A stretch of DNA of 64,000 nucleotides, from positions 8,432,001 through 8,496,000 of the forward strand of contig OZ176050.1 in NCBI GenBank assembly GCA_964247055.1, read 5' to 3'. This document shows positions 1 through 64,000 of the stretch, in pieces. Position 1 is the first letter of the stretch. Every line of letters starts with the position of its first letter. This DNA is from Paragordius varius (taxonomy: Eukaryota; Animalia; Nematomorpha). The position numbers were made by a program, and so were the translations under genes. The notes under the pieces were generated by a model that was not told where the DNA came from, did no database searches, and worked only from the letters and a program-made list of their open reading frames with translations.

Positions 1-80
1 ATTTCAATAAGTGCCCCAATAATCAAAAGTAGATTAAGACCTAATTTTAAAATAATTAATATACATAGACATATTAATAT

Positions 81-102
81 TATATATATATATATATATA
101 TA
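81..102. repeat. (TA)n microsatellite
   Basis: About 11 perfect TA units. Confidence 0.9.
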
Positions 103-749
103 AGGTATCACAATTTAGCGATACATGTTTTAATCCAGGCATGTCACGCTTTTTTCGGTACGCAAAATTGCTTAAAAATGTTAAAAATAGAAAAAATTAG
201 ATTTCAATCCTAAATTTAGCAGATATATTATCCAAAATATGGAAAATAATAAAAAATCCTAAATATATTCAACCGCAATGATATTTGACTCCTATTTTAA
301 TCATTCGATGAAAATTGGAACAATTTTTTTTTATTTACGGATTAAAAACCTTCCTTCATAAAGAGCTATTGTAAAGGCGCCTATAAATAGATTAAGTCAT
401 TATCATTCACTTTTTCAATCACAAGTATAGATAGTTTAATGAAAGAAATTGGGCTTACTAAATCCGAAAAAATAGGAACTTATAAGAAATAAATGAAAAT
501 AAAATGGGGCAAACATCTGATTAATAACATTTTGGCTAAATTAATATTATATGGATATAGACCACGTTTAAAAGATTTATCATATGTTTGCAGTTCTAAA
601 GACGGGGGCCCTAGATCGGAGATCGAAAATTGGTAACGAGCCTAGGATAAATGTTGAAAAGTTTTTCAATATTAGTTTCGATACGACAGTCCTATTTAAT
701 GGAATAAGAAACTTTTTAAAAATAAACACGCATAACAAATACCGCACTA

Positions 750-1285
750 TACCATTTGCACTTCTAGAGTGTCCTTGAACACTTCAAGTTGGTCCTTGAA
801 CAATTCAAGTTGATCCTTTGACTTTGTTTTGTATTTAACTTTTATCAATCAAATCGTAAATAATATCATCTATTTTATTGTTATTAACCTATTTTCTATT
901 ATTTAACATAAATTTAAAATCGATATCAACTTTTAATCTTTGAGAAACCGTATATCTTTATTAATTTCTTAAAATAATTTTGGATATTTATAAGATTTTA
1001 ACAAGAATTGAAAAATATAGAAGTTTTCTGAGTTATTAATTAAAATTTTTAATCAAAAACATTTAAAAGTCAATAATTTTATTCAATTGAAAAAAAATAG
1101 TTTGAAACAAAAAAGTGGTTTTTCAATAAAATTTTATTTTAAATGAATAAATATATAATAAATAAAGAAAATTAGCTTAAGTAATAATAAAATAAAAAAT
1201 AAATGCAAACATTATGGTTAAATCAAAATTTATAAATTTTAAGGACCAACTTGAAGTGTTCAAGGCTCTAGAAGTACAAATGGTA
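750..1285. mobile_element. MITE family A (TACCATTT termini, TA target-site duplication)
   Basis: Left end TA|TACCATTTGCACTTCTAGAG, right end CTCTAGAAGTACAAATGGTA|TA; subterminal 21-bp repeats CCTTGAACA(C/A)TTCAAGTTG(G/A)T; homologous copies at about 4718-5185 and 60133-60707. Confidence 0.85.
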
Positions 1286-2226
1286 TACACTATAAAAACT
1301 CATAAACTTTATAAAATTTATGGATGATGTTATTTGAATCTGACTAGGTTTATATGAATATTAAAATAATTAGTAACCGCTGTTTGTTTCGATTGGTGGA
1401 AAAATTATTGCTTTAACGAGTGTTTATTTAATGTCATTAACAATTTGATATCTCCATAAAATAAAGTGACCAGATAGGCTGTTTTTCGCAGTACAGTACT
1501 GGGTTTTCGAAAAAAAACCGCGCCCGTACTGCGCTGACTTTTGTACTGCTTTTTGAAATTTTATAAATATGTTTTAATTAGCATTTATTCATACAAGTTT
1601 TGTTTGTAGAATTCGATAGAGTAACCTTAGTTAAAATAAATAAATGGTTTTTTTTGCTCTAAAAAACTCTGGCTCTTAATTTCAATATTTAATTTTTTGC
1701 TTTAATTATACATGGAGTTGGGTTTTGGACCGGTCAAATCGCTTATGAATGCAGCCATTCGCGAAATGGCAGAACTATCAATATTCCAGATTTAGGCCAA
1801 CCTTTCACTCAGGGCTTCCGCAAAAGCGACCTCAAAAATAAACACAAAATAAAAATATTTTAGTAATTTGATCTTTTGAAAATTCATTTTTGTTTCATAT
1901 AGGTTTCAGCTAAATTAAATTTGTTTGAGTTTACTTTAATTATAATTATCAAACGGAAAATTTTTATATTTCCACAACATATTATTTAAATTCAATATAT
2001 TTGGTTTCGATATAATTCTTTTTTTCTAGGAAAAAAACAACTTTTTTATGTTTTGGGTGGGAGGTTTGTTCCTTAATTTTTTGCTTCCCTAAACTTTAAT
2101 TTGTATCCAGTTTTCTTTTAATTCTTTTGTGCATAAGCAAATTAGACCTATTTTAATTTTGGCACACATACACACACACACATAATAATTTTTTTATTAA
2201 TTCTTTTCATTTTAATTTTCTTTTCC

Positions 2227-2400
2227 GTGCCTTTTCTTATAAACAAAATATGGACTATGGAAAAAACACAACTCATAATAGATACCTTGAAAGTAATTGT
2301 AATAGTCAAAAATACAGAAGAAAATTGTGAAGCTTTTTTAGATAAAATTTCGCAAAACCATAAATTATTGGGACAATTACATAAATCTGAAAAATATATA
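2227..2400 (+). pseudogene. hAT transposase C-terminal remnant
   Basis: Translation LINKIWTMEKTQLIIDTLKVIVIVK...NCEAF...NHKLLGQLHKSEKY resembles the hAT dimerisation-domain tail (W-T-x-E-K/R...LL-x-x-I-H-x-S-x-KY); lies inside the 1462-3267 element. Confidence 0.65.
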
Positions 2401-2779
2401 TTTATTATTTTTAGATATTATTACTATTATAAAAAAATAATTATTTATTAATAATTATGTCACGTCATATACCATTGATTGGGTAGACTCAGAACTATTT
2501 AATCATTTTTAAATTTTACACTGTAGCAAAGTCGGCATTTAAATAATTTTCTATCCATTCACCTATCTTTTTTTCATCAACGCATAGTTTTACCTTCTGT
2601 CAAATAGTCATTTTTTTCAAAAAGCTATGGAAACTTTCATAAGATCGTGTGTGAATGATTTTATCTGCACGGCAACATCTTATAAAAACCAGATATATTG
2701 TTTCCCTCTATTTTTATCATCATATATTTGGTAATAATATTGTTTTTGACAATTAGTATTTTTTAAAACTAACATACCA

Positions 2780-3000
2780 TTATAATCTATATATTTATAA
2801 AAATGGAAAGTAGTGGCTTGGTGATCTATTTCCGGGAAACCGGTAGATCCATTCAAATCCAAATGTCGAAAAAATAAGATCATTAATGAATGCCTCGACA
2901 ATAGCTTCGCCTTTTTTTGAATTAGGCCCCCAGTTCGGGCCCACCCCGTGTAAAATACGTTTTTTTTAAAACAGAAGTCCACAAAAATCGTGTCTTTGAC
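2780..3000 (-). repeat. Dispersed repeat (second copy about 9140-9335), weakly IS630/Tc1-transposase-like
   Basis: Near-collinear copies of ATGAATGCC..ACAATAGCTTCGCCTTTTTT..ATTAGGCC..CAGTTCGGG; minus-strand translation IFVD..FYTGWARTG..HSLMI..LDLNG loosely recalls the first DDE block. The repeat is clear; the protein assignment is weak. Confidence 0.5.
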
Positions 3001-4232
3001 ACAATCTGGAAAACGTGTTGGACCATTCAATTTCAAATATGATTTTTGTTTACTTATTTTCGATTGCGTTAAACATAATCGGCTCGTTTTTTTAATTAAG
3101 GCCCTCTTTTTTTTTAATAAATTTAATATTTCAATTGTTTCTAATGAGCTTATAAATAGTAACGAACAATATTATTTAATATAAAACACCGAAAATCCGG
3201 TTAAAAAACAGGCAAAGTATGTTTTAATTTTGTACTGCACCAGGGTTCTAAATATCTGGTCACATTACCATAAAATGATTTTTTTAACAATAAAGCAGAC
3301 GCCAACTGATTATGGAATTATACATTTCTCTGGTTTTTTCAAATATACAACACTTGTAATAAACTGGCAATCAAATGTACAATCAATACCCTTGAACCAA
3401 CTAATTAGTTTTCGTGCAAGGATGTGCCCTTACCTCCATTTATTAACTTATTGTTGAAGCATCTATCTAGGAGCCTTACCATTTTCAGTGGACAATGTTT
3501 TCATACAATTATTTTTACAACATAAATAATCTGCTGAATACCGTTAAAGTGAATGTTGAAGCAAACTCCACCAGTCATGATTGATACTAAAAAACCTATC
3601 GCTAATCAACGTAATAATTTTGCATTTTTTTGCGTTATACTTTTTTAAAAGTTTGTATCCTTGGCACGCCTTGGTGCTTAACTTGGGCTAACTCACCAAA
3701 ATTTTGAACAATTTATTAAAAATTATTATCCAAAATAACATCCCCAAAGCAACGGTTTATGTTGCAGTAGAATCATAATATATCTACTGATAAATCCCGT
3801 GTTGTTTGACAGTTTAAAATTTCATGGAGAGCTGGCACCAAATTTTTGCTCGATCTATCAAAAATCTATGTCGTATAACACGATCCAATTTGTTGTATAA
3901 AAACATTATTCTGGGTTTAATTGAAATCGCAATAGATGGAACCCTAAACCATGTTGGTTGTGCTTAAATCAGCAGTCATCCTCAAAGTTCCTCAAACGGT
4001 TTGCGTTGCACTAGATTGTCCAAAATGAATATTTATGAGAAAGCTCAGGGATTGGTCAAAAATGAAGTCTTATTTTTAACAATACACATAATCAATAATA
4101 TGGCAATAAAAATAAAAATTAGTACTGTAATGCGATATAGCTTACGCATTTGTCACGCCATGTTCATAAAGCTAAATTGAATAGGAAAATAACAATATAT
4201 ATCATTAGGATATGTAAATTAATAAGTATGTA

Positions 4233-5685
4233 TACCATTTTTCATGCAAAAACATCATTTTTTCAACCAAACGCACCATTTTTTCAAGCAAACGCAACAT
4301 TTTTTCAACCAAACGCACCATTTTTTCAAGCAAACGCAACATTTTTTCAAGCAAAGACAACATTTTTTCAAGCAAACGCAACATTTTTTCAAGCAAACGC
4401 AACATTTTTTCAACCAAATACAACATTTTTTCATCCAAACGCAACATTTTTTCATCCAAAGACAACATTTTTTCAAGCAAAAACAACACTTTTTTTAATA
4501 GTACAAAAAATTACTATTAATTGTATGACAATTTAATTATCATATATTTATTAAATTTTAAGTTATGTAATTTATTTTTAGCGTTGAATTATGATTTTTA
4601 TCGTTTTATCATCAATTTGATGGTAAATTAATTGATTTTCAAACCATAAATTGCCTAATTTATTTATATTAATTATATTTTTCTTTTACAACTTTAGTAC
4701 CGTCTATAATCAATTTATATAATTTGCACTTCAAGAGTGTCTTTGAAGCTTTAAAGTTATCCTTCGCTTAAATTTGGTCCTTACATTTTTTGCAGTTTGC
4801 ATACAACCGTAATTATTGTATGTATCTTTTTTAAATTTAACCTAATATATATCTTTATTTATTAGTGTTTCATTTTAATAAAAACAACTTTATTTGTTTC
4901 GAGCTTCTAAATATTACAATCAATAACCCACAAAACTTAGATATTTTTTAATATAGTTATAAAAATTTATAGAAATAATAAGGATGTACGGTTCTTATGA
5001 AAAAAAAGTTGCTATTTATTTAATAGTTTAGGTTAATAAAGAGAATAGGTTAAAAATGATAGGATAAATATATTTTATTACCTCATTAATAAAAGGTAGA
5101 AACAAAATTAAAATATTGAAGGACCAACTTGAAGTGTTCATCGACCAACTTTAAATTTTTAAAAACACTCTTGAAGCGCAATATATTGATTAGGTGAAAC
5201 TAAAGTTGAAATATGGGCAAAATCAAAATGTTTGAAAATCAATTAATTTACCATCAAATATTGATGATAAACGATAAAAATCATAATTCAACGCTAAAAA
5301 TAAATTACATTAACTTAAAATTAAATAAATATATTATAATTAAATTGTCATACAATAAATAGTAATTTTTTGTACTATTAAAAAAAGTGTTGTTTTTGCT
5401 TGAAAAAATGTTGTCTTTGGTTGAAAAAATGTTGCGTTTGGTTGAAAAAATGTTGCGTTTGGATGAAAAAATGTTGCGTTTGCTTGAAAAAATGTTGCGT
5501 TTGCTTGAAAAATTGTTGTCTTTGCTTGAAAAAATGTTGCGTTTGCTTGAAAAAATGTTGTCTTTGCTTGAAAAAATGTTGCGTTTGCTTGAAAAAATGT
5601 TGTCTTTGCTTGAAAAAATGTTGCGTTTGGTTGAAAAAATGTTGCATTTGGTTGAAAAAATGATGTTTTTGCATGAAAAATGGTA
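4233..5685. mobile_element. Foldback-type element with about 490-bp inverted arms containing 21-bp tandem arrays
   Basis: TA|TACCATTTTTCATGCAAAAACATC ... GATGTTTTTGCATGAAAAATGGTA|TA; arms are reverse complements; 11 (left) and 13 (right) units of TTTTTTCAAGCAAACGCAACA. Confidence 0.9.
4718..5185 (-). mobile_element. Degenerate MITE family A copy at the centre of the foldback element
   Basis: Ends TTTGCACTTCAAGAGTGT / ACACTCTTGAAGCGCAA, AAGGACCAACTTGAAGTGTTC motif, interior similar to the reverse complement of 750-1285. Confidence 0.7.
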
Positions 5686-5989
5686 TATATTTAAAATTTT
5701 ACTATGGCCAAATAGCTCGACACAAGAATAAACTTTTTTACATGACAACACCATATTTTATATTTGTTTGAATTCATCCTAAGAATAATAATATTTTCAA
5801 TCATACGAATAATCCATTCTTCAAAGCTTTTTAACGCTAAATTATCGGAAAAACAAAAAATTAACGGACTGAAACAAAATAAACAAATGAAGTACAAAAT
5901 TCATTTATATAATGAAGGCTCCCGGTAAAGAAAACAAAAAATATGTTCGTACAGCCTTGTAAAATCTTTAATATATATATATATATATA

Positions 5990-7215
5990 CACTGTGTTTT
6001 TATGAGATAGCTTATGACGAGCGTATTCATTTGCCGCAAAAATTTTTATTTGTTGACAACCTAGTGTTTTTGAAATATTGAGAGAAAATCGAAATCGGGC
6101 AAAAAGTGAAAATTATGGATTAAGGATAATTCAAAAAATAATGATAAAATTTGAACTATTATGGTTTATTATCATTTTAGGAGATATTTTCAATATATAA
6201 ATAGCCTAAAATAATATAGTTAGGGTTCCTATAAAATTTCAGCTCAAAAGAAGGCGTTTTTCTTTTATCACACTTAAAAGACAAAAAAATTTTAATCAAA
6301 CTATATTAAAATATTTTTTTTAATTATTTACTGCCTAACTCACTATTAAAATCTTAACATTTATATTTTATTCAGTAAAAGATACTTATATATCAAAATA
6401 AAACCAAAAATATTGATATTTATTTTTGCATTTTTTTGTCATCGGGTTCATGAGTGTATAAAAAATTTATACTGTTTTATTTTGGATTCTTACATGAGTG
6501 GGAATTATTCAGTATATAATTTATGCAAAATAGGATTTAAAAGTAGTGGAATATCATTTAATAATCCTTACAAATCCTTGTAACAAGTCTGTTTTATGAC
6601 AAATTAATATTTGTATTGGGATTTGTACGGATAGGTAGATTTTCCACTACTTTTAAATCCTATTTTGCCTAAAATATTTCGCACTCATGTTAGATTCCAA
6701 AATAGAACAGTATAAATATTTTATACACTCACAAACCAGATGACAAAAAAAGTAAAAATAAAAAACAATATTTTTTGGTTTTATTTTGATATATAAGTTT
6801 TTTTACTGAATTAAATATGGATGTTAAGATTTTAAAAGTGAGTTTAGCTAGTAATGAATTAAAAAATATTAAAATAGTTTTATAAAAAAAAATTTGTCTT
6901 GTGAATGTGTTAAAAGAAAAACGCCATCTTTTGAGCTGAAATTTTATAGAAACCCTAACTATATTATTTTAGGCTATTTATATATTGAAAATATCTCCTA
7001 AAATGATAATAAACCATAATATCTCAAATTTTATCATTATTTTTTGAATTATCCTTAATTTACACTTTTTGCCCTATTTCGATTTTCCCTCCATATTTTA
7101 AAAACTAGGTTGTCAACAAATAAAAATTTTTGCGGCAAATGAATACACTGGTCATAAGCTATCTCATGAAAAAAATTTCGTTTAATCAAAATGACCTTCT
7201 TTTTTGCACACAGTA
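5990..7215. mobile_element. Near-complete palindromic (long-TIR) non-autonomous element
   Basis: Starts TA|CACTGTG, ends CACAGTA in a (TA)n tract; about 590-bp arms are reverse complements, separated by a spacer of about 40 bp near 6590. Confidence 0.8.
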
Positions 7216-7225
7216 TATATATATA

Positions 7226-7420
7226 CACTGTGTGCAAAAAAATTTTTAACATAAATTTTTTTCATATAGCTTATGACCAGCGTATTCATATGCCGCAAAA
7301 ATTTTTATTTGTTGACAACCTAGTTTTTGAAATATTGAGAGAAAATTGAAATCGGGCAAAAAGTGAAAATTAAGGATAATTAAGGATAATTCAAAAAATA
7401 ATGAAAAAATTTGAAATATA
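7226..7420 (+). mobile_element. Truncated second copy of the 5990-7215 element
   Basis: TA|CACTGTGTGC then ATAGCTTATGACCAGCGTATTCATATGCCGC, matching 6008-6180; stops where the family C element begins. Confidence 0.75.
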
Positions 7421-9345
7421 ACACAGCTCAACAAGGTTTTGCACCACCCCATTTTTTGCACTTTAAGATATCTAATGGGATAGAAAGGCCAAATCAAAAA
7501 AAATTTTAAGGCCACCAATAGGATTTTTCCAAAATTCAATTTTTAATTTTGTATTTAATTTAAAAGAAACAAGCATTCCTCGTGTTGTTTAAATATTTAA
7601 ACGAGCAAGATACAAGTAACATCCAGGTATTTTCATATTATTTTAGTACGAAAATGCAAAAATGATCCAAATATATTTTGCATCTGTTGTGGTAAATATA
7701 TATTTAACAAAAATAACTTGCGGAATATCGATGTTAATACTGGAATTTTTACAAAATATTTTGATACCAAAATTGATAATGACAGAGCATGCCCCCCCCC
7801 CCATTTTTTCTTACGAAGACTCTACAGAATTATTGGTGATCCATTAAATAAAACTTTATCTGAAAGTTTATCTTTATATTTAAAAATATAAACTGCCTAA
7901 AAATGCTGCTTATTCATAAAAAATCTTGAAAAAGATTCAGCCTCATTCATTTACTTTCAAAATCATTATAAACTCAGTAAAGCCAAAGCTGAGGCTAAGA
8001 TAGCTAATGGACCTTTAATCAAAAAATTTTTACAAGATAACTATAAACCTATTATTTGCAAAGGAAAAAAAGCCTTTGAAGCTTTAAAAAAATACAACAC
8101 AGGCGCATCATATATATTTAAATATTAGGATCACATAAGTCTTAAAAGTATAAAATATTAGGCCAGGAGCTTGTAGAAAGTTACCATAGGATGGGTACAT
8201 TATTTTATTAGGCTGTAAAATGACTATGAAGCTACGAAAGATTCCCGTATTACGGAAAGCGAGCAACTCGCACAATATTTCTGATTTTATCTGGAATTTT
8301 ATTGCTACAATTATTATTTTAAATATATACAATAAATAAATGTTTATTTTATTGAATATATTAATTAAAAATTTGTAGTTAAAAAGAAAATGAAAAATAA
8401 ATTTAATATGTATTTATACAATTTTTTGTGAAAGCTACAAAGATATACGAATAAATGGATATATAGACTATAATCAACACTAAAATACAAAAAATTTATT
8501 TGCATTAATAACAAAATTCTAGGCATTAAATAAAATGAGATACTAAACAAGCTAAGCCAAAGTATTAAAAATCTAAAAGGGCTAAAGTATGATGTGATAG
8601 ATCCTGGCGGCTTGCACAAGCTCTGCCTTATCCCCAAGCGATCCTATACAGTCAATACAAAATAAGAATATTTGTAAAAAAGATTTAAATATTAAGAGTA
8701 AAGCAATGAATATTTATAAAAAGAAAAAAACAAAGGGCCATAGTGTATGTGCAAGCACAACCATGCCCATTAAATAATAATTATTTACTATTAAAGAAAA
8801 AAGGAAAGGAAAGGCATTTACTGAGTATATTTTATACCATTACCATGCCCCTATCTACGTGCCAGCATTACCATGGCCATTAAATATTAATTATTTTTTT
8901 TACTAGTTATGTAATACCATACCATTACCATGCCTATATCACTGGAAAGAATAGATTTACACAATTTTTTTTTCATATTACAAGGGTGAATGATAAAAAT
9001 TTAAATAATACGAAGCTGCAAACAATTGATTTAAGAGCCGATTTAAAATATTTGAAATTCGACTCAACTTTTGTTATAAAAATTATAGAAATAAAAAAAT
9101 TTATTAAAAAATGTGCAAATAAAAATAAAAATATGCTCATCTTTTTATAAAAATGGAAAATGCTGGCTTTGTGATCAGTTTCCGGAAAACCTGTAGACCC
9201 ATTCAAATCCAAACTTCGAAAAAATATAATCATTAATGAATGCCCGACAATAGCTTCGCCCTTTTTTAAATTAGGCCTCCAGTTCGGGTCCAACCCGAAT
9301 AAAAAATTTTTTTAAAATAAAAGTCCACAAAAATAATTTTTTGAA

Positions 9346-9908
9346 TCTCTTTTTCGCCCAGGTTAAGAAACCGTAAAAATTTAATGAGGATTCCAGGTAT
9401 TCCCTGTTAAAAAGCAAACATTTTAGTCGTGCATGTTTTTTATATCACCTCTGGGTAGGGAGCTATCCGCCGAAAACTGCTGCACCATATCGAAATTGCG
9501 TTGTTTTGGGCTAATTTTCAAAAAACAGAAGCCATACGAGTTCAGGTAAACACATTTCTGCGAAATTTGTATATCATTCTTTTCGTTAAAAAGGGACCAC
9601 AAATGATTTACTTTTTATATCCCTTGATCCTAGCTGTGAACATAATTCAAAATAAAACTTTTAACCATGATTTCGTAAAACAAAATTAAAAGTTCTAGTT
9701 GAATATAATAAAAAACAGTTTCAATATGGTCACTTTTAAGTAAACAATATGAGCCTCTGCAAAAACTGTAAAAGAATAATTAGAAACATTCTTTTTATTT
9801 ATTAAGTTTTTTATTATTTTTTTATCTCGATTACCTCTATTTATTGCAAATTATTAAGAATAATTATCCGTGCGACTAGGTCACAGCGAAGCTGACAGGG
9901 CCAGCTAG
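9346..9908 (+). mobile_element. Probable non-autonomous Helitron (3' end clear, 5' end uncertain)
   Basis: 3' end TCCGTGCGACTAGGTCACAGCGAAGCTGACAGGGCCAGCTAG|T has the GC-rich tail plus CTAG typical of Helitrons; 5' TC placed tentatively at about 9346. Confidence 0.5.
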
Positions 9909-9914
9909 TAATTA

Positions 9915-10128
9915 ATATAATTTTAAACACCTCCGAATGAGATTAGTTTACGTGATGAACCACAAAAATATTAATAAAAACTATATTTATAATTGTTTTC
10001 AATGTCTAATTTTTTCGCTTCAAAGCAATAATTAATAAAATATCATGTCAAAAATTAAAATAATTTTTAAATACTTATTTTTGCGTTCATCACATAAACG
10101 ACCCATTCGAAGGTGTTCTAAATAATTT
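9915..10128. mobile_element. Small MITE
   Basis: Imperfect inverted ends of about 40 bp: AACACCTCCGAATGAG..GTTTACGTGATGAAC / GTTCATCACATAAACGACCCATTCGAAGGTGTT. Confidence 0.6.
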
Positions 10129-10165
10129 TTATACCTAGGTGTTTTATAATAATAATAATGTGATT

Positions 10166-10265
10166 TCATGAAAAAGATTCAATAGTATTTAGTTGAGGGG
10201 AATTAGGAGGTAAGAAAACAAGCCTATTTTTTAATTCCCCAACCACCGCAGCTCTATGAATTGGC
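10166..10265 (-). pseudogene. IS630/Tc1-type DDE transposase remnant
   Basis: IHRAAVVGELKNRLVFLPPNSPQLNTIE matches the H..(L/Y)LPPYSPDLNPIE signature. Confidence 0.75.
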
Positions 10266-11354
10266 TTCAAATATTTTAAATATGCTCTTAAATCGATTGT
10301 TTGCAGCTTCGTATTATTTAAGGTTCTATCATTCACCCTTGTAATATGAAAAAAATTGTGTAAATCTATTCTTTCCAGTGATATAGGCATGGTAATGGTA
10401 TGGTATTACATAACTAGTAAAAAAAATAATTATTATATTTAATGGGCATGGTAATGCTTGCACGTAGATAGGGGCATGGTAATGGTATAAAATATAGTCA
10501 GTAAATGCCTTTCCTTTCCTTTTTTCTTTAATAGTAAATAATTATTATTTAATGGGCATGGTTGTGCTTGCACATACACTATGGCCCTTTGTTTTTTCTT
10601 TTTATAAATATTCATTGTTTTACTCTTAATATTTAAATCTTTATTACAAATATTCTTATTTTGTATTGACTGTAATTATGCCAGATATGGCAAAGGTAAC
10701 AAGTAATCGTAGAGCGCGATATGAGAGGCTTGCAAGCAAATTGACATGTCAACCAATTCACAGAATAAAATTAGATAAATTATACCATTGAATTGAATAA
10801 AGAGATTAGGTAAATACAAATGGTCCAATCCCATAACAGTATATTCTACTAAAAGTGGCTACCCAACATCCATCGGAAATTCAAAATACAGACCAACCAA
10901 CGATTTTAAAAAATAAATAATATCCACTGCTTCATTAAATGATATTAATTTTATAATATAATAACTTTTTATTATTAAGTTATATTTGATTTTCTCTTGT
11001 TTTTGAAAAATTAAAAAACCCATAATATCTCAAAATTCTAATTGGGGGGATCAAAAAATTTTCAGATTCGGTTTTAGAACACAATTAGTCATAATTTAAA
11101 AGATTGAGTGGTGGTGCTCAAAAATGTCCAAATTTGTCGACTAGTGTTATCGAAGTTTCAACTATTTAACATTATATTTGATACTAATTTTATTATCATC
11201 CTCTTATAGCGGCAGTGCTCTAATTACCTATTGTGGTTAAATGCTTGTGAATACATGTTTGATCATACATCATAACATAGTTTAAAATATGCGCCTTCTA
11301 AAAGCCTGTATGGATGCCCAACTTAATACACTTTTTATTAACATCAATGAATAA

Positions 11355-12497
11355 CACTGCTCAACAAGGTTTTGCACCACTCCATTATTTTTGCATTTTC
11401 TGATACCTAATGGCACGGAAAGGCCAAAACAAAAAAGAAAATTGAGGCCACCAATAGGATTTTTCCAAAATTTAATTTTTAAATTTGTATTTAATTTAAA
11501 AATAACAATCATTCCTCGTGTACATATGTTTAAAAATTCAAACAGGCAAGTCGATACAAGTAATATTCCATGCATGAATAACAAAATTCTAGGCATTAAA
11601 TAAGATACTAAACAAGCTAAGAGCCAAAGTATTAAAAATCTAAAAGGGGCTTATGTATAGTGTGATAGATCCGGGCGGCTGCACAAGCTCTGCATATCCC
11701 CCAAGCGATCCTATAATTATGCCAGATGTGGCAAAGATAACAATAAGTAATCGTAAAGTCCGATAAGAGAGACTTGCAAGCAAAATCGTGGCAAATTGAC
11801 ATGTCAAATTAACCAATTTACAGAATAAAGTTAGATAAATTCTACAATTAAATTGAATATAAATTAGGTAAATACAAATGGTCCAACCCCATAACAGTAA
11901 ATTCTACTAAAAGTGGCTACACAACATCCATCTGAAATTCAAAATACAAAACAACCAATAATTTTAAAAAAAATAAGGTATATCCACTAGGTATAAATAA
12001 AAGATTTTTTATAAGAACCAACTCAAGAGAAAAAGTCTAATAAGTACTCGAAAGAACGAAATCTAACAAAAAAAATATAGCCTATCTGAAAGCCGAAGGT
12101 TTAAACCATAAAATGCCTTTTTATTATTTTTTTAAAAAAATTTTAAATGTGTTAAAAATTTACTTGAAAAGAAAAGACTAAATCTTGACGTTTAAGTCCG
12201 TACTATTTTTTTCTCTCTGATATTTAAATGACATATTTATAATCAAAAGATAGAGTTTAAAACGCTTTAATAAATGATATTAAGTTTATAATATAATAAC
12301 ATTTTATTATAAAGTTATATTTAATTTTCTCTCGATTTTCTCTTGTTTTTGAAAAATTGAAAAACCTAAAATATTTCAAAATTCTGATTGGCGGGATCAA
12401 AAATTTTTTCACATTCGGTTTTAAAACACTGAAATTAGTCATAATTTAAAAAGTTTGAGTGGTGGTGCTTAAAAATGTCCAAATTTGTCGACTAGTG
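11355..12497. mobile_element. Tc1-like non-autonomous family C, copy 2 (uninterrupted, about 1.14 kb)
   Basis: CACTGCTCAACAAGG...TTTGTCGACTAGTG|TA; same sequence as copy 1 without the nested insertions. Confidence 0.7.
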
Positions 12498-13324
12498 TAA
12501 TTGACGAATTCATGACCAGCCAATCTAACGTCATATCCCAATATCTTTTGACATATTTCATTTTTAAAATGCCGCCCAGATCTAAGTTGAGACAAAACAA
12601 CAAGGATAACTTCAGCATATTTTATATATATTTGGCACATTTTGCCAAAAAATTTTATAATTGTGAACTCTTTGTTATATTTCTTCTAAATTGGAATCAT
12701 TATTATTAAATCATCAACATGCGTATGATCAAAATTTTAAGTTCAATAAAAGGTCAGAAGATCTCTTATAAAATTTATGAGAAATTACTAAAGATGGAAT
12801 TTTTCAAATACTAAAAAATAAAGAGATATCAAAATCACTATTTTTAAACTAATATTTTTTAAGCTATCATAAAAATTAATTTAGTGCCATAAAAAATTAG
12901 GGCCGCAGTTTAAAAATCGCTAATCTAAACCCAAATATCGTTAGAAAAAAATTCTAGTTTTGCACGGTTAAACACAATCTTAGATAAGAAAAGTCCTGTT
13001 TAAATACTGATATTAAAAGTTGTACTACTATTACAAAAAATTTAAAGTTATATAAATTTAAATGAAAGCTTGTTTAAATCTTAAAAATTACAGTCAAATG
13101 TTAATTCACAAAGGATCAGAGAGACATCTCTAAAACAATTTTTAAAAAAAATAATAAACTAAACGCTACACCCAAAAAGGTATCTTGATTTTCATTGATT
13201 TATAAATATGGAATTTATGCAATATTCAAAAAAGGTCCTATAATCACCGAAAGTTTTACCTAGTCGGTTATTAATCTGACTGTGATTGCTTATTGCTTTT
13301 AAAACCAAAATAAAAAAATAAAAC

Positions 13325-13406
13325 CGCTGCGAGTAGGGTTCGAACCTACGCGGGAAATTCCCATTGGATTTCAAGTCCAACGCCTTAACCACTCGGCCAT
13401 CGCAGC
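13325..13406 (-). tRNA. tRNA-Ser(TGA): tRNA-Ser, anticodon TGA
   Basis: GCTGCGATGGCCGAGTGGTTAAGGCGTTGGACT-TGA-AATCCAATGGGAATTTCCCGCGTAGGTTCGAACCCTACTCGCAGCG: 82 nt, cloverleaf with long variable arm, A/B boxes, downstream T-runs. Confidence 0.97.
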
Positions 13407-13455
13407 ACTACTTAGAAAAGCTTATTTTACAGATTATAAACTATTTTGTGTAAAT

Positions 13456-15513
13456 ATGTCAGCTTCAAAATTTATGCAACATTTTATCAGGGGAGGTTTG
13501 GGTCAAAGCATTTGTTTATATCTTACCAAGAGTCCCAATTCGCAATTAATACGAACATTTACGAATAATGCAAGGTCTGCTATTCAACCTGGTATTAAAC
13601 GACGTAGTTTAAAGGAAATTTTATTGGCACCTGCCGGACAAGGAGGTTTTTAGTTAATATATTTCAAGCGTTTACGTTGGGTCGTGGTGCTCTTATTGGT
13701 GGATCTGCTTTAGGACTTACGGCTTTATGCTATTATGGATTAGGACTATCCAAAGAAATAGGGGCTATTGATAAAGCAATGTAAAATTATAGTTAATAAT
13801 ATTTAGCGTATGGCCTAAAATTGTTAAAGAACGAATACAAAACACATATCTTTATTTTGGTGGTAGCCTTTTATTTACAGCAGGTTCCGCATATTATGTT
13901 GCTAGAAACGCTACTTTAATGAATATGTTTGCCAGGACATCGCTTTTAGTAAAATTTAAATAATATAAATAAAAAACAATTTTTCATATTTTAACTTATG
14001 AAACAGTAAACAAAATGATCATTTATTAATTTTTATTATAGTTAATTGGTTTAACTTTTGTTGCTGTGATTGATCATTTATTAATTTTTATTATAGTCAA
14101 TTGGTTTAACTTTTGTTGCTGTGATTGCAAGTGGTGCATTATGCAGATCCATTCCATACAATTCCGAAAACTTTCTTGTTAAACACGGCTCATGGATTCT
14201 TCACAACGGTGTTTTGGGCGCAATGGTTGCCCCCATGACGGTCCTTGGTGGCCCATTAATTTTAAGAGCCGCGGTTTATACGGCTGGGATCGTTGGAGGT
14301 TTATAATTTTACTCTATATAATATACCTATAATTACTGTTAAATAAACCATAATAATTTTAGGACTCTCTATGGTTGCTGCATGCGCTCCAAGCGATAAA
14401 TTTTTGACAATGTCTGGACCGCTGGCTATTGGATTGGGAACTGTTTTTGTGGCTTCCTTGGGTAAATATTAGATAAAATACTGATAATTTAGGCTTTTTA
14501 TATTTTATTACATTTCGCTAGTATTCGCAACAATAATTGGCTTGTAGTCGAAAAACGATATTTAGTTTTGTCATGTCTCTGTATGGATAATTTATTTAAA
14601 AAGGGCGTCCTATATAAATTTTAATAATATTGGGCAAAAATTTATAGTTTATGTGATTATATTTTTTAATAATATTGGGTAAAATAATATATATATTCCA
14701 GAAACCTGTCTAGGCCTTTTCCCTTACATTATGTTTTCTAACTTTTGGTACAATAGCTACAAATTACACATAATTTTTGTTTGATTTTATATTACATATT
14801 TTCCAAAGTATTTATCATATCTTTATAGAGATTTTTATTTAATACTTGTCTTTGTTCTATGTTTATAATGGAGACCATTTGTTCATATATTATATATGTT
14901 TTATAGGCGGGATGTTTTTGCCTCCAACCACAGCATTGGGTGCTGGTCTCTATTCCATATCTGTTTATGGCGGTTTGTTACTTTTTAGCGCATTCCTGCT
15001 TTACGATACGCAAAAGATTGTTAAATTGGCCGAAAATTATCCTACTCACAAAGGCGTTACACCATTCGACCCTATAAATGCGTATGTATTACCTAAAATT
15101 ATATAACATAACGGATCTTTACTCATTTAATTATTAGATTTGTTTAGTAGTATTTTCCCAACAATGTAATCTTTAAATGTGTAGCTAAGCTTTTTAACAA
15201 AATTTTAACTTAAATTTTTTAATACGGCGATTATCTTTGTCAATATATTATGCAAGAAGGGTTAATTCAAAATTCAACCATTAAGATATCAGACGTATAT
15301 CTAAGTGATAATTATTTTTTAGTACCTGATTTTATGACTATAAAAATGTCAAAAGCACTGATGAATGGATTAATAAATGCACATACAATTCATTATGGTT
15401 GTAATTTTATTTATAATTTTTGTTACAGATCAATGGGCATATATCTGGATACACTAAATATCTTTATGAGATTAGCCATGGTATTGGCTGGTGGATCTAA
15501 CAAACGAAAATAA
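13456..15513 (+). CDS. GHITM: Growth hormone-inducible transmembrane protein (mitochondrial Bax-inhibitor-1/TMBIM5 family), 7 exons, 334 aa
   Basis: Exons 13456-13645, 13669-13780, 13807-13948, 14097-14298, 14363-14461, 14907-15081, 15429-15513 join in frame; motifs ALCYYGLG..EIGAIDKA, VWP..VKERI, AAVYTAGIVGGL, FLLYDTQK, DPINA, IYLDTLNIFMR. Confidence 0.95.
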
Positions 15514-17150
15514 ACAAAGCTAACTAACCTATAATTACTAATTTAATGATTTTTTGCCAAAATTTAATAAACAGTTATTTTGGTAAAAACAATAAATTCT
15601 GTATGTATATTTTTGATTTTCAATTATGTTAACTCTAAGATGTATGTTTAAATTAACTGTTGTTTGAAATTAACCATCATTTTTCCTTTTAAAACATATT
15701 TTATTATATGGTTTTTAATAATTTATATAGTGTTTCAGAATATCACGATCTAAGTTATTTAGGTTATATGTTTTAATAATTACGGTTCTTTTGTTTAATA
15801 ACAGCGGATATAAACTCTGTTTTTTTATCGTTACATACACTTTTCTATTTGCCAAAAGTAAATTTTCTCACAAATTGATTGTATGATTTTTTTAAATGCA
15901 CAACTTTTAGCCGTGAAATATATTTAAGGTTTCATTCGTTAAAAATGGCTTAAACAACGGAATAAAAAAATATATGGTCAAAAGCTTTAAATGATCATTT
16001 ATTTTTAAATCAACAGCATTATTTTTTAAAATCAGCTGTTAGGTTCCATTGGATTGGGAACCAATTTATGTTTGTCCTTGTAGAATCAAATTTGATTTTT
16101 CAAATATTATACGTTTATAATACACCTAATAGATAAAAATAAGGGATCAGATTGTGGCAATTGTGTCCCATTGTAATTGCCGAACACATGTTACAAAATA
16201 ACAGAATTTTTTAATTGTAGCACGCTATATAATAAAATAATACAATTAATTTTTTTCCTGACAAATTTGGTTATTCTTTCTTTAAGCCCTTTAAGAAAAT
16301 ATTAATTATTTTTTCGAAAACCAGAGCTCCTTATTTTCTTATAAAATTTACACGTAGTGAAAAAGTTGTACTTTATAATATTAATTCATCGTCAATTTCA
16401 TAACATAGGATCTATATTAATTGTTTACATATCCTGTTAGCCCTTTCCCCTCAAGCAACTAGATAATGGCGATTTTTTGATACATTTTTATTGGGTTATT
16501 TAACTAAGGTATGACGATACAATTTTTATTAAAAGACACCCATATAATTTCCCAAATTATGAATGGTTAATCTAATTATTGAAAATATTTAGAAAAGTCC
16601 AAGATATTTTGATAATAAACAATGATGAATGCTACATATGGTTAATCAAAATTATATTTGATAAATTAACTATTGATTTTATAGATAGGTATATAAATAA
16701 TGATATCTGCAGCACTTAATGACTCCTTTATTACTTTTTAGTTAAACTTATTGATTCCATATTTATTTGTAATGATATTTTATCGACGAACGTGCACATT
16801 GTTCACAGGCATACCTGCCTTATATATACGTTATAGCGGAAAAAGCAACTGTCGAAACAATTTTAGGCTTTTTAAAAATATTATATTATAGTTATGCAAT
16901 TTTTTTTCCATAATAAACATAAGGATATATGTTTTATAAGAAATAATTATTGATAAATAAAAATAATATACAGTTAGAATTATTAAAAGTCATAAAAAGT
17001 TGCTAGTATTTGGTAGATTATTTGGTTTTTTTATTTAGCATATTTTCAGCACTGTTATATAATAATAGATTTATGAATATGAAAGCTTATTTATATTCAT
17101 AAATTAATATTTGATCACCAATATTCGCTATTAATAATTATTCATTAGCC

Positions 17151-20100
17151 ATGGATTCTGAAATGGTATTTTTTTAATTAATTCATATTCACATAATTTA
17201 AAAAAATTTGCATGGTATAATTTTAAAACAAAAAATATTTTTCTATGGTTTGTATGACCAAAAAAATATTTTAACTGTGGTGTTAAAGATATATTTTTTA
17301 TACTTTAAATGAAAATAATTTACAGTAAAAAAATAAAAAATGATAATAACATAAAAAAAATATTTTTTGGAAAAAAAACCAACCATATTTTTTCCCCTGA
17401 TTATTTATGATTTACCTATAAATACAATTGCGAAATGTTAAGTTGAAGGTGTTACCAATTTACATCCCTATTTTTTATTTCGCAACCCTTAATGATAGGT
17501 TTAATTTAAAATTTTTTTAAAATATTATTTTTTATAAAAAAAAATAATTTTCTATAGTATACTTTTTAAGATGGGTGACCGATAATAATCATGGCCAGTT
17601 TTGAAAAATAATTAGTAAAATAATTACATTTGTTTAACATATGAAACTATAATTTAACAAATATTATGAGTAAGTATACATAGCTAGAAAGTTATTAATT
17701 ATTGCCAAATAGTAAATACAACAAAGGGGGACAGTATTAATGGCTAATAATAGTAAAAAGTGAAAAAATAACTATAAACCAATAATACTGCCCTTTGTTG
17801 TATTTATTTGGAAATAATGAATAACTTTCTAGCATTGTATACTTACTCATGCTGTATTAAATAATTATTGTAGCATCTTATTTTTCTAAAAAATCGTCAT
17901 TGCCCTTTAGTTAATAATATTATGGGTATAATTGCTAAAATAGACTTAGTCGCTGGTCATTAAGATTTTTGACCAAACAAAACAATTTTAGTTCTTTTTG
18001 ATATTTTTACTCAGAGGAAATTTAGAGGGTACCCTGTTAACTCTCTAAATATATTTATTTAAACTGTTTTAAAAGTTTAAAATATAATAATTTATTTAAG
18101 GATGATCCCACTTTAGAGCGACACTTTAAAGGACATAAAGATGCTGTTACATCGCTTGATTTTCATCCCAATGCAAAACAATTAGGTTTTGTTTCAATTT
18201 ATTTATTGAATATTGAATAATGTTTTAAGTAATTTAAAAGATCTTTTATATTTTAATTTAGCCTCGGGTGGAATGGATGGGTTACTCATGTTATGGAATT
18301 TTCGGCCTCCAATGCGTGCCTATAAGTTTGATGATCATAAAGTAAAATATTAATATTTTATGTTTAAAGAGTAAACATTTCAAAGATCAATGAAATTAAC
18401 TCTGACTAAATAATTTTACATGTTTGACTAATTAATATGTATATATAGGTAAAATAGTGATTTTACTATAATAACCGTATATTTAATCTAAATCATTACC
18501 TTAATTAGGATGCAATATTCAGTGTGGCTTTCTCTCCAACAGGACATTTGTTAGCATCTGGCAGTCGCGACAAAACCGTGAGACTTTGGGTGCCCTCCAT
18601 GTAAGTTTTTATGTAGATGTTAATCATTTTATTGAAAAATGTTTTATTGTCCTATTATAACCATTTCCTCTCAAAATGACAATTATATTGTGAAACCTTT
18701 CAATTTATCCTAGACTATTTTTTGCATTTGCGTCATTGGTTTTATATACAGCACGGCGAACACTAACTTAAGCACATATTTATAAACCCAAAATATATTC
18801 TCTACTTATTAGCAATTTAAAATTTAATTATTTCTTATTTTAGCAAAGGGGAATCATCAGTATTCAAGGCCCACATGGCGACAGTTCGAAGCGTCGATTT
18901 TTCAAACGATGGTTTACTTCTTCTAACGGCATCTGATGATAAAACAGTTAAGGTAAAATGGTTTAAAACACATTTTAAGAATAAAATTATTAAATTTTTT
19001 TTGTGAAAAATAAGGTTGATTGCAATGTTTTTAATTAAGGGACAAAATCATCCAATATGACAATTTTCAAAAAATCGGATAAAAGGCAGTTAATATTGTG
19101 TATATTAAATAAAATTTTAAAAACCTACACTTTCGAAAATAGCTATGGTCGGTACAAAGACAGAAATATCAATACAGTTTTACTCAGCATACCAATTGGG
19201 TACGATGCGCAAAGTACTTATTTTTTTAACTAAACTTCTAATATATATTAAGTTTTTTTAAGTAATTACCTACCATAAAAAATATATGACATAAAATACA
19301 GATTCTCCCCTGATAGCCAATTAATAGTAACGGCAAGTGATGATAAAACTATAAAACTATGGGACCGTATAACTAAAGATTGTATTCACACCTATTTTGA
19401 GCATCATGGATTTGCCAATTTTGTGGAATTTCATCCGGGGGGAACGAGTTTTGCCGCGGCTTCAACCGATAGAACCATCAAAATTTGGGATTTAAGAAAT
19501 CATAAAATGTTGCAACATTATCAAGGTTTATAATTACTCTACATATATATATAGTTATGTTTTTTTGCAATTAAATTTTTCCCTTTTATAACTAAAGTCT
19601 GTAAGATATAAAAGTAGTACATTAAATTAAATTGCATCCTGTATAATATATTAGTTTATAACTAAATTATACAACTTTATGAAAATAGCGGCGGATAAAA
19701 GCATATAAAAAGTGAAATTGTAGTCGGCATAATATATAGACTACATTATTGTAAATAGCTCATGATGCGTCTGTAAATTCAATTTCGTTCCATCCGTCCG
19801 GCAATTACATTATAAGTGCCTCAAGTGATTCAACGCTAAAAATATTGGATTTAATGGAAGGACGTTTGTATTATACCCTTCATGGCCATCAAGTATATAA
19901 AATAACAACAATTATTTTTTCGAATAAAAGGATGTTTGTGAAAAAAAAACAAAAAAGATTATTATAGATTATTTTAATATATATATTTATGAGTTTTTTT
20001 ATATTAAACGAAAAATTTCAAGGGACCAGTGTTATCAGTCAAGTTTTCGAAAAGTGGTGAATATTTTGCATCTGGTGGAGCAGATGAACAGGTAAAAAAA

Positions 20101-21124
20101 TTTAAATATAAAACCATGCATGTTTAAAAAATACTTTGCGTTTTTAAGCTAAATTCCAATAATCAAGCGTTAAAAATTAACTATTTTATTTTAAATTCAG
20201 ATAATTTTTAGGTTTTAATATGGAAAACAAATTTTGACGCAGGTGATTACAGCAGTACATCAGCGTACTCTAAGGGCAAAATAGTGAGCCACATTCCACC
20301 ATCGATGCCCATGGAGGGAATTAACATTACGGCCCCTAATGTTTCACAAATGGGCCCACACATGTCTATGAGTTCAATGAGTGGAATAAACACAGCAGTG
20401 GAAAAGGCTACATCTAATAGTATGTCCGTGACAAGAGCTGCCAGTTTTAAGCGCAATAAAGCTGCACTTATACCCAAAGAGGTATCGAGTTAATTAATGA
20501 CAATGTAAGATAAAATGCGCCGCCACATTATACATAAAAAGTTTTATTTAATGTTTGGCCTTGCTTTTTTACTATCGTTTGTGCTGTAGGTGTAGATAGT
20601 TAACCTTTTTTTGTGATTAAAACGAGAATTGGGTGGGTTGTTTAATATATTTTAATCAGCAGTTTGGATGTATTAAAAAAAATACATTTTATAATGAATT
20701 TAAAGGCGGAAGAAGATTCAGATAATTCGGCGAAAGAGGATATCAAGGAAATGAAATCTTCGATGGATCATGTGATAAAACAACTTGAAGATTTAACACA
20801 GGTATATATAATAACAATACCAATAAAAATACAAAATCAGACATAAAAATGCCTAAAACATTGTAAAAAAGAAAGAAAAAAAACTTATTTAAGGACATTT
20901 TTTCCTAACATTTTTTAATAAATAAAATCATTTCTCATGGTATAGTACTAACTTACGGATAATTGACCCCAAGAATCTTAATTAATGGTGACACGAAAAT
21001 TATATTATAAACATATATAAAAATTTTTATTCATGAATAGACCGTATCAATTATTGAAGAGCGTACAACCATAACAGAAAATAAGATCTCAGAAATGATT
21101 GAAAATCAGAGAACAACAAATTAA
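17151..21124 (+). CDS. POC1: POC1 centriolar WD40 protein, 12 exons, about 442 aa (first exon tentative)
   Basis: Exons 17151-17165 (MDSEM, tentative), 18101-18185, 18262-18341, 18509-18600, 18844-18952, 19143-19213, 19302-19525, 19759-19892, 20023-20091, 20212-20481, 20706-20801, 21041-21124; [12 protein letters not shown] start, WD repeats, WKTNFD, and C-terminal [15 protein letters not shown] coiled coil. Confidence 0.92.
17600..17900. mobile_element. Palindromic MITE in POC1 intron 1
   Basis: ATGAGTAAGTATACATAGCTAGAAAGTTATT...ATACAACAAAGGG (about 17666-17730) is inverted at about 17790-17850; outer boundaries approximate. Confidence 0.55.
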
Positions 21125-21700
21125 CAAATAAACTCTTCCTTAGTTTATCTAAATTTTGATTACCTCCAAATTTATATCTTGAAGCTTTTATCTATTTGAG
21201 CTTATTAATGTGATTAAATAATAATTCCATTATTTTACGCTTTATAAACCAATAAAATTTATTCATATATTAATTTAATTTTATTGAGTTAAATTTGTAA
21301 ATAACATCAACAAAAGTATGGTGTTATAAACGTATTTGTTAAATAAATATAACCATAGATACGTATGTTACATATTATTATGTATTATATGATTGCTTTG
21401 CTATTACAAAACTACTGACTTAAATATACATTAAAGGTGATGTGTGTATTTTGCGTTTGGTGACATAACCCGTAATATATATGATATTGTATAGTTTCTG
21501 TGTAAAGGTTTTGCAAATTATATTAAAATTAATTTCTATATAAATAAATAAACAAACACATAATGATCAATGAATCCAATTAATGTGTGTTATTATTTCC
21601 AAATATATAATGATTGAAACTAAAACAATACAAATATAAATAAACCTTAAACAGTAAACCATCACCATCAAAGTAATATTGTATCATAACTATTCATCAA

Positions 21701-24700
21701 TCAACTTAACTTTGCATATAAGGGTGGTGAAAATTTACGTGCTAAAACTTTAAAAATAACCAAGGGGATGCAACTAATTAGCGTTACCACACTAACTTTC
21801 CACACAAAAGTCAATGAGCTACGTAACACGAAATCGCGGTCAAAATATTGTTCACGAAATACTACGAGAGTCAGGAGATAAACGACCAAACTAAACATTT
21901 CAGCCGATATAATGGCCCAATGTCTCCATCGTCTGACGGTTAAAGCGACCATAAGTAGTTCATTAAAGATGAGTGCTGTAAAAGTTATGGACACAACGTG
22001 GACGAATTCATCCTCAAACAAAAGGAAAGCTCCAAACATTATGACACTCCCTGTTGTAATATAAAAAATTAAATGTTTATTTTACCAGATTAATTAGTCT
22101 AAAAAAGCGTTAGATCAATCTGAAAAATGTTATAAATGTATATGATATATTGACACAAAAACGATAACGCATTTTTAATCATGGTTAAACATGTATAACC
22201 AACATGTAACAGAAAGGTAATTTTCATATAAAGGCCAAAAACCTAAGAAAATGAAATTGTTGAAAGAATTTTTAGATTTACAATTCAAAATTACTCTTGA
22301 ACAATTCAAATTCACCCTCGTACAATTCAAAATCTACCTTAAACAATTTTACCCTTAAAAATTCAAATTCACCCTTGAACAATCAAATTCACCCTAAAAA
22401 TAAAATGTGTGTTTTCGGGCTAATATAACTCACCATTAATAAGAAATATATTCTTATAGCATGGTTATTATTTTTTCAGTATTATATTAATTTTAAAGTT
22501 TCATTTTTTAAATATATATAAAATAATATAGGTAATTTTTAATTTTAAAGAACACATAATTTATTTTAGGGTGATTTTGAATTGTTCATGGGTGAATTTG
22601 AAATAAAGTGTAAATGGTATATACATAAGAAAAAAATAAGGAATCAGATGAAGAAATTATTCTCCTCAAACGTTATGTCAGAAGACCGTCGTTTTTTTCA
22701 TCATTAATTTTGGTTATGTATGGATATGCTATCTTTATACATTAGCGATAATATATTTAGTAAAATACGGTAAATTTATACAAAAATAACACAACACTGC
22801 AAAAAAATTAGGTAAAAAATTTATCCATAATTAATTAATACTCTTTCCTTTTATTTTATTTAAAAATAAAACGCCATCTATTTAATACCTTGATATATGC
22901 TAATAAGAACCCATATGAAGAATGTCTTGTATGAAAGAGCACGGCCCTAATAATAATAAAATATTTTTATAATTTCATGTATTAAAATGATTTTAGTTTG
23001 AGTCCATTAACTTGTCAACATTGTGGAATTCAATGAATAATACGATGAAATAATTAATAATTTTTATATTGGTGTTAAAAAAAACAAAAATAAATTTCAA
23101 TTAAATAAACAAGAAATTTAACACTTTTACTTTAACTAAATCTTGATAAAGTTCAGGATACATCATAGCTGTTTGAGGAGTTATATCTCGGTCGAGAATA
23201 ATGGAGAAAACCGGAAACATGGTGTATATTGTGGCATAACTATAAAATAAAAAAATTATATAATACAATGTTCTTTTTTAAATTATTATCGACATAAAAT
23301 ATTTATTACCCGATCATTAGATATCCCTGATAAAGTGCAACGGAAGCAAAGAAAAATATGGCGGAAAAAATGGCTTGCATGGTAGAAATAATGAGTCCGC
23401 GATGAATTATAAATTGACTAAGAGCGGCACTTCTTTTATAGCTATAGCGTCCATGAACTAGAATTAGGCGAGCTAAGAAGAAATATTGGTTCATAAGTAA
23501 AATAATGTGAGTAATCGTTTTTATTTGAGATGTCTGCTACCTTTAAATAAAAAGTATTTAAAAAAATGAATCCATGTGTTCCCTTTTAAATTATTTGATA
23601 AAATAAATTAATAGTGTATCTTAAGGGCTGTTAACCATTTTAATGCAAAACTGCAACATTATGATATTGGTCAAATATGCAAATAATAATTTTATATTTT
23701 AACTTATCATCTTAAATCTGGATTAGGAAAAAATAATAATACGGTGAAATTTAAAATTCGAATTTTTTTATACTAAATGTCATTATAGACCAAAGTAAAA
23801 ATCGGACAATAGAGTTATATTTATGTTGGCACTTTTGAACAAATATAATATTGAAGAGTTTTAATCTAATTTGTTTATATCATACTCAAATGTGAAAATT
23901 GACAAATGGAAAAATCAGCAGCCAAAGATGCCTGTTTCCCCTCTTTTCCGGCGATGCCGACACCAACATGGGCTGTTTGAATCATACTTACGTCATTTCC
24001 TCCATCCCCAATAGCCAAGGTTCTACATTTTGTCATTGCATTGCAATTACACCAATCTTGGTCGTTTGAACTGGGAGCGATATTGCCATCATGCATAACT
24101 TTAACATATAATAAAGTAAAATGAATATATAGTTTAAAATCTATTTTTTATATATTTTTCAATAAATAGAATATGGATTTCGTTTTGATTTCAGGCTCAT
24201 GAAAGGTGTAAAACGCTAGGGCGGGCTGACAGCCAAATGATGGAAAAATTGTACAGTTTTGGGCTCAAAATACTATCATATGTTGATACTTAAGACCTTA
24301 ATGGAAAAATAATATTGCTTAATCTATATAATATATATTGGCTTGATACCATTGGTATTAAATCTAGAATATATGTAAAGAAAGTAATTAGCAGGATTAT
24401 ACAATTGGTTAACTGAAAAAAATGCGAAAGATACGACACACATAAGTGACCTTAACATTATTGCATAACTTATATATAAAAAACAAAAACACTACTCTGT
24501 GTGTCATGTTTTGGACAGCATCCAACGCAACAACAAAACATCCGTTTACACAAATTTGTTTCATACAAAACATTATTGTTTGTCCTTCTTGCACTTGTTG
24601 TTAAGGGAGGCGAATTATCTGTAAAAAAGTAAATGTCAAACAAAATATGTCATACTTTTGTGTTTAATGGCATGCGGTTTGGTATGGAGGTAATAGGATG

Positions 24701-24732
24701 GCCTATTAATTATATAATATAAAGTGTTATAC

Positions 24733-24795
<63 letters not shown>

Positions 24796-27700
24796 AAAAT
24801 ATGAGTACACCATGTTTAGTGACCTTTATCACATGAAGCATAACAGTATTACCAATTTGTCAAATCAAGCACATTTTCAACGAAAAATTGGTAGATATTT
24901 TAAATTAATAAAAACTTAGTTGTAATAAAATAAAAACTATCTTAAAATATATTTCGAAAATAAGTAAACTAAAATATGTTTCTATTCGACTTAAAGTTCT
25001 ATTAATAATATCAGTTGGGTATAATTTATTATAACACAATAATGGGAAAACACAGTAATGCAATGGACTTAAAGAAGTTGTTGTTTATATAGGTTATATT
25101 TAATTCCGAGAAATGTATACGGATCTTATTATATATTTTTATCGTGCATTAACATATACAAATTTCTGAGAATGATGAGTGTGCATTTATAAAACAGTCA
25201 CGTAGTCTAAAACTTGTCACGTAGTATATAACATGTCACGTAAAATATTAATAACAGAAAAGTATTATAAGTATGCATTGAATAGCAACGTAATATATAA
25301 AATAGAGTTATGTTTTGTTGCATATTATATAACATCATATCATATCTCCCATCTTTAATAAGAAAGATGATCCGGAGCTTTTCGTTCCCGGCGAGGATAA
25401 CGGCTTTGTACTTCTGTCAAGTTACACTCCGACTCCACAGCTTCCGTAACTGGGATCTCTGGTACAATGTCAAGGGCGGGTTGTGACATAACAGACTTCG
25501 GTAGCTGATCGGCGTGTTTTCGCTGAATTTTGCTACCGTCATCAGTCTTGTAAGATAATAATCCTGTTCTTTCAATTACTTTTCCTTTCCGCCACCCCTC
25601 TGCTGTTTCATTTTTAATCAGAATAGCATCATCAACGTCAAATTCTCGTAAGGGGGCTCTAGTATTATCCGTAAAATCTGATGGTATTGTCTTTAACCAT
25701 GACAAGGGACCTAACAATTCTCTTTTTAGGAATAATGAGCACGGTGTTGCTCTCGTTGCACTATGAATTGCTTGCCGATAGCTCCACAAAATGGTATTCA
25801 TTGCTTCTTGCGGAGAGATGTCAGCCCTCTTCGTAGCTTTATATTTAGTTTTCAATGTGTAAATAGATCTTTCTACCAACCCATTCGTTCGTGGGTGATA
25901 CGGACTCGACGTAACATGTTTGATGTTTAAGTGTTTAAGCCTTTCATCAAATCGTGCGATACAAAATACGATGCATTATCACTTACTATCATTTTAGGAA
26001 AACCATATCTCGCAAACAATTGTTCTAAGCAATTTAAAACAGACCTGCTCGTAACTTGTTTCAATAAATTAACTTCCAACCATCTGGACGAGCTGTCAAT
26101 TGTTACCAGCCAGTAGAAATTATCAATGGGACCAGCAATATCTATGTGTATTCTTTCCCAGACGGCGGTGTTGAAATTCCATTTGTATGTTGGATTTTCC
26201 TGGACATTGGGCTTGTATCTTTGGCATGAGTCACATGTCTTCGCAAGCAATTCAATACTTTGGCCCAAGTCTGGCCAATATACACTGTGGCGCGCAAGGG
26301 ACTTCATGGTACTTATCCCTGGGTGTCCAGTGTGAAAGTAGTTTAGGACTTCATTTTGCATGGATCTAGGAACAATGAGTTTATCCTCCAAATAAACTAA
26401 ACCATACGATGCTTGGATAGCGTTGCGATGTGATTGATACTTTTTTAGATCTGGATCATCCCAATTGTTGGAATTTAATGCAATTTTTAATTTTTTTATC
26501 ACCGGGTCCTTATTGGACTGAACTAATACATTTTTTTTATTAATGTTCAAATCGTTCATAGATAAGAACCGAATTTTTTCAGCTACAGCATGATCATCAT
26601 CCATTTCAGGATCGTCGATTGCTAATCTTGATAGGGGATCAGCTAAAGTTTGAACCCCTTTATTGAAATGAATAGTATAATCATACCCCGATATTTTATA
26701 AATCCAACGTAATAATTTTATATTAGTGACTCCGGTTAAGTTCCGGTCTTCCCCAAATAATTTAATCAGTGGTTTATGATCAGTCAATATTTTAAAAGAT
26801 CTCCCATATATGAAAGGGTGAAATTTGTTTACCGCGAACAAAATCGCCTTGGCCTCTCTTTCGATCGTCGAATAATGTTTTTCAGAATTTAAACATTTCC
26901 TGGATGCGAAGGAGATTAGCCGCTTGCCATCTTCGGTTACATGGAAAAGGATGGCACCCAAACCTTCGTTTGAAGCATCGGTCTCAATCAATAATGGCAA
27001 TTGCGGATTGTACGGAATCAGTTCCACAAAATTTGCTATTAGTTGTTTTGACAGTGCAAATTGTTTATCATGAATATTCTCCCATTTCCATGGAATTTTG
27101 TTTCCAGTTAAAGTGTGCAGATCACTTATGACTGAATGTAATCTTGGAATAAATTTTTCATGAAAGTTTAATAGTCCTAAAAAGGACTGTAATGTTGTTT
27201 TATCCTTTGGAACAGGACGTTTCAAAATAGCTTTGATTTTTTCATCCGTTGGCTTAATACCTCTTTTAGATATTTCGTATCCCATGTAGGATACTTTTTC
27301 CTGGAAGAATTTCATTTTATCCGGTTGCAAACGGAATCCGGCCTGTTCAAGTTTCTCCAACACATGCTCAAGATTTGCTTTGTGTTGAGTGTCTGTATTG
27401 CCGGTTACCAGAACATCATCCAGATAAGCACAAACGCCTGTGCAATCATCCAGAATTTGATCCATAACTCGTTGAAATATCATTGGAGCATTTGTGAGCC
27501 CGAAAGGTAATCGTTTATACGTAAAGTAACATCTGTGTGTTGTAATTGTCAGAATATTAGAGCATTCTTTATCAACCGGTAGTTGTAAGTAGGCATCCTT
27601 GAGATTTAAAACTGAAAATGAATGTCCATTTCCGATTTTACCCAATAATTGATCAAATTTCGGAATGATATGAGAATCTTTTGATAGATAAGGATTGATT

Positions 27701-30700
27701 GTGACACAAAAATCGGCGCAGATACGAGCCTCCCCATTGGATTTTAACACGTTGACCGTTGGGGTTGCCCAAGATATCTCAGTTGTTGTTGGGTCTATTG
27801 GTTCTATAATCCCAAAATCTAACAATCTATTCAATTCATTTTCTACCAATGGTTGCAATGATAGAGGAACTATACGGCATGGAAAAGCTTTTGCTTTTGC
27901 ATCCGGTGTCAAAAAAATTTTGATCGGATTGCCGTTGTATCAACCAAGTTCCTTTGAGAATAGTTTTGGAAATATTTTGGTCAGCTCCATCTTCTCATTA
28001 GAATTTATATTATTGATTACACCTTTTGGAAAAGGTAGCTTGTACGCTTTTATCCAAGGTAATCCAAAAATTGGATCAAAATTGCTTTTAGTTACGATAC
28101 ATGGTAACGTTTTCTTTTCATTGTAAAACGTCACAGTGACCATAGTTTTCCCTAAGATTGTTATCTTATTATTATCATACGTGGTTATTTGATCGGACCA
28201 CGTTAACTTAGGGCTACCGATCTGCTTCCATATTTGTTGACTTATGAGACAGCAGTCAGCACCGGTATCGAAAATCATATCTATCATATTATTGTTGATC
28301 TTCACTTTTATTTTAGGGGTAGTGGCCGCTTTTATAGATCTAATTTGATCTAAATTTCTCACCAACTTTGTTTTGCACATTGAACTAAAGTGGTTATTTT
28401 TGTTGCAATTGTAGCACGTTTTGCCCCAAGCCGCCAATTTTTGGATTACCTTGGATAAAAGCGTACAAGCTACCTTTTCCAAAAGGTGTAATCAATAATA
28501 TAAATTCTAATGAGAAGATGGAGCTGACCAAAATATTTCCAAAACTATTCTCAAAGGAACTTGGTTGTTACAACGGCAATCCCATCCTCGTCGCCAAATA
28601 ATATCAGTTGGGTATAATTTATTATAACACAATATTGGGAAAACACAGTAATGCAATGGACTTAAAGAAGTTGTTGTTTATATAGGTTATATTTAATTCC
28701 GAGAAAGGTATACGGATCTTATTATATATTTTTATCGTCCATTAACATATACAAATTTCTGAGAATGATGAGTGTGCATTTATAAAACAGTCACGTAGTC
28801 TAAAACTTGTCACGTAGTATATAACATGTCACGTAAAATATTAATAACAGAAAAGTATTATAAGTATGCATTGAATAGCAACGTAATATATAAAATAGAG
28901 TTATGTTTTGTTGCATATTATATAACATCATATCAATTAATACATAGAATAATAATCCAGGACACGTACAATTTTTACCAAATAAAAACCTGTTTAAAAT
29001 AATAACAATAATAGAAAACTTTGTAAAATGTTATTTTGAAAAAAAATATTTATCCGTGGAAGTTCAACTTTTTACCTGTAAAATTGGGGAACAGCTGCCA
29101 CCACTCTTGATTTTTGGGTAGGAGAAGCTCGACAAATCACGACACAATGAGCCGATAAAGCAGCTTCCATGAACTCTGATTCGAAATACGTCATGCAAAT
29201 CTAGCATTGTATTAAATTTTAAACAAACTTATCCATTAAAAAGATACTGCATGTACGTTTATTTAGATAGTTTTACGACAATTATAATTATTATTATCAT
29301 ATAGAACATTCCGTTCTCGCTGGCAAAATTTATTTTTGAGGTTAATATAATTTATTGAAATTAAATTAAATTTTACTTAGTATTGAATAAATGGTAATTT
29401 ATACTTGGGCCTAATGATATGATTAAATTTAAAAATATTTTTATAAAAGAAAGAGTATAATAAGCCATTTATACACCAAGATGATACCTCAAGAACTGGC
29501 CCTGTCATAATAAATGAATTTCCTGTATTACTCAAACTGGATTCACGAGCTCGCAAACCTTTATACGATACGAGTTCTCTATGTACTAATTCTCGTAACG
29601 CAAAACTGTGAGCTTTATGATTCTGTTGATCATCATATTTGCCCTTAGGGTTAATTGGTTCGCTTTTTATACCGGAATCTGTAGAAAAAAAATTTAATAA
29701 GTTTCTATGAAAATACCTGTTTTATATTTAAAAATATAATAAAATTTATATATTATGAGTGACGATCACTTCGAAGTAGTCTCAAAAATGGAAGATTAAA
29801 AAAATAGAAAATCTATAAAAAGAATCTTATCTCAATTTTCCATAATTATTTAACCCACTATCACGGATTACATATATATATATATATATATTAATAACAT
29901 TTAAAAAGCCAATAAGGCTCCAAATCAAAAATCTTCCAAACCTAGCCTAACTTATGCGATATACAATAGAAAAAAGTGTTTTAATTAATACCTGCAGTGG
30001 TAGGTTCTACATCAAAAGATACATCATGAGAAGCACCAATATCGGTGAAAACAAAAAGCGATTGATTAGTCCGTTGTATTAGATGGGAGCTTTTAGCAAT
30101 ACATATAGCCGTTTCCAGTTTATCTCCTGTTAACATCCATATCTAGAGATAAATTATTAAAACGCATTTTATTGATATTAGAAGTAACAATCATAATAAT
30201 TAAATATGGTTTAAGGGACCAAACTTTAATTCCAGCATTTCGTAACATTTCCAAAGCATGGGGTACCCCATCTTGCAATTTATCCTCAACTCCGGTAATT
30301 CCTAACACCTCAAATCTAAAGTGTTCCGCAATAAAATTATATTTTTTAAAAAAACTTTCCCCATTAAATTATTGTTTTGCAAAAAAATCCATACTTTCCA
30401 CCCTTAACCAATTGGTAAATGTGATTAGTATCTTTATCCGTGTTCAAATTTTCATCAAACATTTCAGCTTTATGTGATGATATTGAAGATAAATCATATG
30501 TGGTAGAAAATTGGTTTGTATTATTATTTTTATTGTCAAAATCATGTTTTTCAACAATACCCATACGAAGTGATGCATTCTCAAACGAATTCATAAATGT
30601 TTGATATTGTTCCTGGCTTAATTTATTACGGCCAATAACTAGTGTCCTTAATCCTTCCCTTGCTAAATTACCGCTTTCTTCATCTATCCAATCAAAGACT

Positions 30701-33700
30701 AAACATTTAAAAAATATATTTTATTAAATTATCTTACTAGCTGAAAAAAATTCTTAATAATTTTAAATAAAAATACTATTGAACAGCTTATTTTAATCAG
30801 AATCATCTCTGTAATTGTACAAATTAAACTGATAATTATAATGATTTTACATACCAATTTCATATAAATTATTAATCTATTCTTATTAAATGTTTGTCAA
30901 ATACAACTGGTTACCACATTTTATATATTTTGGGCTGCAAAAATAAAGACAACATGGTTTATCCTGAAAAAATGAATTATAACGATTGAAACAACCAAAT
31001 AAAGTACCGCTGTTAAATGCGTCAATTCCATCACTCCTTTTTCTTTGATGCATCATATCTATAATTAAAAAGTCAAAATTTCATAAATTCAAAAGATAAA
31101 CAAAAACACTTATATATGTTTACTTTTCAAAAAATAAGTTAATATTCTAAAATAACGATAAAATCATAGCGCTGCGTAAAAAGCAAAAATTGTTTAATAC
31201 CAAAAGCTTTTTTTAAGCCATGATGCGAATGAGCTCTATTACTCCCCAAAGAGTATGATGCCATTTTTGAAATGATTGAATCCGCTCCCTTCACGTAAAA
31301 CAAGATATTTCCATCAGTTGTTTCTAATTACAAATATAATTACCCTGCTAAAAATTGTGTTAATCAATATTACACTCTTTGCAAACAACAAATTCAATAA
31401 AATAACTATGGTTTGGAAAATATTATAAAATAATCACCCGTATCTAATTTTACAATGATTCCCATCATTTTTCTTTCAGAACTAAATGGTATTAGCTTCA
31501 AAACTTTGTACGATAATATTTGACCACACGGAGTTTCAATTTTCAAAGAGTTTGTATCCCTGTATATCAATTTCATGCCGACTTTGTGCGCCCATGTAAC
31601 TAAAGCCACCTTTAAAACAAATCCCAAAAACATTTATTTTGTCAAATACCCTAATCATATACTTAAATTTGTAGATAAGAACTCGTTTCCGTGTATTTTA
31701 ATAAATGCAAATAAACTAATAGAATATAGTGTATCCTCTTAATTTTAAATATAGGTATAAAACATTATTAAATATGGCAAAAACATTAAGTTTTATGATT
31801 GGTTGAAATCAGCCTTTATACCTCGTCAGGACTTGAAGCTTGGTAACTAGTTATAATATCTTCTTGTTGGGGTTCAACAACACTCAAGTCTTGGGTAGGA
31901 AGGACAGTTTGAAGTTGTTTAGATGATGAGGTATTAACCAAATTTGGGGATAAAATCATGGTTGAAGAACTAATGTTTGTGTTTGAGTTGGTTGTCCTAT
32001 ACACTGGAGTTGATAAAAGATGCGAGGTAGAATCACATGTTGAATTATTGGATAAGACAGAATCGGTTAAACTATCACGGTTATTGGGATCACTTTGGTG
32101 CTGAGATGATGTATTTGGATTAGTTAATTGAATTGAAGGAGTATTGGTTGATGGTGTGGTTATGTTTATTGGTACTAGCGTAGTATAAGTAAAATAGTAA
32201 TGGAAATAATATAACTAAGATTAGTTGAACCGTGACTGTTAACGATAACTTTAGGAATTTTGAGATCATTTGGGTTAGAATAATGGTATAAAACGAATAT
32301 TTAATGTGAAAAAATATGATAACTTAATAATTCTAATATGATTTATTTTCGTTGTGTGTTACTTTATTCAACATATATTTCCATTTGTTGTATTAATAAC
32401 TATTAAAACCGCAAAAAACTGTATTCCTAAGAGGCCCCCCAGGTTTTATTTATGACCGATCAAACACCTAGCCCTAAACATCCTTTCATATTGCAAAACT
32501 TATCTCATTTAATCAATCAAATTTATAATGAAATTTAATAGAGTTACAATTTGTGGTGTATTCGGTTGGCATGGCCTTTTTGTTTCTTCCAAATAATACG
32601 GATAGAGTATCTTTTAATTGTCCTAATTTCCAAGGAATTATAGACGAGGGATTTGCTTGTGACGATGTCTTATGTAATATGCTGTTTTCAGACATATTTT
32701 GACCATCTATTGGACTATGTGAGGTATAAATTGGCGTTACATTATTACAAATGCAGAGAGCTAAAACCGTTTCATATAAGTCGAGTAATTCAGTCGGTTG
32801 CATATCTTGCTCCATTGGATAATTAGGTTGTAGCAAAGTTTGTTGTTTGTGAGGTGAATGCAAGATGGTCTGAGTTATTTTACTACCTTGGGTTAAAATA
32901 AACAATCATAAAATATCAATAAATATGTGTAAAATTGATTCAACTAATTATCAGAATATTTTGTCTTAATAAAAAATATTATTAATATTTTTAAAAAATC
33001 CAACCCATTTTAAATAATGCAATCTTATTTTAGTTGAAGAATAAATATTATTTTATTTAGATATAAAAGTTATTTTTTTTCCTTACGCGTCAAAAAGTTA
33101 AGCTGTTCTATCGTTAAAGGGCACTTTTTACTATTTTTTTTTTATTTTTTTAGGTGTGTGCATATGGTATATAGAAAATTATTCATTATTATACTTTGAG
33201 TATTGTTGTTGGTGGATAAATTGATGTCATAAAAACTATTATTTGGACTAGGGTAATCACTGGTTGGAGTTTCTCCATTAACGCTTAACAGAGGAAACTT
33301 GCTCAAACTATTTGGATCAGATGTCATTTTCTATATCAATAAAATATGGATAAAGATTTATATACAGTCGTACGTTTTTTGGTTAAAAAATACAGAAAAA
33401 TGCACTAAAAAAATTATTATCGATATAAAAATGCGAAAAAACCGCACAAAACAGTCATTTCTATTTATGAACATGTAAAATGGGTATATTTTAAAAACGC
33501 ATATACGGAAAATAAAAAAAATTAAAATATGTTCATAAATAGTATTGCACAAAAAGGATTAAAAAAAGTCTTTTTTTATAAAAGAGGAAAAAAAATGGAT
33601 TAATTAACAGAAATACTCCGCATAAAGTCACATTTTTATTGATAATTTATATATTACCTATTATAACAATTCATAACTACTATAAAAATAATAAAATTTA

Positions 33701-36700
33701 TATAATTTTATCCGTGTAGAATGTAAAAACCTTTGATGATGAAAAAAATAATTGTTCAGCCAATTTGAGTTGATGGTTAACATACGAGTCTGCATCCGTA
33801 GGCCAACAAATCGAACGGCCAGAAGATCCAAGGTATAAACGTTTAAAAACCATTTCATTTTTTGTTAAGGTCCCAGTCTTGTCCGTAAATAAATAACGTA
33901 TGCGACCTGTTTGCCAAAATAATTTAGTCAAAAGAATAAGCGAAATCAATGATCATAAAACTATCAACATTATTAAATTATGTTTAAACTTAAAATACTT
34001 TGTCAAAAAGGAATTTATTAACTTTTATTAATATAATTATATATAGTGTAGTAAAATATTACCTAATTCCTCGGGTATAGTAGTGTTTCGTACGACGTTT
34101 CCTAATTAATAGCATTACAATTAAAATATGTTGGCAGAAAAAAATATATCAAACTTTTTTTTAGAAAAAATGCAGACGACTCTTTATTTGTGAGGTAAAT
34201 TGCATAAAATATAAAAACATTAGAATTCATTCTCAAGCTCCTTGTACATACAATTTTTTTAATCCATAAAAATATTAATAATATACCTGGCATATCCTTA
34301 TCTTTCGTAATCATGTAGGCATAAGCCATTTTAGCCAAATCCAAATTAACCCGTAAACTAATTGGGATAATGTAACTGAAAAGCAAAATAAAGCGGACAA
34401 AATAACGGTACCAAGGTCCTGAAAATCCTTTGAGAACCATTAAGAGTATCGATAAAGTAAGTACCGACATGAAAAGTATTTTAGTTAATTGATTAATTTC
34501 CAGATCTGTCAGTCCAACCTAAAGTAATAAATGTTAAAAAATATTATTTAAGGCATGAGTTCCCTACATGGCTTCGCGGACCGCATTGATAAGTTTAAAT
34601 TTAGTTATTATTTAGTTAAATAAACTTCAGTTAAAAAACATTATTATAATCGTAAAAGTTAAACTGGAATCCAAATTTTTAATTATCTTTTCACATTTCT
34701 TAAAAAAAGCAGGCCGCAATATTGCGGGCCGAGTGTTACCCTGATTTAAGTCATTAAAAAATTGTGTTAACGTATATATTTTATTTCGTCTAAATCTGTA
34801 TAAACTTTGCTCCTAGGCTGTGATGTGTTCATACAACTACGTGTCTCACGCCCCGTGTATATAACTAAGCCAAGCACCGAACCTTCAGAGGCTAAAATAC
34901 AGGAAGACCATATGGTATGTTCAATGTTCAAATTTTCTTTATGTATAAGGCGTTGTTGAGTATTGGAAAAAACACTTTTTTCAACAAAATTTTTCTTTTT
35001 TTGCAAACTGTAATCGGGTTTTGTTGCGGAAGATGAGGGTAAAGTTGAGTAAGATTTTTCATTCGTAAATGCTTGGCTAAACTAATAGACCAAATGGACA
35101 TATAAAAATTAAAATTTAATTTATAATTAGGTCATTTACAAATATTTATTTTATATCAGCATTGTTGAAACTTTTAGATAACATTAGTTATAAAAGTTAA
35201 CAATTCGCCTATTTTGCGAAAATAAGCATATTAATATTTAAAGTTCGAATTTAAAAAATAGAAGACTATTTTCGTCCAATAATTTTTTGGGAAAATAACA
35301 AATTAAAATTATTATTTAAACGTAACAAATGGTACATACTGCATGGAATGTGCCATTGAAAGTATTTATATCCTTTTTGGGTATTTCCACATTAACTTTC
35401 ATGGTGAGTGGAAGGTTATAGATTGAAGTATTGAAGATGGGTTGGGGAATATTATTTTGGTTCATAGAATTAATATCATGTTTGGAGATGATATCTAGCG
35501 ATTTAGGTTTCTGAGTGTCAGCGGTTAAGATTGGAGGACGCTGATGATTATGATAAAAATTTTGTATGTTCGTTTGACAATATGAAATGGCTTTTCTCGC
35601 TTTCCAATCCGTTTCCCCATCCAATTGATCTGTGCGAATGAAACAGGAACCATTCGATTCTGAAGTTTGTAAAAGCAAGATATCGGCTGGTATTCGTTGA
35701 TTCTAAAGAGTAGAGATATCAAAGGAAAATATCGTATGTAAACACTGGCATAGAAATTTTGGATTACATGAAAAAATGTCTATTTTATTCCAATTAAATT
35801 ATTTAAATTAAAAGAGATATAATTAAGCAAAATGCAGTGTAAAAATAAATTTGTAGAATAATCGACATCATATAGTATTAAAAATATGTAAAAATCTAAA
35901 ATATTTAATACTACGGCTTCAAAATATAATTTTATTGCTAAATACCTTATTTAAAAAATTCTCAAATACTTACCATGAGTGTAAGTACATTCCCTTCTTA
36001 ATCTATAATATTTTTCTAATAGTATAAATGATATTGACTATTTTGAATTATCGCATTTTTATGGAGTTTATATTCATAAATATATAATGTTAATAAATAT
36101 TTTTTTCGCTGTTTTATTATACGAAAATGTTTGAAAATAATAAAAGCATGCAAAACAAATTTAATCACACTAGACACACCCACAATATAAAAAAACTTCG
36201 GCAATTATTTTGGGTGTAATATTGTATCATATAAAGAATCCCCTTTTTCTGGAACAGAAATTATTTTTAAAACCGTTTAAAAACCCAAAGCGGTTCATAA
36301 TTCCAAAAAAATGATCATTTGTGAATAATTCTTTTATTTAATGAATTTTTTTGATAAGGTTTTCCGTAAATTTGATAGAATGGCATTCAGAACCATTCAA
36401 CCAAAAAACGCAACTTAAAATTTCTGTTTATTTTTATAATTTTTAAATTCAAGTTAATTTATAATATTAAATAATTAAAACTGCCATCGAATTATAATTA
36501 TATAGAAAAAAAGAATTCAAACAAAAACTATATATTTACCTTATTAATTAAAAGTATATCCCCAACTTTTATATTAGAGCTTTGAATGCATTCGGTGGCT
36601 ATAACATTGTAGTTCTGATCGATAATAATTTTATCGTATTTTGATGAATTCACCTCTTTATCCCGTTGATGACGTCTAAAATCATCTATTGCCTCTCTAA

Positions 36701-37127
36701 TCATAGTTACCATTAAAACAAAACACTATAATATATTAAAATGTATACCAAAGGCCCCCAATACGTATATAAATATCCAATTTTTACTTGGTTAATAAAT
36801 TGCGTGAGAGCAACAGTTAGGAAATATAAATTGAGAAAAAATTTGAATTGATTGTACAAAACCTTAATTCTTAAACATAAAAATTTACCAATGGAATAAA
36901 TGTGAAAAAATTATATTTCTGATTATTTATGGCGTTTCCACAATACCCATTAAGATTATAACCAATATAGATAGCCCGTGGATCATAATCCTTTTTGCCA
37001 AAACATCTGCTTATATTAACAAATAATTTTAATACTTAAATGGTTTTGTACGGCTGGATTTGTCCAAAAGATGGGCTTGCTCATTAAAATTTCTCATAGA
37101 TATTTCTTCATTCTTTTTGTGCATCAT
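21701..37127 (-). CDS. ATP9: P4-ATPase phospholipid flippase, class II (ATP9-like), multi-exon
   Basis: Exons encode [37 protein letters not shown] (phosphorylation site, about 33870), [49 protein letters not shown] and C-terminal [12 protein letters not shown]; probable ATG at 37127 (or 37124). Not every internal junction was resolved. Confidence 0.93.
22272..22619. mobile_element. MITE family D (TACCATTT terminus, 21-bp subterminal repeats) in an ATP9 intron
   Basis: CAATTCAAATTCACCCTTGAA-like 21-bp units at the left, inverted at the right, ending GTAAATGGTA|TA; homologous to 61277-61586; left end degenerate. Confidence 0.75.
24186..24272 (-). mobile_element. Degenerate copy of the tRNA-derived SINE
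   Basis: Minus strand AAACTGTACAATTTTTCCATCATTTGGCTGTCAGCCC aligns with the SINE body GAAACTATACAATTTTTTCATCATCAATGTCAGCCC at about 45380 and 42450. Confidence 0.5.
24734..24791. repeat. (TA)n microsatellite
   Basis: About 29 perfect TA units. Confidence 0.95.
25006..28935 (-). mobile_element. Ty3/Gypsy LTR retrotransposon, defective, in an ATP9 intron
   Basis: Two 337-bp LTRs (25006-25342, 28599-28935; 3 mismatches seen), 5-bp TSD ATTAA, PBS TGGCGACGAG next to the 5' LTR, polypurine tract AAAGATGGGAGA before the 3' LTR, domain order PR-RT-RNaseH-IN. Confidence 0.96.
25355..28433 (-). pseudogene. Gypsy gag-knuckle/pol, disrupted
   Basis: [14 protein letters not shown] knuckle, FDTGAD protease, YLDD RT, TDAS..DHKPL RNase H, HTGHPG..CDSC zinc finger, HIDIAGP/SDNA/NGLVER integrase; one TGA at 27940-27942 and a -1 frameshift at about 25950; most of gag is missing. 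Confidence 0.93.
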
Positions 37128-37163
37128 ATGGTTACATTTTAAAGATCTTTCGGTTCATACCAC

Positions 37164-40100
37164 ATGGAATTTTTGTATGAGTTGCCTACCCTGATTGGTA
37201 TCCTGAAAAAACAGTATCAAAAAATTATTTATGTTAGTTATTCCGATTTTCAAGTTTTTGAAATCGATACCGACGGAAAGTACGTTAGTCAAATATTGGA
37301 TTCCACAGTTCCCATAGTAAAACAAGATAATGAAAATGATAAGTTTTTATACGAAAAAGAGTGTGATTTTATTAACCAAAATATCACCGAAATATTCAAA
37401 ATTAAAGTTTAATAAAAAAATAATATCAGGTTAATGGTATGTCTAAAAGTTCCAGAAAGAGCGTTCATCAATGTGTGCGCAAATTATACCTGAACTTAAG
37501 AAGTGCCACTATGGATATTGACGATGAAAAGTACATTATGATCTATCATAAGGGTATAAATGGATTATTATTTTAGATAATGTAAATATTGTTCCAAATG
37601 ATCCAAAAGATAATAGGTCTGTTCCCAAGTATCTTCGTTTTATTCTTTACAAAGAAGGCATAGATACTCACATGGCTATAATGAAAATGGCACGTATACT
37701 TGGAATTAAGCAATCTAGATTTTCTTTTGCCGGTAATATTTAATAATTTTTATTATAAATTCTTTAGTTTTTTGCACTCTATATATTTTTATTGAACTGA
37801 ATGCCCTTGGGAAATGTTATTCGCCGACGACCTCGTGATAACGACACGATCATGGGATCAAATGATAAATACATATACCAAGTGGAAGAAATGCCTTGAA
37901 CAATATGGAATGATTATAAACGCCACAAAAACAAATATAATGATAACGGGTAAAAGTGAAACACCCAGATACCCCTGTTCCATTTGCAGTAAGGAAGTAC
38001 GTTCAAATTCCATTAAATGCATATCATGTCAAATGTGGGTACACAAAAAGTGCTCTAAAATAAAAGACAAATTAACAAATGTAATAAATTTTAAATGTTT
38101 AAATTGCTTAGACCCAAGCAATAATAATTTTAATCGACCAAAGCTACTTAACATTGATGGACATGACATCGAATTGGCAGACTCTTTTGTATACCTAGGA
38201 GATGTCATATCATTTTAGGGAAGCCCACAAAAGGCTATCAAAAGAAGAATACAACAAGGTTGGATAAAATATAATCAGCTAAAATTTTTCCAAAAACAAA
38301 AATGTTAACAATCGTAATAAATGGTATCTTTACAAGGTAGGAATAAGACCTGCTCTTACCTATGGTTCTAAAACCTGGGCATTAAACAAAACAAATCAAA
38401 TAAAACTCCTAACCAGTGAGAACCGAATACTCAAAAGCTGCTTTCGCATACCAGAATTACCAATTTTCATTAAAAAAAACCGATAAAATCGATTATATAA
38501 TTCAAACTAACAGATTGCGTCTATACGGTCATACTTAGAGAAGAGACGCCACCCATCCGTGAAAACATTAAAGTTGATGGCAATAGAAGAAAGGGACGAC
38601 CACTCTTTTCTTATAATGATAATATAAAAATGGACTTGAATCAACGTAGCCTTTCCACAGAACAATGTAAAGATCGTAATTTATGGAGGAAACTACTTCG
38701 TGGATACAAAACTCCGAATATGGAGTCCTAAAATTATCCATCTATTCATTAATTATTGGAGTTAGGTTTTGGATTGTTTAAAATAGAATAATAATTTGCC
38801 TGACCGCTTTCAAAGGCATTCATTTAGAATTTCGAATATATATTGTAAATTAAAAAACAAAATTTACCAATCAAATAGGTTTTATTAGACCCAATCAATG
38901 CATTTATTTTTTCAATCAGCCCTGTAAATGGTGCCTTCTGTTGATAAAAGAGTTATACTTCATGATTATTGGAGCGAATTATTATGTATATAATCTTGTG
39001 TCTAACTAATGATTCTTTAGGTCATTTTAAAACTGGACACCGCGTTAAAGTTGCAATAGAACTCCGTTGGCCAATTTTTCATTTATTCTTCGATTGAAAG
39101 ATACAATATTTTTATTTTAACTGATTATTTGATATCGATTGCCTATTGTGTATTGTCCTTATATAATTTTGCCATTTTTTAAATTATAAATATATAAAAA
39201 ATATATTTTTTTTTATATATTTAAGGTACCAAGGATAAGCGTGCCATATCAACCCAAAATGTTTGCGTTTTTAAAATAGCTGCGGAACAGCTAAATTCAT
39301 TAATCAACAATTATAAAAATAATTATAACATTCATAAAAACTCTTCCGAATCGGGACCTAATACAAATTCCCCAAATCACGAAACTGATGTTTTGTCAAA
39401 TGATAATGAAAGTAATTTATATTGTGACGATGTAATGCTTAACCGTGAGAACACAGAAATTATGACTGAAGAGAGTATTGAAATGGAAAATGGCGATTTA
39501 TCAAACAGTACTGTTTTAGAGGAGGAATCATTTCATGGCAAAGGATTTTTTAAAGTTGGACACTTTAAGTATGACACTAAGCCTTTGAGTTTGGGGGAGT
39601 TGAATGGGAATCATTTTCGCATCATAATTAGGTTTCGATACATAATCATTATATACTCTTAAAAATATATCAGTTTATGATTACATTATACATATATATT
39701 TTGTAAGTTTTTATACGACAAAATATTTTTTTATTTTCCTTTTTGTTATCTATGCCTAATTTATAATTTAGAAATATGCAATTTTTCGAAGCGCAACCGC
39801 AATCACATGACTGTTCACATTGTAATAATACTCTCAATTGTGATTGTATCAAGAAAGCAGTAAAAGCAACGCTAGAAAATTCGGTTAACACTATAAAGTG
39901 CTTGGGATTCGTTAATTATTTCGGTACTCAACGGTTTGGGATAAATAATGACACGTGTATAACTGGCAAATACCTCATAAAAGGGGATTATGGTCAAGCT
40001 CTGGCCACAATCCTTGATCCAAATAAACCAAAACTCATACCGGAATTAAGGCATTACCTGCTACAAAACGTATCCTGGTACAATCAACTTAAAGCAAAAC

Positions 40101-43100
40101 AAAACACACTTATATTTGGTGGGATTGATCATACGCTACCCTTTTATATGGAATTACCTGGTGATAGATTTTGGTCAAAATTGGCATGGCCAAGCATGTC
40201 AATGATCTCTAAATCACAATTTTTGACATCTCTTGAAAAGTTTTATCGGCATGCATATCCCAAAAATTATAACGATGATAATGACCAAAACCCTAACACT
40301 GCTATGGATAGCGTAAATACTTCCAATGAATCAAATAATGAAACATGTGATCTAAATTACAACTCTTTACCGCAACCTAATTTTGTAAGTCATTCTACAA
40401 ATTCTGTGCCCCACCGTAAAATACGAGATAGTATTGAATATCGTGTTATAAAAGCACTAACCACGTATGGCATTAAGGATGTATTGAAAATCTTCAATAC
40501 AGCTTTGCATCGTAACTTGCGTTTACTGTATGTCCACGCCTATCAAAGTTATATTTGGAATCGTGTTGCAAGCTTTATTATATCAACGAGACGGAAAAGT
40601 ACTGGCTCCAATATGCAAAATGATAATAGTGATAGTAATAGAACTAAGGAAGAAATCCTAAACATTGATAAAATATATGAATTGAAAGTTGGGGATATGG
40701 TGTATGATAACGATGTTTGTTCTCAACATTGTCCTAATAATGGTATGATATGCATAATAATGATGTAGATTTTTCATTAAATTCTTAAAATTTCGTTTTT
40801 TGAAGAATTTGAAATTATATAATTTTTTATTGATAACAAATTGCTTTTCAATACTATTAACACAGGTAAACCCTTAAATTAAAATTCTAATAAATCCCTA
40901 GTTTCGGTTTATTCTGTTTTTTTGTATTGCTTACAATATAAAAGTTTCAAAATATTATGAATTGTTAACTAAGTCGATTACAATCTTATTAACCGATTAT
41001 CATTATAATTTAAATTCTGTGCTACACTCTTTATATGAAGGACAGAGAGAATTATTCCATAATATATATATAATTGCCTTTGTTTGGAATTCGTTATCAC
41101 TGTATTTACCAATTAAATATATATTACCCATTTTATTTTCCTTTTTTTAACTAGCTATATTTTTTGCAATTTTAGAGGTAGAAGCCTATACCAACGCCCC
41201 AAAGGCAAAAAAATTGAAAAAGGACATAAAAAATGATGGATTAAATAGGTACAAACCATCGATTGTACGTGTAACGGATACGAATTTGTCCAAATATTCA
41301 TTTTCAGATATGGTCATCCCTTTGCCTGGCTTCGCTATTGAATATCCATCTAGTCCAGATATTTTAGGCGCTTATAAAACCTATCTTGCCTATGATGATT
41401 TAAGGTTTTTTGAATGAAATATTTTATTTTGGATATATTAAATTTTTTTTCTTTTAAAAACGCTAAATATTTTGTTCAATAGTATAAATGATTTTAAGCA
41501 CAATGTCAAAACGTTATCCCTACCCGGTGATTATAGAAAACTCATTGAACGGCCAAAAGATATGGACGCTTCGATTTTAAGTAAATCTTTTGTAAAATTA
41601 GACACCTAATACTGCTTTTATATAGGCAGGAAATGTATTAGGTCAAAAATATGTCATATATGACAGTCTGAAAGAACTCAATCAGTATAAACACCTTTTT
41701 ATTAGAAACAAAAATTTAATTAAACGTTTAACGTGTCTTTTAATATGCTTAATAGTTAGTTTAAATATCCTAAATTAGATAATAAATTTTTTATTTAACT
41801 GCAAATTAATTATAATACAGGTTTTTAAATATTTTTGATAAAAGTTAACCACAAACCCGACTTCTCTATGAAAATATCATATGTAACCATGGATATAAAC
41901 CTGCTTTATAAATAGTTTTTTTAAACATAAAAGCCTACATTCTGTTGGCTATGCTCTATCTCACCTGCCTAGTGTAAAGATAATTTTTTTATGAATATTA
42001 AAACTACGAATCGGTATCACAAAATGAAATTATTTTTTTATCGGGATGAATTCGTAACAACTTCTAAATTTTTATTGACTCTTAATGAATATTTATTACA
42101 ACATATCTTTAAGAGGACTGAAATTTAAAAATCTAATAGTTTTTAAATTAATATATATGCATATAAATATCTTTTATTTTGTTCATTTGTCGCTATATAT
42201 TTTGAGAATTGGCCAGATACAACGTAATTATATTTTACATTAAAATATGTATTTTTTAGCTTAATATTTAGAGGTGTTTATAATTACTCAAAAGACTATA
42301 AAATTTATTAAACATCTTTTTATTATGGTTGAATCTAACAGAGAAAATTAATATAACTGCTATTTAAATATCTTTCATTTATTATTATTATGGTATAGTA
42401 GGTAGGGCGCCGGACTCTTACACTGCGTGCCTGAGCTCGAACCCCGAAACTACGCATTTTTTCCATCATCACTGTCAGCCCTGGGCAGGCGAGTGTTAAA
42501 GCCTTCACAGGTCCTGATACAATTTAAGTCCTTACCCTTTAATAAAAAAAGGAAGAAAGAGACTCTAAACTGTATATTTTATATATAGGTATTATTGGTT
42601 TGGCCCAGTTATTGGGATTCCATGGATTAATTTACGGTATATGTCTCTATCATTTGTTGCGTTTCGAGGTATGTTCAGGAATTTAAAGTCTTGTTCTATG
42701 ATTTGAGTCCAAGTTGTTTTAGGCCTCCCTTTACGGTTGGGGGCAGGAATCTGTAAATCAAGAATTTCCTTTGCAGGTGAGTCTATACTGGATCTGTCTA
42801 TGTGTCCAAAATACCGAAGTCTATTTGTTCTGATAAAAGCTGTTATTGGTTCTAGTTCAATGGTAGGATTTATCATCATATATTTTATCATTTTATCTTC
42901 CGTTCTTTTCAATCTCGATTCTAATGTTTTTGTGATTGCCCAGGTTTCGCTGGCGTAGGTAAGGGTAGGGCGGACACCCACTTTATACATTTTGATTTTA
43001 TTTTTTACGGTTATGTCTTTATGTGTCAATACATATTTGAGTTGGTTAAATTTTGCCCAGCCGAGTTTGATTCTATGTGATATGGTTGTTTGAGGGTCCC

Positions 43101-44988
43101 CATTATTATTACTGATATTACCTAAATAGGTGAAATCGTTGACGATTTCGAACCTACAATCTTCGATACTAAACTCCCTTGTTTTAGGGATGTTTGGTTT
43201 CCCTGATATACATCTTTGGCATTTAAAATTTTTATTGTCGACTAATTTTCCTTTCAAGTTAGAACATTTTTTATGAACCCACATTTTACACGATGTGCAT
43301 AGAATGGAATTTGTTTTAACCTCGTTGTAACAAATGGAGCAAGGGTATTTTAAGGTCCTTTTTTCATCACCTGTGATCATTACCTTCGTCTTTTCTATGT
43401 TTATTTTTAGCCCATGTTTTTCGAAACAGTTATTCCATTTAAGGTATGAGCTTTTCAGTTCATGAGCTGTTTTTGCTGTTATAACCAAGTCGTCAGCATA
43501 CAGCATGTTCCATGGTGGAACAGCTGCAAAGTCTCTGCTTATGTAATCCATTATTATTATAAACAGTTGTGGGCTTAGTGTTGAGCCCTGATGGAGTCCT
43601 ATATTAATATTAAAATAATTTGTGTTTCCGACTGGTGTTTTAACGCAGCTTTGTGCATGTTCATACAGGAGCATTATTAATTTTATTAAATATTCCTCGA
43701 TTTTTTGATACCTTAATGCCTCAATTATGAGGTGTCTGGGTATTGTGTCAAACGCTCTTTCCAGATCTATAAAGATGTGGAACAGCTTATGACCTTTTGC
43801 AAGGTATTTTTCTTGTAGGCGATTTAAAATAAAAATGGGTTCCGATGTGCTTTTACCTTCTTGAAAAGCAAATTGATTTTTATTTATTGTTATATTTTTG
43901 ATTCTATTTTTGATAACTGTTTCAAAGATTTTCATTCCGTGCTCCAAAAGTTTTAATGGGCGGTAGTTGGAGCAATCAAGGGCATCTCCTTTATTTTTAT
44001 AAACGGGGTAAATGTAGCTTTTGTCCCAATCGGTTGGTATTGTGTTGCTTTTGTATACCAAATTAAACAGCTCTACCAAAAATTTAACAGTTATTGGTGT
44101 GGCCTTCATTAAATCTGCAGAGATCTCAGAGGGCCCAGTGGCTTTGTTAGATTTCATGTTTTTCATTACTATTGCTATTTCGTCTGGAGTGAATTCCTGA
44201 ATGGGGCCTTGTATGGCAGGATTTTCATGTGTAGTAACCTTAGATTCAGGGGGGTTAAATTTAGTTTTCATAAATTTTTCCCATCTGTTTATTATGTCGT
44301 TGGGATTGATAAGAATATTATGTTCATCATCTTTAACGCAACGAATATTTTTGATATCCTTTTGGTTTTGATTGTAGTTTTTGATTTTTCTAAATATTGT
44401 CATATTATTTATGTCCTTTTCCAGCTCGTCTGCCATTTCCATACAACGTTTATTTTTTAAATCCTTAATAGTTTTGTTCACCAGTTTTTTGTATTGATTG
44501 TATATGATTTGGTCTTCATTATTTTTTGATTTCTTCCATTTTTTATGTAGCTCGTTTTTTTCTCAGGAGTAAGGGTTTCACACTGTCATCCCACCACCAA
44601 TTGGGTTGTCGCGAACTTTTCTTTTTCCTTCCACACCATTTTTCAGCATTATTCATTATCGTTTGTTTGTAGTTTTTCCATCTAATAAATAAACACCTAA
44701 TAGCCATTATTCAAAGAAATGACAATAGAGTCAAATATCAATAATACTTTTATTTCATTTTAATTTTTAAGTTCTTTACCTATTTATAACTCATCTCTTA
44801 TTGATGATGTTATATAGAGAAATATCATATTTGACTATATTATTAACTTTTACATTATTTAAGGTGATTGTGATTATCCAGATTCTTTCGATGTCTCATT
44901 GCAATTCTCACTCCCACCATCGTCATACGCAACTGTTTGCCTTAGAGAATTAATGCATCAACATGAAACTTATCTTGTGCATTTATAA
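37164..44988 (+). CDS. PUS7: Pseudouridine synthase 7 (TruD family), multi-exon
   Basis: GILKK(H)YSDFQVFEID, YLRFILYKE, FAG|TKDKRAISTQ (catalytic Asp, about 39226), GFVNYFGTQRFG, YVHAYQSYIWN, DMVIPLPG, LPGDYRKLI, FSLPPSSYATVCLRELM; start codon and penultimate exon(s) not fully resolved. Confidence 0.92.
37801..38730 (+). mobile_element. 5'-truncated, frameshifted RTE-like LINE fragment (PHD-finger RT family) in PUS7 intron 4
   Basis: PWEMLFADDLV..INATKTNIM, then CSIC..CISC..H..C..C..C, FVYLG; downstream VRPALTYGSKTW-like and LRLYGHT..GRP motifs in broken frames. Confidence 0.85.
42391..42577 (+). mobile_element. tRNA-derived SINE (head resembles tRNA-Lys CTT)
   Basis: A-box-like TGGTATAGTAGG, GACTCTTA anticodon-arm remnant, B-box-like GAGCTCGAACCCC; about 130-bp body shared with 45337-45503. 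Confidence 0.7.
42590..44685 (-). mobile_element. RTE-like non-LTR retrotransposon, 5'-truncated, with an intact 629-aa RT-region ORF (42592-44481)
   Basis: KATGPSEI, PVYKNKGD, NYRPLKLL, NQFAFQEG, FIDLERAFD, GLHQGSTLSP, YADD, FTYLG, LRYFGH, GRPKTTW; upstream NWWWDDSVK linker in a shifted frame; no endonuclease domain left. Confidence 0.93.
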
Positions 44989-45336
44989 ATAAATTACACT
45001 AAATACTATTTTGCTTTCAATATAATTTTTTTAAAGGTATTTTTGGCCCAAACGGCGATAAGGTAGTGTTTGTGTATAAATGCGGATTTTCTGATTCTAC
45101 GTTTCTCGATAATTGTATTTTCAATAATTATATTTTTTAATAATGCATTATTTCTTGCCGGTAAAATAAGTTAAAAAAGCAAATATTGCTTTTGGGTCTA
45201 AATATTTACAATCATATAGTATTTGAAATTATTTGTCAGGTCTGTTTTGATTTTAGGACTTAAGAACGTATACTCCATGATGTATCCTATATTTTTATAT
45301 ATTTAATGCACTTTGCAATTAATTATACGCTATGAA

Positions 45337-45503
45337 GACCGGATGGTATAGCAGGAAGGGAATGTCAGAGTGCAAAACCCCGAAACTATACAATTTTTTC
45401 ATCATCAATGTCAGCCCTCTGGGCGAGTGTTAAAGTCATCATAAATCCTGATACAATTTAATCCTTACCCTTTCATAAAGAGAAAAAGAGACTTAACTGT
45501 ATA
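45337..45503 (+). mobile_element. tRNA-derived SINE, second copy
   Basis: GACCGGATGGTATAGCAGG head and a body matching 42391-42577 (CCCGAAACT..CATCATC..TGTCAGCCC..GGCGAGTGTTAAAG..CCTGATACAATTTA..CCTTACCCTTT). Confidence 0.7.
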
Positions 45504-45506
45504 CAT

Positions 45507-46560
45507 GGTAGGGTCATAAGTTTTTACCGGTTTTTTGAAAAAAAAAACGTGTAATTGAAAGAATTTGGATTATTTATTTTAACATCGGCTTCTACACGTT
45601 TCGCCCATTTCTCGATTATATGATTGCCATGTTACAAACTGATTGTCTTTTGCGGAAAACTATTTGTCAATTTAATATCTAACGTGGAAATTATGGAGGT
45701 GCTGCCCTGCCATGTTTGTCATATTGATGGAAAGTTGTATTATTCAGATGGCAGGTCAGGAAAGTTCAGCGGCAAAGTGATTTTTAGCTTATTTTATTGG
45801 TTTTGTTGAGTCATGCGGAGTATTTATGTAGCAAAATCACTTTGTCCACTAATCCCTTCCGGTTGTTTTTTAATGAAAACATTAATAAATTTATCATTGT
45901 GTGCTCTAGCGTTGTAACCGTTTTACGGTTTTTGAAAATTCCAATACCTAATACCGCACGGGTCCTGCCAGATACGAAGCATGGTTCTTGCCAAAGCGAT
46001 TTGGCCTTGGTGCTGAACCGGCTTACGTGGTGAAAGCCCCGATTTTTCCGCTTTGGATTTTCAAAATAATGCCATTTCTCATAACCCGTATCATTTTGAT
46101 GCAAAAATTATTTCTTTTCGTGACGTGGAAGCAGGATTTAACAGTTTACTTTGCGATTTTTGATTTGACGTTTATTTAAGTTGTTAGGGTCCCATTTACT
46201 AATTTTATTGCCCTTTTACAATGCTCGTAGACGTCTACTGATTGTTTTTTGTGTTACATATAATTCTTACCGATTTTTGTTATGTTTAAGTCCAATAACT
46301 GCATTTAGCTTTTTCGCAGTTGTGTGGTCTACCAGAGCCCACTTTCTTCCACAAATCACCTCTTTTCAATTTTTAAAACCATATTTCATATGTTAAAATT
46401 AATGGAATATGTTCACCATATGTTTTTACTAGCAAACGATGACTTTCTACCTTTGCATGCGTGCCGCATTTATTTTGAGCACAAGGTTGACTTGATTCAT
46501 GAATGGGGTATGTATAAATATAATCGTCTGCGTACTTTACTCAGATGTCCTCTCCTAATT
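45507..46560 (-). mobile_element. Decayed mariner element
   Basis: Fragmented minus-strand translation: RLLVKTYGEH..WF..KRGD (HTH region), GRP, TGYEKWHYFENPKRK (TGDEKW..YDN motif), VILLH; many stops and frameshifts; TIRs not resolved. Confidence 0.8.
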
Positions 46561-46757
46561 TAACTAACTTATGATTACACCTGGTTTTTTTAGACTAGTC
46601 TGTTCGCTTAATTTACAGATCATAAATAATTTTTTAGATACTTTTAATACATTGATTCATGTAAAACTGTTTATCTTCGGATTATAAATATTCTTGAACG
46701 TATTCATTTTTTTAAAAAACGGGAAGCACATTTATAGATTTTTTTAATAACCTAAAT

Positions 46758-49181
46758 CAGTGGTACTCACCAAAAAAATTTGACTGGCCAAATAAAATAT
46801 ATTTTTTTTTCGAGGGCCATAAATCTTATAATGGCAAATATTCTATAGCTATTTAACACATATGCACATATTTATACTGTAAATCAGCACAATGAATTTT
46901 TTGCGGATCGCATGTAAATTCAGCTAAAAATTGGTTTACCATTTAGTTTAAAAAATTAAAATATTTTGATAACAATTTTTATTTCGATATTAACCAATTT
47001 TTTGACAAATTTGGTTTCACCTCATGACAGGCCAATCTTAATACATCGTCCATATGATCATCGGTTAAGCAGTTTCTGTATGTATTCTTTACATATTTTA
47101 TTTTTGAATATGACATCTCACACGTATAAGTTGAGGGAAAAAGAGTTAGGATAACTTGAGCACATTTTTTTATATTATCATATTTATTTGGCACATCTTG
47201 TCAAAACTCTACATATCTTTCTTCTCTAAGATTCTCTTTGAACATCCAAATTGGAATTTTTAAAATCTACGAAGTCTTCAATGATATGCGCCCGATCAAA
47301 ACCGAAATCATCTTGTTTAATATTGAATATATCCATATGCCATGGATATTTAACGAGTTTTAAGCAATTTTTAATATATCTTAATTTTTGAAATCTGAAT
47401 TACATCTCATTAGATAAAAATGTTAGTTGATCTATTATTAAATTAATCTCCGCGGTAAATTCTATATTTTCTTCATGAATCGTTTTAAGTGTTGGAAAAT
47501 ATAGATCTAGTTTATATTAATAATTTTTAAAAGATATTTCATTAGTGGGTTATTATTTTGCTTCCTTGACGACGTATTAAAAAAGTTTATAAGTAATGTC
47601 GCAAAGGCAGGCTAATAAAACCCACCAAATGTCATTATTAATTTTCTCGTCAAACTTTCTGTTATCTTTTATAAATAATAGAATTTCATGTCCTAAAACA
47701 ATAAATCTATTTAATACTTTGCTAAGGCTTAGCCATCTCACAGCGGTGTACAAAAGAATATAATCAAACACTGTGGATATCTTTCAGAAGGTTTTTATTT
47801 ACGGCGGCTGAATTCTCTGCCACGGATATGGTTAACTATATCCACAACCGTTTTAATTACTGAATTGAGTGATTCATCTTTTACACGCGAAACCAAGTTT
47901 TGTGATGAATAAAGCAGTGAAAGGATAAAATATTTTGCAAATTATATTTGTTTTTCAAAAGAGGAATACATCCTTTGGTTATTCCAATCATAGATGGACA
48001 GCCATCTATGCAGATCGAAACCAATTTTTCATAGATATACCATTATTATCGAAAAAAGTGTTAATTATTTCGAGAAAATCACTTCCTTTCGTGGTATTAT
48101 TCATTGGTAAAAATTTTAAATATTTATTGTTGATTATGTTGTCGTTGCAAAATATTACGAAGAGCACACTTTGAGGTGTTGTACTAATATCAGTGCTAAA
48201 ATCAATAGTTTTTCTAAAATATTTGCAGTTTTTCAGAGCTATATTTAGACATATCTTCAATGCGTCGAGCACATATTCCAGAAAGTTGAAGTTTTTTAAT
48301 TTGCCTCATGATTTAATTTATATAAAATTTATCAAATAAAAAAGTGCAACCATTTATTAGACATTCTTTTAGTTGGGAATCAGTAAACGGTTTCATATTT
48401 TTTCATAAACTATAACAAATTTCATACGAAGCTAATTATACAACTTTTTCCTGAGAGAAAGCTATGGACATAATAGATTTTCCTTTTTGGTATAATTCGT
48501 TTTTCCTCATAATTTTCTGGTATATGAGAAAAATAAATTTTAAAATTATTTTAATATTGTATTTTTTTATAATTATGTTGTCCTTAATAAGGCAAACAAC
48601 ATTTTTATTTTAAACGAAAAAGAATTTTTCTTCCCATTCTATTTTAAAGGGCGATTTTTATCGGATAATTTACGTTTTTTAGCATTAGATGTCATCCTTT
48701 AAATTTATGTTTAAATATTATGTAAATTTTTTCAAAACATAGGAATATAATTTGAATTACGCTATAAAATAACAAGTTGAAATTTAATGATGTTTATTTG
48801 AAAAATATTTAATGGGAATGATTTATAAAAAATGAGGCAGGATAGCTATGAAAAGATTATGTATATGCATGTTTGGATGAAAGGCTTGCTTAAATACAAA
48901 AAAAGAATGCAATAAAAATTTCAAAGTAGAAAAGAAAATAGAATACAGAAACAGAAATATGGTGTGCCAAAATTTTGAAATTATTTTAAAGGTACATTTC
49001 AAATTGGGTAAAAAATAAAAATTACCAAAATTAAATCTTAAGAAAATTAATTAATATTAAAATAATCGAAAATTGGTTTATGTGTTAAAAAAATAATATA
49101 AGTATCAATGTGGTCATAGGGCAATTTTAAAGCACTCTTAGGGCCGCATGCGGCCCGCGGGCCGCGGTTTGAGTATCACTG
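46758..49181 (-). mobile_element. hAT (Charlie/GTF2IRD2-FAM200-like) transposon, decayed, with 8-bp TSD
   Basis: TIRs CAGTGGTACTCA / TGAGTATCACTG, TSD ACCTAAAT on both sides (46750-46757, 49182-49189), GCGGCCCGCGGGCCGC subterminal motif; remnants TAVRWLS, LFPSTYTCEMSYSKIKYVK..RNCLTD, FSTD..TTKGSD. Confidence 0.92.
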
Positions 49182-49780
49182 ACCTAAATAATAAAACGTT
49201 TGTTTTTTAACATACGCACGATCATATTTGGGTCTACCGATCTTTAAATTAACTTGATGTAAATTCGAAATTATAAATATTTGAAACAGGAAATATTGTG
49301 GATTTATTGCAAAGTAAGTAATGAATTTATGATTAAAGTATTTTATTTAAATGATTGACTTTTAATTAAAGATATTATATTAAAAATATTTTTGTCAAGC
49401 AATAATATATAACTGGAAAACGATATGACACATATACAAATATGAGTCAATCGTGACTGTAATGGGATATTTCGAAAAATTCGTTCAAACAATACGAAGA
49501 CAATGGTTTTTATGTTAATTTAGGTTATTTTTAATTCTCACATTTTAGGGAGTCGCTCTTCCATACATCATAGCTGTTAATTAAATGTATGTTTGTTTAT
49601 GATTACTATAAATAACAAATTAAAGGAATATTTTCAAATAACTTTGATATTAACATATCTTAGCAGTCAAAGGGAAATGTAGAATTATTTAATAACAATT
49701 TATTTTTTTATATCAGCTGAAAATCGTATATTTTATTTTGTTAAAAAAGATGAAATGATATTGCTTATATTATTTCTTAT

Positions 49781-50779
49781 TTAAGAGTAGACATTAATAT
49801 CCGTTAGATTGTTTTCATTCCCTATTAATTTGATTATGTCATACAGTAGTTTATTTTTGTTTCTCGTTTTAAGGTGTAAGTTTAAATCCAATGATATTCC
49901 ATCGTTTTCTTTGTTTGTCGAATTGTAATTCTCCAATTCCTTACAAAGTATTGCTTTAAGTGAATTAGTAATATTGTATTCCTTTAAATAGGTAGAGTTA
50001 TTTACATTGTTATCGGAATAATTTTGCTTCTGCGACGGAATTTTAGGAGCTTCATTTAAAATATGTTGTATAGTAAAGGTTTGTGTAATATTAATATTGT
50101 TTGTAACGTTCTTAAGTAAATTGTTTAATAAATGATTATAGATATTTCTTAGCATTCGTTTGCGATCATCGCTGTTGCTTGAAACATTTTGGGTAACGTT
50201 GATATTTGTTATATTGGTATAAATATCATTTTTGTTCCAATTATAAAAATTATAAAATTGGTAAATTTTCTTATCGTTTAAGAAGTTGTCACTCTGCATT
50301 TTTTGATTGTCATACATATCTTTAAAGCGTAAATATGATTTCATGATATTGTTATTTTGAGTTTCATTTTGTACTAAATCATTCTCGTTATTATTATTGG
50401 AAGAATCGTTAAACCATTTCATACCATTGAGTCGTAAATATATTTGAAAATCATTATTATTATTATAAGAGTACCTTGTAATTGAGACATTACTAATTGG
50501 ATTTAATGTTGTTGTAGCATTCAATTTTTGTTTAATATGATTTATGACTTTGGACAAATACCATTTGCTACGGTCTGAATAAGTATTACCATCCCCAAAG
50601 TATTCTGAACCAGCTCCTATTTTATTCTTCAAATCCTCTTTGAATAGAATATCGTCAATATCTTGACTAAACACATAAGTTTTCCTGTTGGGTGAATCAA
50701 GAGGTTTCATATTAAGTTTATATATAAATAATAAAGATAATGATATATGTAATAAAATTTTGTAAAAGTTTACACTCAT
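49781..50779 (-). CDS. Orphan Asn-rich protein, 332 aa, probable signal peptide
   Basis: Stop-free 999-nt ORF in very AT-rich DNA, hydrophobic N-terminus (ILLHISLSLLFIY), about 15 N-x-S/T sequons; no recognised domain; may have further exons. Confidence 0.6.
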   Translation of the reverse strand: MSVNFYKILLHISLSLLFIYKLNMKPLDSPNRKTYVFSQDIDDILFKEDLKNKIGAGSEYFGDGNTYSDRSKWYLSKVINHIKQKLNATTTLNPISNVSITRYSYNNNNDFQIYLRLNGMKWFNDSSNNNNENDLVQNETQNNNIMKSYLRFKDMYDNQKMQSDNFLNDKKIYQFYNFYNWNKNDIYTNITNINVTQNVSSNSDDRKRMLRNIYNHLLNNLLKNVTNNINITQTFTIQHILNEAPKIPSQKQNYSDNNVNNSTYLKEYNITNSLKAILCKELENYNSTNKENDGISLDLNLHLKTRNKNKLLYDIIKLIGNENNLTDINVYS

Positions 50780-51356
50780 TCATTGTGTTTTAATAAGAAG
50801 GTATATTTATTTTAATAAAATTAATAAACAATCAATGTTATATTTTTACAAATGATTATTATATCGTAAATTTTGAAACACAACGGCGGTTTCACTATAA
50901 TTACGCATTTTAGAATACCTTTGAATATTTTTTTAAACAGTAATAATCTTGATCGTGTATGGAGAAAAAACTGACCAAAACATTGATTCTGTTTCCCAGA
51001 TCCTTAGAACCAAAATATATTTCTATTTTAAAACAAATTTAATTTATATCTTACTTATGAAAAAAGGTATTTTGAACTTATATTAACCGTCAATTATTTT
51101 ATGCCTTTATAATCGATTACCCAATTTAAATATCATTAATGGCCAGAACTTCTTAAGTTCATATATCTTGAATAGAGTGGTTGAGGCGTTGAATTATCTG
51201 CGTGTGATTACATAATTAATAAATCCAACATTTCACCATTATTACTGTGAGAATCGGGCTAGCCTTGAACCCCATACATTTTTAACAAATATAACTATAT
51301 TTTTTTCTTTTCGGTTTTTATCCTAATTGTGATGATTATCAATTTACCCTTTATAT

Positions 51357-51420
51357 CAGTGGTACTCACCAAAAAATTTTTAAATGGAAAAATATTTTTC
51401 TAGCTCAAGGAAACCGATAA
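51357..51420 (+). mobile_element. Solo left end of the Charlie-like hAT family
   Basis: CAGTGGTACTCACCAAAAAA identical to the start of the 46758 element. Confidence 0.6.
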
Positions 51421-52722
51421 TAGCTATTTGACACATTTTCAGATATTAATCCAAATAAACAAATCAAAAATTTAATAAAAAATTCGGGGCGATTGGTTTT
51501 GGATAGTTTATGTATCTGGAAATTTAATTAACAAAACACTTAATATAAATTGAACACTGATATTTAATAGCGAGAATAGGAGAAAATCCTAACAAACAAT
51601 AAGGGTCCGTTTATATTCATTTATTAATGACTAGTGAATGTAATACGACTTTATGGCATACAGAACATGCGCTTCGGAATGCGATCATTTCAATATTAGG
51701 CGATTAGCAAAAAAACACTCATTAAGCATGTTTATAAAAACAATATTTCATTCCTTACATAAATCAAATAATCTTGCACACAAAGATAATAGCTAATTTA
51801 AATTTGTATGTGGTTTTAGTATGAGATATTATTTTTAAAATTTGTTCATGGATTATCATCAATTGTTATTTAATATTCAATCAAATTTGTCACTCGCCCC
51901 AATAAATAGTACCGGTACCAAATATTTTTCGTAAAACCTTTTGATGGTGTTTTGGTTAAATGTTTTGGTTATGAATCCATTTTATTAGATTGATAGATGA
52001 TCGAAATTATTATGTTGTAAAATTGTCGCATACTCTTAGCTCAAGATAAGTGTTTACCATTTTGGACAATCTTAGGCATCCCACAAAAAGAATGATTTAT
52101 AACCGTTTTGAATATTAAAAGCCCCCTTTAGCGCGGGCTCTTTTTTGGGTATCCTAGATCAACCCAAGAATAATTTCTTTCAAGGAAATTATAAAATATT
52201 TTTTGTAGCGATAACAGTTGTTACCTTTTTCTTAAATTTTAAAAACTTACTTTGTATCTCAAAAAAACACATATAAAAAGTACGTTGTTTATGCAACAAT
52301 TAGCAGCTGGAGTTACGGATCGTTAAACCTAATAAAAGCGGTTTTTATCCGTGGTCCTGTGATTTATCCAAATGTTTAAATTAACCTTGTTCATACTGTT
52401 CTACATACCGTGGATTTCATTATTTTTAACGTATTAGCATAGACCAATCATAAAAATTAGAAAATATTTTAATATAGTGAATACATATGGTGGAATTTTA
52501 TCACGATCATTAATTGTTATTTCATGATTTTATTAATAACCAACTATAAAATAAATTATAGACAAAATTCTAGGAAATATAATAAATTATATAGATTCTG
52601 AACTAAATTAATAAGATAATTTAATAGAAAAAATATGTAAATAAGACACTTTGCACCGTTGTTTCATAAACATCTATGTCGACTAGTGTATATCCAATAT
52701 TTCACCTGATACACCTTTTTCA

Positions 52723-53519
52723 ATGCAAATCGCATGGAAAACGTTTAATCTAGTCTGTGTGGATTATATTGATGGTATTGTAATAATTATTTCAAGGGGA
52801 TTTGTTTTCAAAACTATTGGCTATATCAAGCTTAATTCCTATATTTATTATATTCGGATCAATTACTTTGATATTTTTTAGAAGATATATGCATACAGTA
52901 AACATATTTTTATTTAAAGATTACATTTTTTATTGGAGTTCTTTTAAATACAGCTATTGGATATTCCATAAAAAAGTTTATAAAATCTCCGAGACCAATT
53001 CGAGGTTTACTAAATTTTATATAAAGATAACCAAATTGTATTATCCTATGGCATGCCGTCAAGTCATGCTCAATTTATTTGGTTTTTTATTGTTTACATG
53101 TACTTATTTTTAAAAAATAAGTAAACTTTGATATTTATTTAGGAATATATCGAATTATATTGTTGATTTGGAGGGTCATTATTTTAAAAAAGTTACCGAA
53201 TTCTTGTTTCCATTTGCTCTAACGATTATGGCAATATTAGTTAGCTTTAGTAGGTACTAACAATTTAATTTTATAGAATTTATTTATTGTATCACACAAC
53301 ACCTCAAGTTATTATAGGAAGCATACTCGGGGTTATATTTGGGTTCGCTTGGTACCAAATATATGATCACACAAAGCATTACTACAAAAAAATTGTTAAG
53401 CAGTAATATATATAGATAATTTTAGCCATGTCTGTCAAACCTTTATGATTAAGGATTGCACTGATATTCCGAACTTACTCATGTATGAACACAAAAAGTT
53501 ACAAAAGTTATCCAGTTAA
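52723..53519 (+). CDS. DOLPP1: Dolichyl-diphosphatase 1 (PAP2 family), 7 exons, 220 aa
   Basis: Exons 52723-52774, 52797-52897, 52920-53004, 53027-53120, 53143-53253, 53277-53402, 53426-53519 give a stop-free 663-nt frame with KKFIKSPRP, YGMPSSHAQFIWFF, SRIYLLYHT..QV..G and FMIKD..DIPNLL. Confidence 0.93.
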
Positions 53520-53858
53520 TCTTTGGCATCCATCCAATTCCATTTTAATAAATGACTTCATAGTATAATCGTCTATATTTTCTATTTCCTGTACAGCTTT
53601 ATCGTACCCAACTGCTTTACAATAATCCATTAGTTCATTTGTATATTTTATCCAAACACATTGTTGGCATCCTTGTCCACAACACATGGTGGGTATAATT
53701 GGTGGTTTAATATCATTATCCATCATATTGTTTATACTATCATAATAAAATTTGGGTGCGCTGGGTAGTTCTGGAATCCCTTTATTAGCATCTTGCGAAT
53801 ATTTCACATAGATTGGTCGAACCAGCTTCGATAACCTTGTTAAATTACATACATTCAT
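53508..53858 (-). CDS. OXLD1: Oxidoreductase-like domain-containing protein 1, single exon, 116 aa
   Basis: PPIIPTMCCGQGCQQCVWIKY..EL motif and C-terminal D..MKSFIKMEL; basic presequence-like N-terminus. Confidence 0.85.
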   Translation of the reverse strand: MNVCNLTRLSKLVRPIYVKYSQDANKGIPELPSAPKFYYDSINNMMDNDIKPPIIPTMCCGQGCQQCVWIKYTNELMDYCKAVGYDKAVQEIENIDDYTMKSFIKMELDGCQRLTG

Positions 53859-54520
53859 AAAAATTGATGAGAATTCGAATTGTTGTTTGCAATAAATATA
53901 AATAAAGTTGAGCTTATAAAATTTGCAAATTTACAATCCTGTAATAATAATAAAATTTTGAGCGCAGCAAACCTAAGCGCTGTAGTTAAATATTTTTGTG
54001 TTAAATTTAAGAAATTATGCATCCATAAAAATTTATGATGATAGAATTTACCAATAATCAATCTTAAATTATTAGGAACAAAAAATCATTAGCTATGCGA
54101 ATATTGTTTTAATAACAATTATATAACAGCTGCCCACAAAATCGTGATTTAAAAAAAATATATTTTGAGAGAAAAATACATCAGGATTATCATGGTGCGT
54201 TTGGGGTTGGTCCTTACAAGTGGTTTAATAAAGTTCAGACTTTTTTGGTAAGTCCCCCTTATCAGAAAATAACAAAATTTGCGCACATTTTTTAAATAAA
54301 ATTTGGTGAAGACTAGAGGCCTTATTTCATAAAATCACTAAAATATCTCATAAACTACATAAAAAATGCAAAACAATATTTATAAAAAAAATAATTTTAG
54401 ATGCGGTTAAAAGTCCCATATTTTTCTACTCTTTTAACATGGATTATTTCTTCTAACACTTCATGACTTTTGGTGAATTTATATATCCCACATGGATATG
54501 AATATCTAAAAAGTATTTAA

Positions 54521-55084
54521 CACTTCGATTCGAATTGGGGTATCTAAATACCCCAGAGTAAAATTAAATTAACATTTCTAAAGTATAGAAGGAAATGGCC
54601 CCATTTTAATTTATGCTTCTATCCTAATAAAAATTTAATAAAACCAAAAAATCTAAATAAAATTTTGTTTTAAAAAAAGTATCATGTCAAACTACTTGAA
54701 CGCCATTTTTATTTTAAAAAAATTTTGCTAAATATCGTGTTTATTTGATTCTAACATTAAAATCAAAGCTAATTTTTTATTTTAAATTACATCTAACATT
54801 GATAGAAATAGAAAAGTGGTTTATTTTTTATTTTTCAATTTAGCCAATGCACATATGTTACGTTGGCTTAATTTTCACCTTCGTGTTTTACATTAAAAAG
54901 GTTATATCAAGTATTTTTTAATAAAAATTTTTTATATATCGGTTTATTAATGTTAAACGGGTGCAAAATTTTGCCATGGTTTCGATTCCTTCCATATTAA
55001 AGTATTTAAATTTTTAACAGGCCTGGGGTATCCAACTACCCCAATTTGAATCAAAGGACTGAAATAAAGTGTTGTAATCAAGTG
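54521..55084 (+). mobile_element. piggyBac-like MITE, copy E1
   Basis: TTAA|CACTTCGATTCGAATTGGGGTA at left; right end has the same subterminal repeat plus a spacer and ends CAAGTG (right TSD degenerate). Confidence 0.7.
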
Positions 55085-55474
55085 TGGCCGAATTTAAAAT
55101 GCTTTAGTCTTTTGGGCGCATCATACAAAAAATTTTTTTTTAAAATATAAAATTAGAAAAAAATCCTCACCTCAAACTTTTTTGCCGTCATTTGAATCTT
55201 TAGCTTTTAACATCTAGATCCATCACGTTCATTACAGTCCTTCGATTCAAATTGGTGTCTCGGGGACGCCAGGCCTTTTAAAAATCAAATATTTTTAAAA
55301 ATATGAATCGAATTGAAACCAGGGCAAAGGTTTGCACTTTTATAACATTGGTGCACTCAAATATAAAAAAAGATTATTTTAAAAATAGATAATACTTATT
55401 TTATGAATAACTTCAAGATAAAAATTTAGTCCCCATGACATGTGGGATTTAGATATAAATCACATATGACTTAA

Positions 55475-57478
55475 CACTTCGATTCAAATTGGGGTATCTT
55501 AATACCCCAGACTAAATTTTGAATTTTTAAAAAAAATACTGAAGGAAACGGTCTCAATTTAAATTTATGCTTCTATCCTAATAAAAATTATATAAATGTG
55601 CCATTGTTGTTGTTGTTTGCTAAAGTCGATTCCGACTAATTGCAACATTGAAAATAAAGCTTCTCCATTTATTGCGATTTCCGGTTTTGGTGTTTAGGTC
55701 GGATAAGGATTGGTTGGTTTCTTTAAGGATGTTATCCATCCAACGAGTTCGTCTTCTCCCTCTTTTTCAGGCACCACTCACTTTCCCCAGCATCAGTGAT
55801 TTTTCAAGTGAGCTGGATCTCATGATGTGCCCGAAGAAGGAGAGTTTTTGCCGTGTTAAGTTGCCAAGAAGTGACATTTCTGGGTTAATTTTATTTAGAA
55901 TGGTGGTGTTTGAAACATTGTCTGTCCATTTTGTTTGAAGCAGTTTCCTCCAGACCCATAATTCGAAAGAGTTTATTAGACGTACATCATATTTTTTCAG
56001 TGTCCAGCTTTCCCCCCCATACATGAATGTGGGGAAAAGTGTAGCTTTAATTAATCTGATTTTGATTTGTAGTTTAATGTCATGTGACATCCAAAGCCTG
56101 TTATATTTAAAAGTTACTGCTTTAGCAATAGCAATTCTTCGCTTTATTTCAGGCGTAGAGTTGTTCTCATTATTAATAATGCTACCTAAGTACGTGTAGC
56201 TGCTAACTGTTTCGATCTGGTTGCCGTTGAGGATTATTGGATTGGTTTGAGCCGGATTTCATGCATGATTGAAATTGATATTTAATCCTAATTTATTGCA
56301 TTCAGTTGTAAACACTTGCAAAGCTTGCGATAATGTGTCTACACTGTCTGCGAATAAGACTGTATCATCCGCGTAGTGAACGGATGTAAGTAGGTTCCCA
56401 CCTACGTTGATGCCGTAAGTTTGTGGGATATTTCTTATAATGCACTCCAGGTATGCGTTAAAAAGAATTGGTGATAAAACGCATCCTTGACGGAGGCCGA
56501 CTTGTACCATACATGGGTCAGATATACCGTATGGTGTGGATACTATAGCCGTGGAATTTGAATAAATTGAAAATATGATGTTGATTAAATGTGTTGACAC
56601 TCCGAGTTGTTTTAGAGCTTTCCGTAGTTTATTGTCCTGGATGGAATCAAATGCTTTGGAAAAATCGACAAAGCACATATGCAATTCTTTGTTAAATCGA
56701 TGTGTTTCTCGAATTTCCACCTCATGTTACATATCATATCTCGGCATCCTCTACCTTTTCGAAAACCAGCCTGAATCGTGGATATTTCGGGGTCAAGAAT
56801 GGAATTTAGACGAAACTGTATTATTTTTAGAAAAACTTTGGACACCTGGTTTATGAGCGCTATGGTGCGATAGTTGTCACACAGTTCTGGGTTACCCTTT
56901 TTTAAAATCGGAATCATAATGGATGTACACCAATCCTCAGGAATTTTTTCCATCTCATATATGGTTTGAAAAAGTTTGGTGAGTATATCGATTGGAATGT
57001 ATTTTATTATTTCAGTAGGGATGTCTTTGTGGCCCTCTGATTTACCGGTGCTAGTATCTAAATAAAATTTTGTTTGAAAAAAAAGTTCCATGTCAAACTA
57101 CTTCGACGCCATTTTTATTTTACAAAATTTTTGCCGTCTTAATTTAATTTTTAGGGTAAAATTAAAGCTAATTTTTTATTTATATTACATCTAACATTGA
57201 TAGAAATAAAAAAACGGTTTATATTGTATTTTTTTTCAATTTTATCATTGCACACATTTCATATTGATACCTTTCGGTTTTAGCTTAAAATAATTAATAT
57301 CAAGTATTTTTGAATAAAATTTTTTATATATTTCGGTTTATTAATGTTATATACGTGCACTTCGCCATGGTTTCAATTTTACCCATATTTTTGAAGAATT
57401 TATTTTTTAACAGGCCTGGGGTATGTAATTACCCCAATTTGAATCGAAAAACTAAAATGAATGTGTTGTATCCAAGTG
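55475..57478 (+). mobile_element. piggyBac-like MITE, copy E2 (hosts the RTE LINE)
   Basis: TTAA|CACTTCGATTCAAATTGGGG ... TATCCAAGTG|TTAA; collinear with E1 apart from the LINE insertion. Confidence 0.8.
55604..57052 (-). mobile_element. RTE-BovB-like LINE, 5'-truncated and frameshifted
   Basis: KSEGH.DIP.E, ILKKGN, NYRTIAL, QAGFRKGRG, CFVDFSKAFD, GLRQGCVLSP, YADD, YTYLG, YGGESWT, LSFFGHIMR, EKSLMLGK; 3' end AGTCGGAATCGACT plus a (CAA)n tail. Confidence 0.9.
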
Positions 57479-59422
57479 TTAAATAAATTAGCTTTAATTT
57501 TAGCATTAGAATCAAATAAAGATTACATATTGCAAAAATGTTGAAAAATATTAATGGCGTCGATATGGCAAAATTATTTTAGAAATTTTATTCAGATATT
57601 TTAATTCATTAATATAATTTTTATTCAGATAGAAGCAATTAAGCGTTTATTTCCTTTGTTTTTAAAAATTCTTAAACATACTTGAGGTCCCTAAACACCC
57701 CAATTTAATCGAAGTCTTAAATCGCTAATTCAACAGCCAAATAAAGGTATATTATGGTTAGAAACAGTAAATAATTAACTTCAAGCTTTCAGGCTACATT
57801 TTACCAGAAAAAACTTGATATATTTTGTTGTCTCGATGTCTAGAAGTCAAAAAAATATAATCTTTATATAATACATGAGAACAATGTTCGATAATCAAAT
57901 TTTAACAATAACTTTCTAGCTCTGGTAAAACTCTGAATGTAAACTAAAGCAAAAAAGAAATATCATGAAGTGTTAAGGCCGAATAGCAACTATAACTTTT
58001 TCAATATACCCTGATTTTTTTCATGCTAGCTCTCATTTAATTTTGTTAGATTTTAAAAATAATGAGATAAAACGCTTTTATATAAAAAAAAGCATAGTTA
58101 TTTTTACATTCTATGATTTGTAATTTTTTCTCCGTCCCCAATACTGAACATCATATCTTTCTCTGTAATACAGAGGCATATTAATCAAACCATTACATAG
58201 ATACTATTTTATAAATTAACACAACCCGTGAATAACCAAATTTTTATATTTTTTTTCAAAAAATGTTGCATTTTTAATGCTCCATCAATGGTAGCTTTTA
58301 TGAGTCATTAATATTTTTGTATCCGCGATTCAACTGTCTGCTCAAATATATTAGAGTATTTTCCTTTGGGGAACGTGATTTCCAAATTTTTGGAATTTAA
58401 AAATACTGAGTTTTTCTGAAATATTGCAAGACAAAAACTACATTGGAAAATCTAAATTTAAATTATTATGACCTGCATTTGTTAACATTTAAAAATATTT
58501 ATAATATAAATTTTTAATAATGATGGATTTCCTGGTAAAATTGTGATAAGGCTAATATTGTATCTTATATAAACAATTATATATTTAAACTTTTCATATA
58601 GGTTTGTTGTCTTAAATCACAAAACATATTAAAAATGCAATATCATTTCCGCATTGTTTGTATAAATAAAACAATATTACTTGCTCTAAATAATTTAAAT
58701 TTAAGATATGGTGGTGCGATGCAGTTTAGTTAACATAAAGTTTTAATATTTTATTTTAAGAAAAATCGTTTTGTTGTAAGAAATGAAATATATAATCAAA
58801 GTACATTAAATGCATGACCTAAGTTGTGATATGATAATATAATATCCATTTATTAATAATGAAAAAACTTTCTTTTACTATTTCTGCATCCTTGTACTGT
58901 ACTGATCAATTTTAACAAAACTATGATATAATCAAATATATTTTTTTACCTTTTGCATTCTTATACATACATAATATCGATACTAACATGTCTTCATCAA
59001 AGAAAATGATATACAATAACGATAGTAATATTTTGAAATTGCCATATATATATATATATCAATAAGATGTCTCTCGTCATACACCTTAGTAAACTTTATG
59101 AAAATTTTTTTTTGAACACTGTGTATGATAGAACCTTCAAATATTTTTCTTTGTTATTAGCTACGTGTTATTGTTTTTTCTCTAAATTTAATTAATAATT
59201 TTCAATTTTTAAAACCACAAAATTACAAATTTTTTATATATACATAGTTAAAAAACAACAACCTTTTAGAACCTATTTGATACATATATATACGCACATC
59301 CCTATCATCATATATATCATCGTCTCGTAAAACAAAATTAACTATATATTCCTTATTTTAAGAAAAACATATAAATCTTAATAAAGTTTGTATTAACCAA
59401 CCCTCAAATCATATATTTGAAA

Positions 59423-60881
59423 ATGTCCACAATTTGCCATGAATGCGAAAAAATTGTTTATCATATGGAGAAAATAGAGGCTAACCGATATGCCTACCAC
59501 AAACAATGTTTTAAGTGCAAGAGTTGTGGCATAGCTTTAACGTAAGATTTAAAGTTTTAATCCATTTTATTTATAATTGACTGGATAAGGCATTTAATAC
59601 TTTTTTCAAGCCCATTTATATAGAATTTATATATTTTTTTAAATAAAGGGAAATAGAACAAAGTTTTATAAATAAACCAAAATAGATTGATTAAATAATA
59701 AATATTTAAAAATACTTAACAAAAAATAGCAATATAAATATATGAATGTCAATTTTTTGATCAATTTATTTAATTAATTAATTTTTGAACCAAAAAAAAT
59801 ACGTATGAATAAATATACACTGGTTTTATTCCAAATAGACCGCAAAGAGCAATAATATTGGCTTAAAGCTATTTTTTTATTTTTCATGTTTTTCATCAAT
59901 AATAATTATCTTTGCTGTATATCTGGCAGTAATTAGTAAATCAGTTGTGAAATCGCTGTTTTTAGATTTCCTTTTCATTTATTAATAGTTTTATTAGTAA
60001 TTCAAACGAAAAATACTTTAGTTTCTTATACATTTATGATCCTAATTATAGCAACGCAACTCAGGATGCTAATTTATTTTGTAGAGTTTTATGAAAATTA
60101 ACCAGACAATACCGAGTTTGTGTGTTATAATATACCATTTGCACTTCAAGAGAGCACTTGAACATTTCAAGTTTCTCCTTGACATAAGTAGATTTTTGAA
60201 CATTTCAAGTTTCTCCTTTAACTTTTTTGTTTTGTTTTAAACTTTTATCGATCAAATCGTAGGCAATTCATCTATTTTATCATTTTTTAACCTATTTTCA
60301 ATATTTAACATAAACTTTAAATCAATATCTTAATATTCATTCAGGAACAAAATATTATTAATTTCATATAAATTATTTTAAATATTTATAAGATCATTAA
60401 AAAACATACAAGATTCCTGGGCTTTTATTTACAATTTTTCTTAAAAACATTTATAAATTTATGATTTTGTTAAATTGGATAAAAAGTAGTTGAATCAAAA
60501 AAGTGGTTTTTGAATAAAAAATATTTTTAAATGAATAAATATATAATATGTAAAGAAAATTGGAAATATAAAAATACAAAATATATGCAAAAATTATGGT
60601 TAAATTAAGCTTAAAAATTTTACGGACCAAGAGAAAGTTTTTCAAAGAACCAACGTGTGTTCAAGGACCAACTTGAAATGTTCCATACTCTTGAAGAGCA
60701 AATGGTATATATTGTCATTAATATAAAAGTTTTTATGTGCAATAGATTGCAAAATTATGGATCATACAATAATAATTTGTTTTGCAAGAACAAATGCTTC
60801 AAACAAATTTGGCAGCCACACGCCCAACTTGATGGAGTTAGCCGCGTCAAACCAGTTTCGTCCATAGAATCTCAAAATTGA
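59423..60881 (+). CDS. Single-LIM-domain protein, CRIP-like, 2 exons, 84 aa
   Basis: Exons 59423-59541 and 60746-60881: C-x2-C-x17-H-x2-C-x2-C-x2-C-x17-C-x3-C, the CRIP1-type ligand spacing. Confidence 0.85.
60133..60707. mobile_element. MITE family A copy in the LIM gene intron
   Basis: TA|TACCATTTGCACTTCAAGAG...CTCTTGAAGAGCAAATGGTA|TA; interior collinear with 750-1285. Confidence 0.85.
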
Positions 60882-61140
60882 TTTTATGCATTAATATTTC
60901 ATGTTAATTAATACATAAATTTAGGTGTTTTGAATAATAAATTTTATCTTATCCATTTACTTATGATTTAATCCAAAATTTATGTAATTTTATGATTGAT
61001 TGTTAATAAGCTTAAATACTGATGAGAAATGATCACTATTGGTGCATGGTTTTATTTTTATGTTTTGAACTTTCTGTTTAGTTCATTATAGAATAATTTA
61101 AATATTTATTTCAGGGATCTTACAAATATAATAATTATAT

Positions 61141-62710
61141 TTATAGCACTAAATTAGTGTCAGATGATTTGTTGTAAAGCTTGAAAAATTCCGGTTCATA
61201 AACAAGTATCGGGTCTTTCGTTTTTGTGTGCCACACTAAAATCTAATTTATAAAAACATAATTGGAAATTTTTATATACCTTTTGTAATTCAAATTCACC
61301 CTTAAACAATTCAAATTCACCCTCGAAATTTAAATTCAGCCTAAAAATAAATTATGTGTTTTCGGCCTAATATAACTCATTATTACAAAGATATAAAATC
61401 TTGTGGCATAGTTTATTATTTTTTCAGCATTATATTAATTTTGAACGCAATTTCTTTTTTTTAATAAAAAAATATAGGTAATAGCAATTTTTTATCTTAA
61501 ATACACATAATTTATTTTAGGGTGAATTTAGATCATTCAAGGGTAAATTTGAAATGTTTAAGGGTGAATTTGATTTGTAAATGGTATATAAGATATGTTT
61601 TAGCAAAATTTATGAACCTCGGTACAGTTATTGGCTAACGGCTCTAAATCGTTAAGTTCTCCCAATTGTTGCACAAAATCATTTTCCAAACCATCTAAAA
61701 TAAAGATTATTACATGAATACTACCAATTTAACACTTATTTAAAATTTATATCGTATTTATCGTGTTTTTAGGGGCATTATCTAAGATTGAAGATATTTT
61801 TAGCACCATCAATAATTAAAAAATATTTGATCCTAATAAAAAATTATTTTCGATAACCAAGAGCTAACTTTGAGCCTCCGAGAATAATGTATTGATTTTT
61901 TTATTTTAGTATTTATTTTTCAAGGGATTCGTGACGCCACAAAATAATTTTTACCAATCTATATATTTGGAACCATTTTTCAATGTTTTTACGAAACCCA
62001 AAATAATAAAATCTATAGATGCTTATATTACTTTCATTATCATATTCATTGAAATAAAGGTTGGGATGATCGTTAGTAAGCAGTTTTAAATTGACCGCAA
62101 AACCGGCCATGTCAAGAGCCATTTTCCGTTCTTTTTTCATGTAAATTGCAAGCCAATCCACAACTTTTCCTTCAACAACCAAGGGCCTTTCAACGTATAA
62201 GCCTCCGGCAAATGCTACAGGCCAAACCCCGATCCTTTTCACTTTGCGCATCTATTTTGTGTTTTTATGTAAATAAAAAAATAAATTAGTTGAATGCAAT
62301 AGTAAGTTTTCAAACAATTTTTTGGAAAAAATACCACCCTACAAACCCTTTTAAAAAGCACTTAACTAGATATGTATACCATAATTGCTCTCAATTGTGT
62401 TTGCATGAGCTTTATAAATTATCTACGAATATTAAATGGAGCTTTAAAACATTTATTTTAAAATATAAAATACCTCTTCAAAGAGTTTGAGATCATATGT
62501 GTTATCGTCATCCGCAAAGTAGACCACACAATTTTCTGGTTTTAGCTTTTCAGCATGTCCAATCATAAATGTATTCATATTTGACCAATTAAAGCTGAAT
62601 CTTTGAAATCGATCGTTTGCAAAATTTTTATTGTTTAGAAAAAAAATCCATTTTCTTAGCCATGATAAAGCCATGTTTCTTTGGACGCATCCTTTATATG
62701 GCAGGTGTTG
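61141..62710 (-). CDS. B3GAT: Beta-1,3-glucuronosyltransferase (GT43, B3GAT/GlcAT-like), 3' part; 5' exons probably beyond the window
   Basis: Exons 62474-62710, about 62032-62251, about 61617-61694, 61141-61243: G.VQRNMALSWLR, VVYFADDDNTY, GVWPVAFAGG, DMAGFAVN, DLEPLANNCTE, ILVWHTKT. Confidence 0.9.
61277..61586. mobile_element. MITE family D copy in a B3GAT intron
   Basis: TA|TACC(T)TTT..AATTCAAATTCACCCTTAAAC repeats; right end GTAAATGGTA|TA; homologous to 22272-22619. Confidence 0.8.
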
Positions 62711-62774
62711 CTACAAAAATAAATGTTAATAATGTTTTTTCATTAATTAACTTGACACTTAACTATTTTAGTTA

Positions 62775-63031
62775 GAAACATTGAGGCAAATTTTTTCAAG
62801 CAAAGACAACTTTTTTCTAAAGTAAAAGCAACATATATTCATCCAAACGCAATCAAGGGACAACATTTCAAGCAAAGACAACATTTTATTATCCAAACGC
62901 AAAGCAAAACAACATTTTTTTTAAAATTAAAGACAAATTTTTTTATGACAATTCGTTATTTAGTAAATATTTAATTATGATTGGTTAAATTTTAGCATAT
63001 TATGATATTTATTGTTTTATTAACAATTGAT
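62775..63031 (+). repeat. Decayed left arm of the 21-bp-array foldback family
   Basis: TTTTTTCAAGCAAAGACAAC and CATCCAAACGCAA units followed by sequence like 4500-4600; cut by a hAT end at 63032. Confidence 0.7.
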
Positions 63032-63560
63032 TAATGTGACCAGATAGGCTGTTTTTCGCAGTACAGAACTGGATTTTCAGAAAAAAACTGCGACTGTACT
63101 GCGCCCATTTTTGTACTGCTTTTTGAAATTAAATTAAATATTTATGAATATATATTAATTACCTTTTATCTAAAAAATCATTATGGAAGAATACCCTCTG
63201 TAATAATTAAACCCATAATTTCTAAAGATATTGTTTATTTTGCGGTAAAAAATTAAGATTGGCCTATTTTTAATTGGTTAATATTTTATTTTTTGTTCGA
63301 ATTATACATAAAATTGGATTAAGAATCGGTCAAACCATTTAATTACAGCCTTTCGCGCAGTGGCAAAACTATAAATCTCGGACTCCACCGTAAGATTCAG
63401 GCTAATGACTCTTTCAAGGGCTTCTGCAAATAGAGGTGCCTCAAAATTTAAAATTAACAAAATTAATTTATTATTTTAATAAATGCTTGATCAAGGTTAG
63501 AGAGTTCATTTTTTGTTAAAATTATCAAACGGAAAATTTTATAGAAAATTGTTATTTGCG
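63032..63560 (+). mobile_element. Left part of the 1462-3267 hAT family
   Basis: TAATGTGACCAGATAGGCTGTTTTTCGCAGTACAG and downstream blocks collinear with 1462-1965. Confidence 0.75.
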
Positions 63561-63667
63561 TAACTTTATTTAAAATTTATTATTATGGTATATGATTTCG
63601 AAATAACCTATTTTCGGAAAAATTAAGAGATTTACGTTTTATAGTCTCATTAAGTGTGAGGTATGAT

Positions 63668-64000
63668 TAAGGTGACCAGATTTTTTGAAGGAAAAAGCGG
63701 GACAAATCCGAGAAGGGGGGAGGGGGTCTTATTTTTAACACAAATACATTATAAATATAAAATTTGTACCTTACAGGTTGTTTGTACCTTATTCAATAAA
63801 TTTACATGTGCACGAACAAAGGGTGAAGTGATTGTAATATTCTAGAAAAAAATAATAAAGACGAAATCATCACAAAGTGCGCTGGGTGATGCAAGAAGCG
63901 GCACAAAAAATATTTTTAACAATTTAGGCTAATAATCTCAAAAAACATTATTGATAGATACACAACGCTATTCAAACAGCTACTGATTTGTTACCCCTGG
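63668..64000 (+). mobile_element. Related hAT element: left end plus internally deleted transposase remnant, running off the window
   Basis: TAAGGTGACCAGATTTTTTGAAGG..CGGGACA end; translations KFTCARTKGEVIV and IHNAIQTATDLLP resemble hAT motifs (KFSCARTK, HxxHNA). Confidence 0.65.

Follow-up and report, generated by a model that had tools for sequence, protein, structure and literature searches.

Non-autonomous transposable elements with a common terminus in Paragordius varius as probable derivatives of separate, related IS630/Tc1-type lineages

Three families of non-autonomous elements (A, D and the foldback family, F) lie in a 64,000-nucleotide stretch of Paragordius varius contig OZ176050.1, hereafter the window. 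They are very probably deletion derivatives of three separate, related DD34E IS630/Tc1-type transposon lineages from which their ends were inherited. Their ends would be alike because each family descends from its own member of one related transposon group; on this reading the common terminus reflects shared descent and cleavage chemistry, not one enzyme. A first-pass annotation of this DNA had placed A, D and the foldback in one system, which agrees with the enzymes forming one clade with a common layout; its proposal that one transposase moves all three is not supported, because each 21-mer type is linked to its own lineage and these lineages are about 45-62% identical.

Terminus, arrays and target site

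To describe the elements, we list the features of the window by position, with strand where one applies:

748, 1278(-), 4231, 5678(-), 22612(-), 60131, 60700(-) and 61579(-): matches to TATACCATTT
750..1285: A-family MITE of 536 bp with TA to its left and right, ends TACCATTTGCAC...GTACAAATGGTA, no ORF
771..818 (+): array of 21-bp units in this family A copy, GTCCTTGAACAATTCAAGTTG repeated 2.3 times; in-register unit CCTTGAACAATTCAAGTTGGT
4233..5685: foldback (F) non-autonomous element, 1,453 bp, TA-flanked, arms of ~470 bp
4238..4495 (+): left F array, a 21-bp unit repeated 12.2 times; in-register unit CATTTTTTCAAGCAAACGCAA
4718..5185: diverged A-like segment at the foldback centre, 67-86% identical to the A copy of 748-1287
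5382..5680 (-): right F array with 14.2 units, in inverted orientation relative to the left one
22272..22619: family D MITE, right end intact (AAATGGTA then TA), left end mutated (~22274)
22282-22401: D array, Tandem Repeats Finder period 21
60133..60707: A-family MITE of 575 bp, TA-flanked, intact at left and right ends
61275..61586: family D MITE, right end intact, left end mutated (TACCTTTTGTAA)
61287-61348: D array, scored by Tandem Repeats Finder as period 19
62775..63031 (+): relic of one F arm, decayed 21-bp units (F unit matches at 62789-62902), no terminus; cut off by an unrelated repeat starting at 63036

The eight window matches to TATACCATTT compare with 0.94 expected from shuffles (0 of 100 shuffles reached eight), and all eight are element ends named in the first-pass annotation. 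That the ends share one terminus was thus confirmed. Genome-wide, TATACCATTT occurs ~9,300 times as against ~1,800 for a control pattern, and per strand family A has ~830 ends, family D 880-920 and the foldback ~100 (control patterns: 0-1). Tandem Repeats Finder reported period-21 arrays in the A, D and foldback elements of the window, with A spans at 759-818 and 60157-60226. A scan with the unit consensuses (up to 4 mismatches) gave matches confined to the elements already annotated and none in shuffled sequence. The 21-mers had been given correctly, as rotations of the in-register units; of the D copies described as intact, the right ends are so and both left ends (~22274 and ~61275) are mutated. 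The segment 4718-5185, previously read as a copy of family A, is A-like only at the identity listed, with one A unit match at 5123-5143(-), and it was found in 7 of 7 other F copies sampled; it therefore belongs to the F master copy and is not a private insertion.

Insertion at TA of an element starting TACCATTT, as first proposed, was borne out by one paralogous empty site, where locus L040 has a single TA and locus L045 has TA, the element (TACCATTT...AAATGGTA) and TA. The target duplication is TA, as seen at this one site; all 37 sampled copies were TA-flanked with otherwise unrelated flanks, a circular count given that the search pattern included TA. No empty-site allele was found for the window insertions at 59800-61900, where flanks are unique and the assembly holds no second haplotype.

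The layout was compared between 4 lineages of this genome and 8 on metagenome contigs, the latter being the material used outside this genome. All 12 have TA, then CCATTT, then 21-bp units in phase, and 13-17 of the 21 positions in the terminal unit agree with the inner consensus. Because the terminal 21 bases are themselves a unit variant, each array starts exactly at the element end. Units number 2-27 per end and run contiguously, head to tail, from the terminus inward, with 2-3 inner units in small MITEs (up to 6 in D) and 9-14 in coding copies. Distant metagenome relatives (enzymes 30-43% identical) have the same end, TA followed by TACCATTT, and their own in-register 21-mers, so the layout is old and common to the whole clade. 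Among array periods of AT-rich relatives 21 bp was much the commonest (49 arrays; next commonest period, 9), and a 20-22 bp array was present at 28 of 39 AT-rich relative loci versus 2 of 41 GC-rich relatives. Named relatives came from Strongyloides, microsporidia and Hermetia.

Such arrays could also lack a binding role and have expanded in satellite fashion by slippage or unequal exchange, the 21-bp period being merely inherited. The wide range in unit number would suit that account, as would the abundance of MITEs that manage with 2-3 units and the homogenisation of units within one element, as in concerted evolution. We nevertheless hold it to be improbable: neutral arrays are expected to drift in period and phase, whereas here the period stays in register with the cleavage end though units differ by ~46% and enzymes by ~60%, and every lineage has a variant of the unit as its outermost one. 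The first-pass suggestion that the arrays are phased binding sites is thus plausible, given the period kept at those 28 of 39 loci and the Pax-like bipartite domain described below.

Transposase lineages linked to the 21-bp units

As the first-pass annotation stated, the window contains no autonomous partner; it has no transposase either. Outside it, physical linkage ties every 21-mer type to a transposase lineage of its own (D at L029, A at L043, F at L036, and a fourth type, E, at L040 and L045). The D partners are four young palindromic elements of 3.25 kb with twin genes and the same 21-mer array; in L029, nine D units at each end surround two 316-aa ORFs. Read by eye, L029 also has a putative spliced N-terminus (exon 1929-1971, 22-nt GT-AG intron 1972-1993, then the 316-aa ORF frame). 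The autonomous D copies, at four different loci, are 98.7-99.5% identical; D elements were probably active recently and may be active now. The D MITE at 22272..22619 has arrays 80-86% identical to those of L029, and that at 61275..61586 is 86-91% identical to L029 ends. For A, arrays of L043 (4190-4324 and 6518-6715) enclose a 247-aa ORF remnant, and the terminus and array of the MITE at 750..1285 match this element at 93-96% over 71 bp. The F partner is one 2.5-kb element, L036, whose arrays (3490-3776 and 5763-5968) enclose a 324-aa ORF and whose terminal inverted repeats are 78-83% identical to the arms of the window foldback; the genome has ~100 foldback copies of ~1.4 kb each. Sampled A copies (337-783 bp) and D copies (204-396 bp) had no transposase similarity. 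A further family, G, is so far without a transposase partner.

By profile and alignment, the enzymes are IS630/Tc1-type (DD34E) and form one clade. They matched Pfam DDE_3 at 64-81 bits (cut-off 28.6) and NCBIfam IS630 at 113 bits (cut-off 100), and the catalytic residues D136, D220 and E255, spaced as DD34E, do not vary across the alignment. A profile of the family matches the catalytic domains of Sleeping Beauty and Mos1; its positions 14-120 match the paired domains of Pax6, Pax5 and Prd (E-values 2e-7 to 3e-6), and it also matches the first (PAI) helix-turn-helix subdomain of Sleeping Beauty. Single ORFs gave only sub-threshold matches to HTH_32 and HTH_Tnp_Tc3_2, because the first exon is missing from them.

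Pairwise transposase identities were 62% (D-A), 45% (D-F), 44-47% (D-E) and 48-50% (F-E). In the phylogeny, a check that the first-pass annotation had put forward, the four lineages are monophyletic (support 100/97) with the topology ((D,A),(F,E)), the pairs having support of 100/99 and 91/87, respectively. The units group likewise (D-A identical at 17/21 positions, F-E at 14/21). Each family has its own partner, as that annotation had envisaged in the case against a single enzyme; the partners come from the same clade and not, as it had added, from different superfamilies.

Two other sets of loci were rejected as partners. Mariner-type transposases (PF01359) were all decayed and none was flanked by TACCATTT. 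A second Tc1-like class (L033-L035, L037-L039; 23-28% identical) has 20-bp units or none and is without these ends, and is thus unrelated to the finding.

A single transposase that recognises the common terminus and a TTCAA core, and mobilises A, D and F, is highly improbable. The opening 8-10 bases are the same in every family, a TTCAA-like core occupies unit positions 11-15, in register, throughout the clade, and several clearly intact, young genes exist in the D lineage alone, all of which would suit such an enzyme. However, each unit type surrounds its own transposase lineage, the F and D units differ at 11 of 21 in-register positions with enzymes only 45% identical, and the same terminus recurs in other organisms, on elements with enzymes of 30-43% identity; the terminus therefore marks no single enzyme. 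The TTCAA core noted in the first pass is present in the A, D and F units, but in the foldback unit it lies at positions 7-11, out of register with the 11-15 of A and D, and the foldback unit reads AGCAA there.

Recognition of the ends and possible cross-mobilisation

We suggest that the clade, comprising the three lineages and E, diversified within the lineage of this animal on a common layout of a duplicated target TA, an element starting TA and 21-bp units head to tail. The outermost unit always begins CCATTT, and the inner units are near copies with lineage-specific sequence. Each unit, about two helical turns long, may be one site for the bipartite Pax-like N-terminal domain; the invariant terminal bases may be needed by the conserved catalytic part for cleavage, and the remaining unit bases may change along with the DNA-binding domain, so that each lineage would recognise mainly its own ends. 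Unit distance correlated with N-terminal domain distance (Mantel r 0.67, p 0.0001) and more weakly with catalytic domain distance (Mantel r 0.48, p 0.03), a correlation expected from common ancestry alone because arrays and gene are inherited together. One metagenome translation, L103, has a frameshift that makes its catalytic distances unreliable.

Of the families, only A may be mobilised by the enzyme of another lineage, that of D. There is some chance, though well short of an even one, that orphan A elements are moved, now or recently, by a transposase of D type, with F and E each served by their own. The assembly has only three A-type genes, all decayed, with a longest open frame of 262 aa versus 341 aa for D; no intact cognate gene for A was found in this assembly, so past A amplification cannot be traced to a living enzyme. 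Four A-type end pairs 1.5-2.7 kb apart (L001-L004), taken as autonomous candidates, had no transposase and were A MITEs with other insertions. The A and D enzymes are sister lineages, their units agree throughout positions 1-15 with 4 differences in the last 6, and the two families have similar numbers of ends. Against this, A and D have diverged by 52% in the DNA-binding region versus 31% in the catalytic region, and sampled A copies (mean pairwise identity 81%, maximum 96%) are no younger than an extinct family predicts.

More speculatively, a continuous row of transposases, one per 21-bp unit, might assemble on one DNA face from the cleavage site inward. Such end recognition would be a mode not described for eukaryotic Tc1/IS630 elements and comparable to TnsB rows at Tn7 ends. 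Small MITEs (~830-900 ends per strand) carry few units, so long arrays are unnecessary for mobilisation. If this reading were true, the four lineages and dozens elsewhere would form mutually exclusive enzyme/site pairs with one cleavage sequence, a series that could reveal the DNA-recognition rules of paired-like domains.

For separate, related lineages as the source of the families, the account is a tidy but fairly ordinary transposon story: identical ends on unrelated-looking elements would mean that one clade radiated in a genome, keeping its cleavage end and changing its binding-site sequence. Elements and MITEs of the clade make up thousands of insertions in this genome. The clade rule (TA, CCATTT and in-phase, lineage-specific 21-bp units) provides an annotation signature for AT-rich genomes, including MITEs. 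Matched enzyme/site sets would be useful for studying the evolution of transposase specificity and, if the lineages are mutually exclusive, could serve as independent gene-transfer tools.

Comparison with known systems

The elements have the TA duplication, DD34E and N-terminal bipartite helix-turn-helix (paired-like) domain of the IS630/Tc1/mariner group. We found no published description of their layout in literature on the terminus, Tc1/IS630 subterminal repeats, hairworm transposons and Gambol. Tc1-like IR-DR elements (Sleeping Beauty, Tc3, Minos and Bari3) have inverted repeats of 200-460 bp containing direct repeats, with 2-3 binding sites per end, long spacers and CAGT-type ends. The elements described here resemble them in TA duplication, DD34E, the bipartite paired-like domain, more than one putative transposase site at each end and conservation of terminal bases that extends past the site. 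They differ in having 2-27 units head to tail from the terminus with no spacer, which departs from the 2-3 spaced direct repeats per inverted repeat of IR-DR elements, and in ending in TACCATTT throughout, the CAGT-type ends of Tc1 in the narrow sense being absent.

Ends of Tn7 type carry several 22-bp TnsB sites, of which the outermost is used for cleavage. The likeness would lie in rows of transposase sites of about two helical turns, adjoining or overlapping, at the element end; Tn7 differs in being bacterial, with another transposase family, asymmetric ends and a 5-bp duplication.

The FB family of Drosophila is defined by a transposase type of its own and by a target duplication longer than that of the foldback described here, which duplicates TA and has L036, of IS630/Tc1 type, as its partner. 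Galileo and Foldback of Drosophila belong to other superfamilies (Galileo to the P-element superfamily), with a THAP DNA-binding domain and longer target duplications (PMC3688188, PMC3573991), and the enzyme and duplication found here set the present elements apart from both.

DD34E/Gambol is a eukaryotic DD34E lineage apart from classical Tc1, with long terminal inverted repeats of which its MITE derivatives retain just the outer part (PMC8533490, PMC3212995). By that description, the present elements resemble it in DD34E, long terminal inverted repeats and MITE derivatives.

Families A and D are Stowaway-like MITEs in being short, non-coding and TA-flanked with 830-920 ends per strand, and their ends match the coding elements L043 and L029, respectively. 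In Aedes aegypti, three Stowaway-like MITE families were born from one Tc1/mariner element (PMC3814204), and Anopheles gambiae has Gambol-derived MITEs (PMC3212995). Like these, A and D are small, non-coding, TA-flanked and high in copy number, and have only the outer terminal region in common with the coding element, the interiors being unrelated. Unlike the Aedes families with their one parent, each family here has one parent lineage of its own, the only link between A, D and F being the ancestry that those parents share.

Shared ends and subterminal arrays

The window lies on contig C1 of the 110.5-Mb assembly (G000:C1:8432001-8496000) and has the composition of AT-rich eukaryotic DNA (G+C 23-37%). 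The terminus pattern TATACCATTT, which includes the flanking TA, occurs eight times in it against 0.94 expected, and all eight matches fall at ends of MITE families A and D or foldback family F, confirming the identical termini described in the first-pass annotation. The 21-bp subterminal period also held, as period-21 arrays adjoin these ends and unit scans across the window gave no matches beyond the named elements. Some details of ends and core did not stand: the left end is mutated in both window copies of D, TTCAA sits in a different register in the foldback unit than in the A and D units, and the piece inside the foldback that had been counted as family A is diverged and was found in every other foldback copy sampled, and therefore belongs to that family's master copy.

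Across the whole genome, TATACCATTT was found at 9,315 sites versus 1,822 for the control. Ends per strand numbered ~830 for A, 880-920 for D and ~100 for the foldback (control patterns: 0-1). A sample of the genome-wide sites also revealed a fourth family (E) and a fifth (G); the ends of the latter, to which no transposase has so far been linked, read TATACCATTT and then TTATCTCAAA. Sampled MITE copies, at a mean pairwise identity of 80-84% (maximum 96%), are middling in age.

Family G ends (assembly positions)
G000:C1:1884303
G000:C1:1903276
G000:C1:2050106
G000:C1:2050526
G000:C1:2846057

Every end reads, from the outside inward, TA, CCATTT and 21-bp units in phase from there. The outermost 21 bases are themselves a version of the unit typical of that lineage, with agreement at 13-17 of 21 positions. 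An empty site was available from a nested insertion: where locus L040 reads AAAATA-TA-GCTTTC, an E-type element bounded by TA on both sides stands between identical flanks in locus L045. Insertion thus duplicates TA, and TACCATTT is the start of the element itself, in agreement with the boundary drawn previously.

Other window features were recorded as follows.

Features of the window outside the shared-end families
1466-1560 and 63036-63130: separate repeat family; 31-mer identical in both copies (0 expected)
14016-14127: 55-bp tandem duplication, two copies, 98% identical
25355-28482, minus strand: Ty3/gypsy-type retrotransposon ORFs, in the order zinc knuckle and protease, then reverse transcriptase, RNase H and integrase
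39776-40768, plus strand: 330-aa ORF with a TruD (tRNA pseudouridine synthase D) domain
42592-44481, minus strand: 629-aa non-LTR reverse transcriptase ORF, with a PHD finger after the reverse transcriptase domain

After the 31-mer come about 90 bases that are conserved and contain an inverted repeat (GCAGTACAG...CTGTACTGC); the copy at 63036-63130 directly adjoins the family F relic and cuts it short. Tandem repeats of 19 bp surround the Ty3/gypsy-type ORFs (25188-25242 and 28781-28835) and probably mark the long terminal repeats of that element. The TruD-domain ORF probably represents one exon of a Pus7-like host gene, and the pairing of reverse transcriptase and PHD finger is unusual for a non-LTR element.

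Transposase-bearing partners

As the first-pass annotation had stated, no autonomous partner is present in the window, where not even a transposase remnant was found. A whole-genome search with Pfam DDE_3 gave 135 matches, and the loci around the best of these bear TATACCATTT ends. This search recovered DDE transposases between the shared termini, but families D, F, A and E each proved to have a lineage of their own rather than one common enzyme.

The family D partner (L029; G000:C9:1405700-1409400, positions 222-3467) is a TA-flanked element of 3,246 bp that forms a near-perfect palindrome of two 1,589-nt arms (100% complementary) around a 73-nt loop. Nine D units lie at the outer end of each arm, and both arms contain a 316-aa ORF directed away from the centre, giving two complete transposase genes. 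Four autonomous D copies at different loci (L029 to L032) are 98.7-99.5% identical. The palindrome is a derived state, because the coding copies of F, A and E have the usual single-gene layout. Read by eye, a 43-nt exon with an ATG (L029 1929-1971) and a candidate 22-nt GT-AG micro-intron (1972-1993) lead into the frame of the ORF; the D protein probably begins in this short exon, which would give a joined length of ~352 aa, like its relatives (346-364 aa). Three further palindromes of ~8 kb (L033, L034 and L035; contigs C11, C8 and C3) belong to another Tc1-like class (identity to D, 23-28%), with outward-reading twin genes and 20-bp units (CGGACAAATTTTTTTTTATA) at outer ends that are without TACCATTT. 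Palindromes with twin genes have therefore evolved in no fewer than two classes of transposon in this genome.

The family F partner (L036, contig C7) is a 2.5-kb element with foldback-type arrays at both ends and a 324-aa ORF; ~470 bp of each arm are common to it and the window's foldback. Directly beside it lies a second F element (L036 6013-7775) whose array has expanded to 27 units (6020-6586), so unit number is highly variable. A-type arrays flank a truncated ORF at two loci on contig C8 (L043 and L044), and the genome holds only three A-type genes, all decayed. Loci L040 and L045 bear the fourth unit type, E.

Enzyme lineages and their units

The enzymes of all four lineages are DD34E (D136, D220, E255), and their scores exceed the Pfam DDE_3 and NCBIfam IS630 cut-offs. 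The family profile matches the catalytic domains of Sleeping Beauty and Mos1 and, at positions 14-120, the paired domains of Pax6, Pax5 and Prd. The 21-bp unit is the size expected for the predicted site of one bipartite paired-like domain, and its sequence changes with lineage. Enzyme identities are 62% (D-A), 45% (D-F), 44-47% (D-E) and 48-50% (F-E). In a maximum-likelihood tree that also took in named and metagenome relatives, D, A, F and E form one clade (support 100/97) containing the pairs D-A (100/99) and F-E (91/87). In-register units group like the enzymes (17/21 positions identical for D-A, 14/21 for F-E), and unit distance is more strongly correlated with divergence of the N-terminal domain (r 0.67, p 0.0001) than with that of the catalytic domain (r 0.48, p 0.03); since shared ancestry alone would also produce this pattern, it is consistent with the model and not proof of it.

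The closest proteins outside this genome (38-43% identical) come from Strongyloides papillosus, three microsporidia, Hermetia illucens and further assemblies. A metagenome scan gave 80 loci, 39 AT-rich and 41 GC-rich, the latter probably bacterial. Arrays of 20-22 bp were present in 28 of the 39 AT-rich versus 2 of the 41 GC-rich loci, with inverted array pairs in 16 of the AT-rich set; the dominant array period was 21 bp (49 arrays; next commonest period, 9). All eight metagenome loci that include an end read TA|TACCATTT and then their own 21-mer in exact register. CCATTT is unchanged in all 12 lineages compared, among which the enzymes differ at ~60% of positions and the inner units at ~46%.

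Interpretation and comparison with known systems

We infer from these comparisons that the terminus common to the families is ancient and was inherited throughout the clade; most probably it is what cleavage requires. With a terminus that is old and clade-wide and a unit specific to each lineage, the earlier proposal that one transposase mobilises A, D and the foldback is not supported. In a narrower version, the D-type enzyme may act on family A: family A is without an intact gene, the A and D units do not differ at positions 1-15, and the closest living relative of family A's enzyme is that of D.

In the literature searched, neither this terminus nor spacer-free in-register 21-bp arrays were found described for IS630/Tc1 elements. 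It is standard for MITE families to have common terminal bases owing to related parents, and Sleeping Beauty-type elements and Tn7 have several binding sites at each end. Galileo also has multiple binding sites per end (PMC3688188).

Follow-up and report, generated by a model that had tools for sequence, protein, structure and literature searches.

The hairworm Paragordius varius raises an unusual splicing question. Four genes in the window examined here (i.e., the whole stretch of 64,000 nucleotides of DNA that was analyzed) are interrupted by segments of 22 to 26 nt, and two of these genes also contain introns of 1.5 and 5 kb. Are segments this short spliceosomal introns and, if so, how are they accommodated next to long ones? 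Judging from sequence comparisons, they are very probably true spliceosomal introns (U2 type, GT-AG) whose lengths have contracted to a narrow minimum.

All 14 segments of the original prediction were found at their predicted positions, and each starts with GT and ends with AG on the coding strand. Their lengths are 22 nt (four segments), 23 nt (six), 24 nt (one), and 26 nt (three). The next-shortest introns measured in the same four genes are 64, ~69, and ~82 nt long (for several ATP9 introns, the size is a rough estimate from an exon map), and the segments form a discrete class below 30 nt. The G+C content is 7.7% inside these micro-introns versus 34% in the adjoining exons. The earlier description of a nearly pure A/T interior without a clear polypyrimidine tract is therefore accurate: within the 14 micro-introns, no tract was detected beyond a short T run at positions -6 to -4 (29 of 42 positions; P = 0.007). 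Position +3 is occupied by A (i.e., GTA) in 11 of 14 micro-introns (P = 0.008), and neither positions +4 to +6 nor the exon side of the 14 sites shows conservation. A branch-point motif search of the same 14 sequences gave nothing above compositional expectation; TACTAAC or TACTAAA is present in two DOLPP1 introns. Retention of a single micro-intron would introduce a stop within 1 to 36 codons in 13 of the 14 cases, the exception being the first micro-intron of PUS7. Premature stops were computed for every micro-intron of GHITM, ATP9, and DOLPP1, as expected if retention truncates these three proteins.

Long reading frames can also be produced by chance. A reversed-sequence dynamic-programming control, in which as many as six GT..AG segments of 20 to 28 nt could be removed freely, generated "rescued" open reading frames (ORFs) of >200 codons. 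In DNA as AT-rich as this, an uninterrupted ORF is by itself therefore weak evidence, and the argument rests on homology, conservation of intron positions, and polymorphism. On such evidence, the claim that removal restores conserved protein sequence holds for GHITM micro-introns 1 and 2, ATP9 micro-introns 2 and 3, and all three PUS7 micro-introns, whereas for the six DOLPP1 micro-introns and ATP9 micro-intron 1 the evidence is internal to the genes; a homologue search for the DOLPP1 junctions and ATP9 micro-intron 1 returned none usable for checking them. The control also lends some weight to an alternative in which the class is real and some of its 14 members (ATP9 micro-intron 1, PUS7 micro-intron 1, and at least one DOLPP1 micro-intron) are misdelimited, nonconstitutive, or chance GT..AG pairs. 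We regard this alternative as unlikely, though it has enough substance to be weighed gene by gene.

The gene at positions 52723 to 53519 (plus strand; seven exons encoding 221 amino acids, from ATG to TAA) specifies a PAP2 phosphatase that is putatively DOLPP1-like. Its six introns, all GT-AG, are candidates identified from open frames and the order of PAP2 motifs. The spliced ORF contains KX6RP, PSSH, and SR-X5-H in the correct order and spacing, and the Pfam PAP2 profile matches exon 4 (profile positions 48 to 71) and exon 6 (positions 97 to 126, starting at the first residue of the exon). Micro-intron 1 (52775 to 52796; 22 nt) is flanked by exons in which the proposed frame alone is open, and its retention would cause a premature stop. 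Micro-intron 2 (52898 to 52919; 22 nt) sets exon 3, which has a second open frame, to the frame encoding KX6RP, and micro-intron 3 (53005 to 53026; 22 nt) links this exon to the PSSH exon at a DOLPP1-like spacing. Micro-introns 4 (53121 to 53142; 22 nt) and 6 (53403 to 53425; 23 nt) each have one open frame per side, and either one, if retained, would bring a stop after 1 codon. With micro-intron 5 (53254 to 53276; 23 nt, starting GTACTAAC) removed, the two sides of the junction together encode the third PAP2 motif (..SFS-R-IYLLYH..). Misdelimitation could be argued from these homologue-free junctions and from an alternative chain of 249 codons in which a segment at 53038 to 53063 replaces introns 2 and 3. 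However, the alternative chain loses KX6RP and scores lower, the proposed frame scores best in all seven exons and is the sole open frame in six of them, and the DOLPP1 introns (22 to 23 nt) match the validated micro-introns in their end signals.

PUS7 (TruD family) is represented by its 5' and middle part (37164 to 41414, plus strand). Three consecutive exons match human PUS7 (PDB 5kkp_A) in order, the individual exon matches in PDB being weak (E = 0.016 to 0.16), and the exons at 39226 and 39776 match Pfam TruD. These ordered matches, together with a restored motif, provide good support for the three predicted micro-introns. Micro-intron 1 (37214 to 37237; 24 nt) preserves the frame, its length being divisible by three, and contains no stop, as might be true of a nonconstitutive or chance segment. 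Its removal nevertheless yields ..GILKKHYSDF.. in the register of human ..GILKERYSDF.., restoring the conserved GILKxxYSDF spacing, and read-through would place eight unrelated residues there. With moderate to good confidence, we consider it a genuine intron; because it is in frame and stop-free, it may be kept as coding sequence in part of the transcripts. Micro-intron 2 (37407 to 37429; 23 nt, phase 0) provides the frame shift required between exon 2 (residues 28 to 71 of 5kkp_A) and exon 3 (residues 103 to 137), and micro-intron 3 (37554 to 37576; 23 nt, phase 1) separates exon 3 from exon 4 (residues 155 to 191); retention would lead to stops after 1 and 7 codons, respectively. The fourth intron (37733 to 39225; 1,493 nt) contains a reverse-transcriptase/PHD retroelement fragment (37796 to 38215; Pfam RVT_1 and PHD in an internal ORF), and splicing it out yields the TruD catalytic motif (..SRFSFA-G-TKDKRA..). 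PUS7 and ATP9 are arranged head to head, with their start ATGs 36 nt apart.

The ATP9-type P4-ATPase gene (21704 to 37127, minus strand) comprises ~20 exons in 15.4 kb, mapped by tblastn using the ATP9 ORFs of orthologue L006. Its best PDB match is human ATP9A (9vdk_A), and its exons match Pfam Cation_ATPase, Hydrolase_3, and PhoLip_ATPase_C. Micro-intron 1 (37010 to 37035; 26 nt, phase 2) connects the sole upstream ATG (37127) to exon 2, the frame of which has no Met and is preceded by a stop just upstream. The N terminus upstream of this segment is not conserved, which leaves room for misdelimitation, and on internal evidence we treat the segment as a candidate intron with moderate confidence. 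Micro-intron 2 (36863 to 36888; 26 nt, phase 0, ..FIPL/VLYNQFK..) lies between exon 2 (residues 6 to 38 of 9vdk_A) and exon 3 (residues 40 to 77); at micro-intron 3 (36726 to 36748; 23 nt, phase 0, ..YWGPL/CFVLMV..), exon 3 extends to residue 77 and the second residue of exon 4 corresponds to residue 79. One unaligned residue fits at each of the two junctions. The position of micro-intron 2 is occupied by a 149-nt GT-AG intron in orthologue L003 and by an intron of ~43 nt in L006, and that of micro-intron 3 is occupied by a 318-nt GT-AG intron in L003, with an identical acceptor in L002. Further downstream, an intron of 4,977 nt (24099 to 29075) contains a Ty3/Gypsy retrotransposon on the gene strand (25355 to 28482, minus strand; Pfam protease, RVT_1, RNase H, and integrase in its ORFs) and is bordered by exons encoding P-type ATPase motifs (e.g., ..CRASPTQK..). 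An additional intron measures 837 nt, and tiny introns account for 3 of the ~19 introns of this gene.

GHITM/TMBIM5 (13456 to 15516, plus strand; seven exons, 334 amino acids) has introns of 23, 26, 148, 64, 445, and 347 nt, in that order. Residues 41 to 334 of the spliced product are 53% identical to homologue P0128 and also align with 20 further full-length homologues, the match extending from one end of the protein to the other; the vertebrate matches carry the name GHITM in UniRef/NCBI, and exons 3 and 6 match Pfam Bax1-I. The junction at micro-intron 1 (13646 to 13668; 23 nt, phase 1, codon 64) is gap-free in a MAFFT alignment with nine homologues, and retention would bring a stop after 2 codons. 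That at micro-intron 2 (13781 to 13806; 26 nt, phase 2, codon 101) falls within the conserved ..AIDKA-I-VWPK.. and is gap-free and collinear in every homologue aligned with MAFFT. GHITM of the snake Crotalus horridus (L007) has an acceptor and pyrimidine tract at the codon and phase of the former and an intron of ~1.56 kb at those of the latter. The two GHITM micro-introns and ATP9 micro-introns 2 and 3 thus share intron position and phase with orthologues elsewhere and are strongly supported by this comparison. At least these four are probably ancient: their counterparts of identical codon and phase in other eukaryotes measure 43 nt to 1.6 kb, and we infer a history of shrinkage.

Polymorphism in an independent DNA run (X1) places the spliced frame of GHITM under purifying selection. 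Seven exonic variants were observed, and every one is a synonymous third-position change once the gene is read as spliced; without splicing, two of them would fall at second positions, and both exon 2 single-nucleotide polymorphisms (SNPs) are synonymous third positions solely in the spliced frame. Micro-intron 1 itself carries two heterozygous SNPs and no indel, and the two GHITM micro-introns together carry three SNPs in 49 nt, again with no indel. It is most improbable that the four genes are decaying pseudogenes in which the segments are insertions or frameshifts with coincidental GT..AG ends in AT-rich sequence. Such decay would suit the frequency of GT..AG pairs 20 to 28 nt apart in the window and the result from three probable RNA runs bearing the same species label, which gave no contig on GHITM and zero ATP9 or PUS7 words. 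Yet the ends are GT-AG in 14 of 14 segments, removal gives complete ORFs in all four genes that are collinear with their orthologues, four segments sit at intron positions of other species, and the GHITM variants are uniformly synonymous. Ciliate-like programmed elimination of the segments from DNA in somatic nuclei, in place of RNA splicing, is an idea to which we attach almost no credence: the lengths resemble those of the shortest sequences eliminated by ciliates, but the boundaries are GT..AG with no TA repeats, the positions and phases are those of spliceosomal introns of a snake and other eukaryotes, and both haplotypes in the X1 contigs retain the GHITM segments.

Reading the segments as introns presumably excised from RNA, we found a strict arrangement along the genes. 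In each of the four genes, the tiny introns come first from the 5' end and are confined to the first ~50 to 570 nt of the coding sequence. This is the strongest regularity of the class, and the original prediction overlooked it. Downstream introns of GHITM, ATP9, and PUS7 are ordinary (64 nt to 5 kb), some with retrotransposons. The 14 tiny introns are outnumbered in these genes (~40 introns in all four together), and the window is rich in retroelements recognized by Pfam; the four genes and the window show neither a compact genome nor a short-class majority. The coexistence of tiny introns with long, transposon-filled ones was borne out by ATP9 and PUS7, whose 5- and 1.5-kb introns carry retroelements. 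The further claim of 1- to 4-kb introns in the same genes fits these two (837 and 4,977 nt in ATP9; 1,493 nt in PUS7) and does not extend to GHITM, with a maximum of 445 nt, or to DOLPP1, in which all introns are tiny. Since both sizes occur within the same genes, one splicing apparatus would have to serve both. A single spliceosome would then handle tiny 5' introns and long downstream introns alike, the former probably being recognized across the intron ("intron definition") with few cues beyond a 5' GTA, a strong AT bias of the interior, and a short stretch of T ahead of the AG. An Rfam search of the window identified one tRNA only and no snRNA gene. A position-dependent architecture with two regimes is conceivable but somewhat doubtful: roughly the first 0.5 kb would be under minimal, nearly signal-free intron definition at 22 to 26 nt, and downstream introns would grow and gain transposons.

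Among animals, introns of <30 bp have been described in just two lineages, each of which has a compact genome, and they have been tied to genome reduction (PMC13644364, September 2026). The short-intron lineages named in the original prediction rightly included the dicyemids; the list was incomplete, as myxobolid myxozoans have now been added (PMC13644364). Like the introns of myxobolids and Dicyema japonicum (PMC13644364; Lu et al. 2019, PMC6736024), those described here are animal GT-AG introns with a mode of 22 to 27 nt, a 5' signal cut to approximately "GTa," a very weak 3' signal, and no real polypyrimidine tract; they likewise occur in a parasite and occupy conserved ancestral intron positions. 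In contrast, myxobolid and dicyemid genomes are compact (20 to 200 Mb, with short noncoding DNA) and the short class makes up the bulk of their introns (median, 22 to 27 bp), whereas here it is a minority in a repeat-rich genome, is confined to the 5' part of genes that also contain retrotransposon-bearing introns of up to 5 kb, and belongs to an ecdysozoan lineage (Nematomorpha). In myxozoans with tiny introns, the branch-site region of U2 snRNA and both U2AF1 and U2AF2 are conserved (PMC13644364).

Ciliate and nucleomorph tiny introns use conventional snRNAs. Those of chlorarachniophyte nucleomorphs are 18 to 21 nt long. Together with the ciliate introns (~25 nt in Paramecium; 15 to 16 nt in Stentor, which has a full set of snRNAs [PMC9505925]), they resemble ours in forming a narrow, AT-rich, minimal GT-AG class whose retention mostly leads to premature stops. 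Unlike the case here, practically all introns of these nonanimal systems are tiny, and neither 5' polarity nor kilobase introns alongside are known from them. In humans, SPF45/RBM17 substitutes for U2AF on short introns (PMC8363638), so that one animal spliceosome, which also processes long introns, uses an alternative 3'-site factor for truncated pyrimidine tracts. Splicing of this type might serve as a model for a system with two modes, although the human SPF45 introns are at least ~56 nt long, twice the size of the P. varius micro-introns. By analogy with these published precedents, the unusual U1/U2/SF1/U2AF geometry invoked in the original prediction may not be needed.

In P. varius, sub-30-nt introns occur in a repeat-rich genome and in genes that also contain 1.5- and 5-kb introns, which argues that extreme intron shortening is not simply a by-product of genome compaction. 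Their strict confinement to the 5' end is a newly observed regularity in need of a mechanism, and it makes what sets the minimal intron length testable inside single genes. If the two-regime architecture is true, it would suggest that closeness to the promoter or the cap restricts either the size of introns or the insertion of transposons. Part of the "rampant loss of universal metazoan genes" and of the ~70% BUSCO values of hairworms would then also be an annotation artifact, such short introns being beyond what gene finders and read aligners can model. The default minimum intron sizes of tools such as STAR and BRAKER exceed or border on 22 to 26 nt. This combination was used to annotate the Gordionus genome (71.6% BUSCO), in a report from which the word "intron" is absent (10.1101/2023.06.26.546503). 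A gene of the DOLPP1 kind, whose 800 bp contain six of these introns, would presumably be missed or broken by these tools, and estimates of gene loss for the phylum could therefore be inflated.

The 14 GT-AG segments proposed as tiny introns (micro-introns) in GHITM, ATP9, PUS7, and DOLPP1 of Paragordius varius are very probably real, and their splicing is predicted from the sequence. All 14 were located where the original prediction placed them, each starting with GT and ending with AG on the gene strand, with lengths of 22 nt (four segments), 23 nt (six), 24 nt (one), and 26 nt (three). Their interiors have a G+C content of 7.7%, versus 34% in the adjoining exons. An A directly followed GT in 11 of 14 cases, and T was enriched at positions -6 to -4; no other position stood out, and a search of the micro-introns for a branch-point motif revealed none above composition and no enrichment. 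Retention of any single one of 13 of the segments would lead to a stop codon 1 to 36 codons downstream, the exception being PUS7-1 (24 nt), which is in frame and stop-free. The window has a G+C content of 23 to 37% (mostly ~28%) and contains animal genes interspersed with many retroelement ORFs, in keeping with the published genome of Gordionus montsenyensis (288 Mb, 26.9% G+C, 63.8% repeats; 10.1101/2023.06.26.546503).

The restoration of reading frames by chance was evaluated by seeking the longest ORF on both strands of the whole window while letting as many as six GT..AG segments of 20 to 28 nt be removed freely. Reversed (i.e., non-coding-like) sequence also yielded "rescued" chains of >200 codons, so ORF restoration alone carries little weight in such AT-rich DNA. 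The window-wide rescue statistic was discarded as a test, since the reversed-sequence control performed nearly as well, and a naive GT..AG frame scan was discarded because of its hundreds of false candidates. Where ORF continuity is the sole argument for a tiny intron in this genome, the claim should be discounted; our verdict was based on other evidence.

GHITM (13456-15516, + strand) was modeled with seven exons encoding 334 aa and introns of 23, 26, 148, 64, 445, and 347 nt, the first two being the micro-introns (13646-13668 and 13781-13806). Among 1.84 billion cluster representatives, exon 4 retrieved proteins named GHITM in UniRef/NCBI (from snakes, cod, and a monkey). The spliced product aligned nearly end to end with full-length homologues (53% identity to P0128 over residues 41 to 334), and both micro-intron junctions were gapless in the alignment, with junction 2 lying within a conserved stretch. 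Two of the matches, P0128 and P0078, are transcript contigs without introns, and no genomic record was found for homologues P0047 and P0142. At the Crotalus horridus GHITM locus, an intron of ~1.56 kb agrees with micro-intron 2 in both codon and phase, and micro-intron 1 likewise coincides with an acceptor that follows a pyrimidine tract; introns 3, 5, and 6 also agree in position. Additionally, two haplotypes in a DNA sequencing run (X1) differ at 15 sites across GHITM. All seven that lie in exons are synonymous and fall on third codon positions of the spliced frame; two of them would fall on second positions without splicing. Within the 49 nt of the micro-introns there are 3 SNPs and no change of length, whereas indels are present in the 64-nt and 148-nt introns. 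A 55-nt tandem duplication (14016-14125) covers the acceptor of intron 3 and the start of exon 4; only the second acceptor (exon from 14097) keeps the frame, the first leading to stops, and one X1 contig has a 4-nt deletion at 14087 in this region.

In ATP9 (37127 down to 21704, - strand), removal of micro-introns 1 to 3 (37010-37035, 36863-36888, and 36726-36748) gives an open N-terminus of 171 aa. Against the human ATP9A structure (9vdk_A), exon 2 corresponds to residues 6 to 38, exon 3 to residues 40 to 77, and exon 4, beginning with its second residue, to residues from 79 onward, so that the exon 2/3 and 3/4 junctions are exact. Among eukaryotic ATP9 loci, one contig (L003) is interrupted at the exact positions of ATP9-2 and ATP9-3 by introns of 149 and 318 nt, both of them GT-AG, another (L006) has a ~43-nt intron at the ATP9-2 position, and a third (L002) shares the acceptor of ATP9-3. 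ATP9-1 serves to connect exon 2 with the start codon; as the N-terminus is unconserved, its support was moderate. The later introns, located by mapping the remaining exons with ORFs from L006, measure ~69, 82, and 837 nt and longer, with none tiny. A homologue search with the exon 7 protein returned other animals at no more than 75% identity and no close relative.

Exons 2, 3, and 4 of PUS7 (37164 onward, + strand; micro-introns at 37214-37237, 37407-37429, and 37554-37576) match the human PUS7 structure (5kkp_A) in order, at residues 28 to 71, 103 to 137, and 155 to 191, although each single-exon match is weak (E = 0.016 to 0.16). With PUS7-1, the segment that causes no stop, removed, the protein reads GILKKHYSDF and lines up with human GILKERYSDF; reading through it places eight unrelated residues at this site. 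A homologue search with the PUS7 exon of 330 aa returned only three weak, unrelated matches.

For DOLPP1 (52723-53519, + strand), six removals within 52775-53425 produce an ATG-to-stop ORF of 221 aa in which the three PAP2 motifs are correctly ordered and spaced; motif 3 is put together across junction 5. Exons 4 and 6 align with the Pfam PAP2 profile at appropriate positions, and the proposed frame was the best scoring in all seven exons and the sole open frame in six. Beyond PAP2, the name DOLPP1 is our presumption, by resemblance to the human protein. A homologue search with exon 6 returned nothing, and comparisons of the exon pieces with PDB, NCBIfam, and three Atlas searches gave nothing usable and no homologue for junction comparison. 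Taken individually, eight of the micro-introns are highly likely to be genuine; the DOLPP1 set is likely to be so, and ATP9-1 probably is, with somewhat less assurance.

Runs best matching the locus were DNA runs. From three probable RNA runs under the same species label, no contig could be placed on GHITM with the likeness threshold as low as 90%, and these runs contained none of the sampled words of the stretch 33500-41000. DNA runs under four other organism labels, from four other studies, contain 6 to 47% of these words, a pattern consistent with parasite DNA in host material or with mislabeled samples.

The micro-introns were always the first introns of their genes, accounting for 2 of 6 in GHITM, 3 of ~19 in ATP9, 3 of at least 6 in PUS7, and all 6 in DOLPP1, a short gene. 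They lie at coding positions 50 to 569, and every later intron measured was at least 64 nt long. The combinatorial chance of such exactly-first placement in GHITM, ATP9, and PUS7 together is ~3 × 10^-6. Candidate causes are a general bias toward deletion together with exclusion of transposon insertions close to promoters, or a mode of splicing specific to promoter-proximal introns. The gene ends bearing micro-introns are otherwise extremely compact. The start codons of ATP9 (-) and PUS7 (+) lie head to head, 36 nt apart (37127-37164), leaving hardly any space for two promoters and 5' UTRs. The GHITM start codon comes 48 nt after a tRNA-Ser(TGA) gene (13324-13407, - strand). A single-exon ORF on the - strand (53508-53858) encodes an OXLD1-type product of 116 aa that has an Oxidored-like domain; the last 12 nt of its coding sequence (53508-53519) are shared with the end of that of DOLPP1, the two meeting tail to tail. 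An exact look-up of this neighboring product, aimed at a merged transcript, found no record.

The claim that the same genes also carry kilobase-scale introns applied to ATP9, in which a 4,977-nt intron (24099-29075, - strand) contains a Ty3/Gypsy element (protease, RT, RNase H, and integrase), and to PUS7, in which the 1,493-nt intron 4 (37733-39225, + strand) interrupts the catalytic motif between FSFAG and TKDKRA and contains a reverse-transcriptase/PHD fragment. It did not apply to GHITM (introns of at most 445 nt) or DOLPP1 (tiny introns only). In several ORFs (42592-44481, 55672-57138, and 37796-38215), a PHD finger directly follows the RT domain, and these look like several copies of one retroelement family. 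Two exons of a B3GAT-like glucuronyltransferase gene (Glyco_transf_43; 61913-62674, - strand) flank an intron of ~200 nt; the window yielded no 5' part of this gene, which therefore added no introns.

The Gordionus genome paper nowhere mentions introns (10.1101/2023.06.26.546503), and a literature search on nematomorph intron size, with Cunha et al. 2023 outside its scope, found no publication. An unusual spliceosome geometry, as originally proposed, would not be required on precedent (PMC13644364, PMC9505925); a concrete alternative may be an SPF45-type replacement of U2AF, as described for short introns (PMC8363638). Among animals, introns of <30 bp are recorded only from myxobolid myxozoans and Dicyema; in both, the genome is compact, U2 and U2AF are conserved, and the splice signals are reduced ("GTa" and "AG"), and the discovery of more such lineages is expected (PMC13644364, Mol Biol Evol, September 2026). 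The introns of P. varius resemble theirs in size and signals. However, they differ in their repeat-rich setting, where introns of kilobase size share a gene with them, in forming a minority class, and in their 5' polarity.

Follow-up and report, generated by a model that had tools for sequence, protein, structure and literature searches.

The window analysed here is a 64,000-nt stretch of DNA from the hairworm Paragordius varius, and between positions 52723 and 53519 of its plus strand lies what is almost certainly, judging from the genomic sequence, a real gene for a dolichyldiphosphatase (DOLPP1) interrupted by six minimal introns. When the gene model was recomputed from its coordinates, it comprised an ATG start, seven exons and six GT..AG introns. 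The exons measure 52, 101, 85, 94, 111, 126 and 94 nt, giving 663 nt in total, that is, 220 codons followed by TAA, and no in-frame stop was found within the exons or among the five codons that are split by introns. The lengths of introns 1 to 6 are 22, 22, 22, 22, 23 and 23 nt and their phases 1, 0, 1, 2, 2 and 2; each of the six starts with GT and ends with AG, and their GC content (13-18%) is lower than that of the exons (25-35%). Intron 1 (52775-52796) has a GC fraction of 0.18 and shifts the frame if retained, intron 2 occupies 52898-52919, and introns 3 (53005-53026), 4 (53121-53142) and 6 (53403-53425) each carry an in-frame stop, while intron 5 (53254-53276) splits the arginine codon of the third catalytic motif. 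GT and AG ends, together with restoration of the frame upon removal, assign all six to the U2-type GT-AG introns as far as splicing can be predicted.

The initial annotation had proposed six introns of 22-23 nt at these positions and a spliced product of 220 residues with the three PAP2 catalytic motifs. Our recomputation agreed exactly with the former, all introns being GT..AG, and both the frame and the motifs of the latter were verified. The chimeric 103-aa frame that it had pointed out in the list of open reading frames (ORFs) was also found, at 52802-53113, in frame with exon 2 only. Its description of the gene as hidden from ORF calling is correct in that the ORF list gives nothing but fragments of it, but the same would be true of any gene that contains introns. 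Downstream of the stop codon, an AATAAA at 53547-53552 of the plus strand, 28 nt past the stop, is a candidate polyadenylation signal. We also observed that a minus-strand ORF at 53508-53858, encoding a 116-aa Oxidoreductase-like (PF09791) protein, is convergent with DOLPP1. The two coding sequences overlap by 12 nt at their 3′ ends (53508-53519), and therefore the 3′-UTRs of both genes must be fully antisense to each other.

Homology searches were run on single exons; the total length and the split codons were worked out by calculation. A six-frame search of the whole genome with the Pfam PAP2 model (PF01569) gave 31.7 bits at 53026-53367, against a gathering cut-off of 27.2, and exons 4 and 6 matched the same model singly with about 17 bits each (E of about 0.004). 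When exon 6 was compared with 1.84 billion representative sequences, just two matches were obtained at E<=0.001, one of them usable as a seed; the best match was a 138-aa protein named dolichyldiphosphatase by JGI, and this seed led to a 236-aa dolichyldiphosphatase of Protomyces. The profile seeded from that best match gathered 1589 relatives. Among the best 120 of these, the names were dolichyldiphosphatase, DOLPP1, CAX4-related or generic PAP2, and all the named ones were fungal. A DOLPP1 hidden Markov model (HMM) was made from 114 of the relatives, so that the orthologues compared were fungal.

Results showed that exons 2 to 7 match this 114-member HMM at positions 22-51, 55-80, 86-108, 130-140, 147-180 and 194-205, in strictly ascending order. 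Exon 2 (52797-52897) scored 5.6 bits and was also matched by tblastn to residues 27-53 of the Protomyces protein. Exon 3 (52920-53004) scored 8.6 bits and contains the first PAP2 motif, K-x6-RP, at 52971-52997. In a six-frame HMM search of the window and the six other PAP2 loci of the genome, exons 3 and 2 ranked third and fifth among the window's pieces. The strongest matches were those of exon 4 (53027-53120; 33.8-34.8 bits, Pfam PAP2 E 0.0037), which carries the second motif, PSSH, at 53056-53067, and of exon 6 (53277-53402; profile columns 146-180, 31.7-35.1 bits), which holds the remainder of the third motif, SR-x5-H-x3-Q, spanning 53249-53307. The exons that flank intron 2 meet at profile columns 53 and 54 with zero gap, and the last column of exon 5, the split arginine and the first column of exon 6 fall on 145, 146 and 147, so that junctions 2/3 and 5/6 are both gapless against the HMM. 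Matches of exon 5 (53143-53253), which encodes a variable loop and then the helix that precedes motif 3, and of exon 7 (53426-53519, with the TAA at 53517-53519) were weak and non-significant, though at the right places in the HMM; in exon 7, F-x-I-K-D aligns with the fungal F-L-x-R-D. Exon 1 (52723-52774), which starts with ATG and comprises 17 codons plus 1 base, had no significant match to this profile of fungal members only, and its N-terminal L..V.Y pattern is as in the 236-aa Protomyces protein.

All three PAP2 motifs, whose generic forms are K-x6-RP, PSGH and SR-x5-H-x3-D, are thus present, as K-x6-RP, PSSH and SR-x5-H-x3-Q. The substitutions of S for G and Q for D are found as well in both the 138-aa JGI and the 236-aa Protomyces dolichyldiphosphatases, and the 9 residues between RP and YGMPSSH equal the spacing in the Protomyces enzyme. 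Seven PAP2 loci were found in the genome. Because the Pfam model covers PAP2 proteins in general and the comparison set is fungal, we considered whether the gene might belong to a different PAP2 subfamily, for instance that of the lipid phosphate phosphatases or of the PPAPDC-type enzymes. This is scarcely credible: the DOLPP1-specific HMM gives twice the generic PAP2 bits on exons 4 and 6 (34-35 versus 17) and reaches exons 2 and 3, which are non-catalytic, none of the six other PAP2 loci exceeds 14 bits with it, and PSSH and H-x3-Q are of the DOLPP1 type. A search of PDB sequences with the Protomyces dolichyldiphosphatase found no solved DOLPP1, and an ESM Atlas search with exon 6 returned generic PAP2 clusters only. 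Since the six other PAP2 loci score far lower, we conclude from these sequence comparisons that the locus corresponds to the DOLPP1/Cwh8 orthologue, being the best DOLPP1-like locus of the genome. In agreement with the earlier claim of a complete DOLPP1, HMM colinearity and the motifs point in the same direction as the low scores of the remaining loci.

With 220 residues, the predicted protein is similar in length to DOLPP1 and yeast Cwh8 (Cax4), which have about 220-240 aa; the three motifs in their DOLPP1-typical form are common to both, and exons 2 to 7 follow the order of the 114-member profile, exons 5 and 7 with weak matches. In comparison with the fungal dolichyldiphosphatases, the hairworm exons 1, 5 and 7 are strongly divergent, and no functional difference is apparent. 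By homology, the product would be a PAP2 membrane enzyme that cleaves the terminal phosphate off dolichyl diphosphate in the endoplasmic reticulum, and this dephosphorylation would allow the lipid carrier to be recycled for N-glycosylation.

The junctions were then examined individually. For each of the DOLPP1 introns, we enumerated all GT..AG pairs within ±40 nt that leave both flanking frames open. In-frame alternatives exist for introns 1 (40 and 88 nt), 4 (43, 61 and 82 nt), 5 and 6 (59 nt each). Every alternative pair deletes 6-22 residues or, in one case, needs an intron of 16 nt, by which the beginning of exon 3 is destroyed. These alternatives, and the fact that exons 1, 5 and 7 are without strong homology support, leave some room for a real gene in which at least one junction differs from the model, for example with a 40-nt intron 1 at 52757-52796, with other bounds of exons 1, 5 or 7, or with alternative splicing. 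We regard this as unlikely, as several of the residues deleted by the alternatives fall in conserved profile columns, colinearity worsens, and the proposed lengths sit exactly on the local mode of 22-23 nt.

Unfiltered ORF-bridging and ORF-chaining scans showed no advantage of GT-AG, control dinucleotide pairs giving equally many open chains; a usable signal emerged once the candidates were filtered by the AT-richness of their interior and by the GC of their flanks. Because control dinucleotides thread frames as often as GT-AG does, an open frame alone is no proof of a gene in AT-rich DNA, and support for the gene model must therefore come from homology. In the case of DOLPP1, this support, which is drawn from profile matches, resides in four exons (2, 3, 4 and 6) plus their colinearity. 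As for internal splicing signals, branch-point-like sequences were seen in intron 5 (TACTAAC) and intron 3 (TACTAAA), the other DOLPP1 introns having only A-rich, TAAT-like stretches.

A different reading of the same interruptions is that the locus is a decaying pseudogene, its 22-23-nt interruptions being inserted or junk sequence that breaks the frame and is never removed. The gene model comes from genomic sequence and the genome is transposon-rich, with reverse-transcriptase ORFs in the window itself. Nevertheless, decay is highly improbable as an explanation of six interruptions out of six that are GT..AG and markedly more AT-rich than their flanks, each of which, when removed, restores the frame exactly with an offset of zero to two residues from the family profile. 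Moreover, the catalytic motifs are all intact, this is the sole DOLPP1-like locus among the PAP2 loci of the genome, and similar segments interrupt other housekeeping genes. Taking these arguments together, we put at nearly nine in ten the probability that the locus is a single intact dolichyldiphosphatase orthologue of the hairworm nuclear genome whose six 22-23-nt spliceosomal introns belong to a discrete minimal class.

The initial annotation had also deduced a hard minimum of intron length near 22 nt. The length distribution of candidate introns was analysed in 264 kb from one region, consisting of the 64-kb window and the next 200 kb, with filters that required GT..AG ends, a very AT-rich interior, flanks with a GC content of 22% or more, and 25 or more open codons on either side; three control dinucleotide pairs were treated in the same way. 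At 22 nt there were 13 GT-AG candidates against a control mean of 2.7, and the same two values were obtained at 23 nt. The corresponding values were 3 against 3.0 at 24 nt and 9 against 2.7 at 25 nt. In this filtered 264-kb scan, no GT-AG excess over the controls was detected at 17-21 nt, nor at 24 nt. In four of six filter settings, the stricter ones, candidates were again in excess at 22-23 nt and not at 21 nt or below; the excess faded in the two loosest. Among the 25-nt candidates, three of nine are copies of one repeat, which inflates that class. These near-identical copies, at 159091-159115, 178362-178386 and 199957-199981 counted from the first base of the window, have the same flanks and probably represent an intron carried by a repeated element.

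The candidates share splice signals consisting only of GT[A/T] at the 5′ end and [A/T]AG at the 3′ end, and no branch-point consensus emerged among the 42 tiny-intron candidates. At 85089-85415, the scan also recovered a group of three tiny introns (26, 22 and 23 nt). The proposal of a hard minimum is in line with these data, the GT-AG excess over the 264 kb starting sharply at 22 nt in a small sample of sequence-only candidates over a background of about 3 per length. A floor of 22 nt is thus supported by the scan, with the reserve due to a small sample, and a depletion of lengths divisible by three among the tiny introns is suggested by an equally small one.

Tiny introns were found in other genes as well. 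In GHITM, introns at 13646-13668 (23 nt) and 13781-13806 (26 nt) are followed by introns of 148, 64 and 445 nt; the identity of this gene is established at the family level, three exon pieces matching Pfam Bax1-I colinearly. On the minus strand, ATP9 has introns at 37010-37035 (26 or 29 nt), 36863-36888 (26 nt) and 36726-36748 (23 nt), and then one of about 840 nt. The first of these (37007-37035 in its longer form) ends in a NAGNAG-type acceptor (aag|cag), and its 26- and 29-nt forms are both in frame. An HSP70 gene on contig 4 has a 28-nt intron, then a gap of about 60 nt to the next exon match, and another HSP70 gene, on contig 7, shows no tiny introns among 12 inter-exon gaps of 58-680 nt. 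The exact junctions of the tiny introns in GHITM, ATP9 and HSP70 were placed partly by reference to the human proteins.

Counted by frame and homology, the four genes together contain 12 tiny introns, four of 22 nt, four of 23 nt, three of 26 nt and one of 28 nt. None of these 12 lengths is divisible by three, and retention leads to a premature stop in all 12, the stop lying inside the intron in 8 cases. The predicted tiny introns cluster by gene, DOLPP1 being the extreme with six of six. Several observations concern the longer introns of the window. The 148-nt intron of GHITM (13949-14096) carries a second, tandem copy of the acceptor together with the initial 30-odd bases of the exon that follows, and only the second of the duplicated acceptors keeps the frame (exon start 14097). 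An ORF with reverse-transcriptase and PHD-finger domains (37796-38215) is located within a PUS7 intron of about 1.5 kb, and a Gypsy-like element at 25.3-28.5 kb lies within an ATP9 intron. Long introns in the window are partly transposon insertions.

The genome in which these introns reside was characterized through its assembly and its mitochondrion. The assembly consists of 44 contigs that add up to 110.6 Mb, and the contig that carries the window is 15.2 Mb long. TAA is used as a stop codon, and the 18S gene is conventional, with 1809 nt. The mitochondrial genome is contig 44 (15,693 bp), which has a conserved COX1, reads TGA as a sense codon (Trp) and carries tRNAs of mitochondrial type. 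Its coding regions hold dozens of inverted repeats that are 100% perfect and reach 2x208 nt, and perfect mitochondrial inverted repeats are known to reach an exceptional scale in Nematomorpha (PMC6649704). A stop-free ATP6 piece of 135 aa had as its top five matches Gordionus sp., Gordionus wolterstorffii, Parachordodes, Chordodes and Gordius, with 53-59% identity (E 1e-29 to 1e-34); outside hairworms, the best named matches were arthropods, with at most 49% identity. The mitochondrial palindromes and ATP6 thus place the genome in Nematomorpha, at a rather large distance from the hairworms with public mitochondrial proteins. Although tiny introns and a GC content of 28% might suggest a ciliate, a nucleomorph, a myxozoan or a dicyemid, these origins were rejected in view of the 110.6-Mb assembly with its 15-Mb contig, the TAA stop, the conventional 18S gene and a bilaterian-type mitochondrial genome with hairworm palindromes and a hairworm-like ATP6. 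As a separate observation, the 2x208-nt palindromes exceed the hairworm maximum of 2x142 nt given in PMC6649704, and contig 44 also carries hairpin units of 72 nt arranged in tandem (palindrome and hairpin sites at L016 5104-5519, L016 6745-7451 and L017 5341-5632). The long palindromes and the hairpin array could be real or an artefact of long-read assembly. Published hairworm assemblies have 200-300 Mb, so that 110.6 Mb is about half, and the species may represent a lineage with a compact genome where the shrinkage of introns has advanced the most.

We next compared the hairworm introns with other systems of tiny introns. Paramecium introns are about 25 nt long and those of Stentor 15-16 nt. 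Among the tiny introns of ciliates, Jaillon and colleagues are reported to have found, in 2008, that lengths that are multiples of three are under-represented. As in ciliates, the hairworm lengths lie near a physical floor, none of the 12 is a multiple of three, and retention results in a premature stop. The avoidance of such lengths in Paramecium finds a parallel, in a small sample, in the 264-kb scan, where GT-AG pairs exceed the controls at 23 and 25 nt but not at 24 nt. Unlike in ciliates, the organism is an animal with the standard genetic code, and the floor is at 22 nt rather than at 15-20.

In animals, a comparison of 51 genomes (PMC13644364, Mol Biol Evol, September 2026) reports introns shorter than 30 bp only in myxobolid Myxozoa and Dicyema. 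According to the same paper, the median intron is 22 bp in Thelohanellus and Myxobolus rasmusseni and 27 bp in Henneguya, and Dicyema japonicum introns are similarly short. The hairworm shares with these lineages GT-AG introns of 22-23 nt, signals reduced to GT[A/T] and AG, clustering of tiny introns in the same genes, a parasitic way of life and an AT-rich genome. The combination that defines the myxobolid and Dicyema class, introns below 30 nt in conserved genes with reduced splice motifs, was found here for the 12 introns of the four genes. In contrast to myxobolids and Dicyema, the lineage is Nematomorpha, an ecdysozoan phylum. Also, whereas medians of 22-27 bp make tiny introns the genome-wide norm in myxobolids, in the hairworm they are one class beside introns of 60-800+ nt, and such a norm does not extend to GHITM and ATP9, which have introns of 64, 148, 445 and about 840 nt. 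DOLPP1 is among the cleanest cases of introns below 30 nt in an ecdysozoan phylum, because six of its six introns are 22-23 nt long. In the literature that we searched, no report of introns below 30 nt in a third animal lineage was found.

These results are consistent with a mechanism in which the primary DOLPP1 transcript would have to lose six GT-AG introns of 22-23 nt to acquire an open frame. The introns would belong to a minimal class with a floor of 22 nt, modes at 22-23 nt, reduced GT[A/T]...[A/T]AG signals and a very high A+T content, which would coexist with ordinary introns of 60-800+ nt and tend to cluster in particular genes. As none of the six lengths in DOLPP1 is divisible by three, an intron that is retained would always give a premature stop, and this outcome would fit selection through translation-coupled surveillance.

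The initial annotation had further proposed that standard annotation would score genes of this kind as missing and may thereby inflate the apparent gene loss of the lineage, a proposal that bears on how much of the loss reported for hairworms is real. PMC11603191 and PMC12302877 cite hairworms, with reference to Cunha et al. 2023, for massive ('rampant') loss of universal genes, and a BUSCO value of 71.6% is given for Gordionus montsenyensis in a preprint (bioRxiv 10.1101/2023.06.26.546503). The two hairworm genome preprints that we searched report BUSCO in genome mode and never mention introns. An effect of annotation on gene counts is possible, because in myxozoans BUSCO in protein mode recovered 26 genes that were missed by genome mode (PMC11557904). 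A broader proposition can be formulated, which in our judgement has an even chance of being right. It holds that hairworms are the third independent animal lineage with introns below 30 nt; that these form a discrete class beside normal introns, with a hard floor of 22 nt equal to the myxobolid median, avoidance of multiples of three and a concentration in genes such as DOLPP1, which has six at the floor; and that, if this class is handled wrongly by gene finders and aligners, the reported loss is in part an annotation artefact.

DOLPP1 itself is an ordinary housekeeping gene. That unrelated animals have the value of 22 nt in common points to a physical limit which their spliceosomes share, and a genome in which minimal introns occur side by side with ordinary ones offers a natural system in which to study what decides which introns shrink. 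If aligners and gene predictors whose minimum intron is set near or above 20-40 nt break up genes of this kind, estimates of gene loss in hairworms would need to be re-checked.
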